Below, in pieces: positions 1 through 64,000 of a stretch of 64,000 bases of DNA. The translations under genes were made by a program, and so were the position numbers. The stretch spans positions 62,001 to 126,000 of the forward strand of contig KV454016.1 in NCBI GenBank assembly GCA_001661245.1. The letters are read 5' to 3'. Within the stretch, counting starts at the first letter, position 1; each line of letters starts with the position of its first letter. This DNA comes from Pachysolen tannophilus NRRL Y-2460 (taxonomy: Eukaryota). The notes under the pieces were generated by a model. The model ran no database searches, was not told where the DNA came from, and saw nothing but the letters and a program-made list of their open reading frames with translations.

Positions 1-651
1 TGAAACAAATAAATAAACCCAAGACAAAATTGTTGGAATATTAACGAAAAATTTTTCACTTAAAAGTTCTGGATAATAATCTTGGAAAATTGTAATTGTT
101 GCTTTAGAACCATTTTTAACATCAGGATCCATTTTTAAAAATGAAAGTTTTTTATAATCATGTAATTGAACCATACTAGAATTATCAGGATCTTTAAAAT
201 TTAAAATTTGAATTGATTTTTCCATTATACCTATTCTCCATCTAAGAAATTTATCCAAATCTCCAAAAATATCTTTAGGATTAGTAACATTTCCATAAAC
301 ATTAAAAGTAACAACTTTTTCATTACTTGAATTTTTTTCATACCAAGTTATATAACTAATAATATCAAATTTTTCATCATGATCTTCGGAAAACCCAGCA
401 CTCAATGGATTAAATTCTTTCCTCCATTTTAAAGTCTTCGAAAGCTGAGTCTTTGCCAATTCCAAATCAAACTTATTAGCTCTTAAAAATTTAATAACAA
501 GTGTCTTAGTAACTTCTTCATCATAAAAATCACCTTTTGGGTCAAGTTGATAACCATATAATTCATCATATTTCGCCTCTTCAACAAGCTCAGGTAATTT
601 CTCAATAAGACCATCAACCTGCAATTGCTCCTCTTTCGTAATCAAAGACAT
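1..651 (-). CDS. SFH5: Sec14/CRAL-TRIO phosphatidylinositol transfer protein (3' end runs off the window)
   Basis: Absent from the ORF track. Manual translation from ATG at 651: MSLITKEEQLQVDGLIEKLPELVEEAKYDELYGYQLDP...KFLRANKFD...KTLKWRKEFNP...FLRWRIGIMEK...FQDYYPELLSEKFFVNIP, typical Sfh5 motifs. Frame is open to base 1. Confidence 0.88.
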   Translation of the reverse strand, partial: MSLITKEEQLQVDGLIEKLPELVEEAKYDELYGYQLDPKGDFYDEEVTKTLVIKFLRANKFDLELAKTQLSKTLKWRKEFNPLSAGFSEDHDEKFDIISYITWYEKNSSNEKVVTFNVYGNVTNPKDIFGDLDKFLRWRIGIMEKSIQILNFKDPDNSSMVQLHDYKKLSFLKMDPDVKNGSKATITIFQDYYPELLSEKFFVNIPTILSWVYLFVS

Positions 652-864
652 CTCTTCAATCTCTATCTTTATATATATTACCTCTAAATATTCTAAATAA
701 TCAATTAAAAAAAAGGAAAAGAAAAGAAAAGAAAAGAAAGAACAAATCTATTGAACACTATTTACGTTTTATCGTTTACGTTTTTTTTATCTTTTCCATC
801 AAAAATTTAATATGAAAAAAAAACAGTAACAAAAACTTGTTTTCTTCTCGCACGACCAGTTTTT

Positions 865-1680
865 TCAATCAGTTTTCAACTTTCCAGTTGTCTTGAAACC
901 GTACCTGATCATCTGTAATGCAAGGAGTAGGTTCAAGGAGCCTCCTATAAGGTATCCTGCTAGGATCAATTGGTCACTGGCGTTGTTTACCAATGTGGTG
1001 AATATTCTGGAGAGCGATCCGATGTTATAGTTCAAGACACTGAAACCACTTAATTGACCTGTAGATTTCGATTTATAATTGCTGATAAGTTGAGGGATCT
1101 TGCTCAATATTGAAAGTGGGATTGTCAGGGTTAGTAAGTAGCTGAGTAGTTCGTTATTGACAACACCGCTCATTGTTGGTGGGCCAAATAATGTATATAA
1201 GATGAGTGCAGTAAAAGAAAATAATAATCCATAATAGTGTTTACCACCTCTTGTAAATGCCAATATCAAAATGATTATGAAAAAATTTTGAATTGAAAGA
1301 AATGCTGATTCTCCAAAAGTAGAAAAGGGATTTCCTTTTCTAAAATTATAAGAACATGTAACTAAATAGCTTAAAGTTTCCAAGATATAACTTAATAAAG
1401 ATAAACCATTAACATTTTTAGTTTTAGATATTTTCAAAATTTGAGGTAATTTCACAATTGAAGATGCAGATATAATAGCCACCCCTAATAATCTCGATAT
1501 AGCAATCTTAATCAATTCAGGAGATTCATTATCGAAAAAATCTAAATCCATAACTAATTTTTGAAAAGGTAATGGACCAATAATCTCTGAACCTAATCTA
1601 ACCACATTTGGAGGCAAATGATGAGTATACGGCCTCAAAAATAAAAGCAAAGGCTCTATATTTTGCTGAAAATTCTCCAT
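865..1680 (-). CDS. MPU1: PQ-loop protein, mannose-P-dolichol utilization defect 1 (MPDU1/Lec35) family
   Basis: Two PQ motifs (SIVKLPQILKI, LSKIPQLISNY), plus GNPFSTFGE and KSTGQLS motifs of the MPDU1 family. Confidence 0.8.
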   Translation of the reverse strand: MENFQQNIEPLLLFLRPYTHHLPPNVVRLGSEIIGPLPFQKLVMDLDFFDNESPELIKIAISRLLGVAIISASSIVKLPQILKISKTKNVNGLSLLSYILETLSYLVTCSYNFRKGNPFSTFGESAFLSIQNFFIIILILAFTRGGKHYYGLLFSFTALILYTLFGPPTMSGVVNNELLSYLLTLTIPLSILSKIPQLISNYKSKSTGQLSGFSVLNYNIGSLSRIFTTLVNNASDQLILAGYLIGGSLNLLLALQMIRYGFKTTGKLKTD

Positions 1681-1865
1681 CTTCCCTTAACGTTTACTTT
1701 TTTCTTTTCAAAATCTTTATTATTATTATTATTTATTAATATAATTAGAAAAATAATGCTATATACCTTCTTATAAACCTAGAATTATTGAACACCTCAG
1801 CTGAAAAATTATGGGAATATAAATAAATAACAGTAGTGCAAACGGAAATTAGAAAAAACTTGACC

Positions 1866-1984
1866 TCTTACACCACCAACATCGCATCTTACACCACACA
1901 CCACACCAGATCCTACACCACATATTACACCAGATCCTACACCAGACCCTGCACCAAGTCCTACACCAGACCCTGCACTCACCA
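1866..1984. repeat. Degenerate tandem array of TACACCA/TGCACCA units; six 12-bp units at 1909-1980; telomere/Rap1-like
   Basis: Units read directly: GATCCTACACCA, CATATTACACCA, GATCCTACACCA, GACCCTGCACCA, AGTCCTACACCA, GACCCTGCACTC, preceded by two TCTTACACCA. Confidence 0.9.
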
Positions 1985-2002
1985 TTATTTATGAAAAGTT
2001 AT

Positions 2003-2782
2003 TCATTCATCTTGTTCTTCCTTTTCTGGGTATGAGACCTTCAGGTCTATTTCTTCTTCTTCTTCCAAATATTTCTTCTCTTCTTCATCTTGATTCGAGT
2101 CTTTCCGTCCAAATACTTTAAACCTCAAAAGCCATATTCCTTGACTACAGAATATCCCTAGTTCCATACATAATACAAGTGCATACAAGACAACACTCAT
2201 AATATTTAACGATCCATTTTCAACACAAACAGATGCTAGACTGAATATTGCACCCATTGAATCAATAGCCAAGAAAATGAAATTAATCCCTATCACTCTT
2301 CCTTGTCTTTTAGCAAGTTCAAAATATGGAGGAATTAAACCTAATGCCAATAGTACCGATGCAATAATACCAAATACTAAAGTTGGCCAAGTAACACCTT
2401 TATCAACGTATAATTCTTTCAAAGGTATAATGAAACCAATTTCTAAACCTAGTGCCACAGCAATTACGAAAACTCCAAGAATTATAATTTTTTTACGTGG
2501 CATTGATGTGGGAGGATAATATAAAGATTGAATCCAAGTTATATAACAGAAAACTGTGAATAACTGAGGTTGAACTTGAAGGGCAATCTCTGCATTTATT
2601 GAACAAAGATAAATTGAAAATGGAACACCCGATATAGCCCATAAAAATAACATTATAGGAGGTAATCCTTCACAGTTCTTCCTTCTATAATTATATATAA
2701 TTTGTGGTATTAATTGAATGCACCATAATATAGTACCAATCGTACCTAGCACTGTCAGTGCAACAGAGTTTCCAGATCCCAT
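2003..2782 (-). CDS. PQ-loop membrane protein (YDR090C-like)
   Basis: GTIGTILWCIQLIPQIIYNYRRKNCEGL, QVQPQLF and GRVIGINFIFLAIDSMGA motifs; about 7 TM segments. Confidence 0.8.
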   Translation of the reverse strand: MGSGNSVALTVLGTIGTILWCIQLIPQIIYNYRRKNCEGLPPIMLFLWAISGVPFSIYLCSINAEIALQVQPQLFTVFCYITWIQSLYYPPTSMPRKKIIILGVFVIAVALGLEIGFIIPLKELYVDKGVTWPTLVFGIIASVLLALGLIPPYFELAKRQGRVIGINFIFLAIDSMGAIFSLASVCVENGSLNIMSVVLYALVLCMELGIFCSQGIWLLRFKVFGRKDSNQDEEEKKYLEEEEEIDLKVSYPEKEEQDE

Positions 2783-3277
2783 CTTTTTTTCTTTTTTTTT
2801 ATTTTAATTACTTTCTTTCACGTTCCAAGACACTAGCCTAGCTAGAATATATTTCTACGTTTACTTGAAGATATTTAAGCTCATTTATATACACTTCACA
2901 AGAAGAATTTTACTAACAACTCAACTGTGAAAAGTTTTTCCCCTTTGAAGCACACACGATGAGCAAGCGTATTCGACCTTCTCGATTAGGCAATTAGAAT
3001 CGGAGTGTGGAAATTATATAATAATACCAATACCAATAATAATAATAATAATAATAATACAATAATACTGTTAATATGAAAACCGTATGTTTTTATTATT
3101 AATAATCAAAGTTATAGGGATGAATATATAAATTTCCTAGTCCTAAATTTCAGAAACTCCACAAATTTCTCCTAAAAAAAAAAAAGAATGTCCATAAAAA
3201 CTCAACAATTGTAAAAGAAAAAAATCAAATAAATAAAGAAGAAAAAAGAAGTAAAAGAAAAAAAAAGAAATGGAATC

Positions 3278-5317
3278 TCACCTAGACGGCTGCATATTTG
3301 TGCCTATAGTACTATTTGCTCTTATGTGAATAGATTTAATTGGTGAAGTAGGAAGAACAATACTACCTACACTGCTGTTTCCTGAGTTTAAGCTACAAGA
3401 GCTTTCTCTTCTACTGGCCATAAATCTGTGTAGCCTTTCTCTTTGTTCTTTTTGCAATTGTAAGCTGCTGATAGAACGTCTTCTTAGATGAGGTGATTGT
3501 TCAGATTGTTCATAATCCGGTGTTTTTTTAATTGTATCACTACTTGAAGTCAATATTATTGCCAATATTAATGACAACGTTAATATTCCCAATACAACGT
3601 AAAAAGTTACTCTTGGTTCCACATCCACAGTTTTAGAATATAAATAGAGAAAAGATGCTGGCATCACTAAATTGATTAAACTTTTCAAAGTTGTTATTGC
3701 ACCAAATATGGCACCAGTTTTTTCTGTAGATGAATATTTAATAATTGCAAAATGAATTGTTGGTGATGCTAATGTAGAGAAACAATGTAAAAAACAAGAT
3801 GAAATAAATACTTTGGATGAACCGGCAAATGTTACTATTAAAGCACCCAATATATCTGTAGTGATGCAAAAAATTATGCAAGTAATATCTGCTTTATCAA
3901 CTTTTTTTGTTTCAATTTTGAACTTTTTTTTCAATTGATGTAAAAAATATGGAGAAAAAAATAAAAGTACAATTACTTTTGCTGCAGCATTTAATGTCAT
4001 ATAATATCCCATCTCAACTGAAGTCCAATCAAATTTAAATGTACCATATAATATGAGAATTTGACCAGCACATACAGTACCACTTGTTAAACAAGTATCA
4101 ATTAATAATAATAATATTACAGATATTCTTGGTTTATAACTTTTTGAACCATCTTGTTGAGTAATTGGAAGCCAAATATTTTTCAATGAAGTGAAAATAT
4201 TAATTTCTGTTATAAATTTATCATAATAATAACGTCTTTTTTTTTGAAATCTTTCTCTTCTATCTTCATCAACAGCCATTGAATTTCTTCTTGATTTCAG
4301 TCTAGCATTTGTTGATCTTGATTCTGGTAAAACGAAAAAAATGAAAAGAACATATGCAAATGTCATACAAACATCAATATAGATAACAAAAATGTTTGAT
4401 TTTGTAAATTTAACTAATAAAGAACCTAATATCGGTCCAATTGCCATTGCCATAAACATATTAGCAATTACAATACCCATAGAATATATCCTCATATGAT
4501 CTTCAACAACATCAGTAATATATGAATTACACATTCCAAAAAAAACTGCACCTCCACCTCCAATACTATCTATTAAACTTGCTAATATAATCAACCAAGG
4601 ATGAAATCGATCAACTGAAGGTGAAATTAAAGATGAAACTGCTAATTTGGATAAAAATGTTAAAAAAGCACCATATAAGATGATTATTTTCCTTCCATAA
4701 ATATCACTACTTTCACAAATTTTCCCACTAAGAAGAATTGCAACTAATGCTCCACTAATGTTTATCAGACCTTGTAATTGAGAAAGTTCAACTTGAACTT
4801 GTGATTTATTACATCTACGAATATCAATTTCCATAAATGTTTGAGTATCCCCATTATTTTCAAATAAAAGTTTTTTACAAAATAATTGTAATAATAATTC
4901 AAGCCTAGCAGACATACTAATACCACTACTAAATGAAGCAAAAAACATAACTGATGCAATCATAAATAATGAAGGTCTTCTATACCATTTTAATGTTTTA
5001 TGACCCAATCTTTCTTGTCTCAACCACCTTGTTTCCTCATCTTCATTTTCATGATCATTATCGGAAATAACAGACTCATAAGCATCAACCATTGCATGTT
5101 CTAATATATCTTCAGCAATTGGTTCTTTTCCAACTTGCTTATGTTTTTGTCTATGGCCACTTCTTGGATTAGAACCATTTCCATTTTTTATTTGAGAATT
5201 TTGTTCAATTGAAGAATATGTAGTTTCATTGTTCGATGAAACAGAAACTGGTGGTAATAAAGAAGAAGTCTCTGTAACTGAAACTTTCAAATCTTTATCA
5301 TCTTTAGAAAAAGACAT
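3278..5317 (-). CDS. MFS transporter (YJL163C-like)
   Basis: About 12 hydrophobic segments, MFS motif A-like SDIYGRK, WYRRPS before TM1, LPESRS after TM6. Confidence 0.75.
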   Translation of the reverse strand: MSFSKDDKDLKVSVTETSSLLPPVSVSSNNETTYSSIEQNSQIKNGNGSNPRSGHRQKHKQVGKEPIAEDILEHAMVDAYESVISDNDHENEDEETRWLRQERLGHKTLKWYRRPSLFMIASVMFFASFSSGISMSARLELLLQLFCKKLLFENNGDTQTFMEIDIRRCNKSQVQVELSQLQGLINISGALVAILLSGKICESSDIYGRKIIILYGAFLTFLSKLAVSSLISPSVDRFHPWLIILASLIDSIGGGGAVFFGMCNSYITDVVEDHMRIYSMGIVIANMFMAMAIGPILGSLLVKFTKSNIFVIYIDVCMTFAYVLFIFFVLPESRSTNARLKSRRNSMAVDEDRRERFQKKRRYYYDKFITEINIFTSLKNIWLPITQQDGSKSYKPRISVILLLLIDTCLTSGTVCAGQILILYGTFKFDWTSVEMGYYMTLNAAAKVIVLLFFSPYFLHQLKKKFKIETKKVDKADITCIIFCITTDILGALIVTFAGSSKVFISSCFLHCFSTLASPTIHFAIIKYSSTEKTGAIFGAITTLKSLINLVMPASFLYLYSKTVDVEPRVTFYVVLGILTLSLILAIILTSSSDTIKKTPDYEQSEQSPHLRRRSISSLQLQKEQRERLHRFMASRRESSCSLNSGNSSVGSIVLPTSPIKSIHIRANSTIGTNMQPSR

Positions 5318-6009
5318 TTTTTTACTTTTTTCTATCTTTTCTTTTTAATTGAATATATAAGGTAATGAAAGGTTTAAAAGACCCAACTTAAAACGTAAAT
5401 TTAAAATCACCTTCTTCTCAAAACCTATAATTCAAAAAAGATAAAATATAGGTCCATGAATATGAAATTCTGGAATCACTTCTTCTTATCTAAAACATTG
5501 AAATCTTCTTATCTTCACTAACTAACTTATAAATCATTAAATACATAACAAGAATATTAACTCCCTTTTATTCTAAAAAAAAAAAAAAAATAAGAAGAAG
5601 AGAAAACTAGATTCAAATTTTCAATAAAACTGCTAGCTTCTTCCTATCACTAAATAATTATAAATATTTATTAATCTATTTATTAAGAAGCTAATGCTTG
5701 TTTGCTTCTTAAAACTATTTCTGCAGACGGAAAATAGTGTGGAAAATAGCCTACATACATAGCCGGAAATTAGTCCTAATCGGGGGAAGATATTTCTTAG
5801 ACAATGTATTATTGTTAATTGTTTTTTTAAAAAAAAATTGTGGATCTGTTTTGAAATAACAAGAACAACTATTGATTAATTCTGTAAATAAGGAAATAAG
5901 GAAAGTGGAAAAGTAATAAAATGAAGATCATCAAAAAAAAAAAAAGGAAAAAAAAATAATAAAATAAAAAATAAAGTAAAAAAAAAAGAGGTTTAATTCA
6001 ATCAAGAAA

Positions 6010-7161
6010 TTAATATTCACCATTTTGTTTCATATTTTCTGCAATTAAATTCAATTCTCTTTCTCTTTCTGCTATTTCTTTTTCCTTTTCATAAATTTCT
6101 TTTTTAATTCTTTCTTCAAAAGTTTTCAATCTTTCTTCTTCTAATAATATTTCTCTTTCCTTTTCTGCATAATCATTATTTGAAATACTTGCAAGTGGAG
6201 AATCTTTAATACTTGTATTTTCACCTTGTCTAATAACTGGTGTTTCAATTCTAAAATCGTTATTACTCAATGCATTAGTTCTATAATCTTCATATAATAT
6301 TTCATAAGTTTTTTCTTTTAATTCATTTAAATGAGTAACTAATAAAGTATTTTTTAAAACTGAAAAATCAGAAATTTCATTATTTTCAATATCAACAATA
6401 CCCCAAGGATATTTTCTAATTCTTGATCTTTTACCTTCTCTATCTTCTATAACTTCATTAGAACCCATAACTGCAAATGGTAATATTTTTTGTAAATGAT
6501 TATTTAATTCAAAACTTTCTTCATCAATTTCATCTTCATAAGTATATTCATTAAATTTAAAAATTGGTATATTATAAAAATTAATATCTTCCATAATTAA
6601 TCTTTTATTTAATTTTAATTCATCTAATGTTAAACTATCAGCTTTTGAAATAACAGGAATAATATTAACTAATGATGCCAAATTTTTCATCAATTCAATA
6701 TCAATTTCTCTTAATCCATGACCTGTAGGAGTAATAAAATATAAACAACAATGAACTCTACCATCTTTAAATCTAGGATTTCTCTTTAATCTACTTTCTT
6801 CAATTAATACCTCATCATATTGATGTTTTATATAGTCAACTATTAAATTGAAATTAAATTCATTTTCAATAGAATCTCCAAAACCAGGAGTATCAATAAA
6901 ATTTATAGCAATTCTAATACCTTCATTATCTTCTAATTCAACACTTGATTTTCTTAATACTAAATCCCTCTTAGGATAATCAGAATCATCAGGTAAAGGA
7001 ATCGATGAAGAAGCTTCCACTATTTGTTGATCACAAAATGAATTAATAAATGTAGATCTTCCACAACCGCTCTGACCAACAACCATCACAGTATAATTAA
7101 TACTTTTTTTTAAAGTCTTTCTTTTCCTCAAAGCAGAAGAACTCCCAATTATTTGAACCAT
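6010..7161 (-). CDS. CDC11: Septin Cdc11
   Basis: SSALRKRK...VMVVGQSGCGRSTFIN (Cdc11-type P-loop), DTPGFGD, RVHCCLYFI, RKYPWG, C-terminal coiled coil. ATG at 7161. Confidence 0.92.
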   Translation of the reverse strand: MVQIIGSSSALRKRKTLKKSINYTVMVVGQSGCGRSTFINSFCDQQIVEASSSIPLPDDSDYPKRDLVLRKSSVELEDNEGIRIAINFIDTPGFGDSIENEFNFNLIVDYIKHQYDEVLIEESRLKRNPRFKDGRVHCCLYFITPTGHGLREIDIELMKNLASLVNIIPVISKADSLTLDELKLNKRLIMEDINFYNIPIFKFNEYTYEDEIDEESFELNNHLQKILPFAVMGSNEVIEDREGKRSRIRKYPWGIVDIENNEISDFSVLKNTLLVTHLNELKEKTYEILYEDYRTNALSNNDFRIETPVIRQGENTSIKDSPLASISNNDYAEKEREILLEEERLKTFEERIKKEIYEKEKEIAERERELNLIAENMKQNGEY

Positions 7162-7328
7162 TCTCGATTTCCTCAACTATTCAAATATCAAATCAATCAA
7201 TACAATGGATTAATGAACCCCACTATCACAAAGAAAAGAAAGAAAGAAAAGAAAAAAAAAAAAAATTATTTTGAGATCAACCGCCCAATAATTAAAAGGA
7301 ACTCTTTTCAACACTTTTTATCACTTAA

Positions 7329-7334
7329 ACGCGT
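7329..7334. promoter_or_regulatory. MCB element (ACGCGT) upstream of CDC11
   Basis: Exact ACGCGT about 170 bp upstream of the start, in otherwise CpG-poor DNA. Confidence 0.5.
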
Positions 7335-7692
7335 TGTCTTTTGTTGTCTTTTGTTGTCTTTTTCTTTTTTTTTTGTATTTTTATTTTCTTTTAACAAAAA
7401 AAATATTTTTCCATTTTCAGAAATTTATTACTTTATTTGGAACCGATTTCTGATTTAGGTAGTTTTACCTACTTTTTACTCCTCTTTTGGTGTTTCTATT
7501 ACCGCTTTAGGTAAGAGTATACATTAAATATCATAATCATATCAAATTCAAAGGTGAAATTGATGATTAAAAGTTTATAAGTCCATAGAGATAAAAGTTA
7601 CAAACATGTATATAGTTGCTAATTATTTCGTTTCTTATAAAGAAATAAGAAAAAAAAAAGGGGGCAAAATCTAATCATATAATATATACTAG

Positions 7693-8040
7693 TTAGTAAA
7701 AAAGTTCACTACATTTATTTGAGTATTTAACCAATGCAATAGCAGCTTTCTCATTGATTGAGTCACCAAAATCTATCCCATCTAGCACTCTTATAGCCAA
7801 TTCATCATTTGTAATTTTTCCAATAACTTCATAGTAGTTATTTGGAGTCTGAAGTTTAGGCACAAGACTACTAGAGATTAATAAATTGATTTGTCCCGAA
7901 GAACCATCTGAAGCCTTTGTTAATAACGAAGCACGATCATTCTGAATTGAACCCAATTTCCCAATCACTCTTACCACCTTGCCTTCAAATTGTTTTAATA
8001 AAGTGTGATCCACTCTGATATTCGATAATGAAGAATCCAT
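7693..8040 (-). CDS. RFA3: Replication protein A 14-kDa subunit
   Basis: 115-aa OB fold: RVDHTLLKQFEGKVVRVIGK, YYEVIGKI, IDFGDSI. ATG at 8040; ACGCG core at 8259 upstream. Confidence 0.85.
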   Translation of the reverse strand: MDSSLSNIRVDHTLLKQFEGKVVRVIGKLGSIQNDRASLLTKASDGSSGQINLLISSSLVPKLQTPNNYYEVIGKITNDELAIRVLDGIDFGDSINEKAAIALVKYSNKCSELFY

Positions 8041-8528
8041 AACCAATAATTAATAACAAAACCGTAAATAAAATTCTAGAAAATCCAACCAACAAAATTT
8101 AAAAAGAGAATAAAAACCCAACTCTTTTTTTTAGAACAATCCAATAAAAGAAAAAAGAAAAAAGAAAAAAAGAAAAGAAAATCAGTTGTAATGATCTAAT
8201 CTTTGTATTAATAGATTAAAGAGAATATCAAAAATAAAAATAAAAATATAAAAAAAAGACGCGCCGCTACTTTAAAAGCAAAAAAAAAAAAAAAAATTAA
8301 AAAACTTTTGTCGTGTGTTACAAATACAAATTTACTAATCGGGAAGGTTTTTTAAACTAGTAGTGTTCTGATATTACAAAAATCCAGTTTGGGAAGTCTT
8401 AATCTGTTTTCGGTTAAATGAGAGTAATTTAACTTCCGTTTTTGGATTACTACTTTTTTTGGAGCTTTTACTTCCTAATTTGGAAACCCATTTTTTTTTT
8501 TCCAAAGGTGAAAAATTTTGACCAAAAG

Positions 8529-8577
8529 TTAGTCAGTCAATCAGTCAGTTGAATTAGTCAAGATTGATTGATGAGTC
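8529..8577. promoter_or_regulatory. Gcn4-type sites upstream of TRP3
   Basis: TTAGTCA at 8529 and 8554 and TGAGTC at 8572, just upstream of an amino-acid biosynthesis gene. Confidence 0.55.
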
Positions 8578-8661
8578 GGCAAGGCAAATAAGCAAGTGAT
8601 TTTCCTGTTTTATTTTTCCTATTCCCTGATATTGTGATTTGTTTATTTTTTTTTTGTGAAT

Positions 8662-10140
8662 ATGAGTTTGTTACTTCCGATTAATAGGAAAGTTATCTTA
8701 ATTGATAATTACGATTCTTTTACTTGGAATTTATATCAATATTTATGTCAAGAAGGTGCTGAAGTTTTAGTATATCGTAATGACAAGATAAGTGTAGAAG
8801 AGATTTCCGAATTGAATCCGGATTTGATTGTTATATCACCTGGTCCTGGTCATCCAAGTAAAGATAGTGGTGTATCATGTCAAGTTATTGAAAATTTTAA
8901 AGGTAAAATACCAATTTTTGGTATATGTATGGGTGAACAATGTATTTACCTGAGTTTTGGTGGTGATGTTGATTATGCTGGAGAAATTGTACATGGTAAG
9001 ACCACGGCTATTCATCATGATGGTAAAGGTGTATTTAAAAATGTTCCACAAGGAATAGCTATTACTAGGTATCATTCATTAGCTGGAACAAAAGCTACAT
9101 TACCTGAAGATTTATTAGTTACTTCAAGAACTGATAATGGAATCATTATGGGTGTGAGACATAAGAAATATACAATTGAAGGTGTACAATTTCATCCAGA
9201 ATCAATCTTAACCGAACAAGGTCATTTAATGATTAGAAATATGTTAACTATAGAAGGTGGATATTGGAATGAAGAAAATTTAACAAAAATTTTACCACAA
9301 AAGAAAGAATCTATATTGGATAAAATTTATAATCAAAGGAAAAAAGATGTTGAATTACAATCCAAGGTCCCTGGTTTTACTTTACAAGATTTACAAACTT
9401 ATAATGATTTAAATGTTTCTCCTACTTTAATATCATTTTATGATAGATTATATAATACTATTAAAAAGGGGAAATCTGCTATTCTTTCAGAAATTAAAAG
9501 AGCTTCTCCTTCAAAAGGTGATATAGATATAAATGCTAACGCTGCAAAACTTGCTTTCACTTATGCTACAAATGAGGTCTCAGCAATAAGCGTATTAACA
9601 GAACCAACTTGGTTTAAAGGTTCTTTGGAAGATTTGAAAGCTGCAAGAAAAGTTATCTCAAATTTGACAGATAGACCTGCAATCTTAAGAAAAGAATTCA
9701 TATTTAGTGAATATCAAATCTTAGAATCAAGAGTAGCAGGTGCAGATACTGTTTTATTAATAGTTAAAATGTTATCTCAAGAATTATTGTTAAAATTATA
9801 TCAATATTCTAAATCTTTAGGAATGGAACCTTTAGTAGAAGTTAATTCTGCTGATGAATTACAAAGAGCATTAGATATTGGATCTAAAGTAATTGGAGTA
9901 AATAATAGGAACTTGCATGATTTTAATGTTGATTTAAAAACAACTTCAAACTTATCTTCACTTATTCCAGAACAAAAAGATGGGAAACCAATAATCTTAT
10001 GCGCCTTAAGTGGGATTACTAAAGTAGAAGATGTTTCCAATTATAAAAAAGAAGGTATTCAAGGATTTTTAATTGGTGAAGCCTTAATGAGAAAAGGAGA
10101 CGATGTTGGTCTGTTCATTGAAAAAATAATTAATGCTTAA
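8662..10140 (+). CDS. TRP3: Bifunctional anthranilate synthase component II / indole-3-glycerol-phosphate synthase
   Basis: [31 protein letters not shown] (GATase); [23 protein letters not shown] (IGPS). ATG at 8662. Confidence 0.97.
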
Positions 10141-10224
10141 AGATAAAAAGAAACGAAATTTTTGAAATTTACAACTAATATAAACATTTATATCTAAAAC
10201 TTTTCTAAATTAAAATAAATATTA

Positions 10225-10259
<35 letters not shown>

Positions 10260-10278
10260 CTTTTTAACAAAAAAATAT

Positions 10279-12063
10279 CTAATTGTCATCATCATTCCTG
10301 AACCTTGGAGGAGCCAATGGAACATATACAGAATTGTATAACTCATCATTTGTAGTAGTCCTAGCAGCCAAATTTCGAGTATCAATAAATTCAGGGCCCA
10401 ATTCAGAAATCTTTTGTACACCCAATAACCTCATACCTGTTTGTATTTCCGCTCTCAAAATTTGACATAAGCGAGCAACCCCATCTTCGCCGTAAGTTGA
10501 GTTAGCATACAAAAATGCTCTACCTAATCCTACACCTTTGGCACCAAGGCAAAGTGCCTTGATAATGTCGGTTCCTCTACGAACACCGCCATCTATATAT
10601 ATTTCGATCTTATCATGTAGACCATGCAGTTTTAAGATTGGCATTGTATCGTGCAATACTTCCAATGGGGATCTAGCAAATTCTAATTGTCTTCCCCCAT
10701 GATTTGAAATAACTACAGCATCTACACCATGTTTTGCAGCTAAGATAACATCTTCTGGTGTTTGAATACCTTTTATAACTATCGGAATATTCGTTTGTTT
10801 TTTGAAATCACCTATATCTTTCCATGTTAAAGAAGTATCAATAAACGAAGTAAGGGCTTTTGCTGCACCTTGAGATCTATCAACTTTCTCCTTTTGTGCT
10901 TCCATGATATCAGCATCATCAATATATTTCATTCTCTTATCCTTCTCTCTGTTTCCTAAAACTGGAGCGTCAACGGTAACAAAAATTCCCTTGATATTCT
11001 TCAATTTGCATTTCTCTATAAGGTTATAACTAATTGATCTATCAGGATTTACATATAACTGAAACCATTGTACCTGTCCAGGTTCAGCAGCATCAGTAAT
11101 ATCATCAAAAGAATAAGAAGCCAAGGTAGAAAACATTTGAATAACACCTTGACGGCCACAACCTCTAGCAATCCCTTTTTCGCCTTCCTCATGACCTAGT
11201 CTAGCAAGAGCAGTGGCTGAACAATAAAATGGAACAGAAGTTTTAGAACCTAACATTGTGGTAGAAGTATCTACTTCAGTAACATCAACTAAAACCCTAG
11301 GATTGAAAAAAACACGATGGAAAGCATAATGATTCTCTCTCAATGTGACTTCATCATCTGCTGCACTAGAATAATAGGCCCAGGCGTTTGGCAGTAGCGT
11401 TTTTTTAGCAATATATTCAAAATCAGAAACATTAAAAATTTGAGTAATTGGAGGCATATTTTCAACTCTTTGCAATCTTTCGATTTCCTCAGGGGATATT
11501 TCTTCTTCATCTTCCATATCCAATTGCCCAATTAAAGGTCCAAGATGTTTATCATGAGGTAAAAATTTATCAATGATATCTGGGGCATGAATTGGTGTAA
11601 AAATCTTTGTAGCATCTCTACCTGCATACTTAAGAATAATGGCCTTACCACCTGGGTGAATATTCATAAACTCCGTCAAGTCATAAACATTACCACCAAT
11701 TACAACCCAAACCCCATCATCAACTGTTGTATGTTTTTTCAATTCTTCAACACTTACACCTTTCGAAACTTCAAATTTTTTACTTGGTTTAACATCGACA
11801 TCCAACAATATAGGCGATAATGCCTTCACCGAATATATATAACTTAATCCAAAAATTAACCCAATCCCAACAACTGATAATAATCCAATACTCCTGGTAT
11901 TTCCCACATTGCCTCTATCGCCCTTCAGAAATACCTTATGAGTCGAGAACACTCTTTTTTCATTAAGATCATAAGTTAAGAATATAGTTGATTTGCCGGT
12001 ATTACAATTTTTGTACCGTCTGAAAAAACTACTTGAAAATCTTATCGACAATCCTGGTTTCAT
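10279..12063 (-). CDS. CYB2: Flavocytochrome b2 (L-lactate:cytochrome c oxidoreductase), mitochondrial
   Basis: Presequence and TM sorting segment, cytochrome b5 domain (HPGG), FMN domain (WFQLYV, SNHGGRQL, DGGVRRGTD). First ATG at 12063. Confidence 0.93.
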   Translation of the reverse strand: MKPGLSIRFSSSFFRRYKNCNTGKSTIFLTYDLNEKRVFSTHKVFLKGDRGNVGNTRSIGLLSVVGIGLIFGLSYIYSVKALSPILLDVDVKPSKKFEVSKGVSVEELKKHTTVDDGVWVVIGGNVYDLTEFMNIHPGGKAIILKYAGRDATKIFTPIHAPDIIDKFLPHDKHLGPLIGQLDMEDEEEISPEEIERLQRVENMPPITQIFNVSDFEYIAKKTLLPNAWAYYSSAADDEVTLRENHYAFHRVFFNPRVLVDVTEVDTSTTMLGSKTSVPFYCSATALARLGHEEGEKGIARGCGRQGVIQMFSTLASYSFDDITDAAEPGQVQWFQLYVNPDRSISYNLIEKCKLKNIKGIFVTVDAPVLGNREKDKRMKYIDDADIMEAQKEKVDRSQGAAKALTSFIDTSLTWKDIGDFKKQTNIPIVIKGIQTPEDVILAAKHGVDAVVISNHGGRQLEFARSPLEVLHDTMPILKLHGLHDKIEIYIDGGVRRGTDIIKALCLGAKGVGLGRAFLYANSTYGEDGVARLCQILRAEIQTGMRLLGVQKISELGPEFIDTRNLAARTTTNDELYNSVYVPLAPPRFRNDDDN

Positions 12064-12358
12064 TTCAAAGGAAAAGTAAAAATTTACAACCAACTATTTT
12101 TTTCAATTCCTTAAATATCAAGATTAATCTATATATATATATATATATATTTGTGAATGTTACTGCTATACCACTTATTCAGTTCAATATTGCACCTTGC
12201 AGTTATGGAAACCTTTTGAAATAAGAAGCACATATCCCACGCTAATAAAAAAAAAAAAAAAAAATAGAAAAAAGTGGCTCGATTGTTATTGAAAGAAGCC
12301 ATAGAAAACCAGATCTATATATATGACGAAGCAAAATATTCAAACACAAGAGTGTAAA

Positions 12359-14265
12359 TTATTCTTTTCCTATTAGAATGTAGCTTATTCCGATTAATGA
12401 AATACCGATAATAACCCATGTTAAGACAAATCTTTGAGTACCACCAAAACCGATAGCACTAGCAAACATTTGGAAACCAATAATAGTTAAAAATCCCGAA
12501 GTCAATGACATTAAACAACCAAATATATAATTAGTTGTTTCATCGTTTAAATCTAAGAATTTATCATTACCGAAGATAAGCCATGCAAAAACGGCACCAA
12601 ATGGCAGTGACATACTACCTAGTAATACTGAAATGGTGATTGCTTTCCATCTTGAATTTAAACCTAAATACATAGGTAAACACATTGTGAAACCTTCAAC
12701 AAAATTATGTATTGCTAATGATAAAAAAATAGTTAATCCTAATTCAGGATTTGCCTGTGATGTAGAATATGTTATAAAACCTTCTGGGAACTTGTGTAAA
12801 GTAACGGCAAGTAAAGTTTGCAAACCTATGGATAACAATCTAGATATTGGTGTTGTTATATGATGATGATGATCAAATTCATGTTCGCGATGAAGATCAT
12901 CTTCAGTCGGACCTTCCGTATCAAAATTGTTGTTATAATTGTTATTGTTGTGGTTATTGTTATTGTGGGTATTACTATTGTTGTTATTATTGTCAATTTT
13001 ATGCAAATGGAAATTAGCAGCTGCAAATACGTTTCGATTTAAAGGTTGATTATTACCATTCCCAATGACATTACCATTAGCATTACCATTTTCTTGCAAG
13101 ATAGGTGAATGAATAATATATTCTGAACTATGATTCAAACCATCTGCAGTTTTTTGTCTCTGTTGTTCAAAATATAACAAATTCTCAGTTGATGGTAACT
13201 CACAATAATGAAATGCTCGATCATTACCACCTTCTTGGAAACCAGTTGATCCATAATGATTTCCGGCATCATTATCGGAATTATTGTTATTAATATTATT
13301 ATCGCTGATAATTTTTTTTTCTTTTGATCACCAGTATCATTATTTTTTTTATAAAAATCATCCCTATTATTATCCAAACTACAATTATTTAGAATAATAC
13401 AATTTTCAAAACTGTCATAACCATGACAACTACCAACGAGATGATTATCTTTATGAAATACGCTTTGTAATTTTCTTAAAGATAAATCAATCAATGATTC
13501 TTTTTGTTTTAATGATTTCTTAGCAATTAAAGGGGTTGAATCATCATCATTATTATTATTAACATTTTCAATACCAGATAATGATGATACATCCTTTTGT
13601 GGTTGAGATTTATCACTAATCTGTTCACTCCCACTACAACTATTACTTTCATCAGTATTTGGTTTCCCATAATGAGTTCTTATAATAGTCATATGTTGAT
13701 GTTGATGCTCATGTGTTGGTTCGTCAGATTCCATATGATTTTCATCCAAATGTGAGTGTGTATGTAATTCAGCATGAGCTTCAACATCATAACTAGTATC
13801 ATTTGATGATTTATGACTTTCATTATGCCCATGATTGTGATTATGACTATGACCTCCAGGGCCTTCATAAACGCAATGCACTATACTTTCACTAGTAAAG
13901 AAATGTATTATCAGATTTAAAAAAGAACAAGTAGCTATTCCTAAAAGGTAAAATCCCAAAAGGTTTAACATTAAAATCTGTTGATCATTATTCATTAAAG
14001 ATTTCAGTTTCTCAAAATAATTCTGAGCTTCTGGAAGTAACTTAAACATAGAAGTAAACAATAAAGATCCCGCACTGAGTGATAATGAAGCCACCAAAAA
14101 TAATGTATTATTTGCAATTTTAAAAGGATGTTTTAAATAAAATTTTGGAAAAATTTTAGAATATATCAAATCAATTGTTATTATGAAACATCCAGCTATA
14201 CACATCATAGCTGAAAGAATGGTTAACACCCATCCTTGGTTCATCGATCCAAATATTAACCACAT
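12359..14265 (-). CDS. ZRT3: ZIP-family vacuolar zinc transporter, split into two ORFs by a -1 frameshift at the A9 run (13312-13320)
   Basis: The upstream ORF carries TM1-3 (SLSLSAGSLLFTS); the downstream ORF carries LHKFPEGF and IHNFVEGF. The downstream frame is open back to the A9 run. One extra A gives a single protein of about 635 aa with a His/Asn-rich loop. Confidence 0.85.
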
Positions 14266-14390
14266 CAAAGAATTCACCAGTTGGTTTCTTATCCAAGATA
14301 TTATCCTCTTTAAAAATCAAAAAAATGCAAAATTATAAATTCACCGCAACCACTATAGTTGTTGTATTTAATTGCAATTTTAAATACCTA

Positions 14391-14427
14391 GCCAGCCAGT
14401 CAGCCAGTCAGCCAGTCAGCCCAGTCA
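14391..14427. repeat. (CAGCCAGT)n short tandem repeat in the ZRT3 promoter
   Basis: gccagccagtcagccagtcagccagtcagcccagtca read directly. Confidence 0.8.
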
Positions 14428-15252
14428 AAAAAAAAAAATATAACCCAAATTCACTTTTTTGATATCACAAACACGACAAACAACTCTTCTCTTCTTTTTT
14501 TTATTTTTTTCTTTGTTTGTTTGGTTTTCCCCCCAAAACTCAAACAGCTAAATATTGAATGAAATGTTAGTAAAACCCAATTGAAATGTTATTGAATTAA
14601 TAAAGACATGAAAAAGGTGAAAAAGATCATATAAAGTGCAGTATGGTTCAGCGGTTAGTCTGTATTTTCATGTCAGATATGAATCTTAATCTACTACTGA
14701 TAAATTCTGGATAAATCTTCATTTAGAATCAGTTGTCCCTATCAAAAAAATCATCATTTTGTATATAAATAAAAAAAATACTTTTATGTGAAAACTTGAA
14801 CAAAATATCTGGCACAATTAAATCTTTAAACAATCCATCCATTAATAAGAAATTACATACTTTTTCTTCTTCTTCTCTGTCTCTCTCACACACTCTCTCT
14901 TCTTTTGAATTATTTTGAAATAATAATGTCTTGTTCTGGTCTCATCACATTGTAATATAAATATAAGAAGAAGTTTTTACAGATTTTTTTTTTGTTTTTT
15001 TTGTTTTTTTCTTCGCTATTTTTTTCGCTTTAAAAAGGGAAAATATTTCAGTAGGGTAAAAAGGCCAAATTGTATAAGATTAAAGAAGCTACAATGATAC
15101 AATGATACAATGATAACAGTTGTGATTTCATGACATTAAATCTTATATTCTAGTATGCTCTAACTAACGATATTTATAATAAAATAAAAATGATAAAATT
15201 GTTTTTGTTGAAGAAAGATTTTCTTTTCTTTTTTTTTTTTCTTCTCTCTCTC

Positions 15253-16638
15253 TTAGTAGGAAGGTATTAAACCTATTATTTCATCTATATTAATATTATT
15301 TCCGCTTAAAAAATTATTATCTACTCTTTTGCCTGACTTCATGCTTATATAATTGTTTAAAGCATTATTTAAATCAATAAAATCATAATCTGGATATTTA
15401 TTATTTAAATTAATGAGGATTTGTGTCAATTCTCTAATTAAAAGTTTATCATTATTTTTCATCATTGTTGAAGATTTGGAACTTAAATTAAAACTTATTG
15501 ATTTATAAATCAAATCATTTAAAAATTTTGAATTCATTTGTAAAAAATCATTATTAGCAAATTTCAAAATTAATGATTGAGAATGAGTTAAATTATTTTT
15601 TTGTAAATTTATAAAATTTAATAAATCTATTAAATAATTTTTGATTGAATTTAATTTCTCCTTATCATTAAAATTATTATTATTTAAAAACAGAAATGAT
15701 TCCCATAATAACCAATATGATTTGTTTAAATTTATTTCATGTGCAAGGTTTATAACTTCAATTGTTGGTTTTGTTAATAATAAAAATTTCCATAATACTC
15801 TTTCAGCAAATGAAGAAAGCTCATTTTTTTTAATAGCTAATAACCATTTCTTATTAAAATTTTTATATAAAAGTTTTTGTACAATTTCATAATTTTTTAA
15901 TGAATAATTTTTTTGTAAAATTGCAATATCTAAATCATTAAAATTATTTAATTTCCAATTTTTAATTAAATAATTTCCTTGATTTTTATCATTATTATTA
16001 TTATTATTAAAAATTTTATCAATAATATAACTTATCTTGGTAAAATTTTTATTAAATAATATTTCAATAGTTAATTTACTTGTTAATTTACCTGTATAAT
16101 AAAAATTATCAAAAAGTTCAATTAATTGTTGTTCATTTGTTATAGATTTTATTAATTTTCTTAATTCTGAAAATTTTAAAGAAAATAAATTCATATTATC
16201 CAACTTATTAGAATGTATAAGATCTAATCCATTTATAATACTATTAAAATGTTGATTTTCTATTGATTTAAAATCTTTATCCTTTGGTAAATTATTATCA
16301 TTTAAAATTTTTGTAATATTATTTATTGATTGAACCTTATCTAAAGAATTCGTTAACGAATTCAATAAAAATTTTGTATTATTCCTTCTATTCATTATTG
16401 GAGGGTTTCTTAGCATCTGAGATAAATTCATATCCTTTACTGGCTCCTCAGAACCCAATATCGAATATATGCTTATACGATTATCATTACCTTTATCATT
16501 ATCATTACTATCTTTCCCAATTCTTGCCTGAGTCCCAGTCTCGTTATCAACCAATTTCTTAGAGTTCAGTATTCCTCGAGCACTATATCCAGATACAAGT
16601 GTCTTCCTTACCGCTATAGATCTAATATATCGCAACAT
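15253..16638 (-). CDS. Uncharacterised protein, probably mitochondrial
   Basis: 461-aa ORF with an Arg-rich, acid-free N-terminus (MLRYIRSIAVRKTLVSGYSARG); N/K/L-rich; family not recognised. Confidence 0.65.
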   Translation of the reverse strand: MLRYIRSIAVRKTLVSGYSARGILNSKKLVDNETGTQARIGKDSNDNDKGNDNRISIYSILGSEEPVKDMNLSQMLRNPPIMNRRNNTKFLLNSLTNSLDKVQSINNITKILNDNNLPKDKDFKSIENQHFNSIINGLDLIHSNKLDNMNLFSLKFSELRKLIKSITNEQQLIELFDNFYYTGKLTSKLTIEILFNKNFTKISYIIDKIFNNNNNNDKNQGNYLIKNWKLNNFNDLDIAILQKNYSLKNYEIVQKLLYKNFNKKWLLAIKKNELSSFAERVLWKFLLLTKPTIEVINLAHEINLNKSYWLLWESFLFLNNNNFNDKEKLNSIKNYLIDLLNFINLQKNNLTHSQSLILKFANNDFLQMNSKFLNDLIYKSISFNLSSKSSTMMKNNDKLLIRELTQILINLNNKYPDYDFIDLNNALNNYISMKSGKRVDNNFLSGNNINIDEIIGLIPSY

Positions 16639-16870
16639 GACCTATACCTACCATAATCTTTTCAAATTCAATTTATAATTAAATTAAATAAAAAAAAAAG
16701 TAAAATACATACATACATTTTTACAAATCGGGCGATTTTCAAACCATCATAGATTTAAAAGAGCAAAAATCAATAAATATAAATATAATTTAATAAATAA
16801 ATAGAATAAATAGGATAAGTATATACAAAGAGATATATGATGGAGAGTGAGTGAGATGATATAGATGTAT

Positions 16871-17737
16871 TTAGATGAATTTTCTCACCTCTTTAAAAGT
16901 TTTTCTTGACCTTGTACTTTCTTTTGTTTTTGCATTGGTTTCATCATCAACCTGACCATTGATTAAATGATTCAAAGATTCATTTAAATTGTTTCTTAAA
17001 TGCCTATCATTGTTATTTTTATTTTCATTTGTGGCTTTCAGTGTAACCGTAACATCATCATCATCATTATCATAATCATTATCTTGAGAATTAGTATGAC
17101 CATCTTGAGACCAAGATAAGTTTCTTCTTTCTTCTAATTTAACTTTTAACATTGGTAAACTGATTAAATCATTTTTAATAATATTATTGAATTTTTCTAA
17201 AACTATTGGTTTTATTTGATATTTTATAATAATTTTTTCTTTTGTTAAAAATTTATCATTATCATTTGTAAAATTTGATGAAATTTTTTTAAAAGTTTCA
17301 GTTGTATTATAAAATTTTAAATCATCAATTAAATTTTTAATACTTTTCAGATCAATAAAAGATTTCAAATTTTCTGATAATATTAAATTATTATCTTGTT
17401 TTTCATTCAGTAATTCTTCTTTTTTCAAATTTAATAATTCCAATTCTTTTTTATAATTTTCTTCCATTATCTTTTTATTCTTTAATAAATTTAAAGATTC
17501 ATGGTTCAAATCAACACTCAGTGGTTCCTCCCTTGACTCAACTTTAACAAACTCATCAAGTCTCATATAATTTAAATTATCTTGATTGCCCTTATCTTCA
17601 ACATTCTTATAATTTTTTTTGGGAACAGAAAGTTGATCTATATTTGATGATCTAGTAAGCCTATTCAGTGAAGAATTTTTTTTGGGAAATTTAGCTAAAC
17701 TTCTTATAGTAGATTGCTTCGATACAGATGATCCCAT
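16871..17737 (-). CDS. Uncharacterised protein with an N-myristoylation-like start (MGSSVSK)
   Basis: First ATG at 17737; 288-aa ORF; family not recognised. Confidence 0.6.
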   Translation of the reverse strand: MGSSVSKQSTIRSLAKFPKKNSSLNRLTRSSNIDQLSVPKKNYKNVEDKGNQDNLNYMRLDEFVKVESREEPLSVDLNHESLNLLKNKKIMEENYKKELELLNLKKEELLNEKQDNNLILSENLKSFIDLKSIKNLIDDLKFYNTTETFKKISSNFTNDNDKFLTKEKIIIKYQIKPIVLEKFNNIIKNDLISLPMLKVKLEERRNLSWSQDGHTNSQDNDYDNDDDDVTVTLKATNENKNNNDRHLRNNLNESLNHLINGQVDDETNAKTKESTRSRKTFKEVRKFI

Positions 17738-17972
17738 ACTCCATTTGCAATCCTTTCCTACCAAAAAGAAATAGAAATAACCTATTTTATATATATATAT
17801 ATATAATATATTATATACTTTTATTAACAGTTTTCTTTTAAAATTATAGTATTTTCATTTATTTATATGGGTTTAGCAATACACACTACTTTAAAGTATT
17901 TATTATATATATTTATATATACAAGAATGAAATTGGAATAGATAATATGAATGATGATGATGATGATGATGA

Positions 17973-18947
17973 TCAAGTTGAGTAATAAACATTTCTCAAA
18001 TCAACAAGTTTTTTACCTCTTTGTGTTGCGATTTCATCCAATGTGATTTGTTTTTGTGTTAAAGCTTCAACTGTTCCTTTAACAACATTCATTCCATTTC
18101 TAGATCTATAAACTTTCCCAGCTAAATCTTTAATTCCAGCACATTCACAAATTTCAAAAATATGATGATTTACTCTAAGACCAAAACCTGGAGGTGCTGA
18201 TCTTAATTGTATTAAACATGAATGAAATTTATGTTCAATATCACCATATATTGTTCTATTTTCTAATCTTGGAATATGTTGTAAATTTTTAACAGCATTC
18301 CAATGAGCTTTTTTAATTGCTTTACTCAATTCAATCTTATCTTTACCTTCTCCAAGACCAACCATACCATTTCTATCACCAACTACAACTAAAGAATAAA
18401 ATGAAGCAATTTTACCCTTTGCTGTTTGATTAGAAACTCTTTTAATAACAAGTGGTCTTACAGATAAATTAGCAATATAATTTGCATTTAATCCAGTTAA
18501 TTTAGATAACTGCTCTGCTAAAAATTTCCTTTGATTAGAACTATTAGAATCAGGTAAAGAATGTCCCTTAGGTATATCTTGTCCAATAGGTTGTAAAGGT
18601 TTTTCAAAATCAGTTTGTATAGTAGTACTAAAATCCCAAAATGGATCAATCTTAGTAAAATCATCCAAATAATGAGGTCCAAACTCCCTTTGCAGTAATC
18701 TTCTCTTATTCCAATGTTCTGGCTTTATTGAACTTTCAGCAGCTTTAATCGATTCTAATATATCAGATGTATAATAATTAGATAAATTTTCTAAATGTTT
18801 TTCTTCATCTTCTTTCTTAAAATTTTTAACACCATCTTCATTATCATTCTTATTCTTTAAAGAAACCGTTGAATTGATAAATCTCCTAGAAACTCCACCA
18901 GATAACCGATAAAGAGACCCATAAATACTCCTACCGCTCAACAACAT
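17973..18947 (-). CDS. MRPS5: Mitochondrial small-subunit ribosomal protein uS5m
   Basis: [42 protein letters not shown] motifs; mitochondrial presequence. Confidence 0.93.
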
Positions 18948-19434
18948 AATTCATAAAATGATGATAATACTACCAATAAAATTCTTTCTTTTTAATTATA
19001 TTCCAATACATTTTTACTTTTTACCATTTTTTTTTTCTTTGCCCACAGTGAAAAAAAAGCAAAAAAAATTGAACGAAAAAATTGGGTTTTAGTGACACGT
19101 CGAATGTTTTTTGTTTTGATTTGTGAACAATTAACACTAGAAAGAATTGGCAGAAACCTTCTTTTAACAATATCTTTTAAAGAACTGAGAATAGATTTTA
19201 CATGAGATGAGATGTAATTTCTTTAGCTTTATCAGTCAAGAGTGTCATGATGACTAATTCAAAAAAATATCCATTTATAATAGGTCAAAACTAAAACTCC
19301 TTTACCAAAATAAAAATAAAAAAAAAACTTATAAAACTATATGGTATACAATGTATACAATGTTTAAAACATTTCAAAAAAATTAAAAAATTAGTTCTCC
19401 TTCTCATTAATGTATATATATGTATTGATCTCGC

Positions 19435-21090
19435 TTAGTTCTTTTTCTTGATTTCTAATACTTCGTGTTCACAAATGGCTTCTTCGGGCACTGGGATATT
19501 ATTTGTGATTGTATTAATTGTAAAACTACCATTGCTATTTCTGCGGTCACTATTTGAATGATCATTCGTGTGATCATTTAAATTACCATTTAAATTACCA
19601 TTTAAATGGCCATTAAAATGGCCATTCCCATTTTCATGACCACCATTAGAAGAAGCTTGTAATTCTGCAATTTCCAATTGTAATTTTGTAACTTCTTTTT
19701 CAAATTTTTTACCAAATATATCCACATAATATGTTGCACCATTATAAGAAGCACATAAAAATATAAATGTTAAAAAAATTGTTGCTAATCTTTTATATTT
19801 AAACCATATTGGACATAAACACATTGTTAATAATTGATAACCAAATTGAATTAATGTAAAAGCCAGTATTGATAATGGTTCAGGTAAAGAATTTACAAAT
19901 TTACCTAATGGAGTCTTTGCATTTGATTTTCGAAGCCATGAAAAAGATGTAACTCTTCCAGCTTTTATCTTATCTGCTCTTTTAATTGTTATAAAATAAT
20001 GATAAATTGATTGCCATAATAGATAATATAAAGATGTCCATAATATTCCACTAACAAAATTCCAATTTCTTACACTTGCAGCTCCAGGAAATCTTTCTTC
20101 TCTATATTCTTGTGGTAATTGATGTATCATTACATACATAACTGTTGGAGGAGTAATATGTATAAATGATGAAGTTATTTTTTCAATTGAATGTAATACA
20201 AGTGAATTTCTCCAAGTTACTACAGCCCATGAAAGTGTACCAAAAGTGAAAGCAAAGCAAACAACAAATAAATGTTTTGAATTTGGGAAACACCATAAAA
20301 ATAACATTACTAATAAATTAACATAATAACATAAATCTGCCAAGAAATATCCATAACCTCTTTTCCAATAAGTTAAATATCGTATTGGCATTAATACACA
20401 AAAAAGTGTTGAATAATAAATATGAAAATAAGTTGGATATTTCAGAATAATAATTCCAGTTAAAAATACATTATATAAAGCAATTGCATAAAATAATTTT
20501 TCAGTTTTAGAAGCAACCATTGTTTCAGATACTTTTGTATTTAAACTATCCAATCTTTTAAGTATATTTGATTTTAATTTATCAATTTCTAAATCTTGTG
20601 TTGATTGAAAAATTTTTTCTTTTTGCTTTTTAGTAAAATTTGATATATTTCTTGATGAAGATTTAACTTTATCATAAGTTTTTTTCAAAGTTAATTCTGC
20701 TTGTGAAGGATCTAATAATTCAAAAAATGATACATTATCAGCTAATCTTGAAAATGATGAAACAGAATAACTTCTTGATAATTTATAAGAAGAAGAAGAA
20801 ATTCCTGATCCTGAATTTGTACTTTCTAAATCACTTTCCAGTTCCTTGATACTATTACTAGATGAAAGAGAAACACTAACATTAGCGCTAACGTTGTTGG
20901 TATTACTACCGCTGTTGGTGTTGTTATTGTTGTTACTGTTGTTACTACCGCCGCTGCAAGCGGCGGTACTACCACCCTTCATACCACCTACTCCATCTGC
21001 ACCATCTCCTCTCAGCAGCTCATATAACACTGACCCAAGATTCTTTTCATTCAACGACATATCACATAAACCACTATCAAACTTATCCAT
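19435..21090 (-). CDS. GPC1: Glycerophosphocholine acyltransferase (DUF2838, YGR149W-like)
   Basis: YFLADLCYYVN, WRNSLVLHS, TSSFIH, GRVTSF and YNGATYY motifs. Confidence 0.88.
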   Translation of the reverse strand: MDKFDSGLCDMSLNEKNLGSVLYELLRGDGADGVGGMKGGSTAACSGGSNNSNNNNNTNSGSNTNNVSANVSVSLSSSNSIKELESDLESTNSGSGISSSSYKLSRSYSVSSFSRLADNVSFFELLDPSQAELTLKKTYDKVKSSSRNISNFTKKQKEKIFQSTQDLEIDKLKSNILKRLDSLNTKVSETMVASKTEKLFYAIALYNVFLTGIIILKYPTYFHIYYSTLFCVLMPIRYLTYWKRGYGYFLADLCYYVNLLVMLFLWCFPNSKHLFVVCFAFTFGTLSWAVVTWRNSLVLHSIEKITSSFIHITPPTVMYVMIHQLPQEYREERFPGAASVRNWNFVSGILWTSLYYLLWQSIYHYFITIKRADKIKAGRVTSFSWLRKSNAKTPLGKFVNSLPEPLSILAFTLIQFGYQLLTMCLCPIWFKYKRLATIFLTFIFLCASYNGATYYVDIFGKKFEKEVTKLQLEIAELQASSNGGHENGNGHFNGHLNGNLNGNLNDHTNDHSNSDRRNSNGSFTINTITNNIPVPEEAICEHEVLEIKKKN

Positions 21091-22070
21091 TCAATTCCCC
21101 TCTATAATAAAAACAACAACAACAATAGACATATTAATAAATAAAAATAAAAAATAAATAATACTTTTTTTTTTGTACTACTTTATCTATGAACTCTTAA
21201 TTCAATTCAACTCATTCTATTTCCTAGTAAATAAGTAAGCAAGAAAAAATAGAAAAAGTAAAAAAAAAGAAAAGAAATACCTCCGCCAAGGAGATTTTAC
21301 ACATCCTTGTTTGTATGAGCGCACGTAATAAAAATACACTTTAATCTCTTCCTCCGCGGAAAAGGAAAACTTGATTGTAAAAACATAATTTTTTTAACCT
21401 TTTTCACATGCTCTCAAAAAATCAAATAAAAAAATCAAAAAATTAATTAAACTTTTAGGGTCCACGCGCGTGCTCTTCTCAATTTAAAGAGAAAAAGAAA
21501 AAAGGAAAAAAAAGAATTTTCTGTACGCGCGCGCACTACCCGGCAATAAATAAGAGATTCATTAGCTTAATGGGGAAAGAATCAGCGGTAAATTCAGCGG
21601 TAAGTTGAGCAATTATTTTTTTGCCTTTTTTAACCTTGCGTATCAACAAGGTTATAAATCTTTTATCTTATCTATAATATACAACCAATTTTTTCAACAT
21701 ATTTTAATCATTCCCTTTTCCATCTCTTGTAAGATAAAAATACTTTACTATCTTTTCCTCTATTTTTTTTTTATTTGTTTACTTTGTTTACTCTGTGTGC
21801 TTACATAAGCACATGTTCTTATTGGTTTTAAAAACGTGTTGATTTATAAACTTTTTTGGTATTATTTTTATTAATTTTTTTTTTTTTTTAACTAGTTTTT
21901 GCTTTGTGTATAAACAAACAAAATAAAAAATAGAAAAAGAGAGGGTAAGAAGGATAAATAATAATATTGGTATTATTGTTTTTATTTATACGAGATTTAA
22001 TCTATTTTACCTTCAAGTTCTTATCTATTTGTTCATTTTTTTTTTTCTTCTTCTTCAAAATTGAGAGAGA

Positions 22071-23740
22071 ATGAGATCTCAAGTTGGACTTGTCTCCCTC
22101 TTTTTAGGGTTGTTGTTATACTGTATGTAAGGAAAAAAAAAAAAACAGTGTTTATTTTTTTGATTTGATTTAAAATTAACTAACAAAATATAATCAAAGT
22201 ATTGGTTTCTGTTGATGCTCAACAATATGAAATTGGATCTAAAAAAAAGAAAAATATTATATTTATGGTTTCTGATGGAATGGGACCTGCTTCTTTATCA
22301 TTAGCAAGATCTTTCCGTCAATATAGAGATAATTTACCTTATGATGATATTTTAACTTTAGATAAACATCTTATTGGATCTTCAAGAACAATGTCTTCTT
22401 CTTCATTAGTTACAGATTCTGCTGCTGGTGCTACAGCTTTTAGTTGTAGTTTAAAAACTTATAATGGAGCTATTGGAATTGATCAATTTAAAAAACCATG
22501 TGGTACAATATTAGAAGCTTTAAAATTAAAAGGTTATATGACTGGAATGGTCGTCACCACCAGAATCACGGACGCCACACCAGCTTCATTTAGTTCACAT
22601 GCTGAATATAGATATCAAGAAGATTTAATTGCTCAACAACAATTGGGTGATTATCCCTTGGGAAGAATGGTTGATTTAATAATTGGTGGTGGTAAATGTC
22701 ATTTTTTACCAAATTCAATTGAAAATGGTTGTAGAAATGATAATTTAAATTTAATTGAAAAAGCTTTGAAAGATGGTTGGTCTATTATAAATAATAAATT
22801 AGAATTTGATTATTTAAATAATGGTTTTAATCTGTCATTACCATTATTAGCACTCTTGGCTCCAGGTGATATACCTTATGATTTAGATAGAGATCCATTA
22901 CAATATCCATCACTTGAAGAACAAACAATAACTGCTTTAAATGCTTTAAATAATTCAACAAAAAATTCAGATAAAGGTTTTTTTTTATTAGTTGAAGGTT
23001 CAAGAATAGATCATGCTGGTCATTCAAATGATCCAGCTGCTCAAGTTAGAGAAGTTTTAGCTTATGATAAAGCTTTTGAAGCAGCTTTAAAATTTGCTCA
23101 AAATTCTGATGATGAAACTATAATCATATCAACTTCAGATCATGAAACAGGTGGTTTAGTAACTGCAAGACAAATTTCTCCATCTTATCCAGATTATATT
23201 TGGTATCCTCAAGCTTTATTAAATGCTACTCATTCAGGTGAATTTATAACAAAAAAATTATTAGATTTTAAAAATAATTCAGGTAATAAAGATAATTCAC
23301 AATTATCACTGTTTGTTCAAAAAGAAATTTTGGAAAAAGATTTAGGTATATTTGATTATACTCTGGAAGATATTGATAAAATGATTAAAGGTTCTGCTTT
23401 AGATGTTGCAAATAATTTAGTTTCTATAAGATCACAAACAGGTTGGACAACTCATGGACATTCTGCTGTTGATGTTAACATTTATGCATACGGTAATTCT
23501 GAAAAATTGATGAACTCCTTATATAGACATCTAGGTGGGAATCATGAAAATATAGAAATAGGTAAATTCATGGAAAAATGGTTGGATGTAGATTTACAAA
23601 AAATTACAAAATTAGTTAAAGATACAAAATTTAAAGACTTACTGTTAGAACTAGAAATTCAAGATCAAGAACCAATATTAGTACATGGACCCAACGATGA
23701 AGAAGATGATGAATGGCACGAAAATGTTGCAAACTACTAA
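22071..23740 (+). CDS. PHO8: Alkaline phosphatase; exon 1 22071-22122, exon 2 22200-23740
   Basis: NIIFMVSDGMG, VTDSAAGATA (active-site Ser), EGSRIDHAGH, TSDHETGG, GWTTHGHSAVDV. Spliced N-terminus reads MRSQVGLVSLFLGLLLYLLVSVDAQQ. Confidence 0.92.
22123..22199 (+). other. Spliceosomal intron (77 nt) in PHO8
   Basis: GTATGT donor at 22123, branch AACTAAC at 22178-22184, AAG acceptor ending at 22199. The phase-1 join T|TA restores the frame. Confidence 0.82.
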
Positions 23741-24237
23741 GATAAAAATTATCAATTCATTATATTTATATTTCATATTAATACAAAAAGTAAAAAAAAA
23801 TTTTGTTAATAAAAATTTTAATTTTTTATTTTTTCTTTTAATGTTTCTTCTGCGCTTTAAACATTTTAAACATTTTATTAATACTTAATAGATCATTAAC
23901 TTTTTGATTTATTTATATATTTATTTATTTATATATATATATATATAATTATATATATCTGTATATATATGAATCATTATTTGGATTAAATTTTTGTTAG
24001 ATTAATCATTTTTAGATTCCAATCTTAATTATTTTGCGGTTATCATATATATATTTATTTATATATATATATATATGTATTTGTAAAATGTTGTTCTAAA
24101 AGGTTTTATCAAAAGAATAAAATTTTCTTTTTTAATTCAAAAAGAAAAGTATTATTTATTTTAAATAACAAGTAGAAACTAATATTTTGTTTCAGTGGTT
24201 ATTTTTTGAATTAGAGGAATAGTCAAGTTTTAAAAAA

Positions 24238-26898
24238 ATGCCACTCGGACTTCGACACCACTCGAAATCAACATCGCAGGTACAACCGCAAGACGTTGAT
24301 AACCATGGTCATGAACTAAGGCCACATAGCCATTCGGTATATGGTAGCAATCACACTGGTAATCATAATAATAATAATAATCATAATGCCGATTCGAATT
24401 TTTTTTCTGATGGTTCAAATGCATCTACAGCTAGTAGCAGTGCTTCTTCATTTTTCGATAAGGACAATTCATCACGGTCGAACAATAATATGTCTTTATA
24501 TGGCCAAAATCAAAAACATGAAAGTAATAGCGGTAGTAGTTCAGGAGCACTGTCAGGTTCTTTATCAAGAACAAATTCAAATTCTGTGGGTGCTAAATTG
24601 AAGAATTTATTTCATAAATCTCCAAATCATAGTAATACACATTTACCGCTACCACAAGATCAAATCCAACAACAGCTGCCTCATAACAATCCACAGAGAA
24701 ATGCATTACCCAAGATAGATACTACTGCAAGATCTAAAAGTCCGTCTCAATCGACACTTGTCACTCCAGTTACAGCTACGCCATCTGCTGTCACACCACA
24801 ACAGGGAACTGCAAGTCCAGCTGTTTCACCCGCTTTTTCTTTCCAAAAGACACCAGTAAGCGCTAATCCCATTAATAGATCACCACAACAAAAGGGATCT
24901 TCTCCTAATAACAGTTCGGATAACATAGCTACTCCTTCACCATCAAGCGCACAAATGAAAAGAAACGTTTCGAATAGTGATATTAATGGCGCATTAGCAA
25001 AATTAAGATTACAAATGCCACCAGTTTTTGAAAATGATTTGGATGAAGTTTTAGAAGGTGTTATGGAAGATGATAAGACAGAATTAAATCAAAATGAAAA
25101 CATAGAAAATAATAGCACTAATATTTATTCCGTTGCAGATACAGATGATAATAATTCTTTGGCTGTAGAAAATACAGCACCAAATTCAGATTCTTCTTCA
25201 AATTCTGGAACTGCTGTGAAAACAGAAACAAGAAAACCAATCAAAGAAGGTAGTAATAATTCGGTATCAACAACTTCAACAATGACAAGCAGTAACAATA
25301 GCAATAGTTATGATAGTCATAATAGAGGACGTGTATCGCCATCTAGCAAACGTCCAAGATCACCTACTTTGTCTGATTTTTCAAGATCAAGATCAAATTC
25401 AAGAAGAAGAAGTAGAGCAGCATCGGTAAACACGGCTCAAACTCCATCAAGGTATTCTTTGCTTCCAACAAATTCTATTTCAATTTCGAACTTACCATCA
25501 CAAGATTTGTCTAATAAAAAGAAAAAATTTCATAGAGAAGGTTATTTAATAATATTTGAAGATGGTGTTACACCACATAAACATGATTTCCATAAATTGA
25601 AAAAAGAAGCAATACAAACTTCACCAAGTGGAGTATTATCAGCTTTACTTGGTGGTGTTAAAAAGAAGGAACAAAATCAACAGGACCGATTACACGATTT
25701 AAGCATGGAAGATGCATATAGTTTATTACCGGATAATTATTCTGCTAAATTAATTGAATTTAAATCCAAACCTGAAAATTATAGATATAATTATGAGGAT
25801 TATTTAACTGATGATGAAGATGAAGATATGCATGCAACAGATAATTCTTCTGTCTCTTCTTCTTCTTCTTCTTTGAATGATACTGATTATGATTCTGATG
25901 AAGATATAGATCCATTAATTGGGGATCAACAATTGGATATCATAAATGATTTAATTGATAAAATTGAAAATCCAACAAAATATAAAGAAAAACTTAAAAC
26001 ACATAAAAAATTGAAATTTTCTGAAAAATATGGTAAAATTCAAGGAGTTATAGGTAAAGGTGCTTATGGTACTATTAGATTATCTGTTAAACAACTGTCA
26101 GATAAAAGTGAAAAAATATTTGCTATAAAAGAATCGAAAAAAAAATTAAACGAAAAAATTCAACATTTTGCCAATAGAGTTACTTCAGAATTTATGATTT
26201 CATCTTCTTTAACTCATCAATCAATTATAAATACTTATGATATAATGATAGATTTTAATTCAAATACTTATTTACAAGTTATGGAATATATTCCATGTGG
26301 AGATTTATTTTCATTAGTTGAACAAACTAATGGATCAGGTTTGAAAACTTTAGAGGCTGATTGTTTTTTCAAACAAGTCTTAAATGCAATAAGTTATTTA
26401 CACTCTGTGGGAATTACTCATAACGATTTAAAAGTAGAAAATTTGTTATTAACACTGACGGGACAAATTAAGATAATTGATTTTGGTACTTCAACTCCTT
26501 TTAAATGTTCATGGGAAAAGTCTTGTTCAAAATCTGTTGGTCCTCAAGGTTCTGAACCTTATTGTGGACCAGAAATGTTTACAGATAAATCATATGATCC
26601 TAGATTGGCAGATATATGGTCATTAGGTATAATCTACTTAGTTATGAAAAATGGAAGCTATGTTTGGAAAATTGCAAATACTTCAGACCCAGCTTATAAT
26701 TATTACTTACAAAATAGACCTTCTCCCAAAAATCCAGAAGGATCTTACGATGTCATTGAAGATATCATTGGTCATCACAGAAGGAGTAGAAATAGAGTCT
26801 TATACGGAATGTTGGATCCAAATCCCAAGACAAGAATGAAATTAAAAGAAATATGGAAAAGTACATGGGTTAGAAATATCGAAATGTGCGAGCACTAA
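24238..26898 (+). CDS. Npr1/Hal5-family Ser/Thr protein kinase
   Basis: Long low-complexity N-terminus; C-terminal kinase with GKGAYG, AIKE, TSEFMISSSL, ADCFFKQ, HNDLKVEN, DFG, GSEPYCGPE, YDPR. Confidence 0.85.
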   Translation: MPLGLRHHSKSTSQVQPQDVDNHGHELRPHSHSVYGSNHTGNHNNNNNHNADSNFFSDGSNASTASSSASSFFDKDNSSRSNNNMSLYGQNQKHESNSGSSSGALSGSLSRTNSNSVGAKLKNLFHKSPNHSNTHLPLPQDQIQQQLPHNNPQRNALPKIDTTARSKSPSQSTLVTPVTATPSAVTPQQGTASPAVSPAFSFQKTPVSANPINRSPQQKGSSPNNSSDNIATPSPSSAQMKRNVSNSDINGALAKLRLQMPPVFENDLDEVLEGVMEDDKTELNQNENIENNSTNIYSVADTDDNNSLAVENTAPNSDSSSNSGTAVKTETRKPIKEGSNNSVSTTSTMTSSNNSNSYDSHNRGRVSPSSKRPRSPTLSDFSRSRSNSRRRSRAASVNTAQTPSRYSLLPTNSISISNLPSQDLSNKKKKFHREGYLIIFEDGVTPHKHDFHKLKKEAIQTSPSGVLSALLGGVKKKEQNQQDRLHDLSMEDAYSLLPDNYSAKLIEFKSKPENYRYNYEDYLTDDEDEDMHATDNSSVSSSSSSLNDTDYDSDEDIDPLIGDQQLDIINDLIDKIENPTKYKEKLKTHKKLKFSEKYGKIQGVIGKGAYGTIRLSVKQLSDKSEKIFAIKESKKKLNEKIQHFANRVTSEFMISSSLTHQSIINTYDIMIDFNSNTYLQVMEYIPCGDLFSLVEQTNGSGLKTLEADCFFKQVLNAISYLHSVGITHNDLKVENLLLTLTGQIKIIDFGTSTPFKCSWEKSCSKSVGPQGSEPYCGPEMFTDKSYDPRLADIWSLGIIYLVMKNGSYVWKIANTSDPAYNYYLQNRPSPKNPEGSYDVIEDIIGHHRRSRNRVLYGMLDPNPKTRMKLKEIWKSTWVRNIEMCEH

Positions 26899-27232
26899 AT
26901 CACTTATCAGGTTTTATCTCTCTTTTTTGCTTCTTCTCTTTTTATTTATCTATCTATGTATATTATTATCATTTACTTTCCACTCATTGCTAATAGAACT
27001 TCCAGTATTATTAAAACTCATCAAAACTTGTGTAGTGTATCGGAGCAATAAAAATAGTGTCATGTGACTTAAAAGTATACTAATTGGAAAATTGGTCAAG
27101 AAGAATAAGAATAAGAAGAAGAACAAGTATTTTTGATCAAGTTATTTAATTGATAAATTTTAAATGAGTAAATTTGTCATTTGAAATATATGGAATAAAT
27201 TGAATTTTATTTTCTGTGATATTTAGTTAAGA

Positions 27233-27916
27233 ATGGGTAAAGGAGGTAAAGGAGGAGAGAATTCCAAAAAAGCAGCAGGAAATGCTCGTAAACAGGAAGC
27301 TGCTAGTAGTAAGAAACAAAAAGAACTTGAAAAATTAGAAGCTGAAGAAGCTGAAGAATGGTCAAAAGGAGCTAAGACGAAACCTTCTAAGAAGCAATTG
27401 GAAGAAGAGAAAAAAGCTGAGGCGGCTAAAAAGAAGAAGGAAAGAGAAGAGATGTTGAAACAAGAAGAAGAATCATTACCTTCAAAACCTTCCAAAAATG
27501 CAAAGAGAGGTGCTGAAAAAATTGCTGCAAAGAGAACAGCAAAACTTGATGATTCTTTAAGCATGTTTTCTAGTGGTCCAGATACTGAGATATCTGCTAG
27601 TGGTATAGATAATGCTTTGGATGCTTTGTCCTTGGCAACGTCGAATAATAAACCTAAAATCGATAGACATCCAGAAAGAAGATTTAAAGCAGCATTCACT
27701 GCTTATAAAGATGCAAATATCGATAGAATTAAAAAGGAAAATCCAGGTTTAAATTTCACCCAAAGAGAAAAAATCTTGTATGAAGAATTTAAGAAACATC
27801 CTGATAATCCATTTAATCAAGAAAGCATCGCCTATAACGCTTCAGTCAATGATATCGCAGAGAAAAAGAAAGAAATCAAACAAAACCTCTCAAATAAATA
27901 TGAATCCGGTATCTAG
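27233..27916 (+). CDS. LSO2: CCDC124/Oxs1/Lso2-family ribosome hibernation factor (long form)
   Basis: GENSKKAAGNARK, EWSKGAK, IDRHPERRFKAAF and HPDNPFNQ motifs. Confidence 0.85.
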   Translation: MGKGGKGGENSKKAAGNARKQEAASSKKQKELEKLEAEEAEEWSKGAKTKPSKKQLEEEKKAEAAKKKKEREEMLKQEEESLPSKPSKNAKRGAEKIAAKRTAKLDDSLSMFSSGPDTEISASGIDNALDALSLATSNNKPKIDRHPERRFKAAFTAYKDANIDRIKKENPGLNFTQREKILYEEFKKHPDNPFNQESIAYNASVNDIAEKKKEIKQNLSNKYESGI

Positions 27917-28266
27917 GAACATCCAAGAACCCCGCCCCCATTGACTACTCAAACACACCCATTGTTTCATTAATGTCGTCCACGTCGTCGTTATCGTCGT
28001 CGTTATCGTTAACGAAACCCCATTTCACTATATATATATATATATATATATGTATAACTTCCTATTTAGGTAATTAATGTAATGATTTCCCTTTTTGTCT
28101 GTTTTCAAATTTTACGCGCTTTTTTTTAAAAAAACTCTTAATTTTAAAGAAATACCAAAACAAAAGGCTATTTTCTTTATATAATTGTAACTATAATTCG
28201 TGTTGGTTGTTGATATAACAGGTAGGATAAAGGTTATTGTGGTTATTGTGGCTTGTTTAGTTGCAG

Positions 28267-31200
28267 ATGAGTGATCTCAGTGATGATGAGTTTATTATGA
28301 GTGAAGCAGATGATGACTTTGTATCAGGTGGGAAGAAGGCGCCAAAGGTGAATCTGACAAAGAAGAAACCTTTAAAAGATACAACCAATACTACTAGTGT
28401 ATCAGCTTCAGCGTCAAGTAAGACTTCAGGATCTATTTCTAACTCGGCGGTCTCTAAGAAGAATAAGACTGCTTCAGAACAGTATCAAAAGCTTTCGCAA
28501 TTAGAGCATATTTTGAAGAGACCGGATACTTATGTTGGATCAGTTGAAAAATTTTCAAGTGAGTTGTGGATTTATGATGAAGATACTGAAAGTATGGCTT
28601 TGAAAACGGTTAGTATTGTTCCTGGTTTATTTAAAATATTTGATGAAATCTTGGTTAATGCTGCAGATAATAAAATAAGGGATGCTTCAATGAAGAGAAT
28701 TGATGTTACAATTGATCCAGAGAAAAATTTAATTGAAGTTAAAAATGATGGTAAAGGTATTCCAATTGTAATTCATGAAAAGGAAAAAATTTATATTCCA
28801 GAATTGATTTTTGGTAATTTATTAACATCTTCTAATTATGATGATGATGAGAAAAAAGTTACTGGTGGTAGAAATGGTTATGGTGCAAAATTGGCAAATA
28901 TATTTTCTACTGAATTTACAGTTGAAACTGCTGATAAGACAAAATTATATAAACAAACTTGGAAAGGAAATATGCAAACTGTAGGGAAACCTAAAATTAC
29001 AGATTTGAAAAAACCTACTGAATACACAAAGATTTCATTTTGTCCAGATTTGTCAAAATTTCATATGGAAAAATTAGATGAAGATATTTTAGGTGTCATG
29101 AGACGAAGAGTCTATGATATTTGCGGTTCTGTTAGTGGTGTTGATGTTTCATTGAATGGTAAAAAATTGAAAATAAAAGGTTTCAAACAATATGTTGGGA
29201 TGTACGTTAAAGCTTTAGAAGAAGCCAGAAATCCTACTCCAGCGGTTAAAACTGAAGACGATACTCCACAACCAACTTCTACACCTCCACCTACAATTGT
29301 TCATCAAGTTATTAATGATAGATGGGAAATAGCATTTGCAGTAACCAGTGACTCTTTTAAACAAGTTTCTTTTGTGAATTCTATTGCAACTACTTCAGGT
29401 GGTACTCATGTTAATTATTTAAGCGATATGTTAGTTAAAGAAATTACAGAAGCCGTTAAAAAGAGAAACAAGAAAGCTATCATTAAACCATTTCAAATTA
29501 GAAATAGCATGTTCATATTCATAAACTGTCTTATTGAAAATCCAAGTTTTACCTCTCAAACAAAAGAACAGTTAACTACAAGGCCAAGCCAATTTGGTGG
29601 TAAAAAAATTACAATTCCAGATGAATTTCTTAAAAAAGTTATGAAAACAGAAATTATTGCAAATGCTTTAGAAGCAGCTGCTTCAAATGCTGAAAAGGCA
29701 TTAGCTAGAAGTGATGGTACGAAAAAAAATAGAATTACCAAGTACGTTAAATTGGAAGATGCAAATAAAGCTGGAACGCGTGAAGGTTACAAATCAACTT
29801 TAATTTTAACAGAAGGTGATTCTGCAAAAACTTTGGCCGTTGCTGGGTTGGCTGTTGTAGGAAGAGATTATTATGGATGTTATCCATTAAGAGGAAAAAT
29901 GTTAAATATTAGAGAAGCAGGTATTGATCAAATTATGAAAAATGCTGAAATTCAAGCAATCAAAGAAATTATGGGTTTGAAACAAAGTGTTGTTTATGAT
30001 TCTCAAAAAGTTAAAGACTTACGTTATGGTCATATTATGATTATGACGGATCAGGATACCGATGGTTCTCATATTAAAGGTCTTATCATTAATTTTTTGA
30101 CTTCTTTCAAAGGATTATTGAATGTTCCTGGATTCTTGTTAGATTTCATGACACCAATTGTTAAAGTTACCATTTCTGGTAAAAACAAAAGGGTACTTTC
30201 ATTTTATAACATGCCAGAATATGAAAAATGGAGAGAAACTGAGGGTAAAACGTGTTCCTGGAAACAAAAGTACTACAAAGGTTTGGGTACATCTTCTCAA
30301 CAAGAAGCTAGAGAATATTTTTCTAATTTAGATCGTCACTTAAAGGAATTCCATTCTTTACAAGGTAATGATGATGCTAATATTGATCTAGCTTTCAGTA
30401 AAAAAAGAGCTGATGATAGAAAAGAATGGCTTAGAGGTTTTCAACCCGGTACCCATTTAGATCCAACGTTGAAAGAGGTTTACATATCAGAATTTATTAA
30501 CAAAGAGTTAATTTTGTTTTCAATGGCTGATAATATTAGGTCAATTCCTTCTGTTTTAGATGGTTTTAAGCCAGGGCAAAGAAAAGTGTTGTTTGCTTGT
30601 TTTAAAAGAAATTTGATAAACGATATTAAAGTTTCTGAATTGGCAGGTTTTGTCTCAGAAAAGACCGGATATCACCATGGTGAGCAATCTTTAGTTCAAA
30701 CTATTATTGGTTTAGCGCAAGATTTTGTGGGTTCAAACAATATCTACTTATTAATGCCTAATGGTTCTTTTGGTACTAGAGCTACTGGAGGTAAAGATGC
30801 ATCTGCTGCAAGATATATTTTCACAGAACTATCTAAGATCACCCCATTCATTTTTAATTCTGATGATAATGCATTATACTCTTATGTTCAGGATGATGAG
30901 CAAACAGTTGAGCCTGAATGGTACTTGCCAGTTATTCCAATGATTTTGGTAAATGGTGCAGATGGTATTGGAACTGGTTGGAGTACAAATATTCCAAATT
31001 ACAACCCATTAGATCTTACCAAAAACATCAAGCATTTAATGAATGACGAAGAAATAGAAGATATGATTCCTTGGTACCGTGGATGGGAAGGTAATATTGA
31101 GCCAAATGGTCCTGATAAGTATAAGATGACTGGTGTCATAACACAGATTGATGATAATACTTTAGTAATCACGGAATTGCCAGTGAAAATGTGGATTAAC

Positions 31201-32877
31201 AGTATGAAAGAATTTTTGTTGCTTGGACTTTCTGGTAATGAAAAAACAAAACCTTGGATTGAAGATATGACCGAAGAGCATGGCGTGGGTATTAAGTTTG
31301 TAGTTACCTTGAGTGATCTTGAAATGAAAAAAACTCATGAAATTGGCGTTTACGAGAGATTTAAATTAAATCAATCTGTTAGTTTGAGCAATATGGTTGC
31401 ATTTGATCCTAATGGTAGAATTAAAAAATATGAATCAGCTGAAGAGATTTTAAGAGATTATTATTTTATTAGACTAGAATTTTATCAAAAGAGAAAAGAT
31501 CATTTGTCAGAAGATTTGAGTAACCAATTGGAAAGATTATCAGCTCAAGCCAGATTCATCAAATTAATCATTGATGGATCATTAGTAATCAGTAACAGAA
31601 AAAAAGTCGATATTATTGATGATTTGATAGAATTGGAATTTCCAAAACTCGGTTCTAATGGAAAGATGATCAAAGTTGAAAATTCAGATACAGCAGTTAC
31701 TCAAGACGACATTGCAGTTGCAGAAGAAGAGGAAGAAGAGGTAGAAGAACTAGAAGGTGTTGAAGGGGCTGTTATCAATAAACGGTCAATCTTATCTTCA
31801 TACGACTACTTGTTGAATTTACCTATTTACAATTTGACTTTTGAAAAATATCAAAAATTGTTAGAGGAACAAAAGAAAAAAGAAGATGTTTTGATCACAT
31901 TATTAAAAAAATCAGCAAAAGATTTGTGGTCTGAAGATCTCGAAAAATTTGAAGAACAATATGCAAAATTCTTAGAACAGGATGAAGAAAAAAAGAACTC
32001 ATTGATTCCTGATAAAGTTTCTGGAAAAAAGAAAGGCAAACGGAAGTTCAAGACAGATACTTCCGCTACTTCTGCTACTTCAAAGAAAGTCAAACCCAAC
32101 ACAAACTCTAAAGTTAAAAAGGAAAGTTCTGTTGAACCTAATAAGTTACCTAAACAAAAGCAGTCAACGTTGCCGATTTCTTCAGCGGTAAAGAAGGAAG
32201 AAGTTAAAAGCGAAAAGCCCAGATTTCCATCAGTTTTCGGGAGATCTAACACAATATTTGGCTCACCCAAGACTTCAAAAGCGCCTAATTCAAGTACCAA
32301 AAAGAACGATGATATCCTAAAACCAGAAGAAATAACAAGTTATTTCAATATAGACTCCGATGATGATGATTTGAAAGATATTAGATCTTCTTCTAACTCT
32401 GGTTCGACTTCTAAAAATCCAACGTCATCGCTGTTTGTCATAAGTGATGATGACGATGATGAAAATAATCGGTCATTACTCAAAGCTGCTTCGACTTTAT
32501 CAAAAAGTAAATTCAGTTTTGACAGCAGTGATGAAGAAGTAGAATCTACACCAGTTCCAAAAACCAGCATTCCTAAAAATAATAAGATTAAAAATGATCC
32601 TGTAAATCAAAAGAAACCGACAGTAAAGAAACCAAATGCTAAGAGTTTGAAGTCATCAACACAAAAAGAAAGTGAAAGTGACCTTGAAATGCTTGATTCA
32701 TCTGAAGCTACACCAGAACCGGTTTCAAGACCAAGGAGGGCAGTTAAGGCTGGCTCTAAAAAAGTTAACACCTATAAATTTTCGGACGACGAGGACGAAG
32801 ATGAAAATGATGAAGACGAAGAAGAAGATGATGATGTTGAAGAAATTGATGATGATAGTGACGACTACTATGAATAG
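28267..32877 (+). CDS. TOP2: DNA topoisomerase II
   Basis: EHILKRPDTYVGS, GGRNGYGAK, TEGDSA, PLRGK, YYKGLGTS, catalytic Tyr in ASAARYIFT, acidic tail. ATG at 28267. Confidence 0.98.
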   Translation: MSDLSDDEFIMSEADDDFVSGGKKAPKVNLTKKKPLKDTTNTTSVSASASSKTSGSISNSAVSKKNKTASEQYQKLSQLEHILKRPDTYVGSVEKFSSELWIYDEDTESMALKTVSIVPGLFKIFDEILVNAADNKIRDASMKRIDVTIDPEKNLIEVKNDGKGIPIVIHEKEKIYIPELIFGNLLTSSNYDDDEKKVTGGRNGYGAKLANIFSTEFTVETADKTKLYKQTWKGNMQTVGKPKITDLKKPTEYTKISFCPDLSKFHMEKLDEDILGVMRRRVYDICGSVSGVDVSLNGKKLKIKGFKQYVGMYVKALEEARNPTPAVKTEDDTPQPTSTPPPTIVHQVINDRWEIAFAVTSDSFKQVSFVNSIATTSGGTHVNYLSDMLVKEITEAVKKRNKKAIIKPFQIRNSMFIFINCLIENPSFTSQTKEQLTTRPSQFGGKKITIPDEFLKKVMKTEIIANALEAAASNAEKALARSDGTKKNRITKYVKLEDANKAGTREGYKSTLILTEGDSAKTLAVAGLAVVGRDYYGCYPLRGKMLNIREAGIDQIMKNAEIQAIKEIMGLKQSVVYDSQKVKDLRYGHIMIMTDQDTDGSHIKGLIINFLTSFKGLLNVPGFLLDFMTPIVKVTISGKNKRVLSFYNMPEYEKWRETEGKTCSWKQKYYKGLGTSSQQEAREYFSNLDRHLKEFHSLQGNDDANIDLAFSKKRADDRKEWLRGFQPGTHLDPTLKEVYISEFINKELILFSMADNIRSIPSVLDGFKPGQRKVLFACFKRNLINDIKVSELAGFVSEKTGYHHGEQSLVQTIIGLAQDFVGSNNIYLLMPNGSFGTRATGGKDASAARYIFTELSKITPFIFNSDDNALYSYVQDDEQTVEPEWYLPVIPMILVNGADGIGTGWSTNIPNYNPLDLTKNIKHLMNDEEIEDMIPWYRGWEGNIEPNGPDKYKMTGVITQIDDNTLVITELPVKMWINSMKEFLLLGLSGNEKTKPWIEDMTEEHGVGIKFVVTLSDLEMKKTHEIGVYERFKLNQSVSLSNMVAFDPNGRIKKYESAEEILRDYYFIRLEFYQKRKDHLSEDLSNQLERLSAQARFIKLIIDGSLVISNRKKVDIIDDLIELEFPKLGSNGKMIKVENSDTAVTQDDIAVAEEEEEEVEELEGVEGAVINKRSILSSYDYLLNLPIYNLTFEKYQKLLEEQKKKEDVLITLLKKSAKDLWSEDLEKFEEQYAKFLEQDEEKKNSLIPDKVSGKKKGKRKFKTDTSATSATSKKVKPNTNSKVKKESSVEPNKLPKQKQSTLPISSAVKKEEVKSEKPRFPSVFGRSNTIFGSPKTSKAPNSSTKKNDDILKPEEITSYFNIDSDDDDLKDIRSSSNSGSTSKNPTSSLFVISDDDDDENNRSLLKAASTLSKSKFSFDSSDEEVESTPVPKTSIPKNNKIKNDPVNQKKPTVKKPNAKSLKSSTQKESESDLEMLDSSEATPEPVSRPRRAVKAGSKKVNTYKFSDDEDEDENDEDEEEDDDVEEIDDDSDDYYE

Positions 32878-33024
32878 AAAGGCAATAGAGTAATGCTTCA
32901 TAAATTTATATTTTGTTTTTATCGTTTTAATATAAAATGTAGAGACTATAATTTACCTGTAATTCTAAAACTTTTTATTATACCCAAGTTCATTTTCATA
33001 TACATCAATTTATGAATCTAAAGT

Positions 33025-35820
33025 CTATATATTCTTTTTATCCTTAGCCTTAACATCGCCATCATCACTCACATCGACATCACCCAATAAAATATTAGAT
33101 CCTACCTCAATAATAATAATAAATAAACTACTCAATATTCCGATGCAATAATTAGAAATTGTTAAACCAATGTCTAACCAACTTCCAGTGGTCTTTACCA
33201 AATAGAAAAAGTTCAAACTTAAAAGTTCCGATGTACTTATCAATAATGAACTTATTGAATAGTTAGCCAATTGTAATTTATGATTCATAATACCAATACC
33301 AACGGAAAGTAGCATATAAGGTATTATTAATTTAATCATTAGTAATGCGCCCATTAGAAATGGTGAAAAAATTGGTATTAATCTGTAAACCGATTCCAAT
33401 GAAAATGCACTAATTGAAGCAATATTACCTGTACCGAAAAATGCAATTTGTAAAAAGAAAAAATTGATAACAGATATTCTAACTAACTGAACATTATCTT
33501 GATTTTCAGTGACATCACTTTTAAACTTGCTTTCTAATAATATGAATTGATATATTAATAAGCTGAAAAAACAATAAAATCTGCTTTCAAATGATATTGT
33601 TAAAATATTGAAAATCGGAGCAAATGTTAAAAATAACATTAACATTTTCACTTTATAATTCTTTGGTATATTTAATCTCGAATGTTGTATAATTGGTAAT
33701 ATAATTAATGAATTTACAATGATACCCCAGTTTAAAAACTGTGTCACTTTAGAAAGACCTGTTTTAGCTTGTAAAGAAACCACTGCATCTGTAGTGGTTT
33801 TGATCGATGCAACTAATAGTAATATTTGTAAAATAATAGATCTTTTAAATGGAAAATATTCATGAGAATTGAAATTTTTTTGCAAACGAACATATCCAAC
33901 TATTGAAATAATTGTCATTAATAAACCACCTAAAATTATTTGAAATAAACTTTCTTCTTTAACAGCATCATAAGTAGTGAAAATACTCATATTAAAACAA
34001 GTAAAACCCCATAAAATTTTTTGAATAATTGAGATATTACTTCTTGTATTTAAAAACAATGGATAAAATGCTAATATGATAAACATTATTGTAAACACAT
34101 TTCTATCGAAAAACCCATAAACGGTACCTTCATAAAGTATTATAATTGATGAAATTATTAAAATTTTTTGGAAAAAAGATATATTTATGAAAAATAATCT
34201 TGTACCTTTTGTTAATTTTGAGAAATTACTAGTTATATTTTGGAAGAAATAAATTGGGAATAACAAGTACATGTAATAATTGAAAGGTGAATTTTGATAA
34301 TATAATAAACAACTTAATGAAGTTAGTAAAAATCCGAAAAATAAATAATTTAATAATGAAGTATTTGAATTTTTTTCATCTTTTAATATAAAATGTTGTA
34401 AAAAATTTAAAAATGAATAAATGATCCAACCAACAAATCCTAATGTGACAATACTTCTTAATAATAACCAATTATAAGTTGTTAAATAGTATAATCCATC
34501 TAAAGTAACTTTTATTAAAGATTTAACCAAATCTATAGCCAGAGCTTCATATTCTTTATTTCCTTCCTCTACAAAATTAATTAATTTTTCAATTTCCAGT
34601 TTCCGTTCTTCAATTGATATTTCAACAAATTTTGAATATGGTTTAAAATTCAATTGAGTTTTCATCAATTCTGCTTCTTTAACCAAATATTGTTCTAATA
34701 TAGCTTTTGCATTTTGATATAAAGATTTTAATTTTTGTTCTTCCGAAGTATCTAAATAATCTAATGGTAATTCACCTACTGAATTTGAAGCATAATTAAT
34801 TCCAATCAAATTTGAAATTAAAGATGCAATATCTGCTTGATTAACATCATTTCTCTTTATATGATGTAAATCCCAAGAATTTGTATAATCATCATAAATT
34901 GGATCATTTAAAATGACAGGTTTTTTAATACCACTTCCCCAACAAATTAAAGGTGTTCTTGTATTATTTGGATGACCATCACCATGAGATCCAAAAGCAC
35001 TCATACCATGATCTGCAGTGAAAATAAATGCACTATTATCATCTTGGAAAAAATCATGAATTTTAGGTATTAATTTTGATAATTCAGTATCTATATATTT
35101 TAAATTATCATAATATTCCAGTGAATAAGGTTTATAACTATGACCTGCTGTATCTAAACCTAATAAATGTAAGAAAAAAATATTTCCATCTTGTTTAATT
35201 TCTTTCATTAATTTAAAATCATTACTAGCATTATTAAAAAGTGAATATAAATGATCAAATACAAATTTATCCAATTCAATTGAAGATTTACTAAAATCTT
35301 CAAATTCATGACCATACATCCAAGTATCAATTTTATTTGAATCACTTGCTCCAGCTTTAAACATTGGTAAAATATCTGGTGAACCAAATGAATAAGTATG
35401 TGTTGATTGATTTAAAGTACTATCAAAATCAACAGGATTTTCTTTCCAACCTTTTGTTACAGCAGATACATCTTCATAAAAACCTGCAATCATAGCAACA
35501 TGACCTGGTCTAGATTCAGTTGGCATTCTGGTATGAGATATTCCATAAGTACCTTCATTAAGTACAATATTTCTTAAAAATGGAGCTAAAAATTCTTCTT
35601 TACCACTTGTTGGATGATGAATTAAATCAAAAGTTGTATCCGCCCTTAACCCATCTCCAACTATAAGAAATAACCTCTTAGCAGGTGCAGAATCCGTTGA
35701 TTTAAAATGTCTCATACCATGAACTAATGGCGATACAAAATAAATATCAAAAATCGACCATAAATAAAATAAATGAAATATAATCCCAATTACTAAAAAA
35801 ATTAACCTCTTTGAATTCAT
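33025..35820 (-). CDS. MCD4: GPI ethanolamine-phosphate transferase 1 (PIG-N)
   Basis: SIFDIYFVSP, GDGLRAD, SHTRMPTESRPGHVA, TADHGMS, FFGTGNIAS, GSWLDIG motifs. Confidence 0.96.
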   Translation of the reverse strand: MNSKRLIFLVIGIIFHLFYLWSIFDIYFVSPLVHGMRHFKSTDSAPAKRLFLIVGDGLRADTTFDLIHHPTSGKEEFLAPFLRNIVLNEGTYGISHTRMPTESRPGHVAMIAGFYEDVSAVTKGWKENPVDFDSTLNQSTHTYSFGSPDILPMFKAGASDSNKIDTWMYGHEFEDFSKSSIELDKFVFDHLYSLFNNASNDFKLMKEIKQDGNIFFLHLLGLDTAGHSYKPYSLEYYDNLKYIDTELSKLIPKIHDFFQDDNSAFIFTADHGMSAFGSHGDGHPNNTRTPLICWGSGIKKPVILNDPIYDDYTNSWDLHHIKRNDVNQADIASLISNLIGINYASNSVGELPLDYLDTSEEQKLKSLYQNAKAILEQYLVKEAELMKTQLNFKPYSKFVEISIEERKLEIEKLINFVEEGNKEYEALAIDLVKSLIKVTLDGLYYLTTYNWLLLRSIVTLGFVGWIIYSFLNFLQHFILKDEKNSNTSLLNYLFFGFLLTSLSCLLYYQNSPFNYYMYLLFPIYFFQNITSNFSKLTKGTRLFFINISFFQKILIISSIIILYEGTVYGFFDRNVFTIMFIILAFYPLFLNTRSNISIIQKILWGFTCFNMSIFTTYDAVKEESLFQIILGGLLMTIISIVGYVRLQKNFNSHEYFPFKRSIILQILLLVASIKTTTDAVVSLQAKTGLSKVTQFLNWGIIVNSLIILPIIQHSRLNIPKNYKVKMLMLFLTFAPIFNILTISFESRFYCFFSLLIYQFILLESKFKSDVTENQDNVQLVRISVINFFFLQIAFFGTGNIASISAFSLESVYRLIPIFSPFLMGALLMIKLIIPYMLLSVGIGIMNHKLQLANYSISSLLISTSELLSLNFFYLVKTTGSWLDIGLTISNYCIGILSSLFIIIIEVGSNILLGDVDVSDDGDVKAKDKKNI

Positions 35821-36024
35821 TCTTTATCCCACTTGTAATTCTTGATCTTTACTTTACAATTTAACTTAACCGCCATAGGGGGAAAAAAAAACACAATACT
35901 TCTTTTTAATTAATTAATTAATTATTTATTTATATATTTACTATTAAAAATAAAGCAAAAAAAAAAAGTTATTGATTGTTCAGTGATTATAAAAAAGAGT
36001 TTCCGTTTTAGGAAATAGGAAAGA

Positions 36025-36990
36025 TCATATGTTGTAGTCTTTTAATATACCTTTCATATGAGTATTTGTTAATTTAACTCTTCTTGGTTTTTTCAATTTC
36101 TTTGATTCTGTTCCTATTGGTTTTTTCTTTGTTAGAGGACCCATACTTGTTGGTTTTAAACCATTTTCATTTAATTTTATTTGTAAAGAATCACCTTCTG
36201 GTAATTTTATATGAGACCACATATTAACAAATTCTTCATCAATAAGACCAACTTCACCTCCTAAATTGGGGAAGACTAATCTTGCTGCATTTTCCTTTTT
36301 CTTTCTCAATACAATGACTTTATGTTGTTTTTCTAATTCATTTACAGAATCCATACATCCATTCCAACCATCTTTTAATTCTTTTATAGATATACCTTTA
36401 AAAATTGGTTGTGATCTTAAAAAACCAAGTAAATCTGCAGAAGATCTTATATTATGTAAAGACATATATTCAATCATTCCAGTATGTGGATCATATTTGA
36501 TTCTATCAATATTACTCAAAAGTGGGAGTAAATTAGTTGTAACATCAGCAGATAAATAATCTTCTAATTTAGATACAGGTATTGAATAATCTTGACTCTT
36601 GATAAATTCAACCGCCAAATGCAACTGTGTGGATAATTGTGATCCACTCACTGATAAAGTAGGTTTTTGTCTCTTATTACCATTACTATTACTATTACCA
36701 TTATTATTTAAATTATTGCCACTTCCAGAATGATAATTTTGTTCATCCACATTACCACTACTCCTTTTCAATGATTCCTGATGCTTTTTTATTGGTGATT
36801 TCGTCGATTTAGATCCTAAACTACCAGAATTAGCAACTCCCAATAATGATGTTGTTGTACTAGTACTTGCAGAAGGAACTGAATTTAAACTTGATGAACT
36901 TGCAGAAGAAACAACTCTTCGCTGAGAAGGTACACTAGAATTCTTGATCCGTTGCTTGAAATTACTCAACTGCTTCTCCAAATCAGACAT
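36025..36990 (-). CDS. TFA2: Transcription factor TFIIE beta subunit
   Basis: QLHLAVEFIK, FKGISIKELKDGW, IDEEFVNMW, KLTNTHMKGILKDY motifs. ATG at 36990. Confidence 0.92.
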   Translation of the reverse strand: MSDLEKQLSNFKQRIKNSSVPSQRRVVSSASSSSLNSVPSASTSTTTSLLGVANSGSLGSKSTKSPIKKHQESLKRSSGNVDEQNYHSGSGNNLNNNGNSNSNGNKRQKPTLSVSGSQLSTQLHLAVEFIKSQDYSIPVSKLEDYLSADVTTNLLPLLSNIDRIKYDPHTGMIEYMSLHNIRSSADLLGFLRSQPIFKGISIKELKDGWNGCMDSVNELEKQHKVIVLRKKKENAARLVFPNLGGEVGLIDEEFVNMWSHIKLPEGDSLQIKLNENGLKPTSMGPLTKKKPIGTESKKLKKPRRVKLTNTHMKGILKDYNI

Positions 36991-37195
36991 ATTACCCAAT
37001 AGAAATAAACCAAAAAAAAGGAAATAAATAAAAAAACCACCACCACAATAGTACCAAATAATACTTAATTATAATATATATTCAGTATTATCAACTGCTA
37101 CCTATTACCTTTATTTTCAACCTTTCTACTTTCCTACACTTCTACAGACCATTTTATTTTCACCTATTTTTTTGGCAGATTTGATTTTAAATATT

Positions 37196-37204
37196 TCACG
37201 TGAC
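37196..37204. promoter_or_regulatory. Cbf1-type E-box TCACGTGAC in the TFA2/snoRNA divergent promoter
   Basis: Exact motif; a second CACGTG lies about 35 bp downstream, and the same TCACGTGAC occurs at 41027-41035 upstream of MBA1. Confidence 0.55.
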
Positions 37205-37472
37205 AATTGTTTTACCGATCTATTTATTGACACGTGTTACTGTGCCTTTTTGCACGACAATTCTAGTATATTTGGCAGATATTGACGGATTTCACAGATT
37301 TGATTTATTTTGACAGATTTTTGAATAAAACACGGTAAAGTCACGGGCAAAAAAGAACGAAAAAAATTTTTTTTTTTAATAGAAAAAAATCGGTTTACGT
37401 ATACGTAATAAATTAGTTATTTGTTTTATTAACTAAATGAACATTTTTTTACAAATAGGAAAATATTTAAAA

Positions 37473-37739
37473 AAAAGGGGAACGTTTCCAATGATTTTAC
37501 TGACAGGTTTCAGTTATGCTTTATTTATTTTCCAAACTTCTGAGTAGTAACCATTTGTTGGAAGCTTTTCCCTTTTGTTCAAAGAGTAAAACTCTGAAAA
37601 AAAAAAAGATTTTTTAATTTTTTTTTTTTTAAAGAATTCAGCTTTAAAACCATCGCCGTTGTGAGGTTGCCGTCGTGGCTTACTGGTTACGAGTCTGGCT
37701 GATCCATGAAATGGTGATGACCTAAAGTCTGATACATTA
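37473..37739 (+). ncRNA. SNR42: H/ACA snoRNA guiding 25S rRNA pseudouridine-2975 (snR42 orthologue); 5' end approximate
   Basis: H box AAAGAA at 37631. The 3' hairpin has lower stem TCAGCTTT/AAAGTCTGA, pocket strands TAAAAC (37645-50) and ACCT (37720-23) complementary to 25S AGGU-U-A-GUUUUA, and upper stem CATCGCCGTT/AATGGTGATG. ACA at 37734 lies 14 nt from the pocket. A 5' hairpin spans 37473-37576. Confidence 0.85.
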
Positions 37740-38233
37740 TAATATACTCTTATATATATGAGTATGTTTGTTTGTGTGCTATTAGTTGTGAAGCGCCGAC
37801 ACTACCTTTTGTTTTTTTTTCTTTTACTCTTTGTATTATCTGAACTCCGAAAGTAATATATGGCCAAGCGAAAGTACGAATTTAAACATGCCTCTATGTA
37901 ATACTTGACTCCACAATCAGTATCATATCGGGTCATATATTATTATTATTACATTTGACTTGAAGAAGAAAGAAAAAAAAAATCATTCTTTGTCTTGCTT
38001 TTCCTATATTTCCCATAATTTCTTGCTTCGGCGAACAAATAATCTCGGAAACCTAAACACTAAAAAGTAACACTATTTTTTTATTTTTTTAATTTTCTTT
38101 TTTTATGCCTTATCGTAATACCAAAATAAATAATTGTGTGATTACTAGTTTCAAACTTACATATTAAAGTTTTTTCATGTTCCAGTATTTGAGACACATG
38201 ATAATCCTTTTGGACTCTAACTAATTATGGAGA

Positions 38234-38244
38234 CGGACAAATGG
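38234..38244. promoter_or_regulatory. Carbon-source response element (Cat8/Sip4-type) upstream of the JEN permease
   Basis: CGGACAAATGG is the reverse complement of CCATTTGTCCG, matching CCRTTNRNCCG. A Mig1-like GTGGGG with AT-rich flank lies at 38397-38402. Confidence 0.5.
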
Positions 38245-38937
38245 CCACAGTCTTAACTTTACTTTACTGTCTATTAATTTTTTAGAAAAAATCCGTGCAG
38301 TCGTGTAACGAGTAGCGAGTAATGACGAAAGAGGAAATTATTTCATAATAAGTTGGTTTATAAAACAATGGAAAAGGTGCATATATGTATTAATGTGTGG
38401 GGGAGAACAAACAATGTTACATTCATTAATACTGCAAAAAATGAATGAATTGTAATTGAAAAATATATATGATGTGATATACAAATAGGTAGAATCGGCA
38501 AATATTTAATCTTTATTTTTTTGCTTTCAATATAAGAAGTTAATTGTTATTTTTTTTTTTCGGGGGATTTTCTTTTTTCTTTTTTTTTTTTTTTCGACGT
38601 AAAAAGAAAAAAAAAGAAAGTTAATTTAAACGTACGTTTATGCAAGGTTTCGAATGACCTTTTTATGGGTTTTCCATCTATTATTACGCTTTCATTTAAT
38701 ATTCTGCTTGTATTTTATCAATCTAGTCTGGATGATTATATCCTGCAATAGGATAGATAGCATCATGCTGAATGCTATACTACTACTTTCTTGTAAAGAT
38801 ATTTCTTGAGAAATAAAAATTATAATAATGTATATAAATAAACGTAGGATGTACTCTTTTTTTAACATTATTTTTTTTTGGGTATTACAATTTTGTCTTG
38901 TAATAATAATAGAAAAACCAATTATAAGATTTTTACA

Positions 38938-40716
38938 ATGTCATCGACTCAATTTACAAATAATATAAATGATTCTTCTGACTTTCAAACGACTGCTAAC
39001 GAGCAAACAGTTTCTAGTCAGAATTCTGAAATAACTCAACAACATTCATTCATAGATGAAGCTAATACAAAAAATTTAAAAGAAAAATCAGAAGAAACAA
39101 GAATAGTAGCTGATTATGATGCACCTCCAGATCTTTCAATTAAAAATATTCGTCATTATTTTGCTACAAGATTTACTACTTTAATAGATTTACCAGATAC
39201 TGATATTAAAACTTTAAATCCAATACCAGAATTGAGAAAAATGAATTTTATTCAATGGAATTATTTTTTCCTTGGATTAGCTGCTTGGGCTAGTGCATCT
39301 TTTGATTTTTTTTGCACTTCAACAGCTGGTACTAAAATTGCAGCAGCTTTAGGTGTTTCTACTCAAAAAATTACTTGGGGTCTTTCAGTAGTTTTAATGT
39401 TAAGAAGTGCTGGTGCTGTTATATTTGGTGTTTGGACTGATAATTATAGTCGTAAATGGCCATTTATTGTATGTAATTTAATATTTGCAGGTGTACAAAT
39501 TGGTACAGGATTTGTTAAAACTTATCATCAATTTTTAGCGGTAAGAGCAGTTTCTGGTATTGCAATGGGTGGTGTTTATGGTTGTGCAGCTGCAACTGCA
39601 CTAGAAGATGCTCCTCCAGGAGCAAGATCTTTTTTAAGTGGATTTTTTTTCACTGGTTATGCATGGGGATTAATGTTAGCAATGATTTTTTATCGTGCTT
39701 TTGAATATACTTCAAAACCATGGCAAGCATTATTTTGGTTTTCAACTAGTATGCCAGTTATTATAATTTTATGGAGATTATGTTTACCAGAAACAAAATT
39801 TTTTACTGAATTAATAAAAGCTAAAAAAGAACATCAAGCTCAATTAATAAAACAAGGTAAATATAATGGAAAAAATTTTAAAGATAAATTAATAAGTTTT
39901 GAGCAAAAATTCCGTATTCATTGGCTTAGATTTATTTATTGCATATTATTATTAGCAGGTTTTAATTATCTTACTCATGGTTCTCAAGATTTATTAACAA
40001 CAATGGTTAGATCTCAACTTGGATTTTCTGAAAATGCAATTACAGTTATAGTTAGTATTTATTCATTAGGAGGTGTTGTTGGTTCTATATTTGTTGGACA
40101 AATGATGGAATTAACAGGAAGAAGATTGGCAATTATTATCTGTGCTATAATCGCAGGTGCTTTGGTATATCCAACTTATATGTTAAAAACAGAAGCTTCA
40201 ATCATGGCATCAGGTTTTTTCTTAAATTTTGTTGTAATGGGTGCTTGGGGTGTTATACCTCAACATTTAAATGAATTATGTCCTGCAGATGCAAGAGCTT
40301 TACTTTCAGGATTATCTTATCAATTAGGTAATCTTGCAGCATCACTGTCTCTGACTATAGAAACAGAAATTAGTAATTCTTTCCCATTAGAATATAATTC
40401 TCTGGGTAAGATAACAAAATATAATTATGGTAAAGTTATGACAGTTTTCACAGGTGCTGTATCAATTTATTTATTATGTATCACTTTTGTAGGTCCAGAA
40501 TTTTTCCATCGTGATTTAAGATCCACAGAAATGATAGAATTGGAACAATTCATGAAATCAGAAGATTTAGAAGAAACAACAACTTCAGGTTTAGCTGCTA
40601 CTTTAACAAATGGTACAGACCAAGATCCAAATATAGATATAGAAAAAAATAATTCTAGTCCTTATAACACAAAGAAAAATTCAAAAAATATCTTTAAAAA
40701 ATTTTTCCAAAAATGA
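38938..40716 (+). CDS. JEN1: Jen-family (sialate:H+ symporter family) carboxylate permease
   Basis: Signature NYLTHGSQDLLTT (NxxS/THxS/TQDxxxT), ATALEDAP, GLSYQLGN; 12 TM. ATG at 38938. JEN1 versus JEN2 not resolved. Confidence 0.85.
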   Translation: MSSTQFTNNINDSSDFQTTANEQTVSSQNSEITQQHSFIDEANTKNLKEKSEETRIVADYDAPPDLSIKNIRHYFATRFTTLIDLPDTDIKTLNPIPELRKMNFIQWNYFFLGLAAWASASFDFFCTSTAGTKIAAALGVSTQKITWGLSVVLMLRSAGAVIFGVWTDNYSRKWPFIVCNLIFAGVQIGTGFVKTYHQFLAVRAVSGIAMGGVYGCAAATALEDAPPGARSFLSGFFFTGYAWGLMLAMIFYRAFEYTSKPWQALFWFSTSMPVIIILWRLCLPETKFFTELIKAKKEHQAQLIKQGKYNGKNFKDKLISFEQKFRIHWLRFIYCILLLAGFNYLTHGSQDLLTTMVRSQLGFSENAITVIVSIYSLGGVVGSIFVGQMMELTGRRLAIIICAIIAGALVYPTYMLKTEASIMASGFFLNFVVMGAWGVIPQHLNELCPADARALLSGLSYQLGNLAASLSLTIETEISNSFPLEYNSLGKITKYNYGKVMTVFTGAVSIYLLCITFVGPEFFHRDLRSTEMIELEQFMKSEDLEETTTSGLAATLTNGTDQDPNIDIEKNNSSPYNTKKNSKNIFKKFFQK

Positions 40717-41212
40717 AATCAAAAAAATATTATTACTGATTATCATCAACTCAAAGGTTTTTATTTTTTAACTTTAGCCTTTGATTTTTAATTTATATAG
40801 TTATAACTAGTTTATCTTCTTTAATGATTAATATATATATGGTATAAAACATACTAAAAATTGTACCTTACAGCAGACTAACCATCCAATTTCCGTCGAA
40901 CCAAAAAAAAAAATCCAAAATCCCAAAGGTCGTTCACAATGTATCAGAAAAGAGAAATAAAAAAAATTCAGGTAGTGTTTTAATTTACTAAACTTTCCGT
41001 TTTGGGAATTTTCAAAAAATCAACAATCACGTGACTGAAATTTATAGCGAACAAAAAAAAAAAAATAAGAAAAATGAAGAAAACGCCCATGAAAAAACTG
41101 GCCCATACAAATTTATACCCAGGAAGAAGAACATAAGAGAACATAAGAGAAGAGAAGAGAAGAGAAGAAGAATACAGGTTTTTTTTTGAACGGTAAGGAG
41201 TTTGTTTTCACA

Positions 41213-42136
41213 ATGATTAGAGTAGTTTACAGAGGGTTTCCGTCAGTTAGGTCTGTTGGATCTGTTAGTGCAGTGAGGGTTTCTGTTGGTGGTGTAGGTA
41301 TTTTTAACAATAATATTTTATTTTCAAGTTCACCATCTTCATGTTCAGTTAGATTCAATTCAACAGAGAAAACTTCTTTATCATCTACAAAGTCAAAATC
41401 TTCCAATACTATAGGTAATCAACCAAGTATTACCAAGATAGGGATTCCTGCTAAGCTTTATATTCCTCCAAGGATTTCTCGTTTACCTAATCCTTTTTTA
41501 AATCCAGTAAGATTTATGAAATGTATTTTTAAAAGATTAGGATTAGTTGGATTAAATACTTTACAAGTGATTGATTTTAGGAAAGGAGGTCTTAAACCAG
41601 AATTTATCTTATGGAAAAATTTAGCTATTGAGAAATTTGTTCATGTTAATAAAGCTTTTGCACAAAGAAAATTACAAACTGTTAGAAGTGAATGTTCTAG
41701 TTTTGTATTTGATGCTTTAAAAAATAGATCAAAAACTTTACCAAAAGATGTTGAATTAGATTGGAAATTAATAAAATTTAATTCAAAACCAAAATTATTA
41801 AGTTTTTATCATTTCCCAACAACTGATGGTGCTACTCTTTGTTTACAAATTGTTTATAAATTTGATACAAAGCAAAGATTAGTTTTTGTTAAAAATGGTG
41901 AAACTACAAATCAAGATAAAGATTTAATAGAATATTTAGCTTTTAATGTCGATCCATATACAAAAGAAGTATGCATTGCTGGTTCTCTTTTCGAAAGTGG
42001 TATAGATGAAAAAATTAGTCCAGAAGCTAGTCCCTCACAAAGAACAGTTTTAAATAATATGGTTGAATTTGGTGATATATATAGAATAGAACCTCCAAGA
42101 GATTTACCAAAAAAAATTGAATCATCAAAAAACTAA
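41213..42136 (+). CDS. MBA1: Mitochondrial ribosome receptor Mba1 (Tim44-like)
   Basis: FILWKNLAIEKFVHVNKAFA, LDWKLIKFN, QIVYKFDTKQRL, GSLFES, GDIYR; mitochondrial presequence. Confidence 0.85.
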   Translation: MIRVVYRGFPSVRSVGSVSAVRVSVGGVGIFNNNILFSSSPSSCSVRFNSTEKTSLSSTKSKSSNTIGNQPSITKIGIPAKLYIPPRISRLPNPFLNPVRFMKCIFKRLGLVGLNTLQVIDFRKGGLKPEFILWKNLAIEKFVHVNKAFAQRKLQTVRSECSSFVFDALKNRSKTLPKDVELDWKLIKFNSKPKLLSFYHFPTTDGATLCLQIVYKFDTKQRLVFVKNGETTNQDKDLIEYLAFNVDPYTKEVCIAGSLFESGIDEKISPEASPSQRTVLNNMVEFGDIYRIEPPRDLPKKIESSKN

Positions 42137-42473
42137 AGTCAAAAAAAAAAAAAGATCAATAATTACGAAAACATGTATATATATATATTTTTTAATTAAT
42201 TTCATTTACCTGATTTTTGTAGATAAAATCTTCATTAAATAAACGTATTCAATCTACTAATACGACATTGCAAAACATAATATATACAGAACATAAACGG
42301 TGCTCATGTCGAATTTCATAATAAATGAGAGATGCGAAATGAAAGTTAACATGAAAAGAGAACAAAAAAAAAAAAAAAAAAATCCAAACAGTCATTTCTA
42401 AGCAAACAAAAGTGAAATAAAAGTAATAAAAAAAAAAACAATTTAACTTAACTTAAAGCATCAATCAAAAAAT

Positions 42474-43970
42474 TCAAGAGGTTGTTCCCTTTTGATCATC
42501 AGAGGTAGCTAATTTTGCAGCTTGTTGTTTTGCAACTTCTTCAGGACTTGGCATACCTTCAACTAACAATTTTTCCAAAGTAAATTTATTTTCAGATAAA
42601 AATTCTTTTTCTTTTTGTTTTTCTTCTTCTAATAATTTTTCACCATTTTCTTTTAAATATTTTTGAAATTGTAAATATTGTTTTTGTCCTTCTTCTCTAA
42701 TTATATCTAAAGGCATTTTTGGAATTGAACCTCTTTGTTGCAGAGTTGGTAATCCTAAAAATTTAGAAGCCCAATCACTTGAATTTGAAACTTGTTGTTC
42801 TTTAAATTCTTTTTCAAAATTTTTTCTTAATAAATTTTCTCTTTCTAAAAATTCTTCAGGAATTTTTTTCTTATCTTTAAAAGAATTTAAAATTGGTCTA
42901 ACATCAGAAAGTGGTTGAGTTGCTAAATATTCCAAGAATGGAATTAATTTAATTAATTTATCATCTGGTTTACCATCCCAAGGATCCATAGGAATAGCAT
43001 TTTCAGGTTGTAATGAATATGCTGCAGGGTCCACATCGACCAAAACCATTTTTTTCAAATCTCTATTCATAAGACTTAAATCTTTAATAACTTTCCCATC
43101 TTTATAACGACAAGATTCTTTAAATAAGGCAAATGAAACAAAAGCATGATATGGATCTAATTTTTGAATAGTTTTTTCACTATACATCATATAGTTGGAC
43201 GAAAATATAACAATTTCATAATATTGAGAAAGATAACCCAAAAAATAATCTAAACCTGGTCTTTTTGCAGTTTTCCAACCTTTTGAAGAACTCCATTCTG
43301 AATGAACTAATAAATCATCCAAAGTTAAAACTAAAGTTAAAGGTCTTCTATAAGGTTCTGGAGGAGGTGGTGGTAATAATTCTTCATATGCAGGTTCTGA
43401 AAATAAACTAAACACAGAATCAAATCTTTTTTTAAAACGATTAAACATTAATCCAGGAGTGTACCCATTCCCAGATTCATCATAAAATTCTTTTTCATCT
43501 TCTTCCCAATTTCTTGATAAATATAAAGTTCCACCTAAAATTGAACCAAAACTAACAATATAAAAAATATTTGCCCATCTTTCACGCTTCAAATCTGTTG
43601 ACGTCACATGCTTCCTCTTACTTTGTTGCCTTCTTTGTTGCTCATACTTGGATTTCAATTCCTCATTAAGTTCTGATTTTGAAGCTTCTTCAGCTGAACT
43701 AGAGCTAGAATTAGCACTGGAACCAGTACTTGAACCGTCCTTCTTAACTGGTTCATTCGTATCAACACCTGCCTTTGACAACAATTCATCATTCAAAATC
43801 GATTGATAGCCCGGTTTCTTCTTCTTCTCCTCATTGAAAAGAACCATCGAAGTATTATATAACCTTCTCGATGACGCACCAGTCAAACAGCGGTTAATTG
43901 ATAACCTACTACCACAACCGCCAACACTAAACTGTTTCAATGAACCTAATGAACCTCTAAGTAAACTCAT
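42474..43970 (-). CDS. TIM50: TIM23 complex receptor Tim50
   Basis: LLPPPPPEPYRRPLTLVLTLDDLLVHSEW, KRPGLDYFLGYLSQYYEIV, IKDLSLMNRDL motifs. Confidence 0.96.
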   Translation of the reverse strand: MSLLRGSLGSLKQFSVGGCGSRLSINRCLTGASSRRLYNTSMVLFNEEKKKKPGYQSILNDELLSKAGVDTNEPVKKDGSSTGSSANSSSSSAEEASKSELNEELKSKYEQQRRQQSKRKHVTSTDLKRERWANIFYIVSFGSILGGTLYLSRNWEEDEKEFYDESGNGYTPGLMFNRFKKRFDSVFSLFSEPAYEELLPPPPPEPYRRPLTLVLTLDDLLVHSEWSSSKGWKTAKRPGLDYFLGYLSQYYEIVIFSSNYMMYSEKTIQKLDPYHAFVSFALFKESCRYKDGKVIKDLSLMNRDLKKMVLVDVDPAAYSLQPENAIPMDPWDGKPDDKLIKLIPFLEYLATQPLSDVRPILNSFKDKKKIPEEFLERENLLRKNFEKEFKEQQVSNSSDWASKFLGLPTLQQRGSIPKMPLDIIREEGQKQYLQFQKYLKENGEKLLEEEKQKEKEFLSENKFTLEKLLVEGMPSPEEVAKQQAAKLATSDDQKGTTS

Positions 43971-44337
43971 TTTCCTTTTTTTCCCTTTCTTCTTACTTTC
44001 TTTCTTTCTCTCTCTTTTCTAAAATCTAATCTTTTAAAAGAAAAAACCCCGCTATCATAGATATAAATTCAAATATAAAGTATTAGCCTTTGTTTTAAAC
44101 AATTCTTTTTTTTATTTTTTTAACTATTTAATTGATTTACCGCTCATGATGGCAACTTTTTTTTGATGTTTTTTTCCCTCGCTCGATCACACTCAAAATT
44201 CGAAAAAAGCAAAAAAAAAATTCTCATCACAGAAAAAAAAGGTGGTCGTGTGGTTAAAACTCAAATTTGACCGTTTTGGAAAAGTTTTTCTATTAGTTGT
44301 TCGGTGCACTACCAAATACAGAGCTATATGTTGTTTT

Positions 44338-44557
44338 GTGGCGGCGGGAAAAAGGCGGGAAAAAGGCGGAGGTAGAGCAGGCAGTGAAAGCAGTGAAGGT
44401 GATGAAGGTGGTGAAGGTAGTCCACTTGCTGTCTACTTTGTGTCTACTGGCGGTTTAGGAGAAGTGGCGGCGTACTTTGTCACTGGAGGCGGCGGCGGAA
44501 AAGGCAGCAACAGCAGCAGCAGCGGGTAGCTACTGCCTTCACTGCCTCTGCCGCCTC
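44338..44557. repeat. GC-rich intergenic island with direct and inverted repeats
   Basis: GGCGGGAAAAA twice, a GTGAAGG series and a CAG run. Inverted repeat AGGCAGTGAAAGCAGT (44379-94) / ACTGCCTTCACTGCCT (44532-47). Confidence 0.8.
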
Positions 44558-44632
44558 AACTTTCGTTATTTAATATTCTAATAGTACTATTTTCTAGTGT
44601 TCTATACTACTATACGATTTACTTTTATTCCA

Positions 44633-45883
44633 TTAGTTTTTAGTAGTTTCACTTCCTGGAACCACTTTAAAAGACAAGATATCATTCTGACCAACATCCA
44701 CAAGATCATCTTCACTGACTCTAACTCCTCCAACACCTTCGATAACCGCTATAGTTACCTCTCCCATAACATGTCTTGCAACACTTCCTACCGAAGTACC
44801 TCTTTTCACCAAGGTACAATCTCTAAATGCATGTTGACCTGATGAACCTGTAAAAGTATTTATATTTCTTACTGTGTATACTGGAATTAAATTTAAAATA
44901 TCAGCAGCTGCTTGTAATACTTGAACAACACCTGTACTTCCAAATCTGTATAAGACTAAATCTCTAATATTTTCAACCCGTTGTTTCAATTTATCATCTA
45001 ATGGTTTTAATCCACTTTCTTTACCTAAATCTTCAAGTGTATCAACAAATTCTGTACCTTCTTCATATTTAATATAATTTTGTTTAGCCAATTTTCTTAA
45101 AAAAACTTCTGTTATAGCAGATGTTAAAACTGCTTTAGAATCTGGATGTTTTAATAAAATTTTTGAAACATTTTTATCAGCATCAGGATGATCAATTTTA
45201 TTTAATGCTAATACAGTTGGAAATTTTTCACTCATAAATGCTCGTACTACAATAGTTATCATTTCATGATCCCATGTCTCCAATTTAGGTAAATTTGGAA
45301 TCCTTGCTAAAGCTTTAGCTACTAATTTCCCAGAAGCTCCATAACCACCGAATTGTGATCTTAAAGTTTCAACTGCTGAACTTTTAGTTGCTGTATGTCT
45401 TCTAACAATTGACCCCCATCTTTTTAATAAATTATTCTCAATCCATAATCGAATTTCATCTTGTAACCATTCAATGTCTTGTAAAGGATCATAACCACGA
45501 GTTTCCTTCCCCTCGGCATCAATTGTCCCAGAAACATCAACAACATGAATTAAAGCATCTGCTTGACGTAAATCATCTAAAAATTTATTACCTAAACCTC
45601 TCCCAGTAGAAGCTCCAGGTACTAATCCTGCAACATCTAATAATTGAACTGGAACATGTCTCTTACCATTGGAACACCACCCATAGTTGGGCTTACAATA
45701 TTCTTGTTTCCCAAACCTTGCACATGCACAATCAACTTGTAAATAACCAGTAGCTCTATTTGGCTCTATGGTACAAAATGGGAATGCACCAACTTTTGCA
45801 TCTGCATCAGTTAAACTATTTAAAGTTGTAGATTTCCCCGATGAAGGTTTACCAACAATACCAATCAAAGGATCCCGAGGCAT
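44633..45883 (-). CDS. OBG-family GTPase (YGR210C-like)
   Basis: [52 protein letters not shown] motifs. Confidence 0.9.
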
Positions 45884-46082
45884 CTTGAAATTCCAATTTT
45901 TAGTTTCGTTTTTCTTTTTCTTTTATTTGAATTTGCTATATAAAAATTCTTCAATATATTTATTATATACTTATATTTATATTTATATATATAAAAAAAA
46001 TTTTTCACGACCTCATCTATATGACAGATAAACCAATTATTATTAACATGGACTATGAGAGATAGGATTGCTTTTAAGTATA

Positions 46083-46691
46083 ATGTTTAATAGTATCTTG
46101 TTCATCAAGCGTCTGAAATTGATTTTTAATTTAAGAAATTGTCAATTGATTAAAAAAAATATAAAAATTTGTAACTTTTCAACTAGAAACAACTTATTTA
46201 AAGAGAAAGAGGTAAATTGGAATGAATCACAAACACTTGTTCATCTAAAATCCAAGTTTCAAGGTAGATGTGTTGAGATATCATCTTTAGAAGATGTACC
46301 TCGATTACTAAATTGTTTTATGGAGTCACATTCTAAGATTTTATCAAACGCAACACATCCAATGATGTACGCTTGGAGAACAGGTACTGTTTCTTGTATC
46401 AATTCTGGAAAATTTTTTAATATCATTAATTTGAACCAAGGTTGTCATGATAATAATGAAGCCGGAGCAGGCGCAAGGATCTTAGGATTACTAGAAAGAA
46501 CAAAATTGGTTAACGTGTTGGTAATTGTTTCCAGATGGTACGGTGGAACACCTCTTGGTCCTGCTAGATTTAGAGACATAACAGAAGTTGCAACACAAAG
46601 CTTGAAAAAAGGACTTTTCTTGGATGAAAATAACTCACCAATCTATAAGTTAAATCGAAATCAACAAACAACACAAAGGAAAAGGAAATAA
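46083..46691 (+). CDS. IMPACT/UPF0029-domain protein (YDL177C-like), possibly mitochondrial
   Basis: KSKFQGR, ATHPMMYAWR, DNNEAGAGARIL, VSRWYGGTPLGPARFRDI; no RWD domain; basic N-terminus. Confidence 0.85.
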   Translation: MFNSILFIKRLKLIFNLRNCQLIKKNIKICNFSTRNNLFKEKEVNWNESQTLVHLKSKFQGRCVEISSLEDVPRLLNCFMESHSKILSNATHPMMYAWRTGTVSCINSGKFFNIINLNQGCHDNNEAGAGARILGLLERTKLVNVLVIVSRWYGGTPLGPARFRDITEVATQSLKKGLFLDENNSPIYKLNRNQQTTQRKRK

Positions 46692-47127
46692 CCAATAATC
46701 TACAACCTCCCATCTCTTTTACAATTATATATATGAAAGTACTTGACCATTAATCTTCGAAATTGCCTAAAGAGGAAACTGTCTTATTATTTTACATACC
46801 CTCTATTAATAACTCCATTGAAAAGAACCAATTAGCCAGACTATTGGGACTTTAGTTTAGTTGGAATATTCTTACTTCAAAAGATGAGAGCACTAACTCT
46901 TTGTTTGAAATAACTATATATATATATAAATGCAATTTTCTCATTAGAATTTGTTTGTTGTATTTGACATTTAAAAGCATAAACCTTGAAAACATAGACA
47001 AAATGAATTTTCAAAAATCTACCAAGAATTGGTCAATGACCACCTAGATGAAATTTAATTCAAATCAATTGTAATCTAGTCTTTTTGATAATTAAGTTTC
47101 TTTTAATTTTGGTTCTTCTCTTAAATG

Positions 47128-47220
47128 TCCGCCCAAGCTTTTATTTAACCCTGCTCCGCCCAGTTTTCTCCCAGTTTCCGCCCAATCTCCGCCTAATTTT
47201 TTTTGCAGAGTTTCCGCCTA
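47128..47220. promoter_or_regulatory. Cluster of five TCCGCC(C/T)A motifs upstream of the FLC-like gene
   Basis: Five same-orientation TCCGCC copies within about 95 bp of AT-rich promoter DNA; binding factor unknown. Confidence 0.5.
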
Positions 47221-47540
47221 AAAATTCATCCCTCAAACAGTAAAAGGCTAAAAAAAAAAACAAAAAAAAAAGGTTTAAAAATAGCCCTGCGGTTTTCTTT
47301 TATAAATTCAATATTTGCAATTGCAATTATTGGGAGTTAGATTTCAAAATCCGAAGATATTGCTGCTTTTATCTTAAAAGGCTGCTTGCGATGGTAGTGG
47401 GTAGTGGTAGGCATTAGATTAAGAGCTAAAGTTATCATTTAATTAATTTTTTTTTTTTTAAATTTGAAAGATAAAAGTCAAGGTTTAATATTTAAAATTT
47501 TGCAGGTCAAAATTTTTTTTTTTCATTTTATTTTTAATAA

Positions 47541-49732
47541 ATGTTTTGGTTGATACGTAATATTGCCATGATTTTATTGGTATGGTTGTTCTTGGTGATA
47601 TCTTTTGCTGAATCTGCGTTGGTTGAACCATATGAATGTTTTGATTCAAAGATCAGAAATGCTCTGTTTTCAAATTTTGTGCCCGATGTTTCTTACGGGA
47701 AGGAGAATAAAACTTTAACTTTTAGTGTTCATTCGGATGTGTTTTCATATACGCCTGATGTCAATCTGAGTACAAATATATTCACAACATTACATTTGAC
47801 AATTGGTTATACCAATGGAGATACTTCGAATCATTATCTCAGGTTATGTGATTATATAAGTTTGATTAACGCAGGAAATTCAACAAGCTCCAGTACTACT
47901 AGTACTACTAGTAGTGATAGCGATAGTGATTCTGATGATGATATATGTCCATTATATTCCGGAGAGACGATTTCCATAAATTATAGTGCTGATATTTCAA
48001 ATCATTGTGTTGTTGGGACGTATTCAGTACAAATGCAGATGATAAGTTCAGATGGTTCAGGGCAAACTATTGGTTGCGTGAAAATGTATGTCACTCCAGA
48101 ATTACCTAAAAATGCTACTTTGCCATTACAAGCTGGAATTGTCATATTAGCTGGGTTGATTTTGTTAATAAACAGTTTTCTGTTGATTTTCTCTCCTTAT
48201 CAAGAATCAGAAGATCCTTATTTATTTTTATATTCAACAGTTTGTAATGCGCCATTACTTAATCAAATTACCCCTGGAATTGATGATTTTTTTGTCTATG
48301 TTCATTTTTCAATATTTATGACCGGTTTAAATTTACAATACCCAGGTTTTTATAAGCTGTTTATTTCATCAATTACATGGGTTGCATTGTTGACCAATGC
48401 TCTCACTCCCGATATGGAAAGTATAGAAGATGGTATTTATGTTACTTATGATGAAAATGGATTAGAAACTTTAGCATTATATGCTACAAATGATTTTCAA
48501 GGTAACGTATGGAAAACTTTTATGGTTGTATTATCATTTTTAATATTGGCAATAGTAGCTCTGGATCAAATATTTGTTGGTTTCTCATTTTTGACTAAAA
48601 GGAAAAACTCTTTTAATTGGAAAAAAAATTTATATCACATTATTGGATTAGTTTTAAGACTTTTCTTTTTCATGTTCACAATGCCATTTTTAGTAACAAG
48701 TATTTATTTATTATCAGGAATTGGTAGTTCTGCAACAAGTACTTATCATGGGAAGAAACCTGAGATTTGGGCAATTGTTTTATCTATTTTATTTTTAATA
48801 GTATGGGTTTTAGTAGGATTATTTTTCATATTCAACTATATTTTCCCTACAAAGAGAAATAACAAAAATAAACAAAATTTGTATACATCCATGAAATTAA
48901 TTTCAATATGGGGAGGATTATATCATAAATATGAACCTTCAAAAATTTATTACTTTATTGTTGAACTTTTAGAAATGCTTTTTTTATCTATTATTATCGG
49001 AGCATTACAAGATCATGGAGCTGTTCAAGTTATAACGGTTATAATTACTGAAGGAATATCATTAATGGCAATGCTTTATTTTAAACCTTATTATCTTAAG
49101 ACAAAGTTAAATGGTTGCAAATTGGTAGTTGCTATTGTAAAATTATTAACTAGTTTCTTGTTGATTCCTTTTGTTATTGAATTACAAACTAGCGAAGAGG
49201 CCATGACTATTGTTGCATTTGTTCAATGTAGTTTACATTTACTGGTTTTATTTTTCATTTTTTTCATACCCGTGATATATTGCCTTATATCTACAATTCA
49301 ATCGATTATTAGAGTGAGAAATGGAGAAATAGTTTCTTTTAATCCTTTAAAAAGTGGGAGTGTTGAAAAGGAAATTAAAATACCTTATTTTGGTGCTGAT
49401 ACTGAAAGTAATAATTATGATAAAACAAATAGTCATATTTCATTACTGGAAATGAGTTATTTTGAAAACCGTTTACATTCCAATAGTGGAGGATTATTTA
49501 GAAACCTGTCAATCTCGACATCAAATTTGGAATTAACAGATAATAGAGTCTTACCACTAGTGGGTATATCAAATATTTCATATGGCAATAATGATAAAAG
49601 TGCAAAGTGTGTTGACTATTCCGTTAGAGAAGCAGATGCTTTCTTTACGGGTAGAATTTTAGAACCTGATCCTGAAGTTAAACAGATATGGGAACTGAGA
49701 GAAGAAAGAAATACCAATATGGTTCCTTCAAC

Positions 49733-49764
<32 letters not shown>

Positions 49765-50060
49765 GTAATAGCATCAAGGGGAAAAAAGATTTATTTAAAT
49801 TAATATTCAGAAACAAATATCGTCGTCCAGTTAAAGGTTTTGAAGTTGAAAGACCAAGACAGATTACTATAGGTGCTGCGAATGTTGGAAATTTGTCCAA
49901 TACTACTAATACCAATCCCCACAAGACCGAGTCTTTGGCAACACGAGACGAAGATGCCGAGGATAAAAACGATGATACCCGCGTCAACGCTACACCAACG
50001 TACTCCGCTCATTTCACAGAAGACTACGGCGACAAATTTTCAACAGAAGAAGAAAACTAA
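47541..50060 (+). CDS. FLC/TRP-like (ML-like domain plus multi-TM) membrane protein
   Basis: Signal peptide, luminal Cys-containing domain (LRLCD, CPL, IGC...VTP), LNLQYPGFY, many TM segments, DYSVREADAFF tail. Confidence 0.75.
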
Positions 50061-50072
50061 CTTTCCCTTAGC

Positions 50073-50205
50073 TGAACACCACCACTTGAACACCACCACT
50101 TGAACACCACCACTTGATACCCTCCTGCACCAACATCTTACACCATTTACACCACACACACCATTATTTTAGAGGTCTTACACCACTTAATACATCTTAC
50201 ACCAT
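50073..50205. repeat. ACACCA-core array: three 14-bp TGAACACCACCACT units plus TCTTACACCA units; telomere/Rap1-like
   Basis: Read directly. Shares CATCTTACACCA, CCTGCACCA and CACCATTATTT with the 1866-1984 array. Followed by a Mcm1-type palindrome CCTAATTAGG (50212-50221). Confidence 0.9.
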
Positions 50206-50558
50206 TTGATTCCTAATTAGGCGTTTTGTTTGTTTTGTTCACTACTTTTTATGTGCTTTTTTGTTTTTTTACTTTTTTACTATAAATAATAATAAGCAGC
50301 GCTTCCGTATACCGTAAAGGCAAGAAGAGGATGAGTTCGGAGTTTATTAAAGTAAAGAATATATAGAGGTATTGGATTAAGTTAATGGGTTATTTAGTGT
50401 TGATATATTGTAGTTATTAGAACTGGTTTTAGTAGAGTTAAAAACTTTTTTGGTTTTTTCAACTATTTGATTTTATTCTTTAAAAAAAAAAGAAAGTTTG
50501 AGGTTTTTGCTTGCTATTAAGGTAAAGTCATCACTTGGCACATGTGCTTTTAATTGCG

Positions 50559-52352
50559 ATGGATTCAGTGGTTAATAATCTTTTATCATCATGGGACTCG
50601 GTAGTTAATCTTGGAGATGCTGATTTTGGGAATAAGGATAAGAGAAGGCATTCTTTTTTCGGGATCAAAAACCCTTCAGGTGCATCAATATCGGAAACAG
50701 ATAATAATAATAATAATAATAAAGATAACGGTAATAGTAATGGTATGGGTTCAATACTGAGTTCCAAGAGTTTGCAGTTACCTCATGGTGATGGTTCATC
50801 GACGTCGCTTTTTGGTTCGTCATCTCAATTGACGGATAAGTTGGTGGAAAGAATTATATCAATGGCTCTTCCAGCTTCTTCGGAGTCGATATCAGCGCTG
50901 GAAAATATTTCACAGCGACTTGAAATGCAAAAGACAAGGCCTTCATTTTCAGTTCCATTGATGTCAAAAAATTTTTTACAATTGAATTCTCGGCTTTCAG
51001 TGCCATTTGAAATGATTGATGAAATTATAAAGTTGATTTCATGGAGATCACAAACTTACACATTAGCAATCCTACTTATAATAACACATATGATAATTAA
51101 TCCGATTTTATTCTTAGTATCGCCATTAATATATATATTATTCGGAATAATGGTTCCCGCATATTTGAAACATCATCCTCCAGAAAGTTCAATTTTTTTC
51201 CCAAAGAATAATCCAGTGCCAGCAAGAGGTTTACCATTATATAAAGTCGTCGAACCAAAACCTGTTCCTGAATTATCTAGGGAATTTGTATTGAATTTAA
51301 CCGATTTACAGAATCATGTTCTCTTATATGTGGTTACATTTGATTTTTTGAATTGGATTGTATTAGAATATTGTTATTTCAAAGATGAAGCAATTTCTGC
51401 TTTGGTTTATCTAATATTATTGATCGCTACACTGTTATGTATGACCTTGATCCCAATAATAAGTATTCCTGGATTATTGAAAATTTTTCAAATTGGATCA
51501 ATAATATTACTTTGGAGTGCAGCAATATTATTTCATCCTTATTTTAAAGATCAACTATTTTATTATATTTATTCTGAAGAAACAAGGTTGAAATTATTAA
51601 CTTTGACAAATAAAGTAGAAAACTTTGTGAAACAAGAATTCACATTTGTTGAAGATCAGGAAGTACGAGAAGTAGAGATTTTTGAGATTCAATATTTGAA
51701 TTCAGAAACGAAAAATTGGACATTACTTTGTTACTCACCTGATCCTTATGTTACTAATTCAGAAATAAGAATTTCAAATTTACCCTTAGAAGGAACACAA
51801 AGTTTACAAGTTGTTAAGCCTCCAGTCGATTGGGAATTTGTACCAAGTCTTTCTGCGGTAAATTCTGATAACTCTAATAATAGCCCACAATCAGCGAAAA
51901 AGAAAAATGAACTTCACTGGAAACTAGATCTTAATCCGAAAGAGTGGGTTTCTAGAAACTACTTAGATTCAGTCATTGATATCGATGATGATGAAAAATG
52001 GTGTTATGATTTATTAACAGATGAAATTTCTCGCGATGGGGAAATGAAAAGTGACAAATTTAGAAGAAGAAGGTGGATTAAACAGTGTATAAGATCTTTC
52101 CAAGTACAAGAGATTATGAAACTTTCGGAGATGAAGCAGAAGAATCTAATTGCAAAAGATGAACATCTAAAAGAAAAAGGAAAGGGAAAGGATAACAAGA
52201 ATTTTATTAAAAATACTTTATCTTCTTCTGATCCAGAAGATTCAGAAGATCATTTGTTGGATGGGGACGGAGATGATGATGCTTCAGAACATTCCTTACA
52301 AGAAAGTGTTAAAAGTGTTGCTGAAGGAAGCATTTCATCGTTTGGTGTTTAG
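50559..52352 (+). CDS. PEX29: Peroxin Pex28/Pex29 family (reticulon-like plus dysferlin domain)
   Basis: MDSV start, LTDKLVERIISMALP, PVPELSREFVLNLTDLQNH, REVEIFEIQ, RRRRW (DysF). ATG at 50559. Confidence 0.88.
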   Translation: MDSVVNNLLSSWDSVVNLGDADFGNKDKRRHSFFGIKNPSGASISETDNNNNNNKDNGNSNGMGSILSSKSLQLPHGDGSSTSLFGSSSQLTDKLVERIISMALPASSESISALENISQRLEMQKTRPSFSVPLMSKNFLQLNSRLSVPFEMIDEIIKLISWRSQTYTLAILLIITHMIINPILFLVSPLIYILFGIMVPAYLKHHPPESSIFFPKNNPVPARGLPLYKVVEPKPVPELSREFVLNLTDLQNHVLLYVVTFDFLNWIVLEYCYFKDEAISALVYLILLIATLLCMTLIPIISIPGLLKIFQIGSIILLWSAAILFHPYFKDQLFYYIYSEETRLKLLTLTNKVENFVKQEFTFVEDQEVREVEIFEIQYLNSETKNWTLLCYSPDPYVTNSEIRISNLPLEGTQSLQVVKPPVDWEFVPSLSAVNSDNSNNSPQSAKKKNELHWKLDLNPKEWVSRNYLDSVIDIDDDEKWCYDLLTDEISRDGEMKSDKFRRRRWIKQCIRSFQVQEIMKLSEMKQKNLIAKDEHLKEKGKGKDNKNFIKNTLSSSDPEDSEDHLLDGDGDDDASEHSLQESVKSVAEGSISSFGV

Positions 52353-52601
52353 GGCATTATGGGGCATGTTTGTGAAATGACTTAAAGAAGAATATATCAT
52401 TCAGCATGGAAAAAGGTTAAGGTGGTCAAAAAGAAATAATAATTTTTTATAAAAAATTAATGGAAAAAGAGAATATTTTACGATTAAAAAAAAGAAAAAA
52501 ACACAGTATCTATTAACTTATTTTAATACTGTTTTATATTAAGAATAATAATATACATAAATATATATATAAAAAATGTATTGTTCATTTCATATCACAT
52601 C

Positions 52602-53417
52602 TCATTGTTTTCCAAAATCCATAAAATCCATTAAATTTAAACCGCTAATTTTCTTTCCAGAATCATTGTTTTGTTTCTTTTTATCTTGTAATAAATTACT
52701 TAAACTATTCAATTTTTTTCTTTTTTTACTTCTTTCCTTAGCTGTTGAATTTTTCTTATTATTGACATTATTAGCAGTATCGCTTCTTGTACCAGAATTA
52801 CTATCTTTTGAAGCATTCCAAGTAGCTATAAAAGGAGTAGAACTAGTAGTTTCTTGCAGTTTTTCAAAAATAGGTGCATTTTTTTTATTTTCCAAAGATG
52901 AAGATGGTTGTAAAAGTATATCATCAAAATCTATTCTATTATCGCAATGTAAACACTCGTATCGTAAAACCCGTTTTCTTGGTTTCCATTCTTCATGATC
53001 TTTATCATTAACATGTTTGTTGGATAATGATTTAACATTTTGGTTTTTTTTAATTTTTTTCTTATTTCCAATATAAACTATTCTAGTCTTTAAATTATAA
53101 CCTGGAATTAAAAAAACTTTACAACAGGGGCATATCTTAACACAGAGCTGTTGTTGTTGCTGTTGCTGATGTTTCTCAATAGCATTCTCGCCAGTATAAA
53201 AGGGCAAAATGAAATTCTTTTCTCTATTGTACTTTATTAATTTTTCATTAATTTTTGAAGATAACAGAGCTATTGTTAATGAATGTGATAAGTTCACATA
53301 ATGTAATGAAGTTGATGTGGTTTGATTTAATTGATTTTGCTTATATGATGTCGATAATGATGATGAAGAAGAAGACACCTGTAAGGGAGATGAGGGAGAG
53401 GGAGACACAGAGGTCAT
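52602..53417 (-). CDS. SNM1: RNase MRP subunit Snm1 (Rpr2/Rpp21 zinc-finger family)
   Basis: CPCC...LIPG...CLHC zinc finger; AKERSKKRKKLNSLSNLL and LNLMDFM C-terminus typical of Snm1. Confidence 0.75.
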   Translation of the reverse strand: MTSVSPSPSSPLQVSSSSSSLSTSYKQNQLNQTTSTSLHYVNLSHSLTIALLSSKINEKLIKYNREKNFILPFYTGENAIEKHQQQQQQQLCVKICPCCKVFLIPGYNLKTRIVYIGNKKKIKKNQNVKSLSNKHVNDKDHEEWKPRKRVLRYECLHCDNRIDFDDILLQPSSSLENKKNAPIFEKLQETTSSTPFIATWNASKDSNSGTRSDTANNVNNKKNSTAKERSKKRKKLNSLSNLLQDKKKQNNDSGKKISGLNLMDFMDFGKQ

Positions 53418-53501
53418 CTTCAATTCTAGGTTCTTAATACTAGTTGAATATATATATTTATATATATAAATTATTATTACATAAATTTTCTTAAAAAATA
53501 A

Positions 53502-53504
<3 letters not shown>

Positions 53505-53539
<35 letters not shown>
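53505..53539. repeat. Poly(dA) tract, A35
   Basis: 35 consecutive A between the SNM1 start and the HST3 stop; probably nucleosome-excluding. Confidence 0.9.
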
Positions 53540-53541
<2 letters not shown>

Positions 53542-53667
53542 AAACATTGTTGATAGTGATATAGTTATACAACAAAGAATATAACAACCGTTTAAAATCC
53601 CTTTTCTAAAACCCAGAGTAACCAAATTTCCCTTCCAACAAAAACAGCAAACAAATTTAAATAGAAA

Positions 53668-55200
53668 TCAAGCTGATGACAATAATTTCTTGATTTTTTT
53701 GGTATTTCCTTGGCTATTTTTTGTTATTTCTTCTAATAATCTTTTTCTTGTCTTTATAGGTGACTTTAAATTATTAGAATTTTTATCTTTAAAAGGTGAA
53801 TTTTTTTGGCTTGAATATGTAAGTGCTTTTTTCAAAGGAGAAAATTGTGGTGATTCAATTTCATTTTCTTTTTCTTCTTGAATATTTATTATTCTCTTTA
53901 ATCTTGGAGATCTTCTCAAGGAAGTAATGGATGTTAAATTATTAACCGTTGAAATAATGTTTTTATTATTTAAATTTCTTGGGGATTTGGATTGAGATAA
54001 GGGACTATATTCAGGGGTTGGATATTCATATTCTATGTTATTATTATTATCTTTAAAAATTTCAAAATTTAATTTTGTAGGAGGTGGAATTGAATTAATA
54101 GGTAATGACAGTACTGATTTTAAATTTAATGAATTTTTTTTAATTGTCTTTGGTGTTGTGTTTAAAATATAATTAATTCTATGTTTAGAAGGAGTATTTG
54201 GTGGTGTCATTAATGTCTTTTGTGTAACTTTAATTTCTGATTTTTCAATTAAAAATAAATCAGGAATTTCTTTTTGTAAATATTTAACCCATTCATCACA
54301 ATCAGCTTGAATATGAAAATCAATAATATTATCCCATGAAGTAAGTGGAACACAATTTTTATTTATGAAAATAACCATTCCATCATTTCTTTCATGAATT
54401 TTTTTAGCTAAATTTTTTACTAATTTTTTAACACCATCAACTTTTAAAGATGTACCAAAAATCAATAAAATTTGTGGATTTTGTTTTAAATCATATTGTA
54501 AACCTTTTGCAATATTTTCAGCATAAGGATGATTTTCACCATATAATATAATATTTGGTCTAAGTATTCCAACTGTTATACTTGACATTCTTTTCCCCAG
54601 AGCTAAACGACGATCAAATTTTTCTAAACAACTTGGACAATCTGGAGTTTCACCATCTTGTAACATTTCTCTATATTCATTTGACCATTCAAATGTTTTA
54701 AAACAATGAGTACAAGATAATTTATTTAAATCTCCATGTAATTGAACAACATCCAATTCTTTCCAATTTAATTCTGTTCCAGTATTTAAATCTAATTTTC
54801 TTTCAATTCCATCAATATTTTGAGTATAACATTTAATTAATTTTTTTTTATCATAAAGTTTTTTCAAAAATTTATGAGTATCTGTAGGATTCAGTTTCAT
54901 TGTATGTGAATATAAAGATTCCATAAAAGTACAAAAAATTTTTAAAGTCTCTTCACTTCTAAAAAGTGAAATATCAAATAAATCTTTCCCCTTTACAATA
55001 CAATTTGGATGTTTTGTCTTTACCATATTATATAACCCTTCTGAAGACCTAAAATCAGGAATCCCAGCATTACAAGATATCCCTGCTCCAGTAAGCGTCA
55101 CTATCTTCCTCGACTTCAATATCAGTCTAGATATTAAAGATAATTGACTTTTGTCGCGCTCATCAACAGCGTCTAATTGGTGTAACTGAATTGATCGCAT
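53668..55200 (-). CDS. HST3: Sirtuin H3K56 deacetylase Hst3
   Basis: TGAGISCNAGIPDFRS, KGKDLFD, YTQNIDGIE, QLHGDL, zinc-binding CxxC pairs, LRPNIILYGENHP, GTSLKVDG; S/TP-rich tail. ATG at 55200. Confidence 0.92.
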   Translation of the reverse strand: MRSIQLHQLDAVDERDKSQLSLISRLILKSRKIVTLTGAGISCNAGIPDFRSSEGLYNMVKTKHPNCIVKGKDLFDISLFRSEETLKIFCTFMESLYSHTMKLNPTDTHKFLKKLYDKKKLIKCYTQNIDGIERKLDLNTGTELNWKELDVVQLHGDLNKLSCTHCFKTFEWSNEYREMLQDGETPDCPSCLEKFDRRLALGKRMSSITVGILRPNIILYGENHPYAENIAKGLQYDLKQNPQILLIFGTSLKVDGVKKLVKNLAKKIHERNDGMVIFINKNCVPLTSWDNIIDFHIQADCDEWVKYLQKEIPDLFLIEKSEIKVTQKTLMTPPNTPSKHRINYILNTTPKTIKKNSLNLKSVLSLPINSIPPPTKLNFEIFKDNNNNIEYEYPTPEYSPLSQSKSPRNLNNKNIISTVNNLTSITSLRRSPRLKRIINIQEEKENEIESPQFSPLKKALTYSSQKNSPFKDKNSNNLKSPIKTRKRLLEEITKNSQGNTKKIKKLLSSA

Positions 55201-55444
55201 CTTTTCTTTTCTTCTCTTCTCTTTCTTATAAAAATAAAAAATTCTTTCTCTTTTCTTTCTCTTTTCCTCCAATTGGTTTTTTCTTATTTAATTATATTTA
55301 ATTATACATCGGCGGTTATTCAATTAAACCCTTTGTTCAATTTTCCTTTTTTTTTTCTTGATATCTTTAATTCTCGATAAATCATGTATTATATAAAATG
55401 CAATTAAAAAAGGAAAAAAGATGGTGTTTCGTTTGCAATGTCAT

Positions 55445-55470
55445 ATACCCGATTAGGAAATAGATAAATA
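55445..55470. promoter_or_regulatory. Composite Mcm1-Forkhead (CLB2-cluster type) element upstream of HST3
   Basis: CCCGATTAGG-AAA-TAG-ATAAATA: a CC(N6)GG box followed at canonical spacing by RTAAAYA. Confidence 0.6.
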
Positions 55471-55712
55471 GCAAAAAAAAAAATCCAAATTTGTATTCTA
55501 GTGCACTACTGTGTTTTAAGCGTTTACTTAATAGAACACGAACGGAACTAGTAATAATATAAATACTACTATATAATCTATACAATTTAATTGAATAATA
55601 ATAAAAAAACATATTGAAAACAACAGCGGTTAGTGTTTGGGAAGCTTAGTTTTTAGTCTCTATGTTTGGAATGCAAATATCCAAGTTTCCAAGTATTTAA
55701 AATGCCTATAAT

Positions 55713-56942
55713 TTACTGTAAAAATAGTGTAATGATTCCTGTAAGTAAGATGCAGCTTGACCACGATTTCGAGAATCTTGATGAACCAGCACTAGAGTCA
55801 TCTGGAATCGCGGTAGAAAAAGAAGAAGATGTATGTGGTTTTGAAGACGTCAAGATTGAGCTATAGCTTGAACTAATGCTATAGCTAGAGCTAGAGCTTG
55901 AGCTTGAGTTTGAAGTTGAAGTTGAAGTCGGTACTGCAGATGATGTCACTGCAACAGTAACAGAAGTTTCTCCATCAACTAATTCAATAAACTCTTCAAT
56001 GGCTTCTTCTTCATTCCCATTAATGGTACCGCCTTTAGATTCTATTGAAGACCAACTCCCACTTTGATCGCTATAAGAATACTCTTCACCTGTGGAATAA
56101 TCTGCAATAATCATTTTTGAAACATACATTTGAAAAGGAACATCATCATAATCTGTTTCACCACCAGCCCATTCTATTGTACCAACACTATTACTTGGAT
56201 CTCCTCCTGCCCAAAGACTTACAAATATTGCCATAGGTGTTTGAGGATAACCTTCTGAATTATTTGCAAAAAGTGTTCTTATTAATACATCATCAACATA
56301 CCATTTTAAAGAATTTTCATTCCAATCAATAGTATAATTATGGAAACTTGTTCTTGGATCACTAATCATTGAATAATATTGTCCTCTATCATAAGTAGTA
56401 GTATTTCCTTTAGAGAAAAAATCTGTTTGTACTTGAGTACCATCACCACCTAACCATTCAATATCAATTTCATCTAAATCATCAGATTGTAAAAAAACAG
56501 ATGATACAATACCTGTACCATTAGAACTTTTAACTATTGCTTCAATTCTACCAAACATAATATAAAAATTCGATTTTATAGCAGGATCATCATACCTTTC
56601 TTCAATACTTAACTTTAAACCTTCATCTGTATAAAAAATCCTATCTGATTTCTCATATGAACCAAAATAATCAGATTCAGATGTGAAATCCAATGATATT
56701 GCAGTTGATAATGCTGCATCCGGTGAACAAGTGGTATATATAAGTGGATTGCATGCAGATGTCGACGACGAAGTCGACGATGCCGATATCGATTTCGTTG
56801 AAGCTGAAGTTGAACTTGAAGTTGAAGTATCCTCTAAATTCGTCAAAGAACTCATCGGAGACTCTGCAAGGCATGTTGCCAAGAAAAAATTACCAGCATA
56901 AAGTATAAAGCGAAACAAACCCAGTTTCGATAGTTGATTCAT
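55713..56942 (-). CDS. CRH1: GH16 chitin transglycosylase, GPI-anchored cell-wall protein (Crh family)
   Basis: Signal peptide, CNPL..C, catalytic DLDEIDIEW, FHNYTIDW, GTIEWAGG, Ser/Thr stalk, GPI signal. ATG at 56942. Confidence 0.88.
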   Translation of the reverse strand: MNQLSKLGLFRFILYAGNFFLATCLAESPMSSLTNLEDTSTSSSTSASTKSISASSTSSSTSACNPLIYTTCSPDAALSTAISLDFTSESDYFGSYEKSDRIFYTDEGLKLSIEERYDDPAIKSNFYIMFGRIEAIVKSSNGTGIVSSVFLQSDDLDEIDIEWLGGDGTQVQTDFFSKGNTTTYDRGQYYSMISDPRTSFHNYTIDWNENSLKWYVDDVLIRTLFANNSEGYPQTPMAIFVSLWAGGDPSNSVGTIEWAGGETDYDDVPFQMYVSKMIIADYSTGEEYSYSDQSGSWSSIESKGGTINGNEEEAIEEFIELVDGETSVTVAVTSSAVPTSTSTSNSSSSSSSSYSISSSYSSILTSSKPHTSSSFSTAIPDDSSAGSSRFSKSWSSCILLTGIITLFLQ

Positions 56943-57300
56943 ATTGATTTGACACAATAGTAATAGTTAATTATATACAGATCATGATTTACATGAGTTA
57001 CATGAGTTACATATATATATATATATACATTCCAATGGTTTAATGAATAACTTCTAAAAATACCAATATTTCACCAGCTTAGAGAAGATTATAGACAAAC
57101 CGGTAAAATCCCCATACCATATCGATACATACCTCATCTCTTGTCTTGTTAATTTTCAACCAACCCATTTTCCGTTATAGTGGAAAATTCTTTAGTACCG
57201 CTAAATAAAAAGATGCAAACGCGTGAAAAAAAATGAAAAATTACGTAAAATTTAACTAGACGAGTACTAAAGTCTAGTGTGGTACTAAAGTTGAATAGTA

Positions 57301-57325
57301 CTATATATAGTATTACTAAAAATAG
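57301..57325. promoter_or_regulatory. Two Rlm1-type MADS sites upstream of CRH1
   Basis: CTATATATAG (57301-10) and CTAAAAATAG (57316-25) both match CTA(W4)TAG; ACGCGT at 57219. Confidence 0.55.
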
Positions 57326-57326
57326 G

Positions 57327-58481
57327 TTAGAAATTCTTGAACAAAACATTTGATTCATCTGCTTTTCTTTCGTTAAAGTTTTTTTTAGGTTTTTTTTTTT
57401 GTTCTGTTGTTGATTTTTCGTTTAAGATTGATATGTTTAAATTTTTAACTCTTTGTAATTCTTCTTGGAAATTTTTTTCAAAATTTTCCTTTGATAAAGA
57501 TTCTTGTTGTTGATGATTTAATTGATTTGGAAATGGAGGAACACTCATTATTGCATCTGAATCAAAGATACATTTACTTTCCTTTCCCTGTCTAAACCTA
57601 TCAACCCAATAAATTGCAGTACCAACTTCATCATATTTAATTTCTCCAGTTTTTTTAATTTTTTTGTATTTACCAATTTTTTTAGCTATAGAAACTAAAA
57701 GTTTATCTATATCATTAGTCGGATGGGGCAAAAATTTTTTGTATGAATTTCCTGTGGGATCTTGCTTATTTAGCAAAAATAATAAATAGTCAGCAACAAT
57801 AACTGGATCAACTAAGTTGGGTTTAACTGTCCCAACTAGGGATAAAGTAAGCATTGTTTGTGAATCTTTAACTGTTGGTAAAAATACACCAGGAGTATCA
57901 TATAATAATATTTCCGGTTTGGAACAAATTCTAATGATCTCAGATGTTGCCCTTGTGATACCTGGTTGAAACCCAGTTCTTGCCACTTTAGTCTTAACCC
58001 CAGGTAATCCTATTCTTCTTAAAGTATTTACTAAAGTAGATTTACCTACATTAGGCATACCAATAACAATCATCCTTAAACCCAATGGAGGTGGCGGGTA
58101 CATTTCTTCATATTTAGACTTGCACAGATTGATAATCTTCTTCATATCAGACGATTTTTGAGTATCAATAACCATAAATTTTTCTCTATCTTCATGCCAT
58201 TTCCGTAATAATTTTAAATCAATTGAACTTAAATCTTTCTTGGAATATATTATGATCTTTTCCTTCCCTTGTAATGCCCTATCTAATAATAGATTCCGAG
58301 TGCTGATAGGTGCTCTTGCATCTCGCACTTCTAACACTAAATCAAGTTGAGGTGCTAATTGCGTAAGCTTCGTTAAAGCTTTAACATGATGACCTTTGAA
58401 ATCAGCTAATGGTATCCTAAAATCAGGAAAAGTTTGTCTCGCTATAAACGGTACTTTGGAAATATGAGCCAGTACTGACAT
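57327..58481 (-). CDS. MTG1: Mitochondrial ribosome-assembly GTPase
   Basis: DFKGHH, EVRDARAPISTRN, GMPNVGKSTLVN, PGITRA, DTPGV (circularly permuted GTPase). Confidence 0.92.
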   Translation of the reverse strand: MSVLAHISKVPFIARQTFPDFRIPLADFKGHHVKALTKLTQLAPQLDLVLEVRDARAPISTRNLLLDRALQGKEKIIIYSKKDLSSIDLKLLRKWHEDREKFMVIDTQKSSDMKKIINLCKSKYEEMYPPPPLGLRMIVIGMPNVGKSTLVNTLRRIGLPGVKTKVARTGFQPGITRATSEIIRICSKPEILLYDTPGVFLPTVKDSQTMLTLSLVGTVKPNLVDPVIVADYLLFLLNKQDPTGNSYKKFLPHPTNDIDKLLVSIAKKIGKYKKIKKTGEIKYDEVGTAIYWVDRFRQGKESKCIFDSDAIMSVPPFPNQLNHQQQESLSKENFEKNFQEELQRVKNLNISILNEKSTTEQKKKPKKNFNERKADESNVLFKNF

Positions 58482-58550
58482 CTCTCTCTTTCTCTCTATC
58501 TATCTCAAACTTCAATACAAATAACAATAAATTCTATACTTGATTTACTT

Positions 58551-58633
58551 CATCTCATCTCATCTAGATGAAGAAGATGATTATAATTTTTGTATTACAA
58601 AATAAAATAAAAAAAAAATTTTTGAAATTTTTC
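58551..58633. promoter_or_regulatory. PAC (CTCATC) and RRPE-like motifs in the MTG1/KTI12 divergent promoter
   Basis: catctcatctcatc followed by AAAATTTTTGAAATTTTTC. A similar pair lies upstream of the OBG GTPase gene near 45995-46018. Confidence 0.5.
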
Positions 58634-58718
58634 TACTTTTTTTTTCTTTTCTTTTTTTTCAAATATTTTCTACGGTATTAAAGATTATTTTAATTGAAGA
58701 AACTATTATAAGATCAAG

Positions 58719-59582
58719 ATGCCATTAGTGTTATTCACCGGGTTCCCTTCATCTGGGAAGTCTAGATGGGCTAATTTGTTAAAAGAGAAATTAAATGGGA
58801 AAATTGCGTCATTAAAACCAGGTGAAGCTGGCTCAAATATGAAGGTTATACTTCATTCTGATGAATCGTTAGGTATATCTCATGATGAATATAAAGATTC
58901 TAGAACAGAGAAATCTCTTAGGGGAACACAAATGTCTGCTGTGAAAAGAGATATTTCAAAAAACACTATAGTGATATTGGATTCGCCTGCTTATATTAAA
59001 GGTTTTAGATATCAGTTATTTTGTGAATCAAAAGCATTATCAACTTCCTACTGTGTTATTCATGTTATGGCTCCTTCTGAAAAATGTTTTGAATATAACT
59101 CTCAGAGACCTTTGTCGGAGCAATGGGATGAAGAATTGTTAAAACATATGATTATGAGGTATGAGGAACCAGATGGTAATAACAGGTGGGATTCTCCATT
59201 ATTTAATATTGCATATGATGATACAGAATTACCATTCACAGAGATATGGGGAAGTTTAATTCTTTCAAAAGTTCTTAAACCAAATAATGCTACTGTTTTG
59301 AAACCAGCAACAGAACTGAATTTCTTACAGAAACTAGAAAAAATTACATCAGAAGTCATCAATAAGATTATACAGCATCAACAATTACAATCCATTGGTG
59401 GTGATGTATTGATTGAAGAAGGATTATACGTAGAATTACCTCCCAAAAGTGTTAGTCTTGCACAGTTACAACGGATAAGAAGAACATACATTGGACTAAA
59501 CAGAATGAGGACTGTTGATAACGATAGGATAGGACCTTTATTTGTTCAATTTCTTAATAATTCTCTTGCTGAAGATGATTAG
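58719..59582 (+). CDS. KTI12: Elongator-associated P-loop protein Kti12
   Basis: MPLVLFTGFPSSGKS, YIKGFRYQLFCE, RYEEPDGNNRWDSPL, QLQRIRRTYI. Confidence 0.95.
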   Translation: MPLVLFTGFPSSGKSRWANLLKEKLNGKIASLKPGEAGSNMKVILHSDESLGISHDEYKDSRTEKSLRGTQMSAVKRDISKNTIVILDSPAYIKGFRYQLFCESKALSTSYCVIHVMAPSEKCFEYNSQRPLSEQWDEELLKHMIMRYEEPDGNNRWDSPLFNIAYDDTELPFTEIWGSLILSKVLKPNNATVLKPATELNFLQKLEKITSEVINKIIQHQQLQSIGGDVLIEEGLYVELPPKSVSLAQLQRIRRTYIGLNRMRTVDNDRIGPLFVQFLNNSLAEDD

Positions 59583-59694
59583 ATGATTACATATATATGT
59601 ATATTTTTAATAGAAAATTCCCCACTATAAATAATAATACTTTCTTCAAATACATATACAACAATTTCCTCTATTAATCTTACTATATACAAAT

Positions 59695-61740
59695 TTAATT
59701 ATCATGACGTTCAACTTCTTCAACCATTAACTTCAAATACGAATTAAACACATCGCTGAACTCATTGTACAACTTGATTTCTGGGTATATATCATTAATA
59801 AACCTCATGTATTCTTTCTTATCATTAGATTTGTATATATAACTAATGACAAAATCCCATGGTCTGTTATCTGGTTTTTCAAAAACATCAGTTACAATGT
59901 CTTTTGTAGAAATATCGTCTTGATAAACTTCTCGAAGAATCTTGTAAAAAACATCAAATTTTCTAGCATTACCATATATTGTTAATAATATTAATAAAGA
60001 TACTTTAGACTCATTATCTTTTAAAAATTGAAACTTTTTGAATTTCAACAATCTATATATTGTATCAATTTTTTTGGAATATTTTACAGAAGTTCCAAAT
60101 ATTGAAAATTTTTCGTTGAAATTGTTTAAATTATCCAATACATATCTCGGTCTTATGAATTCACTTGAATTAAAATTTGAACCTAATATTAATAAATATG
60201 GAACTATCTTTAAATCCCATTCAATCAATAGTTGGTCATCACTTAATTTCACAAAATCCAAAATTTCAGCAAATTTGTTAAATTTCAGTGAAGAAATTGA
60301 TTCAATATCATCTTCTTTAAAATTATCAAAGCTTGGACTTTCTATTAAGACTTTACAATAAGATATCAAGTCATTGGTGTCCGCTTTTAAATATCCTGTG
60401 GAAATTTTAGTTAATAAATTATCTCTTATTAAAACAATGTCAAATTTTTTAGGTAAAATCTTATGTAACAACAATAACATTTCATGTCTTAGTTTAAAAT
60501 GTTCATCAGTTGGTCCAGTAAGTGGGAAAAATAAATTGAAATTTTTGTAAAAATCACCTTCTTTAAGTAATGATTGTGCCTCTCCAACTGAAAGTTTCTT
60601 TAAATGATTTATATATGATGTAAGAACTAATGTAGAAAGATCATTTAAACCATGGAGATTGAACTTATAAATTTTGGCAATTTCTGATGCTTTTAAATAA
60701 TCACCTTTAGCGGATACTTCTTTCAAAATTTTTGTTAAATTTTCCAAATTTTCAATTTCTTTTCCATTTGAAATTAAATAATTAGATTCCGAGTTGATCT
60801 GCGGTAGTATTACCGTTGTTGCTGAAGAATAGTACCTTTTCCCATGGTTGGACAAGCTGGACAAGTTCGAAAAGCTCGAAAAATGGGAAAAATCGGATAA
60901 GCCAAATCGTGGTTGTAATCTTAAAGTATGATAATGTCTTATGCCACTAAATATATCATCATTCATAGAGCTTTCCCCTGCCTCTGCCTCGTACAAATGT
61001 TGATCCTCGGGACGACACCATAGCATCTCCAAGTTCAACTCTTTTCTTCTCCTTGGTGTCATAAAATGTATACTGATATCATCGATCTTAGCATCAACCA
61101 TTATCCATGAATTTGGTAAAACCCCATAATCGTTATTATGATAACTAGAGTTTTGTTTCAGTTTCTTTCTCAATTTTTTCTGTTTCTTAACCATCTTGTT
61201 ATTTTTAACAAATCCTTCAACATCAGGAATTTTTTGAAAATTCAAATCATGTTTAATAAAATTCATCAATTCTACAGTGGCTTTTTGTAAATGTTTCTCT
61301 GATTTCCCTGAACCAACAATCATAATTTTACTTAAATACCCATTCCCATTTTCAGCACCCCCAGTATCTTCTCTAAGATCAAATATCTTCAAATCATCTA
61401 TTCCTAATTTGTTATTGATCAATTCAACAATAGGTAGTAATGAATCAGGAGAATCTTTAGGTAATTCCGGCATTGGTTGAATATTTTTTTCAACCAAATA
61501 CGCAGAAGAAGATCTTGAAGATTCATCAGCTCGTAAGTACCAAGGAGAATCAGAATCAACCTCTATCTGTTCTTCATTCCCTCCATCATTAGCAACACCA
61601 TTTCCATCCGAATTACTATTAGTAGAGTATGAATTCAACTTAGACCATACTGGCAAAAACTTCACCACTCTGGTCCTCGATACACATACGCATCGCAATT
61701 CTTTAATACAACTTTTATTAAAAACTATTCTACTCAACAT
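59695..61740 (-). CDS. ATP25: Mitochondrial Atp25 (RsfS-like N domain plus mRNA-stabilisation domain)
   Basis: PWYLR, DLKIFDLR, MIVGSGKSEKHL, SWIMVD, IHFMTPRRRKELNLEMLW; C-terminal DNRPW. ATG at 61740. Confidence 0.85.
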   Translation of the reverse strand: MLSRIVFNKSCIKELRCVCVSRTRVVKFLPVWSKLNSYSTNSNSDGNGVANDGGNEEQIEVDSDSPWYLRADESSRSSSAYLVEKNIQPMPELPKDSPDSLLPIVELINNKLGIDDLKIFDLREDTGGAENGNGYLSKIMIVGSGKSEKHLQKATVELMNFIKHDLNFQKIPDVEGFVKNNKMVKKQKKLRKKLKQNSSYHNNDYGVLPNSWIMVDAKIDDISIHFMTPRRRKELNLEMLWCRPEDQHLYEAEAGESSMNDDIFSGIRHYHTLRLQPRFGLSDFSHFSSFSNLSSLSNHGKRYYSSATTVILPQINSESNYLISNGKEIENLENLTKILKEVSAKGDYLKASEIAKIYKFNLHGLNDLSTLVLTSYINHLKKLSVGEAQSLLKEGDFYKNFNLFFPLTGPTDEHFKLRHEMLLLLHKILPKKFDIVLIRDNLLTKISTGYLKADTNDLISYCKVLIESPSFDNFKEDDIESISSLKFNKFAEILDFVKLSDDQLLIEWDLKIVPYLLILGSNFNSSEFIRPRYVLDNLNNFNEKFSIFGTSVKYSKKIDTIYRLLKFKKFQFLKDNESKVSLLILLTIYGNARKFDVFYKILREVYQDDISTKDIVTDVFEKPDNRPWDFVISYIYKSNDKKEYMRFINDIYPEIKLYNEFSDVFNSYLKLMVEEVERHDN

Positions 61741-61959
61741 GATATTAAATCCAACTTTCCTTCTCTCTAATAGAAAGACCAATCAATATTCATCTAAACA
61801 ACCAAGAATTCAAAAAACCAAGAAAATTTGAAGGTCAACTTCAACTTCAACTACAATTACAACTACAATTAAATCTTAAATACCGGAAAAAATTTTCATG
61901 CACTACTATAAAATGTCAAGATGAACTTGACTTTGACCAAAAGTTGATATGTTGATTAT

Positions 61960-64000
61960 TCAACCTCTTTCCAAGATCTTGTCGATATCAAAGCTCTCGT
62001 ATTGGTCATTAGCATCACCTCTTACCCTTAGTTCGTCTCTGCCTGTTTTTGTTCCGGCTCCTTTGTTTTTTTGCAACTCAGCATCGTTCATGTACAGATT
62101 ATCAAAGATTCTTTGCATATTAGAAATCAACTCTGTGTCTAGGTTGTGGTAGTTGGAAGGGTTAGAAACTTCGATGTTGATTTTTGATTTGAAATTTTGG
62201 GCATATTCATCTATGATTTTGTCAACGACTTGTTGGTTTGTTAAGATTAATTTTTGTAATCTAGTAGGAACTTCTTGGTTATCACCAATTTCTAATTCAT
62301 TTATATCTTCCTGTGGTAATAATGTCAAGACAATTTTTTTCAAGACTTTGCTCAAGACATGTATTGAGGGAGAGGGATAAAATAAAAAATCGGATGAGAT
62401 TTTACTCAAGTTTCCAGAACTCAAATTTCTCTCATGATGCTTGTTTGGAAGAGGTAACGAATGATCATATTCATTTGCAGTTAAATAATTTGTTTCGATT
62501 TCTGTATCTTGACCTTTATCTTTATCGAGATCCATTGATTCGACAAATTTGTTCATGGTCTCTAGCATTTCTTCTGATGGTAAGATTTTGGAAAATTTTT
62601 CATTTGCATTTGCATTTGAATCATCAGACTTGATTAAACCTGTTAATCGATTATAGTTTGGAAATTTTTCATCTTCTCTGAATGGTAACCTAACTAAACT
62701 AAAAGCGTATATCTTATCTTCAGAATTCTCTTGCAGTTGTTGAGTGCTAAAGTTACGTTTTAAAGATTCTTTTAAATTATCTTCTTCGTCTTCTTCTTCT
62801 TTGACCATTTTTTGTAAATTTTTTGGAGATTGAGAACTTGTATGAGCCTTAACCTTAGCCTTATCAGTAGCCTTATCACTATTTACTAAAACCGGTATCA
62901 ACGCACCCATATTAACTTCAGAATCTTTCTTTAAAACATATCTAACTATAAAAATAGATTCCAAATTTATCAAAGATTGGCATAACGAATTAAATGCTAG
63001 CACATCGCGTACAGAAGCATTTGAATTATTTGAAGATAACGTCTGTGAACCTTTATTAACCACAAGAATGGATTCTCCGGTTAGATACCATGGAGGCAAG
63101 TCGGATATTCTGATAATTCCTCTAATATCAATTCCTGGGAATGTTCGAAACTTCAAAATTTTTTCCAAATTCTTTGTCAAGGGTATCGTTGATTTGCCAT
63201 ATTTGTAAGCCCTCATTATTTCTGACAAACGAACAAATTCAACGTCTTCTTCTTCTTCTTCATCTTCTTCCTCTTCTTCATCTTTCATAACCCGCGTTTG
63301 TTCTTTATCTTCTGTCTTTTCTCCATCTGGTTCTTCGCTTTGTGATTTCTTATGAATATAGTAATCAGTTATATATTTCAAAGAATGTAATTCTCCCAGT
63401 TTGGAAAGGTCTCTTTCATTAGGATAATAAGCATAATTCTTAGCACTCATGCCTTGCTCTTTTTTAATAAAAGGATACCCTTCAACGGCAATACAAATTG
63501 ATACAATATCTCTATACTGATCGTATTTGAAAGAATTATTTTTATCATCATCATCATCTTTTCCAAAACTATTCAAGAATTCAAAATTATTATTATCAAT
63601 TTCGTTTAAATCACAACCAATCCTCAACTCTCCATCAAACGTCTTTGTTGGTTTATAAATTCTCGGTACTGCATTTTTCAAAACTTCAATTTGCAGTATA
63701 GCTTCTCCACCTGTTATAATTGATGAATCATTATTGAAAAATTTAAATAAATTTTCCCAATTCTTTTCATTCAATTTTTTTAAAGAATTTAAATCATTAT
63801 CGTATAACCCATGATCAACAGAAACTAAATAAAGTTTTGCATTATTAAAAGATTTCAAAATTTCTGGAATTGCTAATTGATAATCTTGTAAAAAATTTAT
63901 CTTTGACTTATTGTTTGTTAAAATCATGAAATTTATCTTGGTAAATGCATTCTTGTTCAATTTCCTATCTTCAGTCATTGAAAATGCCACCAATAAACTC
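61960..64000 (-). CDS. YKU80: Ku80 DNA end-binding subunit (5' end outside the window)
   Basis: vWA-like N part, AYKYGKS, PGIDIRG, IVRYV..K, LVRLPFREDEK, FVESMDL. Frame is open to the window edge. Confidence 0.8.
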   Translation of the reverse strand, partial: SLLVAFSMTEDRKLNKNAFTKINFMILTNNKSKINFLQDYQLAIPEILKSFNNAKLYLVSVDHGLYDNDLNSLKKLNEKNWENLFKFFNNDSSIITGGEAILQIEVLKNAVPRIYKPTKTFDGELRIGCDLNEIDNNNFEFLNSFGKDDDDDKNNSFKYDQYRDIVSICIAVEGYPFIKKEQGMSAKNYAYYPNERDLSKLGELHSLKYITDYYIHKKSQSEEPDGEKTEDKEQTRVMKDEEEEEDEEEEEDVEFVRLSEIMRAYKYGKSTIPLTKNLEKILKFRTFPGIDIRGIIRISDLPPWYLTGESILVVNKGSQTLSSNNSNASVRDVLAFNSLCQSLINLESIFIVRYVLKKDSEVNMGALIPVLVNSDKATDKAKVKAHTSSQSPKNLQKMVKEEEDEEDNLKESLKRNFSTQQLQENSEDKIYAFSLVRLPFREDEKFPNYNRLTGLIKSDDSNANANEKFSKILPSEEMLETMNKFVESMDLDKDKGQDTEIETNYLTANEYDHSLPLPNKHHERNLSSGNLSKISSDFLFYPSPSIHVLSKVLKKIVLTLLPQEDINELEIGDNQEVPTRLQKLILTNQQVVDKIIDEYAQNFKSKINIEVSNPSNYHNLDTELISNMQRIFDNLYMNDAELQKNKGAGTKTGRDELRVRGDANDQYESFDIDKILERG

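Follow-up and report, generated by a model that had tools for sequence, protein, structure and literature searches.

CUG codons in a 64-kb stretch of a budding-yeast chromosome are very probably read as alanine

What does the codon CTG mean in this piece of DNA? The window (the whole stretch that was analysed, 64,000 nucleotides) is an AT-rich part of a budding-yeast chromosome, and the P. tannophilus genome has a GC content of about 30%. Of the 32 long open reading frames in the window 26 have at least one CTG; the codon occurs 74 times in total (about 0.46% of codons). An earlier note on this DNA named seven of these codons and took CUG to be alanine. We argue that nuclear CUG is very probably read as alanine here, by the Pachysolen-type code of NCBI translation table 26. 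The argument is made from sequence comparison and concerns mainly the following genes.

33025 to 35820, minus strand: MCD4, GPI ethanolamine-phosphate transferase 1, with Mcd4 orthologues (Pfam PigN, 1.1e-120); 931 codons, three of them CTG (234, 408, 427)
38938 to 40716, plus strand: a JEN1-like MFS carboxylate transporter, with Jen1 and carboxylic-acid transporter homologues (Pfam Sugar_tr, 3.3e-44); 592 codons, three of them CTG (470, 472, 489)
47541 to 50060, plus strand: an FLC/TRP-like membrane protein (Pfam TRP, 1.4e-37); 839 codons, nine of them CTG
53668 to 55200, minus strand: an HST3-like sirtuin, with named Hst3 orthologues (Pfam SIR2, 1.1e-36); 510 codons, four of them CTG (26, 103, 201, 364)
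8662 to 10140, plus strand: TRP3, glutamine amidotransferase and indole-3-glycerol-phosphate synthase, identified by Pfam; CTG at codons 97 (8950 to 8952) and 484

All seven of the codons named beforehand were found where they had been placed.

54892 to 54894, minus strand: HST3-like sirtuin codon 103, in AAA CTG AAT CCT ACA GAT ACT CAT
35119 to 35121, minus strand: MCD4 codon 234, in PYS-CTG-EYYDN
40345 to 40347, plus strand: JEN1-like permease codon 470
40351 to 40353, plus strand: JEN1-like permease codon 472
10111 to 10113, plus strand: TRP3 codon 484, in DVG-X-FI
1126 to 1128, minus strand: codon 185 of an MPU1-like PQ-loop protein (gene 865 to 1680), in LT-X-TIP
26455 to 26457, plus strand: codon 740 of a protein kinase (gene 24238 to 26898), in LLLT-X-TG

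Deep alignment columns come from four genes (HST3, MCD4, JEN1 and the FLC-like gene) with 56 to 119 homologues each. They cover 19 CTG codons, 18 of them usable. These 18 columns and the two in TRP3 are the sample, set against 74 CTG codons in total.

Three CTG codons fall on near-invariant alanines. HST3-103 has Ala in 116 of 119 orthologues, with Ser in 2 and Ile in 1. MCD4-234 has Ala in 99 of 119 (Lys 7, Ser 4). JEN1-470 has Ala in 118 of 119 homologues, with a single Pro and no Ser. The public copies of these proteins (P0001, P0121 and P0241, respectively) each have Ala at the site. It must be noted that the alanine at HST3-103 had been attributed to a general sirtuin motif, A-x-P-T-x-x-H. 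This is true of the HST3 orthologues only, as solved structures have Phe there in SIRT1 and Tyr in Sir2.

The remaining columns are less orderly. HST3-26 is variable (L 28, I 20 of 119), as is HST3-201 (S 62, L 24, Q 11, A 6 of 119), and most orthologues (105 of 119) have a gap at HST3-364. MCD4-408 and MCD4-427 are variable and polar (119 orthologues), and JEN1-489 is variable too (G 26, A 16, D 14 of 119). Among 56 aligned homologues the CTG columns of the FLC-like gene are mostly variable. FLC-273 is Pro in 49 of the 56 and FLC-719 is Ser in 34, while Leu is the commonest residue at FLC-42 with only 13; FLC-341 and FLC-568 are hydrophobic. TRP3-97 is mostly Gln (Q 52, S 9, A 9, E 7 across 80 loci). 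TRP3-484 was thought to suit Ala better than Leu. Leu is indeed absent from both TRP3 columns (80 loci at 97, 8 at 484). Position 484 is variable: the alignment there has 8 metagenome loci, four with Lys, one each with Gln, Ala and Glu, and one with a gap.

Taken together the columns support Ala over Ser and the rejection of Leu, as far as alignments can speak to it. The earlier note had proposed a tabulation of orthologue residues at CTG columns; across the four genes this puts Ala first, and neither Leu nor Ser prevails. In a Codetta-like log-odds score over the 18 columns Ala is first at +3.7 bits, Ser second at -6.6 and Leu ninth of 20 at -38.9. The same score recovers the standard meaning of every other codon that has at least 5 usable columns. 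Of the 18 CTG codons 3 stand where Ala fills 80% or more of the column, as do 22 of the 118 GCN codons, which is no difference (p = 1.0). If CTG is counted as Ala it makes up 9.9% of the alanine codons in the window (74/749), and its share of the conserved-Ala columns is 10.7% (3/28).

One can imagine that CUG is serine instead (table 12), as in the Candida/Debaryomycetaceae or the Ascoidea/Saccharomycopsis clade. Besides its second place in the ranking, serine is the majority residue at 3 of the 18 CTG columns: HST3-201, FLC-719 and, most strongly, JEN1-472 (Ser 105, Ala 10, Val 4 of 119). The two JEN1-like codons had been placed in a stretch of small residues, Ala or Ser. That description fits, but only 470 is an Ala column; 472 is the single CTG at a conserved Ser column. 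The nine FLC columns on their own also lean slightly to serine (Ala minus Ser = -4.1 bits). However, true serine codons are never found where Ala reaches 80% of the column (0/214, against 3/18 for CTG; Fisher p = 4e-4), and Ser is nearly missing from the three columns described above. Columns with Ser at 80% or more take in 49 of the 214 true Ser codons, against 1 of the 18 CTG codons. A lone CTG at such a column is not foreign to alanine codons either, since GCN codons occasionally sit at conserved Ser columns (2/118). We also resampled sets of 18 codons, matched by gene, in 20,000 draws. The observed Ala-minus-Ser score is +10.3 bits, and draws of serine codons reach it in 0.01% of cases. 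The public copies have Ala at these sites, not Ser. We consider a serine code very improbable here.

The reading of CUG as alanine must still account for the fact that CTG behaves unlike the average alanine codon. At CTG columns the most frequent residue has a median share of 0.38, at GCN columns of 0.54. For Ala minus Ser the CTG set lies in the lower 1.9% of gene-matched GCN draws, and it is on this basis that we call it unlike. Without matching by gene the CTG set ranked lower still, within the bottom 0.3% of GCN draws, but the FLC-like gene, which is poorly conserved, supplies half of the CTG columns, and the gene-matched figure was preferred for this reason.

This skew could be taken as a sign that CUG is ambiguous, mostly Ala, with Ser or Leu put in at a lower but substantial rate. 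An unreliable codon is expected to shun highly conserved sites, and CTG does so more than GCN. A double reading of CUG is known from another yeast, Ascoidea asiatica, in which PMC6041473 describes stochastic decoding as Ser or Leu. However, the three CTG codons at near-invariant alanines are at exactly the sites that an unreliable codon should shun. Moreover the columns are few, and one poorly conserved gene accounts for half of them. A simpler cause of the skew is available in that no one-step synonymous change links CTG to the GCN codons. New CTG codons would then arise mainly by amino-acid replacement, which would account for their sites being somewhat less conserved than those of GCN. We therefore regard ambiguous decoding as very unlikely, and keep to the reading of CUG as plain alanine.

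The replacement argument can be taken further, though only tentatively, and we think the stronger form is rather doubtful. Perhaps the protein sites that CUG-alanine codons occupy are systematically more variable than those of the four GCN codons, each CTG having arisen fairly recently from a codon for another residue (Leu, Val, Pro, Gln, Arg or Met) instead of going back to an old alanine. If this were true across the genome, the substitutions that followed the reassignment would be marked by the CTG sites themselves, or else these sites would point to residual unreliability in the codon.

That CUG is standard leucine and that its matches to Ala are chance substitutions is hardly credible: Leu is the commonest residue at HST3-26 and FLC-42, and FLC-341 and FLC-568 are hydrophobic, but the 113 columns in which Leu reaches 80% or more have no CTG at all (chance 0.006 for an ordinary Leu codon at a 4.4% share), such columns hold 104 of 283 true Leu codons against 0 of 18 CTG (p = 5e-4), true Leu codons are never at the columns of at least 80% Ala (0/283 against 3/18, p = 1.8e-4), and none of the 20,000 Leu-codon draws reaches the observed Ala-minus-Leu score of +42.6 bits.

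Another line of reasoning is the public copies of the four proteins. P0001, P0121, P0241 and P0361 differ from translations in which CTG was masked as X at the CTG sites only, and they have Ala at all 19 of 19, including 9 of 9 in P0361, the copy of the FLC-like protein. Solved structures are uninformative for choosing between Ala and Ser. No Ala was found at CTG sites in the structure comparisons for HST3, CYB2 and TRP3. The two CTG sites of CYB2 are Thr and Gln in the structure of S. cerevisiae Cyb2, and TRP3-97 is Gln in bacterial TrpG/PabA chains. A PHO8-like protein has one distant structure match, with its CTG sites within poorly aligned stretches, and the kinase domain has no match in the structure bank at E <= 1e-32.

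The route by which CUG would have come to mean alanine is taken from the literature. PMC4937558 reports for Pachysolen tannophilus a tRNA-Ala with anticodon CAG, with G3:U70 and the lack of a long variable arm as marks of an alanine tRNA, and also reports LC-MS/MS evidence that CUG is Ala. In the published mechanism an alanine tRNA would have gained the CAG anticodon. This tRNA would keep its alanine identity elements, and because of this alanyl-tRNA synthetase would load it with Ala. The former CUG leucine tRNA would have been lost. With an alanine tRNA reading CUG and the leucine tRNA gone, CTG would become a fifth alanine codon. What is direct here is the comparison of CTG with conserved orthologue residues, along with the Ala in the public copies; the tRNA, its charging and the reading at the level of peptides come from the literature. 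ARAGORN finds no tRNA genes in the 64-kb window.

What follows from this for the annotation is simple. A standard-code translation of this genome would write Leu where the cell puts Ala, and in HST3, MCD4 and JEN1 the error would fall on near-invariant functional positions. For comparison with the 26 of 32 reading frames here, PMC4937558 counts 4210 of 5288 proteins in the Pachysolen tannophilus gene set with at least one CTG. The earlier note was correct that the code has already been described (PMC4937558, PMC5951914). Its publication dates from 2016, NCBI lists it as a separate table, and the public protein copies already follow it. The reassignment of a sense codon in a nuclear genome is rare and remarkable biology, but the result from this window is a confirmation and not a discovery.

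The best named relatives of the HST3-like protein are from the Leu2 Pichiaceae, with Kuraishia capsulata at 54% identity followed by Candida boidinii, Ambrosiozyma, Ogataea and Komagataella. A protein of Ascoidea rubescens is also among the better HST3 matches. For MCD4 the best named matches are Saccharomycetaceae and Wickerhamomyces at about 60%. Its closest relative is P0122 (67%), which is the sole one of 119 to have Leu at a conserved Ala column. This would fit a standard-code translation of another yeast of the Ala clade, on the basis of a single site. Membership of the Pachysolen clade is no more than consistent with these sequences. Five sequencing runs from two studies contain 99% of the sampled words, and no RNA run is listed as containing them. 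The Ala clade is given in PMC5951914 as Pachysolen, Nakazawaea and Peterozyma, sister to the Leu2 Pichiaceae.

It is worth comparing this case with the other known reassignments. The CUG-Ser2 yeasts (Ascoidea and Saccharomycopsis) are described as an independent reassignment of CUG within the Saccharomycotina (PMC5951914, PMC6041473), and in this they are alike. They differ in that the target in the window would be Ala, and the log-odds give no sign of Leu at CTG columns. The CUG-Ser1 yeasts (Candida/Debaryomycetaceae, table 12) likewise have CUG reassigned in budding yeasts through a tRNA with a CAG anticodon (PMC5951914). There is a partial likeness in that a minority of the CTG sites in the window are at Ser-rich columns. 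The difference is in the near-invariant Ala columns, which have hardly any Ser, and in the failure of true Ser codons to reproduce the score on resampling. The CUG-Ala clade is alike in that this too is a budding yeast, with the best named relatives of its HST3-like protein among the Pichiaceae (PMC4937558, PMC5951914). Against table 26 of Pachysolen tannophilus itself no difference in kind was found. The window case is known from sequence comparison and the published one from tRNA and peptides. They agree in that CTG is at conserved Ala columns and absent from conserved Leu columns, and in the Ala found at CTG in the public copies of the proteins in the window.

Alanine is the best fit for CTG in this window, yet CTG is an atypical alanine codon. 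CTG makes up 74 of 15,983 codons in a set of 32 ORFs, obtained from the 33 with a length of 200 codons or more by leaving out an open-ended duplicate of the last one. At least one CTG is present in 26 of the 32. The same ORFs hold 1,596 codons in the remainder of the leucine box and 675 GCN alanine codons. The sequence is AT-rich (25-32% G+C in 4-kb steps across the 64 kb), with long ORFs crowded on both strands, and Pfam assigns them to ordinary budding-yeast genes: a septin, TRP3, CYB2, a ZIP transporter, MRPS5, a DUF2838 protein, a PHO8-like alkaline phosphatase, a protein kinase, TOP2, MCD4, TFA2, a JEN1-like permease, MBA1, TIM50, an Obg-like GTPase, an FLC/TRP-like channel, a Pex24-family protein, an HST3-like sirtuin, a GH16 glycosidase, KTI12, Ku80 and others. 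No tRNA genes were found in the 64-kb window. The sole RNA family match in it lies between the TFA2 and JEN1-like genes.

37547-37739, plus strand: H/ACA snoRNA snR42 (Rfam score 61.9 bits, slightly over the gathering threshold of 61; E = 2.8e-13)

Two gene models in the window deserve comment.

12359-14265, minus strand: ZIP-family zinc transporter gene in two frames, broken at a nine-A run (minus strand) near 13311-13319
13135-14265, minus strand: ORF with the ZIP N-terminal part
12359-13327, minus strand: frame with the ZIP C-terminal half, including HKFPEG and HNFVEG motifs
22071-22122, plus strand: putative 5' exon of the PHO8-like gene (52 bases), with a predicted hydrophobic N-terminus missing from the mechanical ORF
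22123-22199, plus strand: putative intron of the PHO8-like gene (77 bases; GTATGT at 22123, AACTAAC near 22179, AG at 22198-22199)

A homopolymer error in this assembly is the probable cause of the ZIP break, since one additional base at 13311 in the contigs of all four public runs compared unites both frames. The four runs span two samples and two studies, and the window itself may derive from one of the four. Of the 74 CTG codons, three (codons 341, 360 and 373 of ORF 13135-14265) sit in the out-of-frame tail of that ORF; they are artefacts that are still counted. The PHO8-like exon and intron were read by eye, and the first exon appears to splice in frame onto the long ORF.

The earlier note argued for CUG=Ala from CTG codons in several genes, and every position it claimed does carry CTG. 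It also proposed aligning orthologues and tabulating the residues at CTG columns. Queries were masked with X at every CTG, therefore no reading was presupposed. For HST3, MCD4 and JEN1 the best 119 non-self matches out of 120 listed were each aligned. The FLC-like gene contains nine CTG codons; here the best 56 of 149 listed non-self matches were aligned, all with E <= 1.9e-51. TRP3 columns come from a metagenome scan of 80 loci, with residues read by tblastn.

CTG codons and the residues in their homologue columns (best 119 listed for HST3, MCD4 and JEN1; best 56 of 149 listed for the FLC-like gene)
HST3 codon 103 (54892-54894, minus strand; named in the earlier note): Ala 116, Ser 2, Ile 1
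HST3 codon 26: Leu 28, Ile 20, His 13, Thr 11, Ser 10
HST3 codon 201: Ser 62, Leu 24, Gln 11, Ala 6
HST3 codon 364: gap in 105 of 119; excluded
MCD4 codon 234 (35119-35121, minus strand; named): Ala 99, Lys 7, Ser 4
MCD4 codon 408: Gln 19, Ser 19, Lys 15
MCD4 codon 427: Glu 48, Gln 15
JEN1 codon 470 (40345, plus strand; named): Ala 118, Pro 1
JEN1 codon 472 (40351, plus strand; named): Ser 105, Ala 10, Val 4
JEN1 codon 489: Gly 26, Ala 16, Asp 14
FLC-like codon 273: Pro 49 of 56
FLC-like codon 719: Ser 34 of 56
FLC-like codon 214: Thr 28, Ile 16
FLC-like, six remaining CTG columns: variable
TRP3 codon 97 (80 metagenome loci): Gln 52, Ser 9, Ala 9, Glu 7
TRP3 codon 484 (named; 8 covering loci): Lys 4, Gln 1, Ala 1, Glu 1, gap 1
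MPU1-like codon 185 and kinase codon 740 (both named): CTG present

The alanine of a sirtuin A-x-P-T-x-x-H motif, on which the argument for HST3 had rested, holds in HST3 orthologues and fails in SIRT1 and Sir2. At FLC-like codon 273, in a weakly conserved family, either a conserved proline has become alanine or the alignment is shifted by one position.

Tabulation across the four genes gives alanine as the best fit. A Codetta-like sum of log-odds over the 18 CTG columns with occupancy of at least 70% ranks alanine first (+3.7 bits), serine second (-6.6) and leucine ninth (-38.9). In the same alignments all other codons with at least five usable columns score highest for their own standard amino acid. 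Five others (GCC, CAC, CGA, CGC and CGG) have a non-standard top score, each from only 1-3 columns. A column was taken as conserved when a single residue occurred in 80% or more of the homologues, and codon counts at such columns were compared by Fisher tests. Conserved alanine columns account for 3/18 CTG codons versus 22/118 for GCN (p = 1.0), 0/214 for serine codons (p = 4e-4) and 0/283 for leucine codons (p = 1.8e-4). Conserved leucine columns account for 0/18 CTG versus 104/283 leucine codons (p = 5e-4), and none of the 113 in the four-gene alignments uses CTG. Three of 28 conserved alanine columns use CTG (10.7%), which is near the 9.9% share CTG would have of alanine codons if it were included among them.

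Because the FLC-like gene, which is poorly conserved, supplies half of the CTG columns, we resampled in a gene-matched way, drawing 18 codons with the gene composition of CTG 20,000 times. The observed CTG scores are +10.3 bits for alanine minus serine and +42.6 bits for alanine minus leucine. Serine codons average -35.1 (sd 12.0) for the former, reaching the observed value or more in 0.01% of draws. Leucine codons average -69.0 (sd 11.9) for the latter, and no draw attained the observed value. GCN codons average +34.9 (sd 11.9) for alanine minus serine, with 1.9% of draws at or below the observed value. These statistics support the reading of CUG as alanine.

Some results weigh against this reading. 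CTG columns are less conserved than GCN columns (median top-residue frequency 0.38 versus 0.54). Serine is the majority in three and a conserved proline occupies one. The FLC-like gene by itself leans slightly to serine (-4.1 bits). At the CTG sites compared with solved structures, alanine was found at none of those examined. Ambiguous decoding of CUG is an alternative that would explain the atypical sites, but published proteomics argue against this: the LC-MS/MS portion of PMC4937558 describes CUG in P. tannophilus as being "as unambiguous as" AUG. The preferred explanation of the atypical sites is that GCN cannot become CTG in one synonymous step, so new CTG codons would come from replacements at tolerant sites.

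Public proteins may bear the marks of more than one code. The closest MCD4 relative among the matches listed, P0122 (67% identity), is alone among the best 119 listed homologues in having leucine at a conserved alanine column, at one of 17 such columns. This would fit a gene of another CUG-Ala yeast translated with the standard code. Many homologues have leucine at conserved serine columns; these may be CUG-Ser yeasts likewise translated with the standard code.

The public copies of the four proteins, encoded on a contig of 1,128,252 bases, deviate from the X-masked translations solely at CTG and have alanine at 19 of 19 sites. The alanine reading is therefore already in use in public data. 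PMC4937558 reports that P. tannophilus translates CUG as alanine with a tRNA that has a CAG anticodon and is otherwise an alanine tRNA, and that 4210 of 5288 predicted proteins contain CUG. The Ala clade, as defined in PMC5951914, consists of Pachysolen, Nakazawaea and Peterozyma and is sister to the Leu2 Pichiaceae. The closest named HST3 relatives among the matches listed are Leu2 Pichiaceae (Kuraishia capsulata, 54% identity), and by protein similarity this fits the published placement. The CTG observation is confirmed and CUG=Ala is supported, as a phenomenon already known and already annotated.
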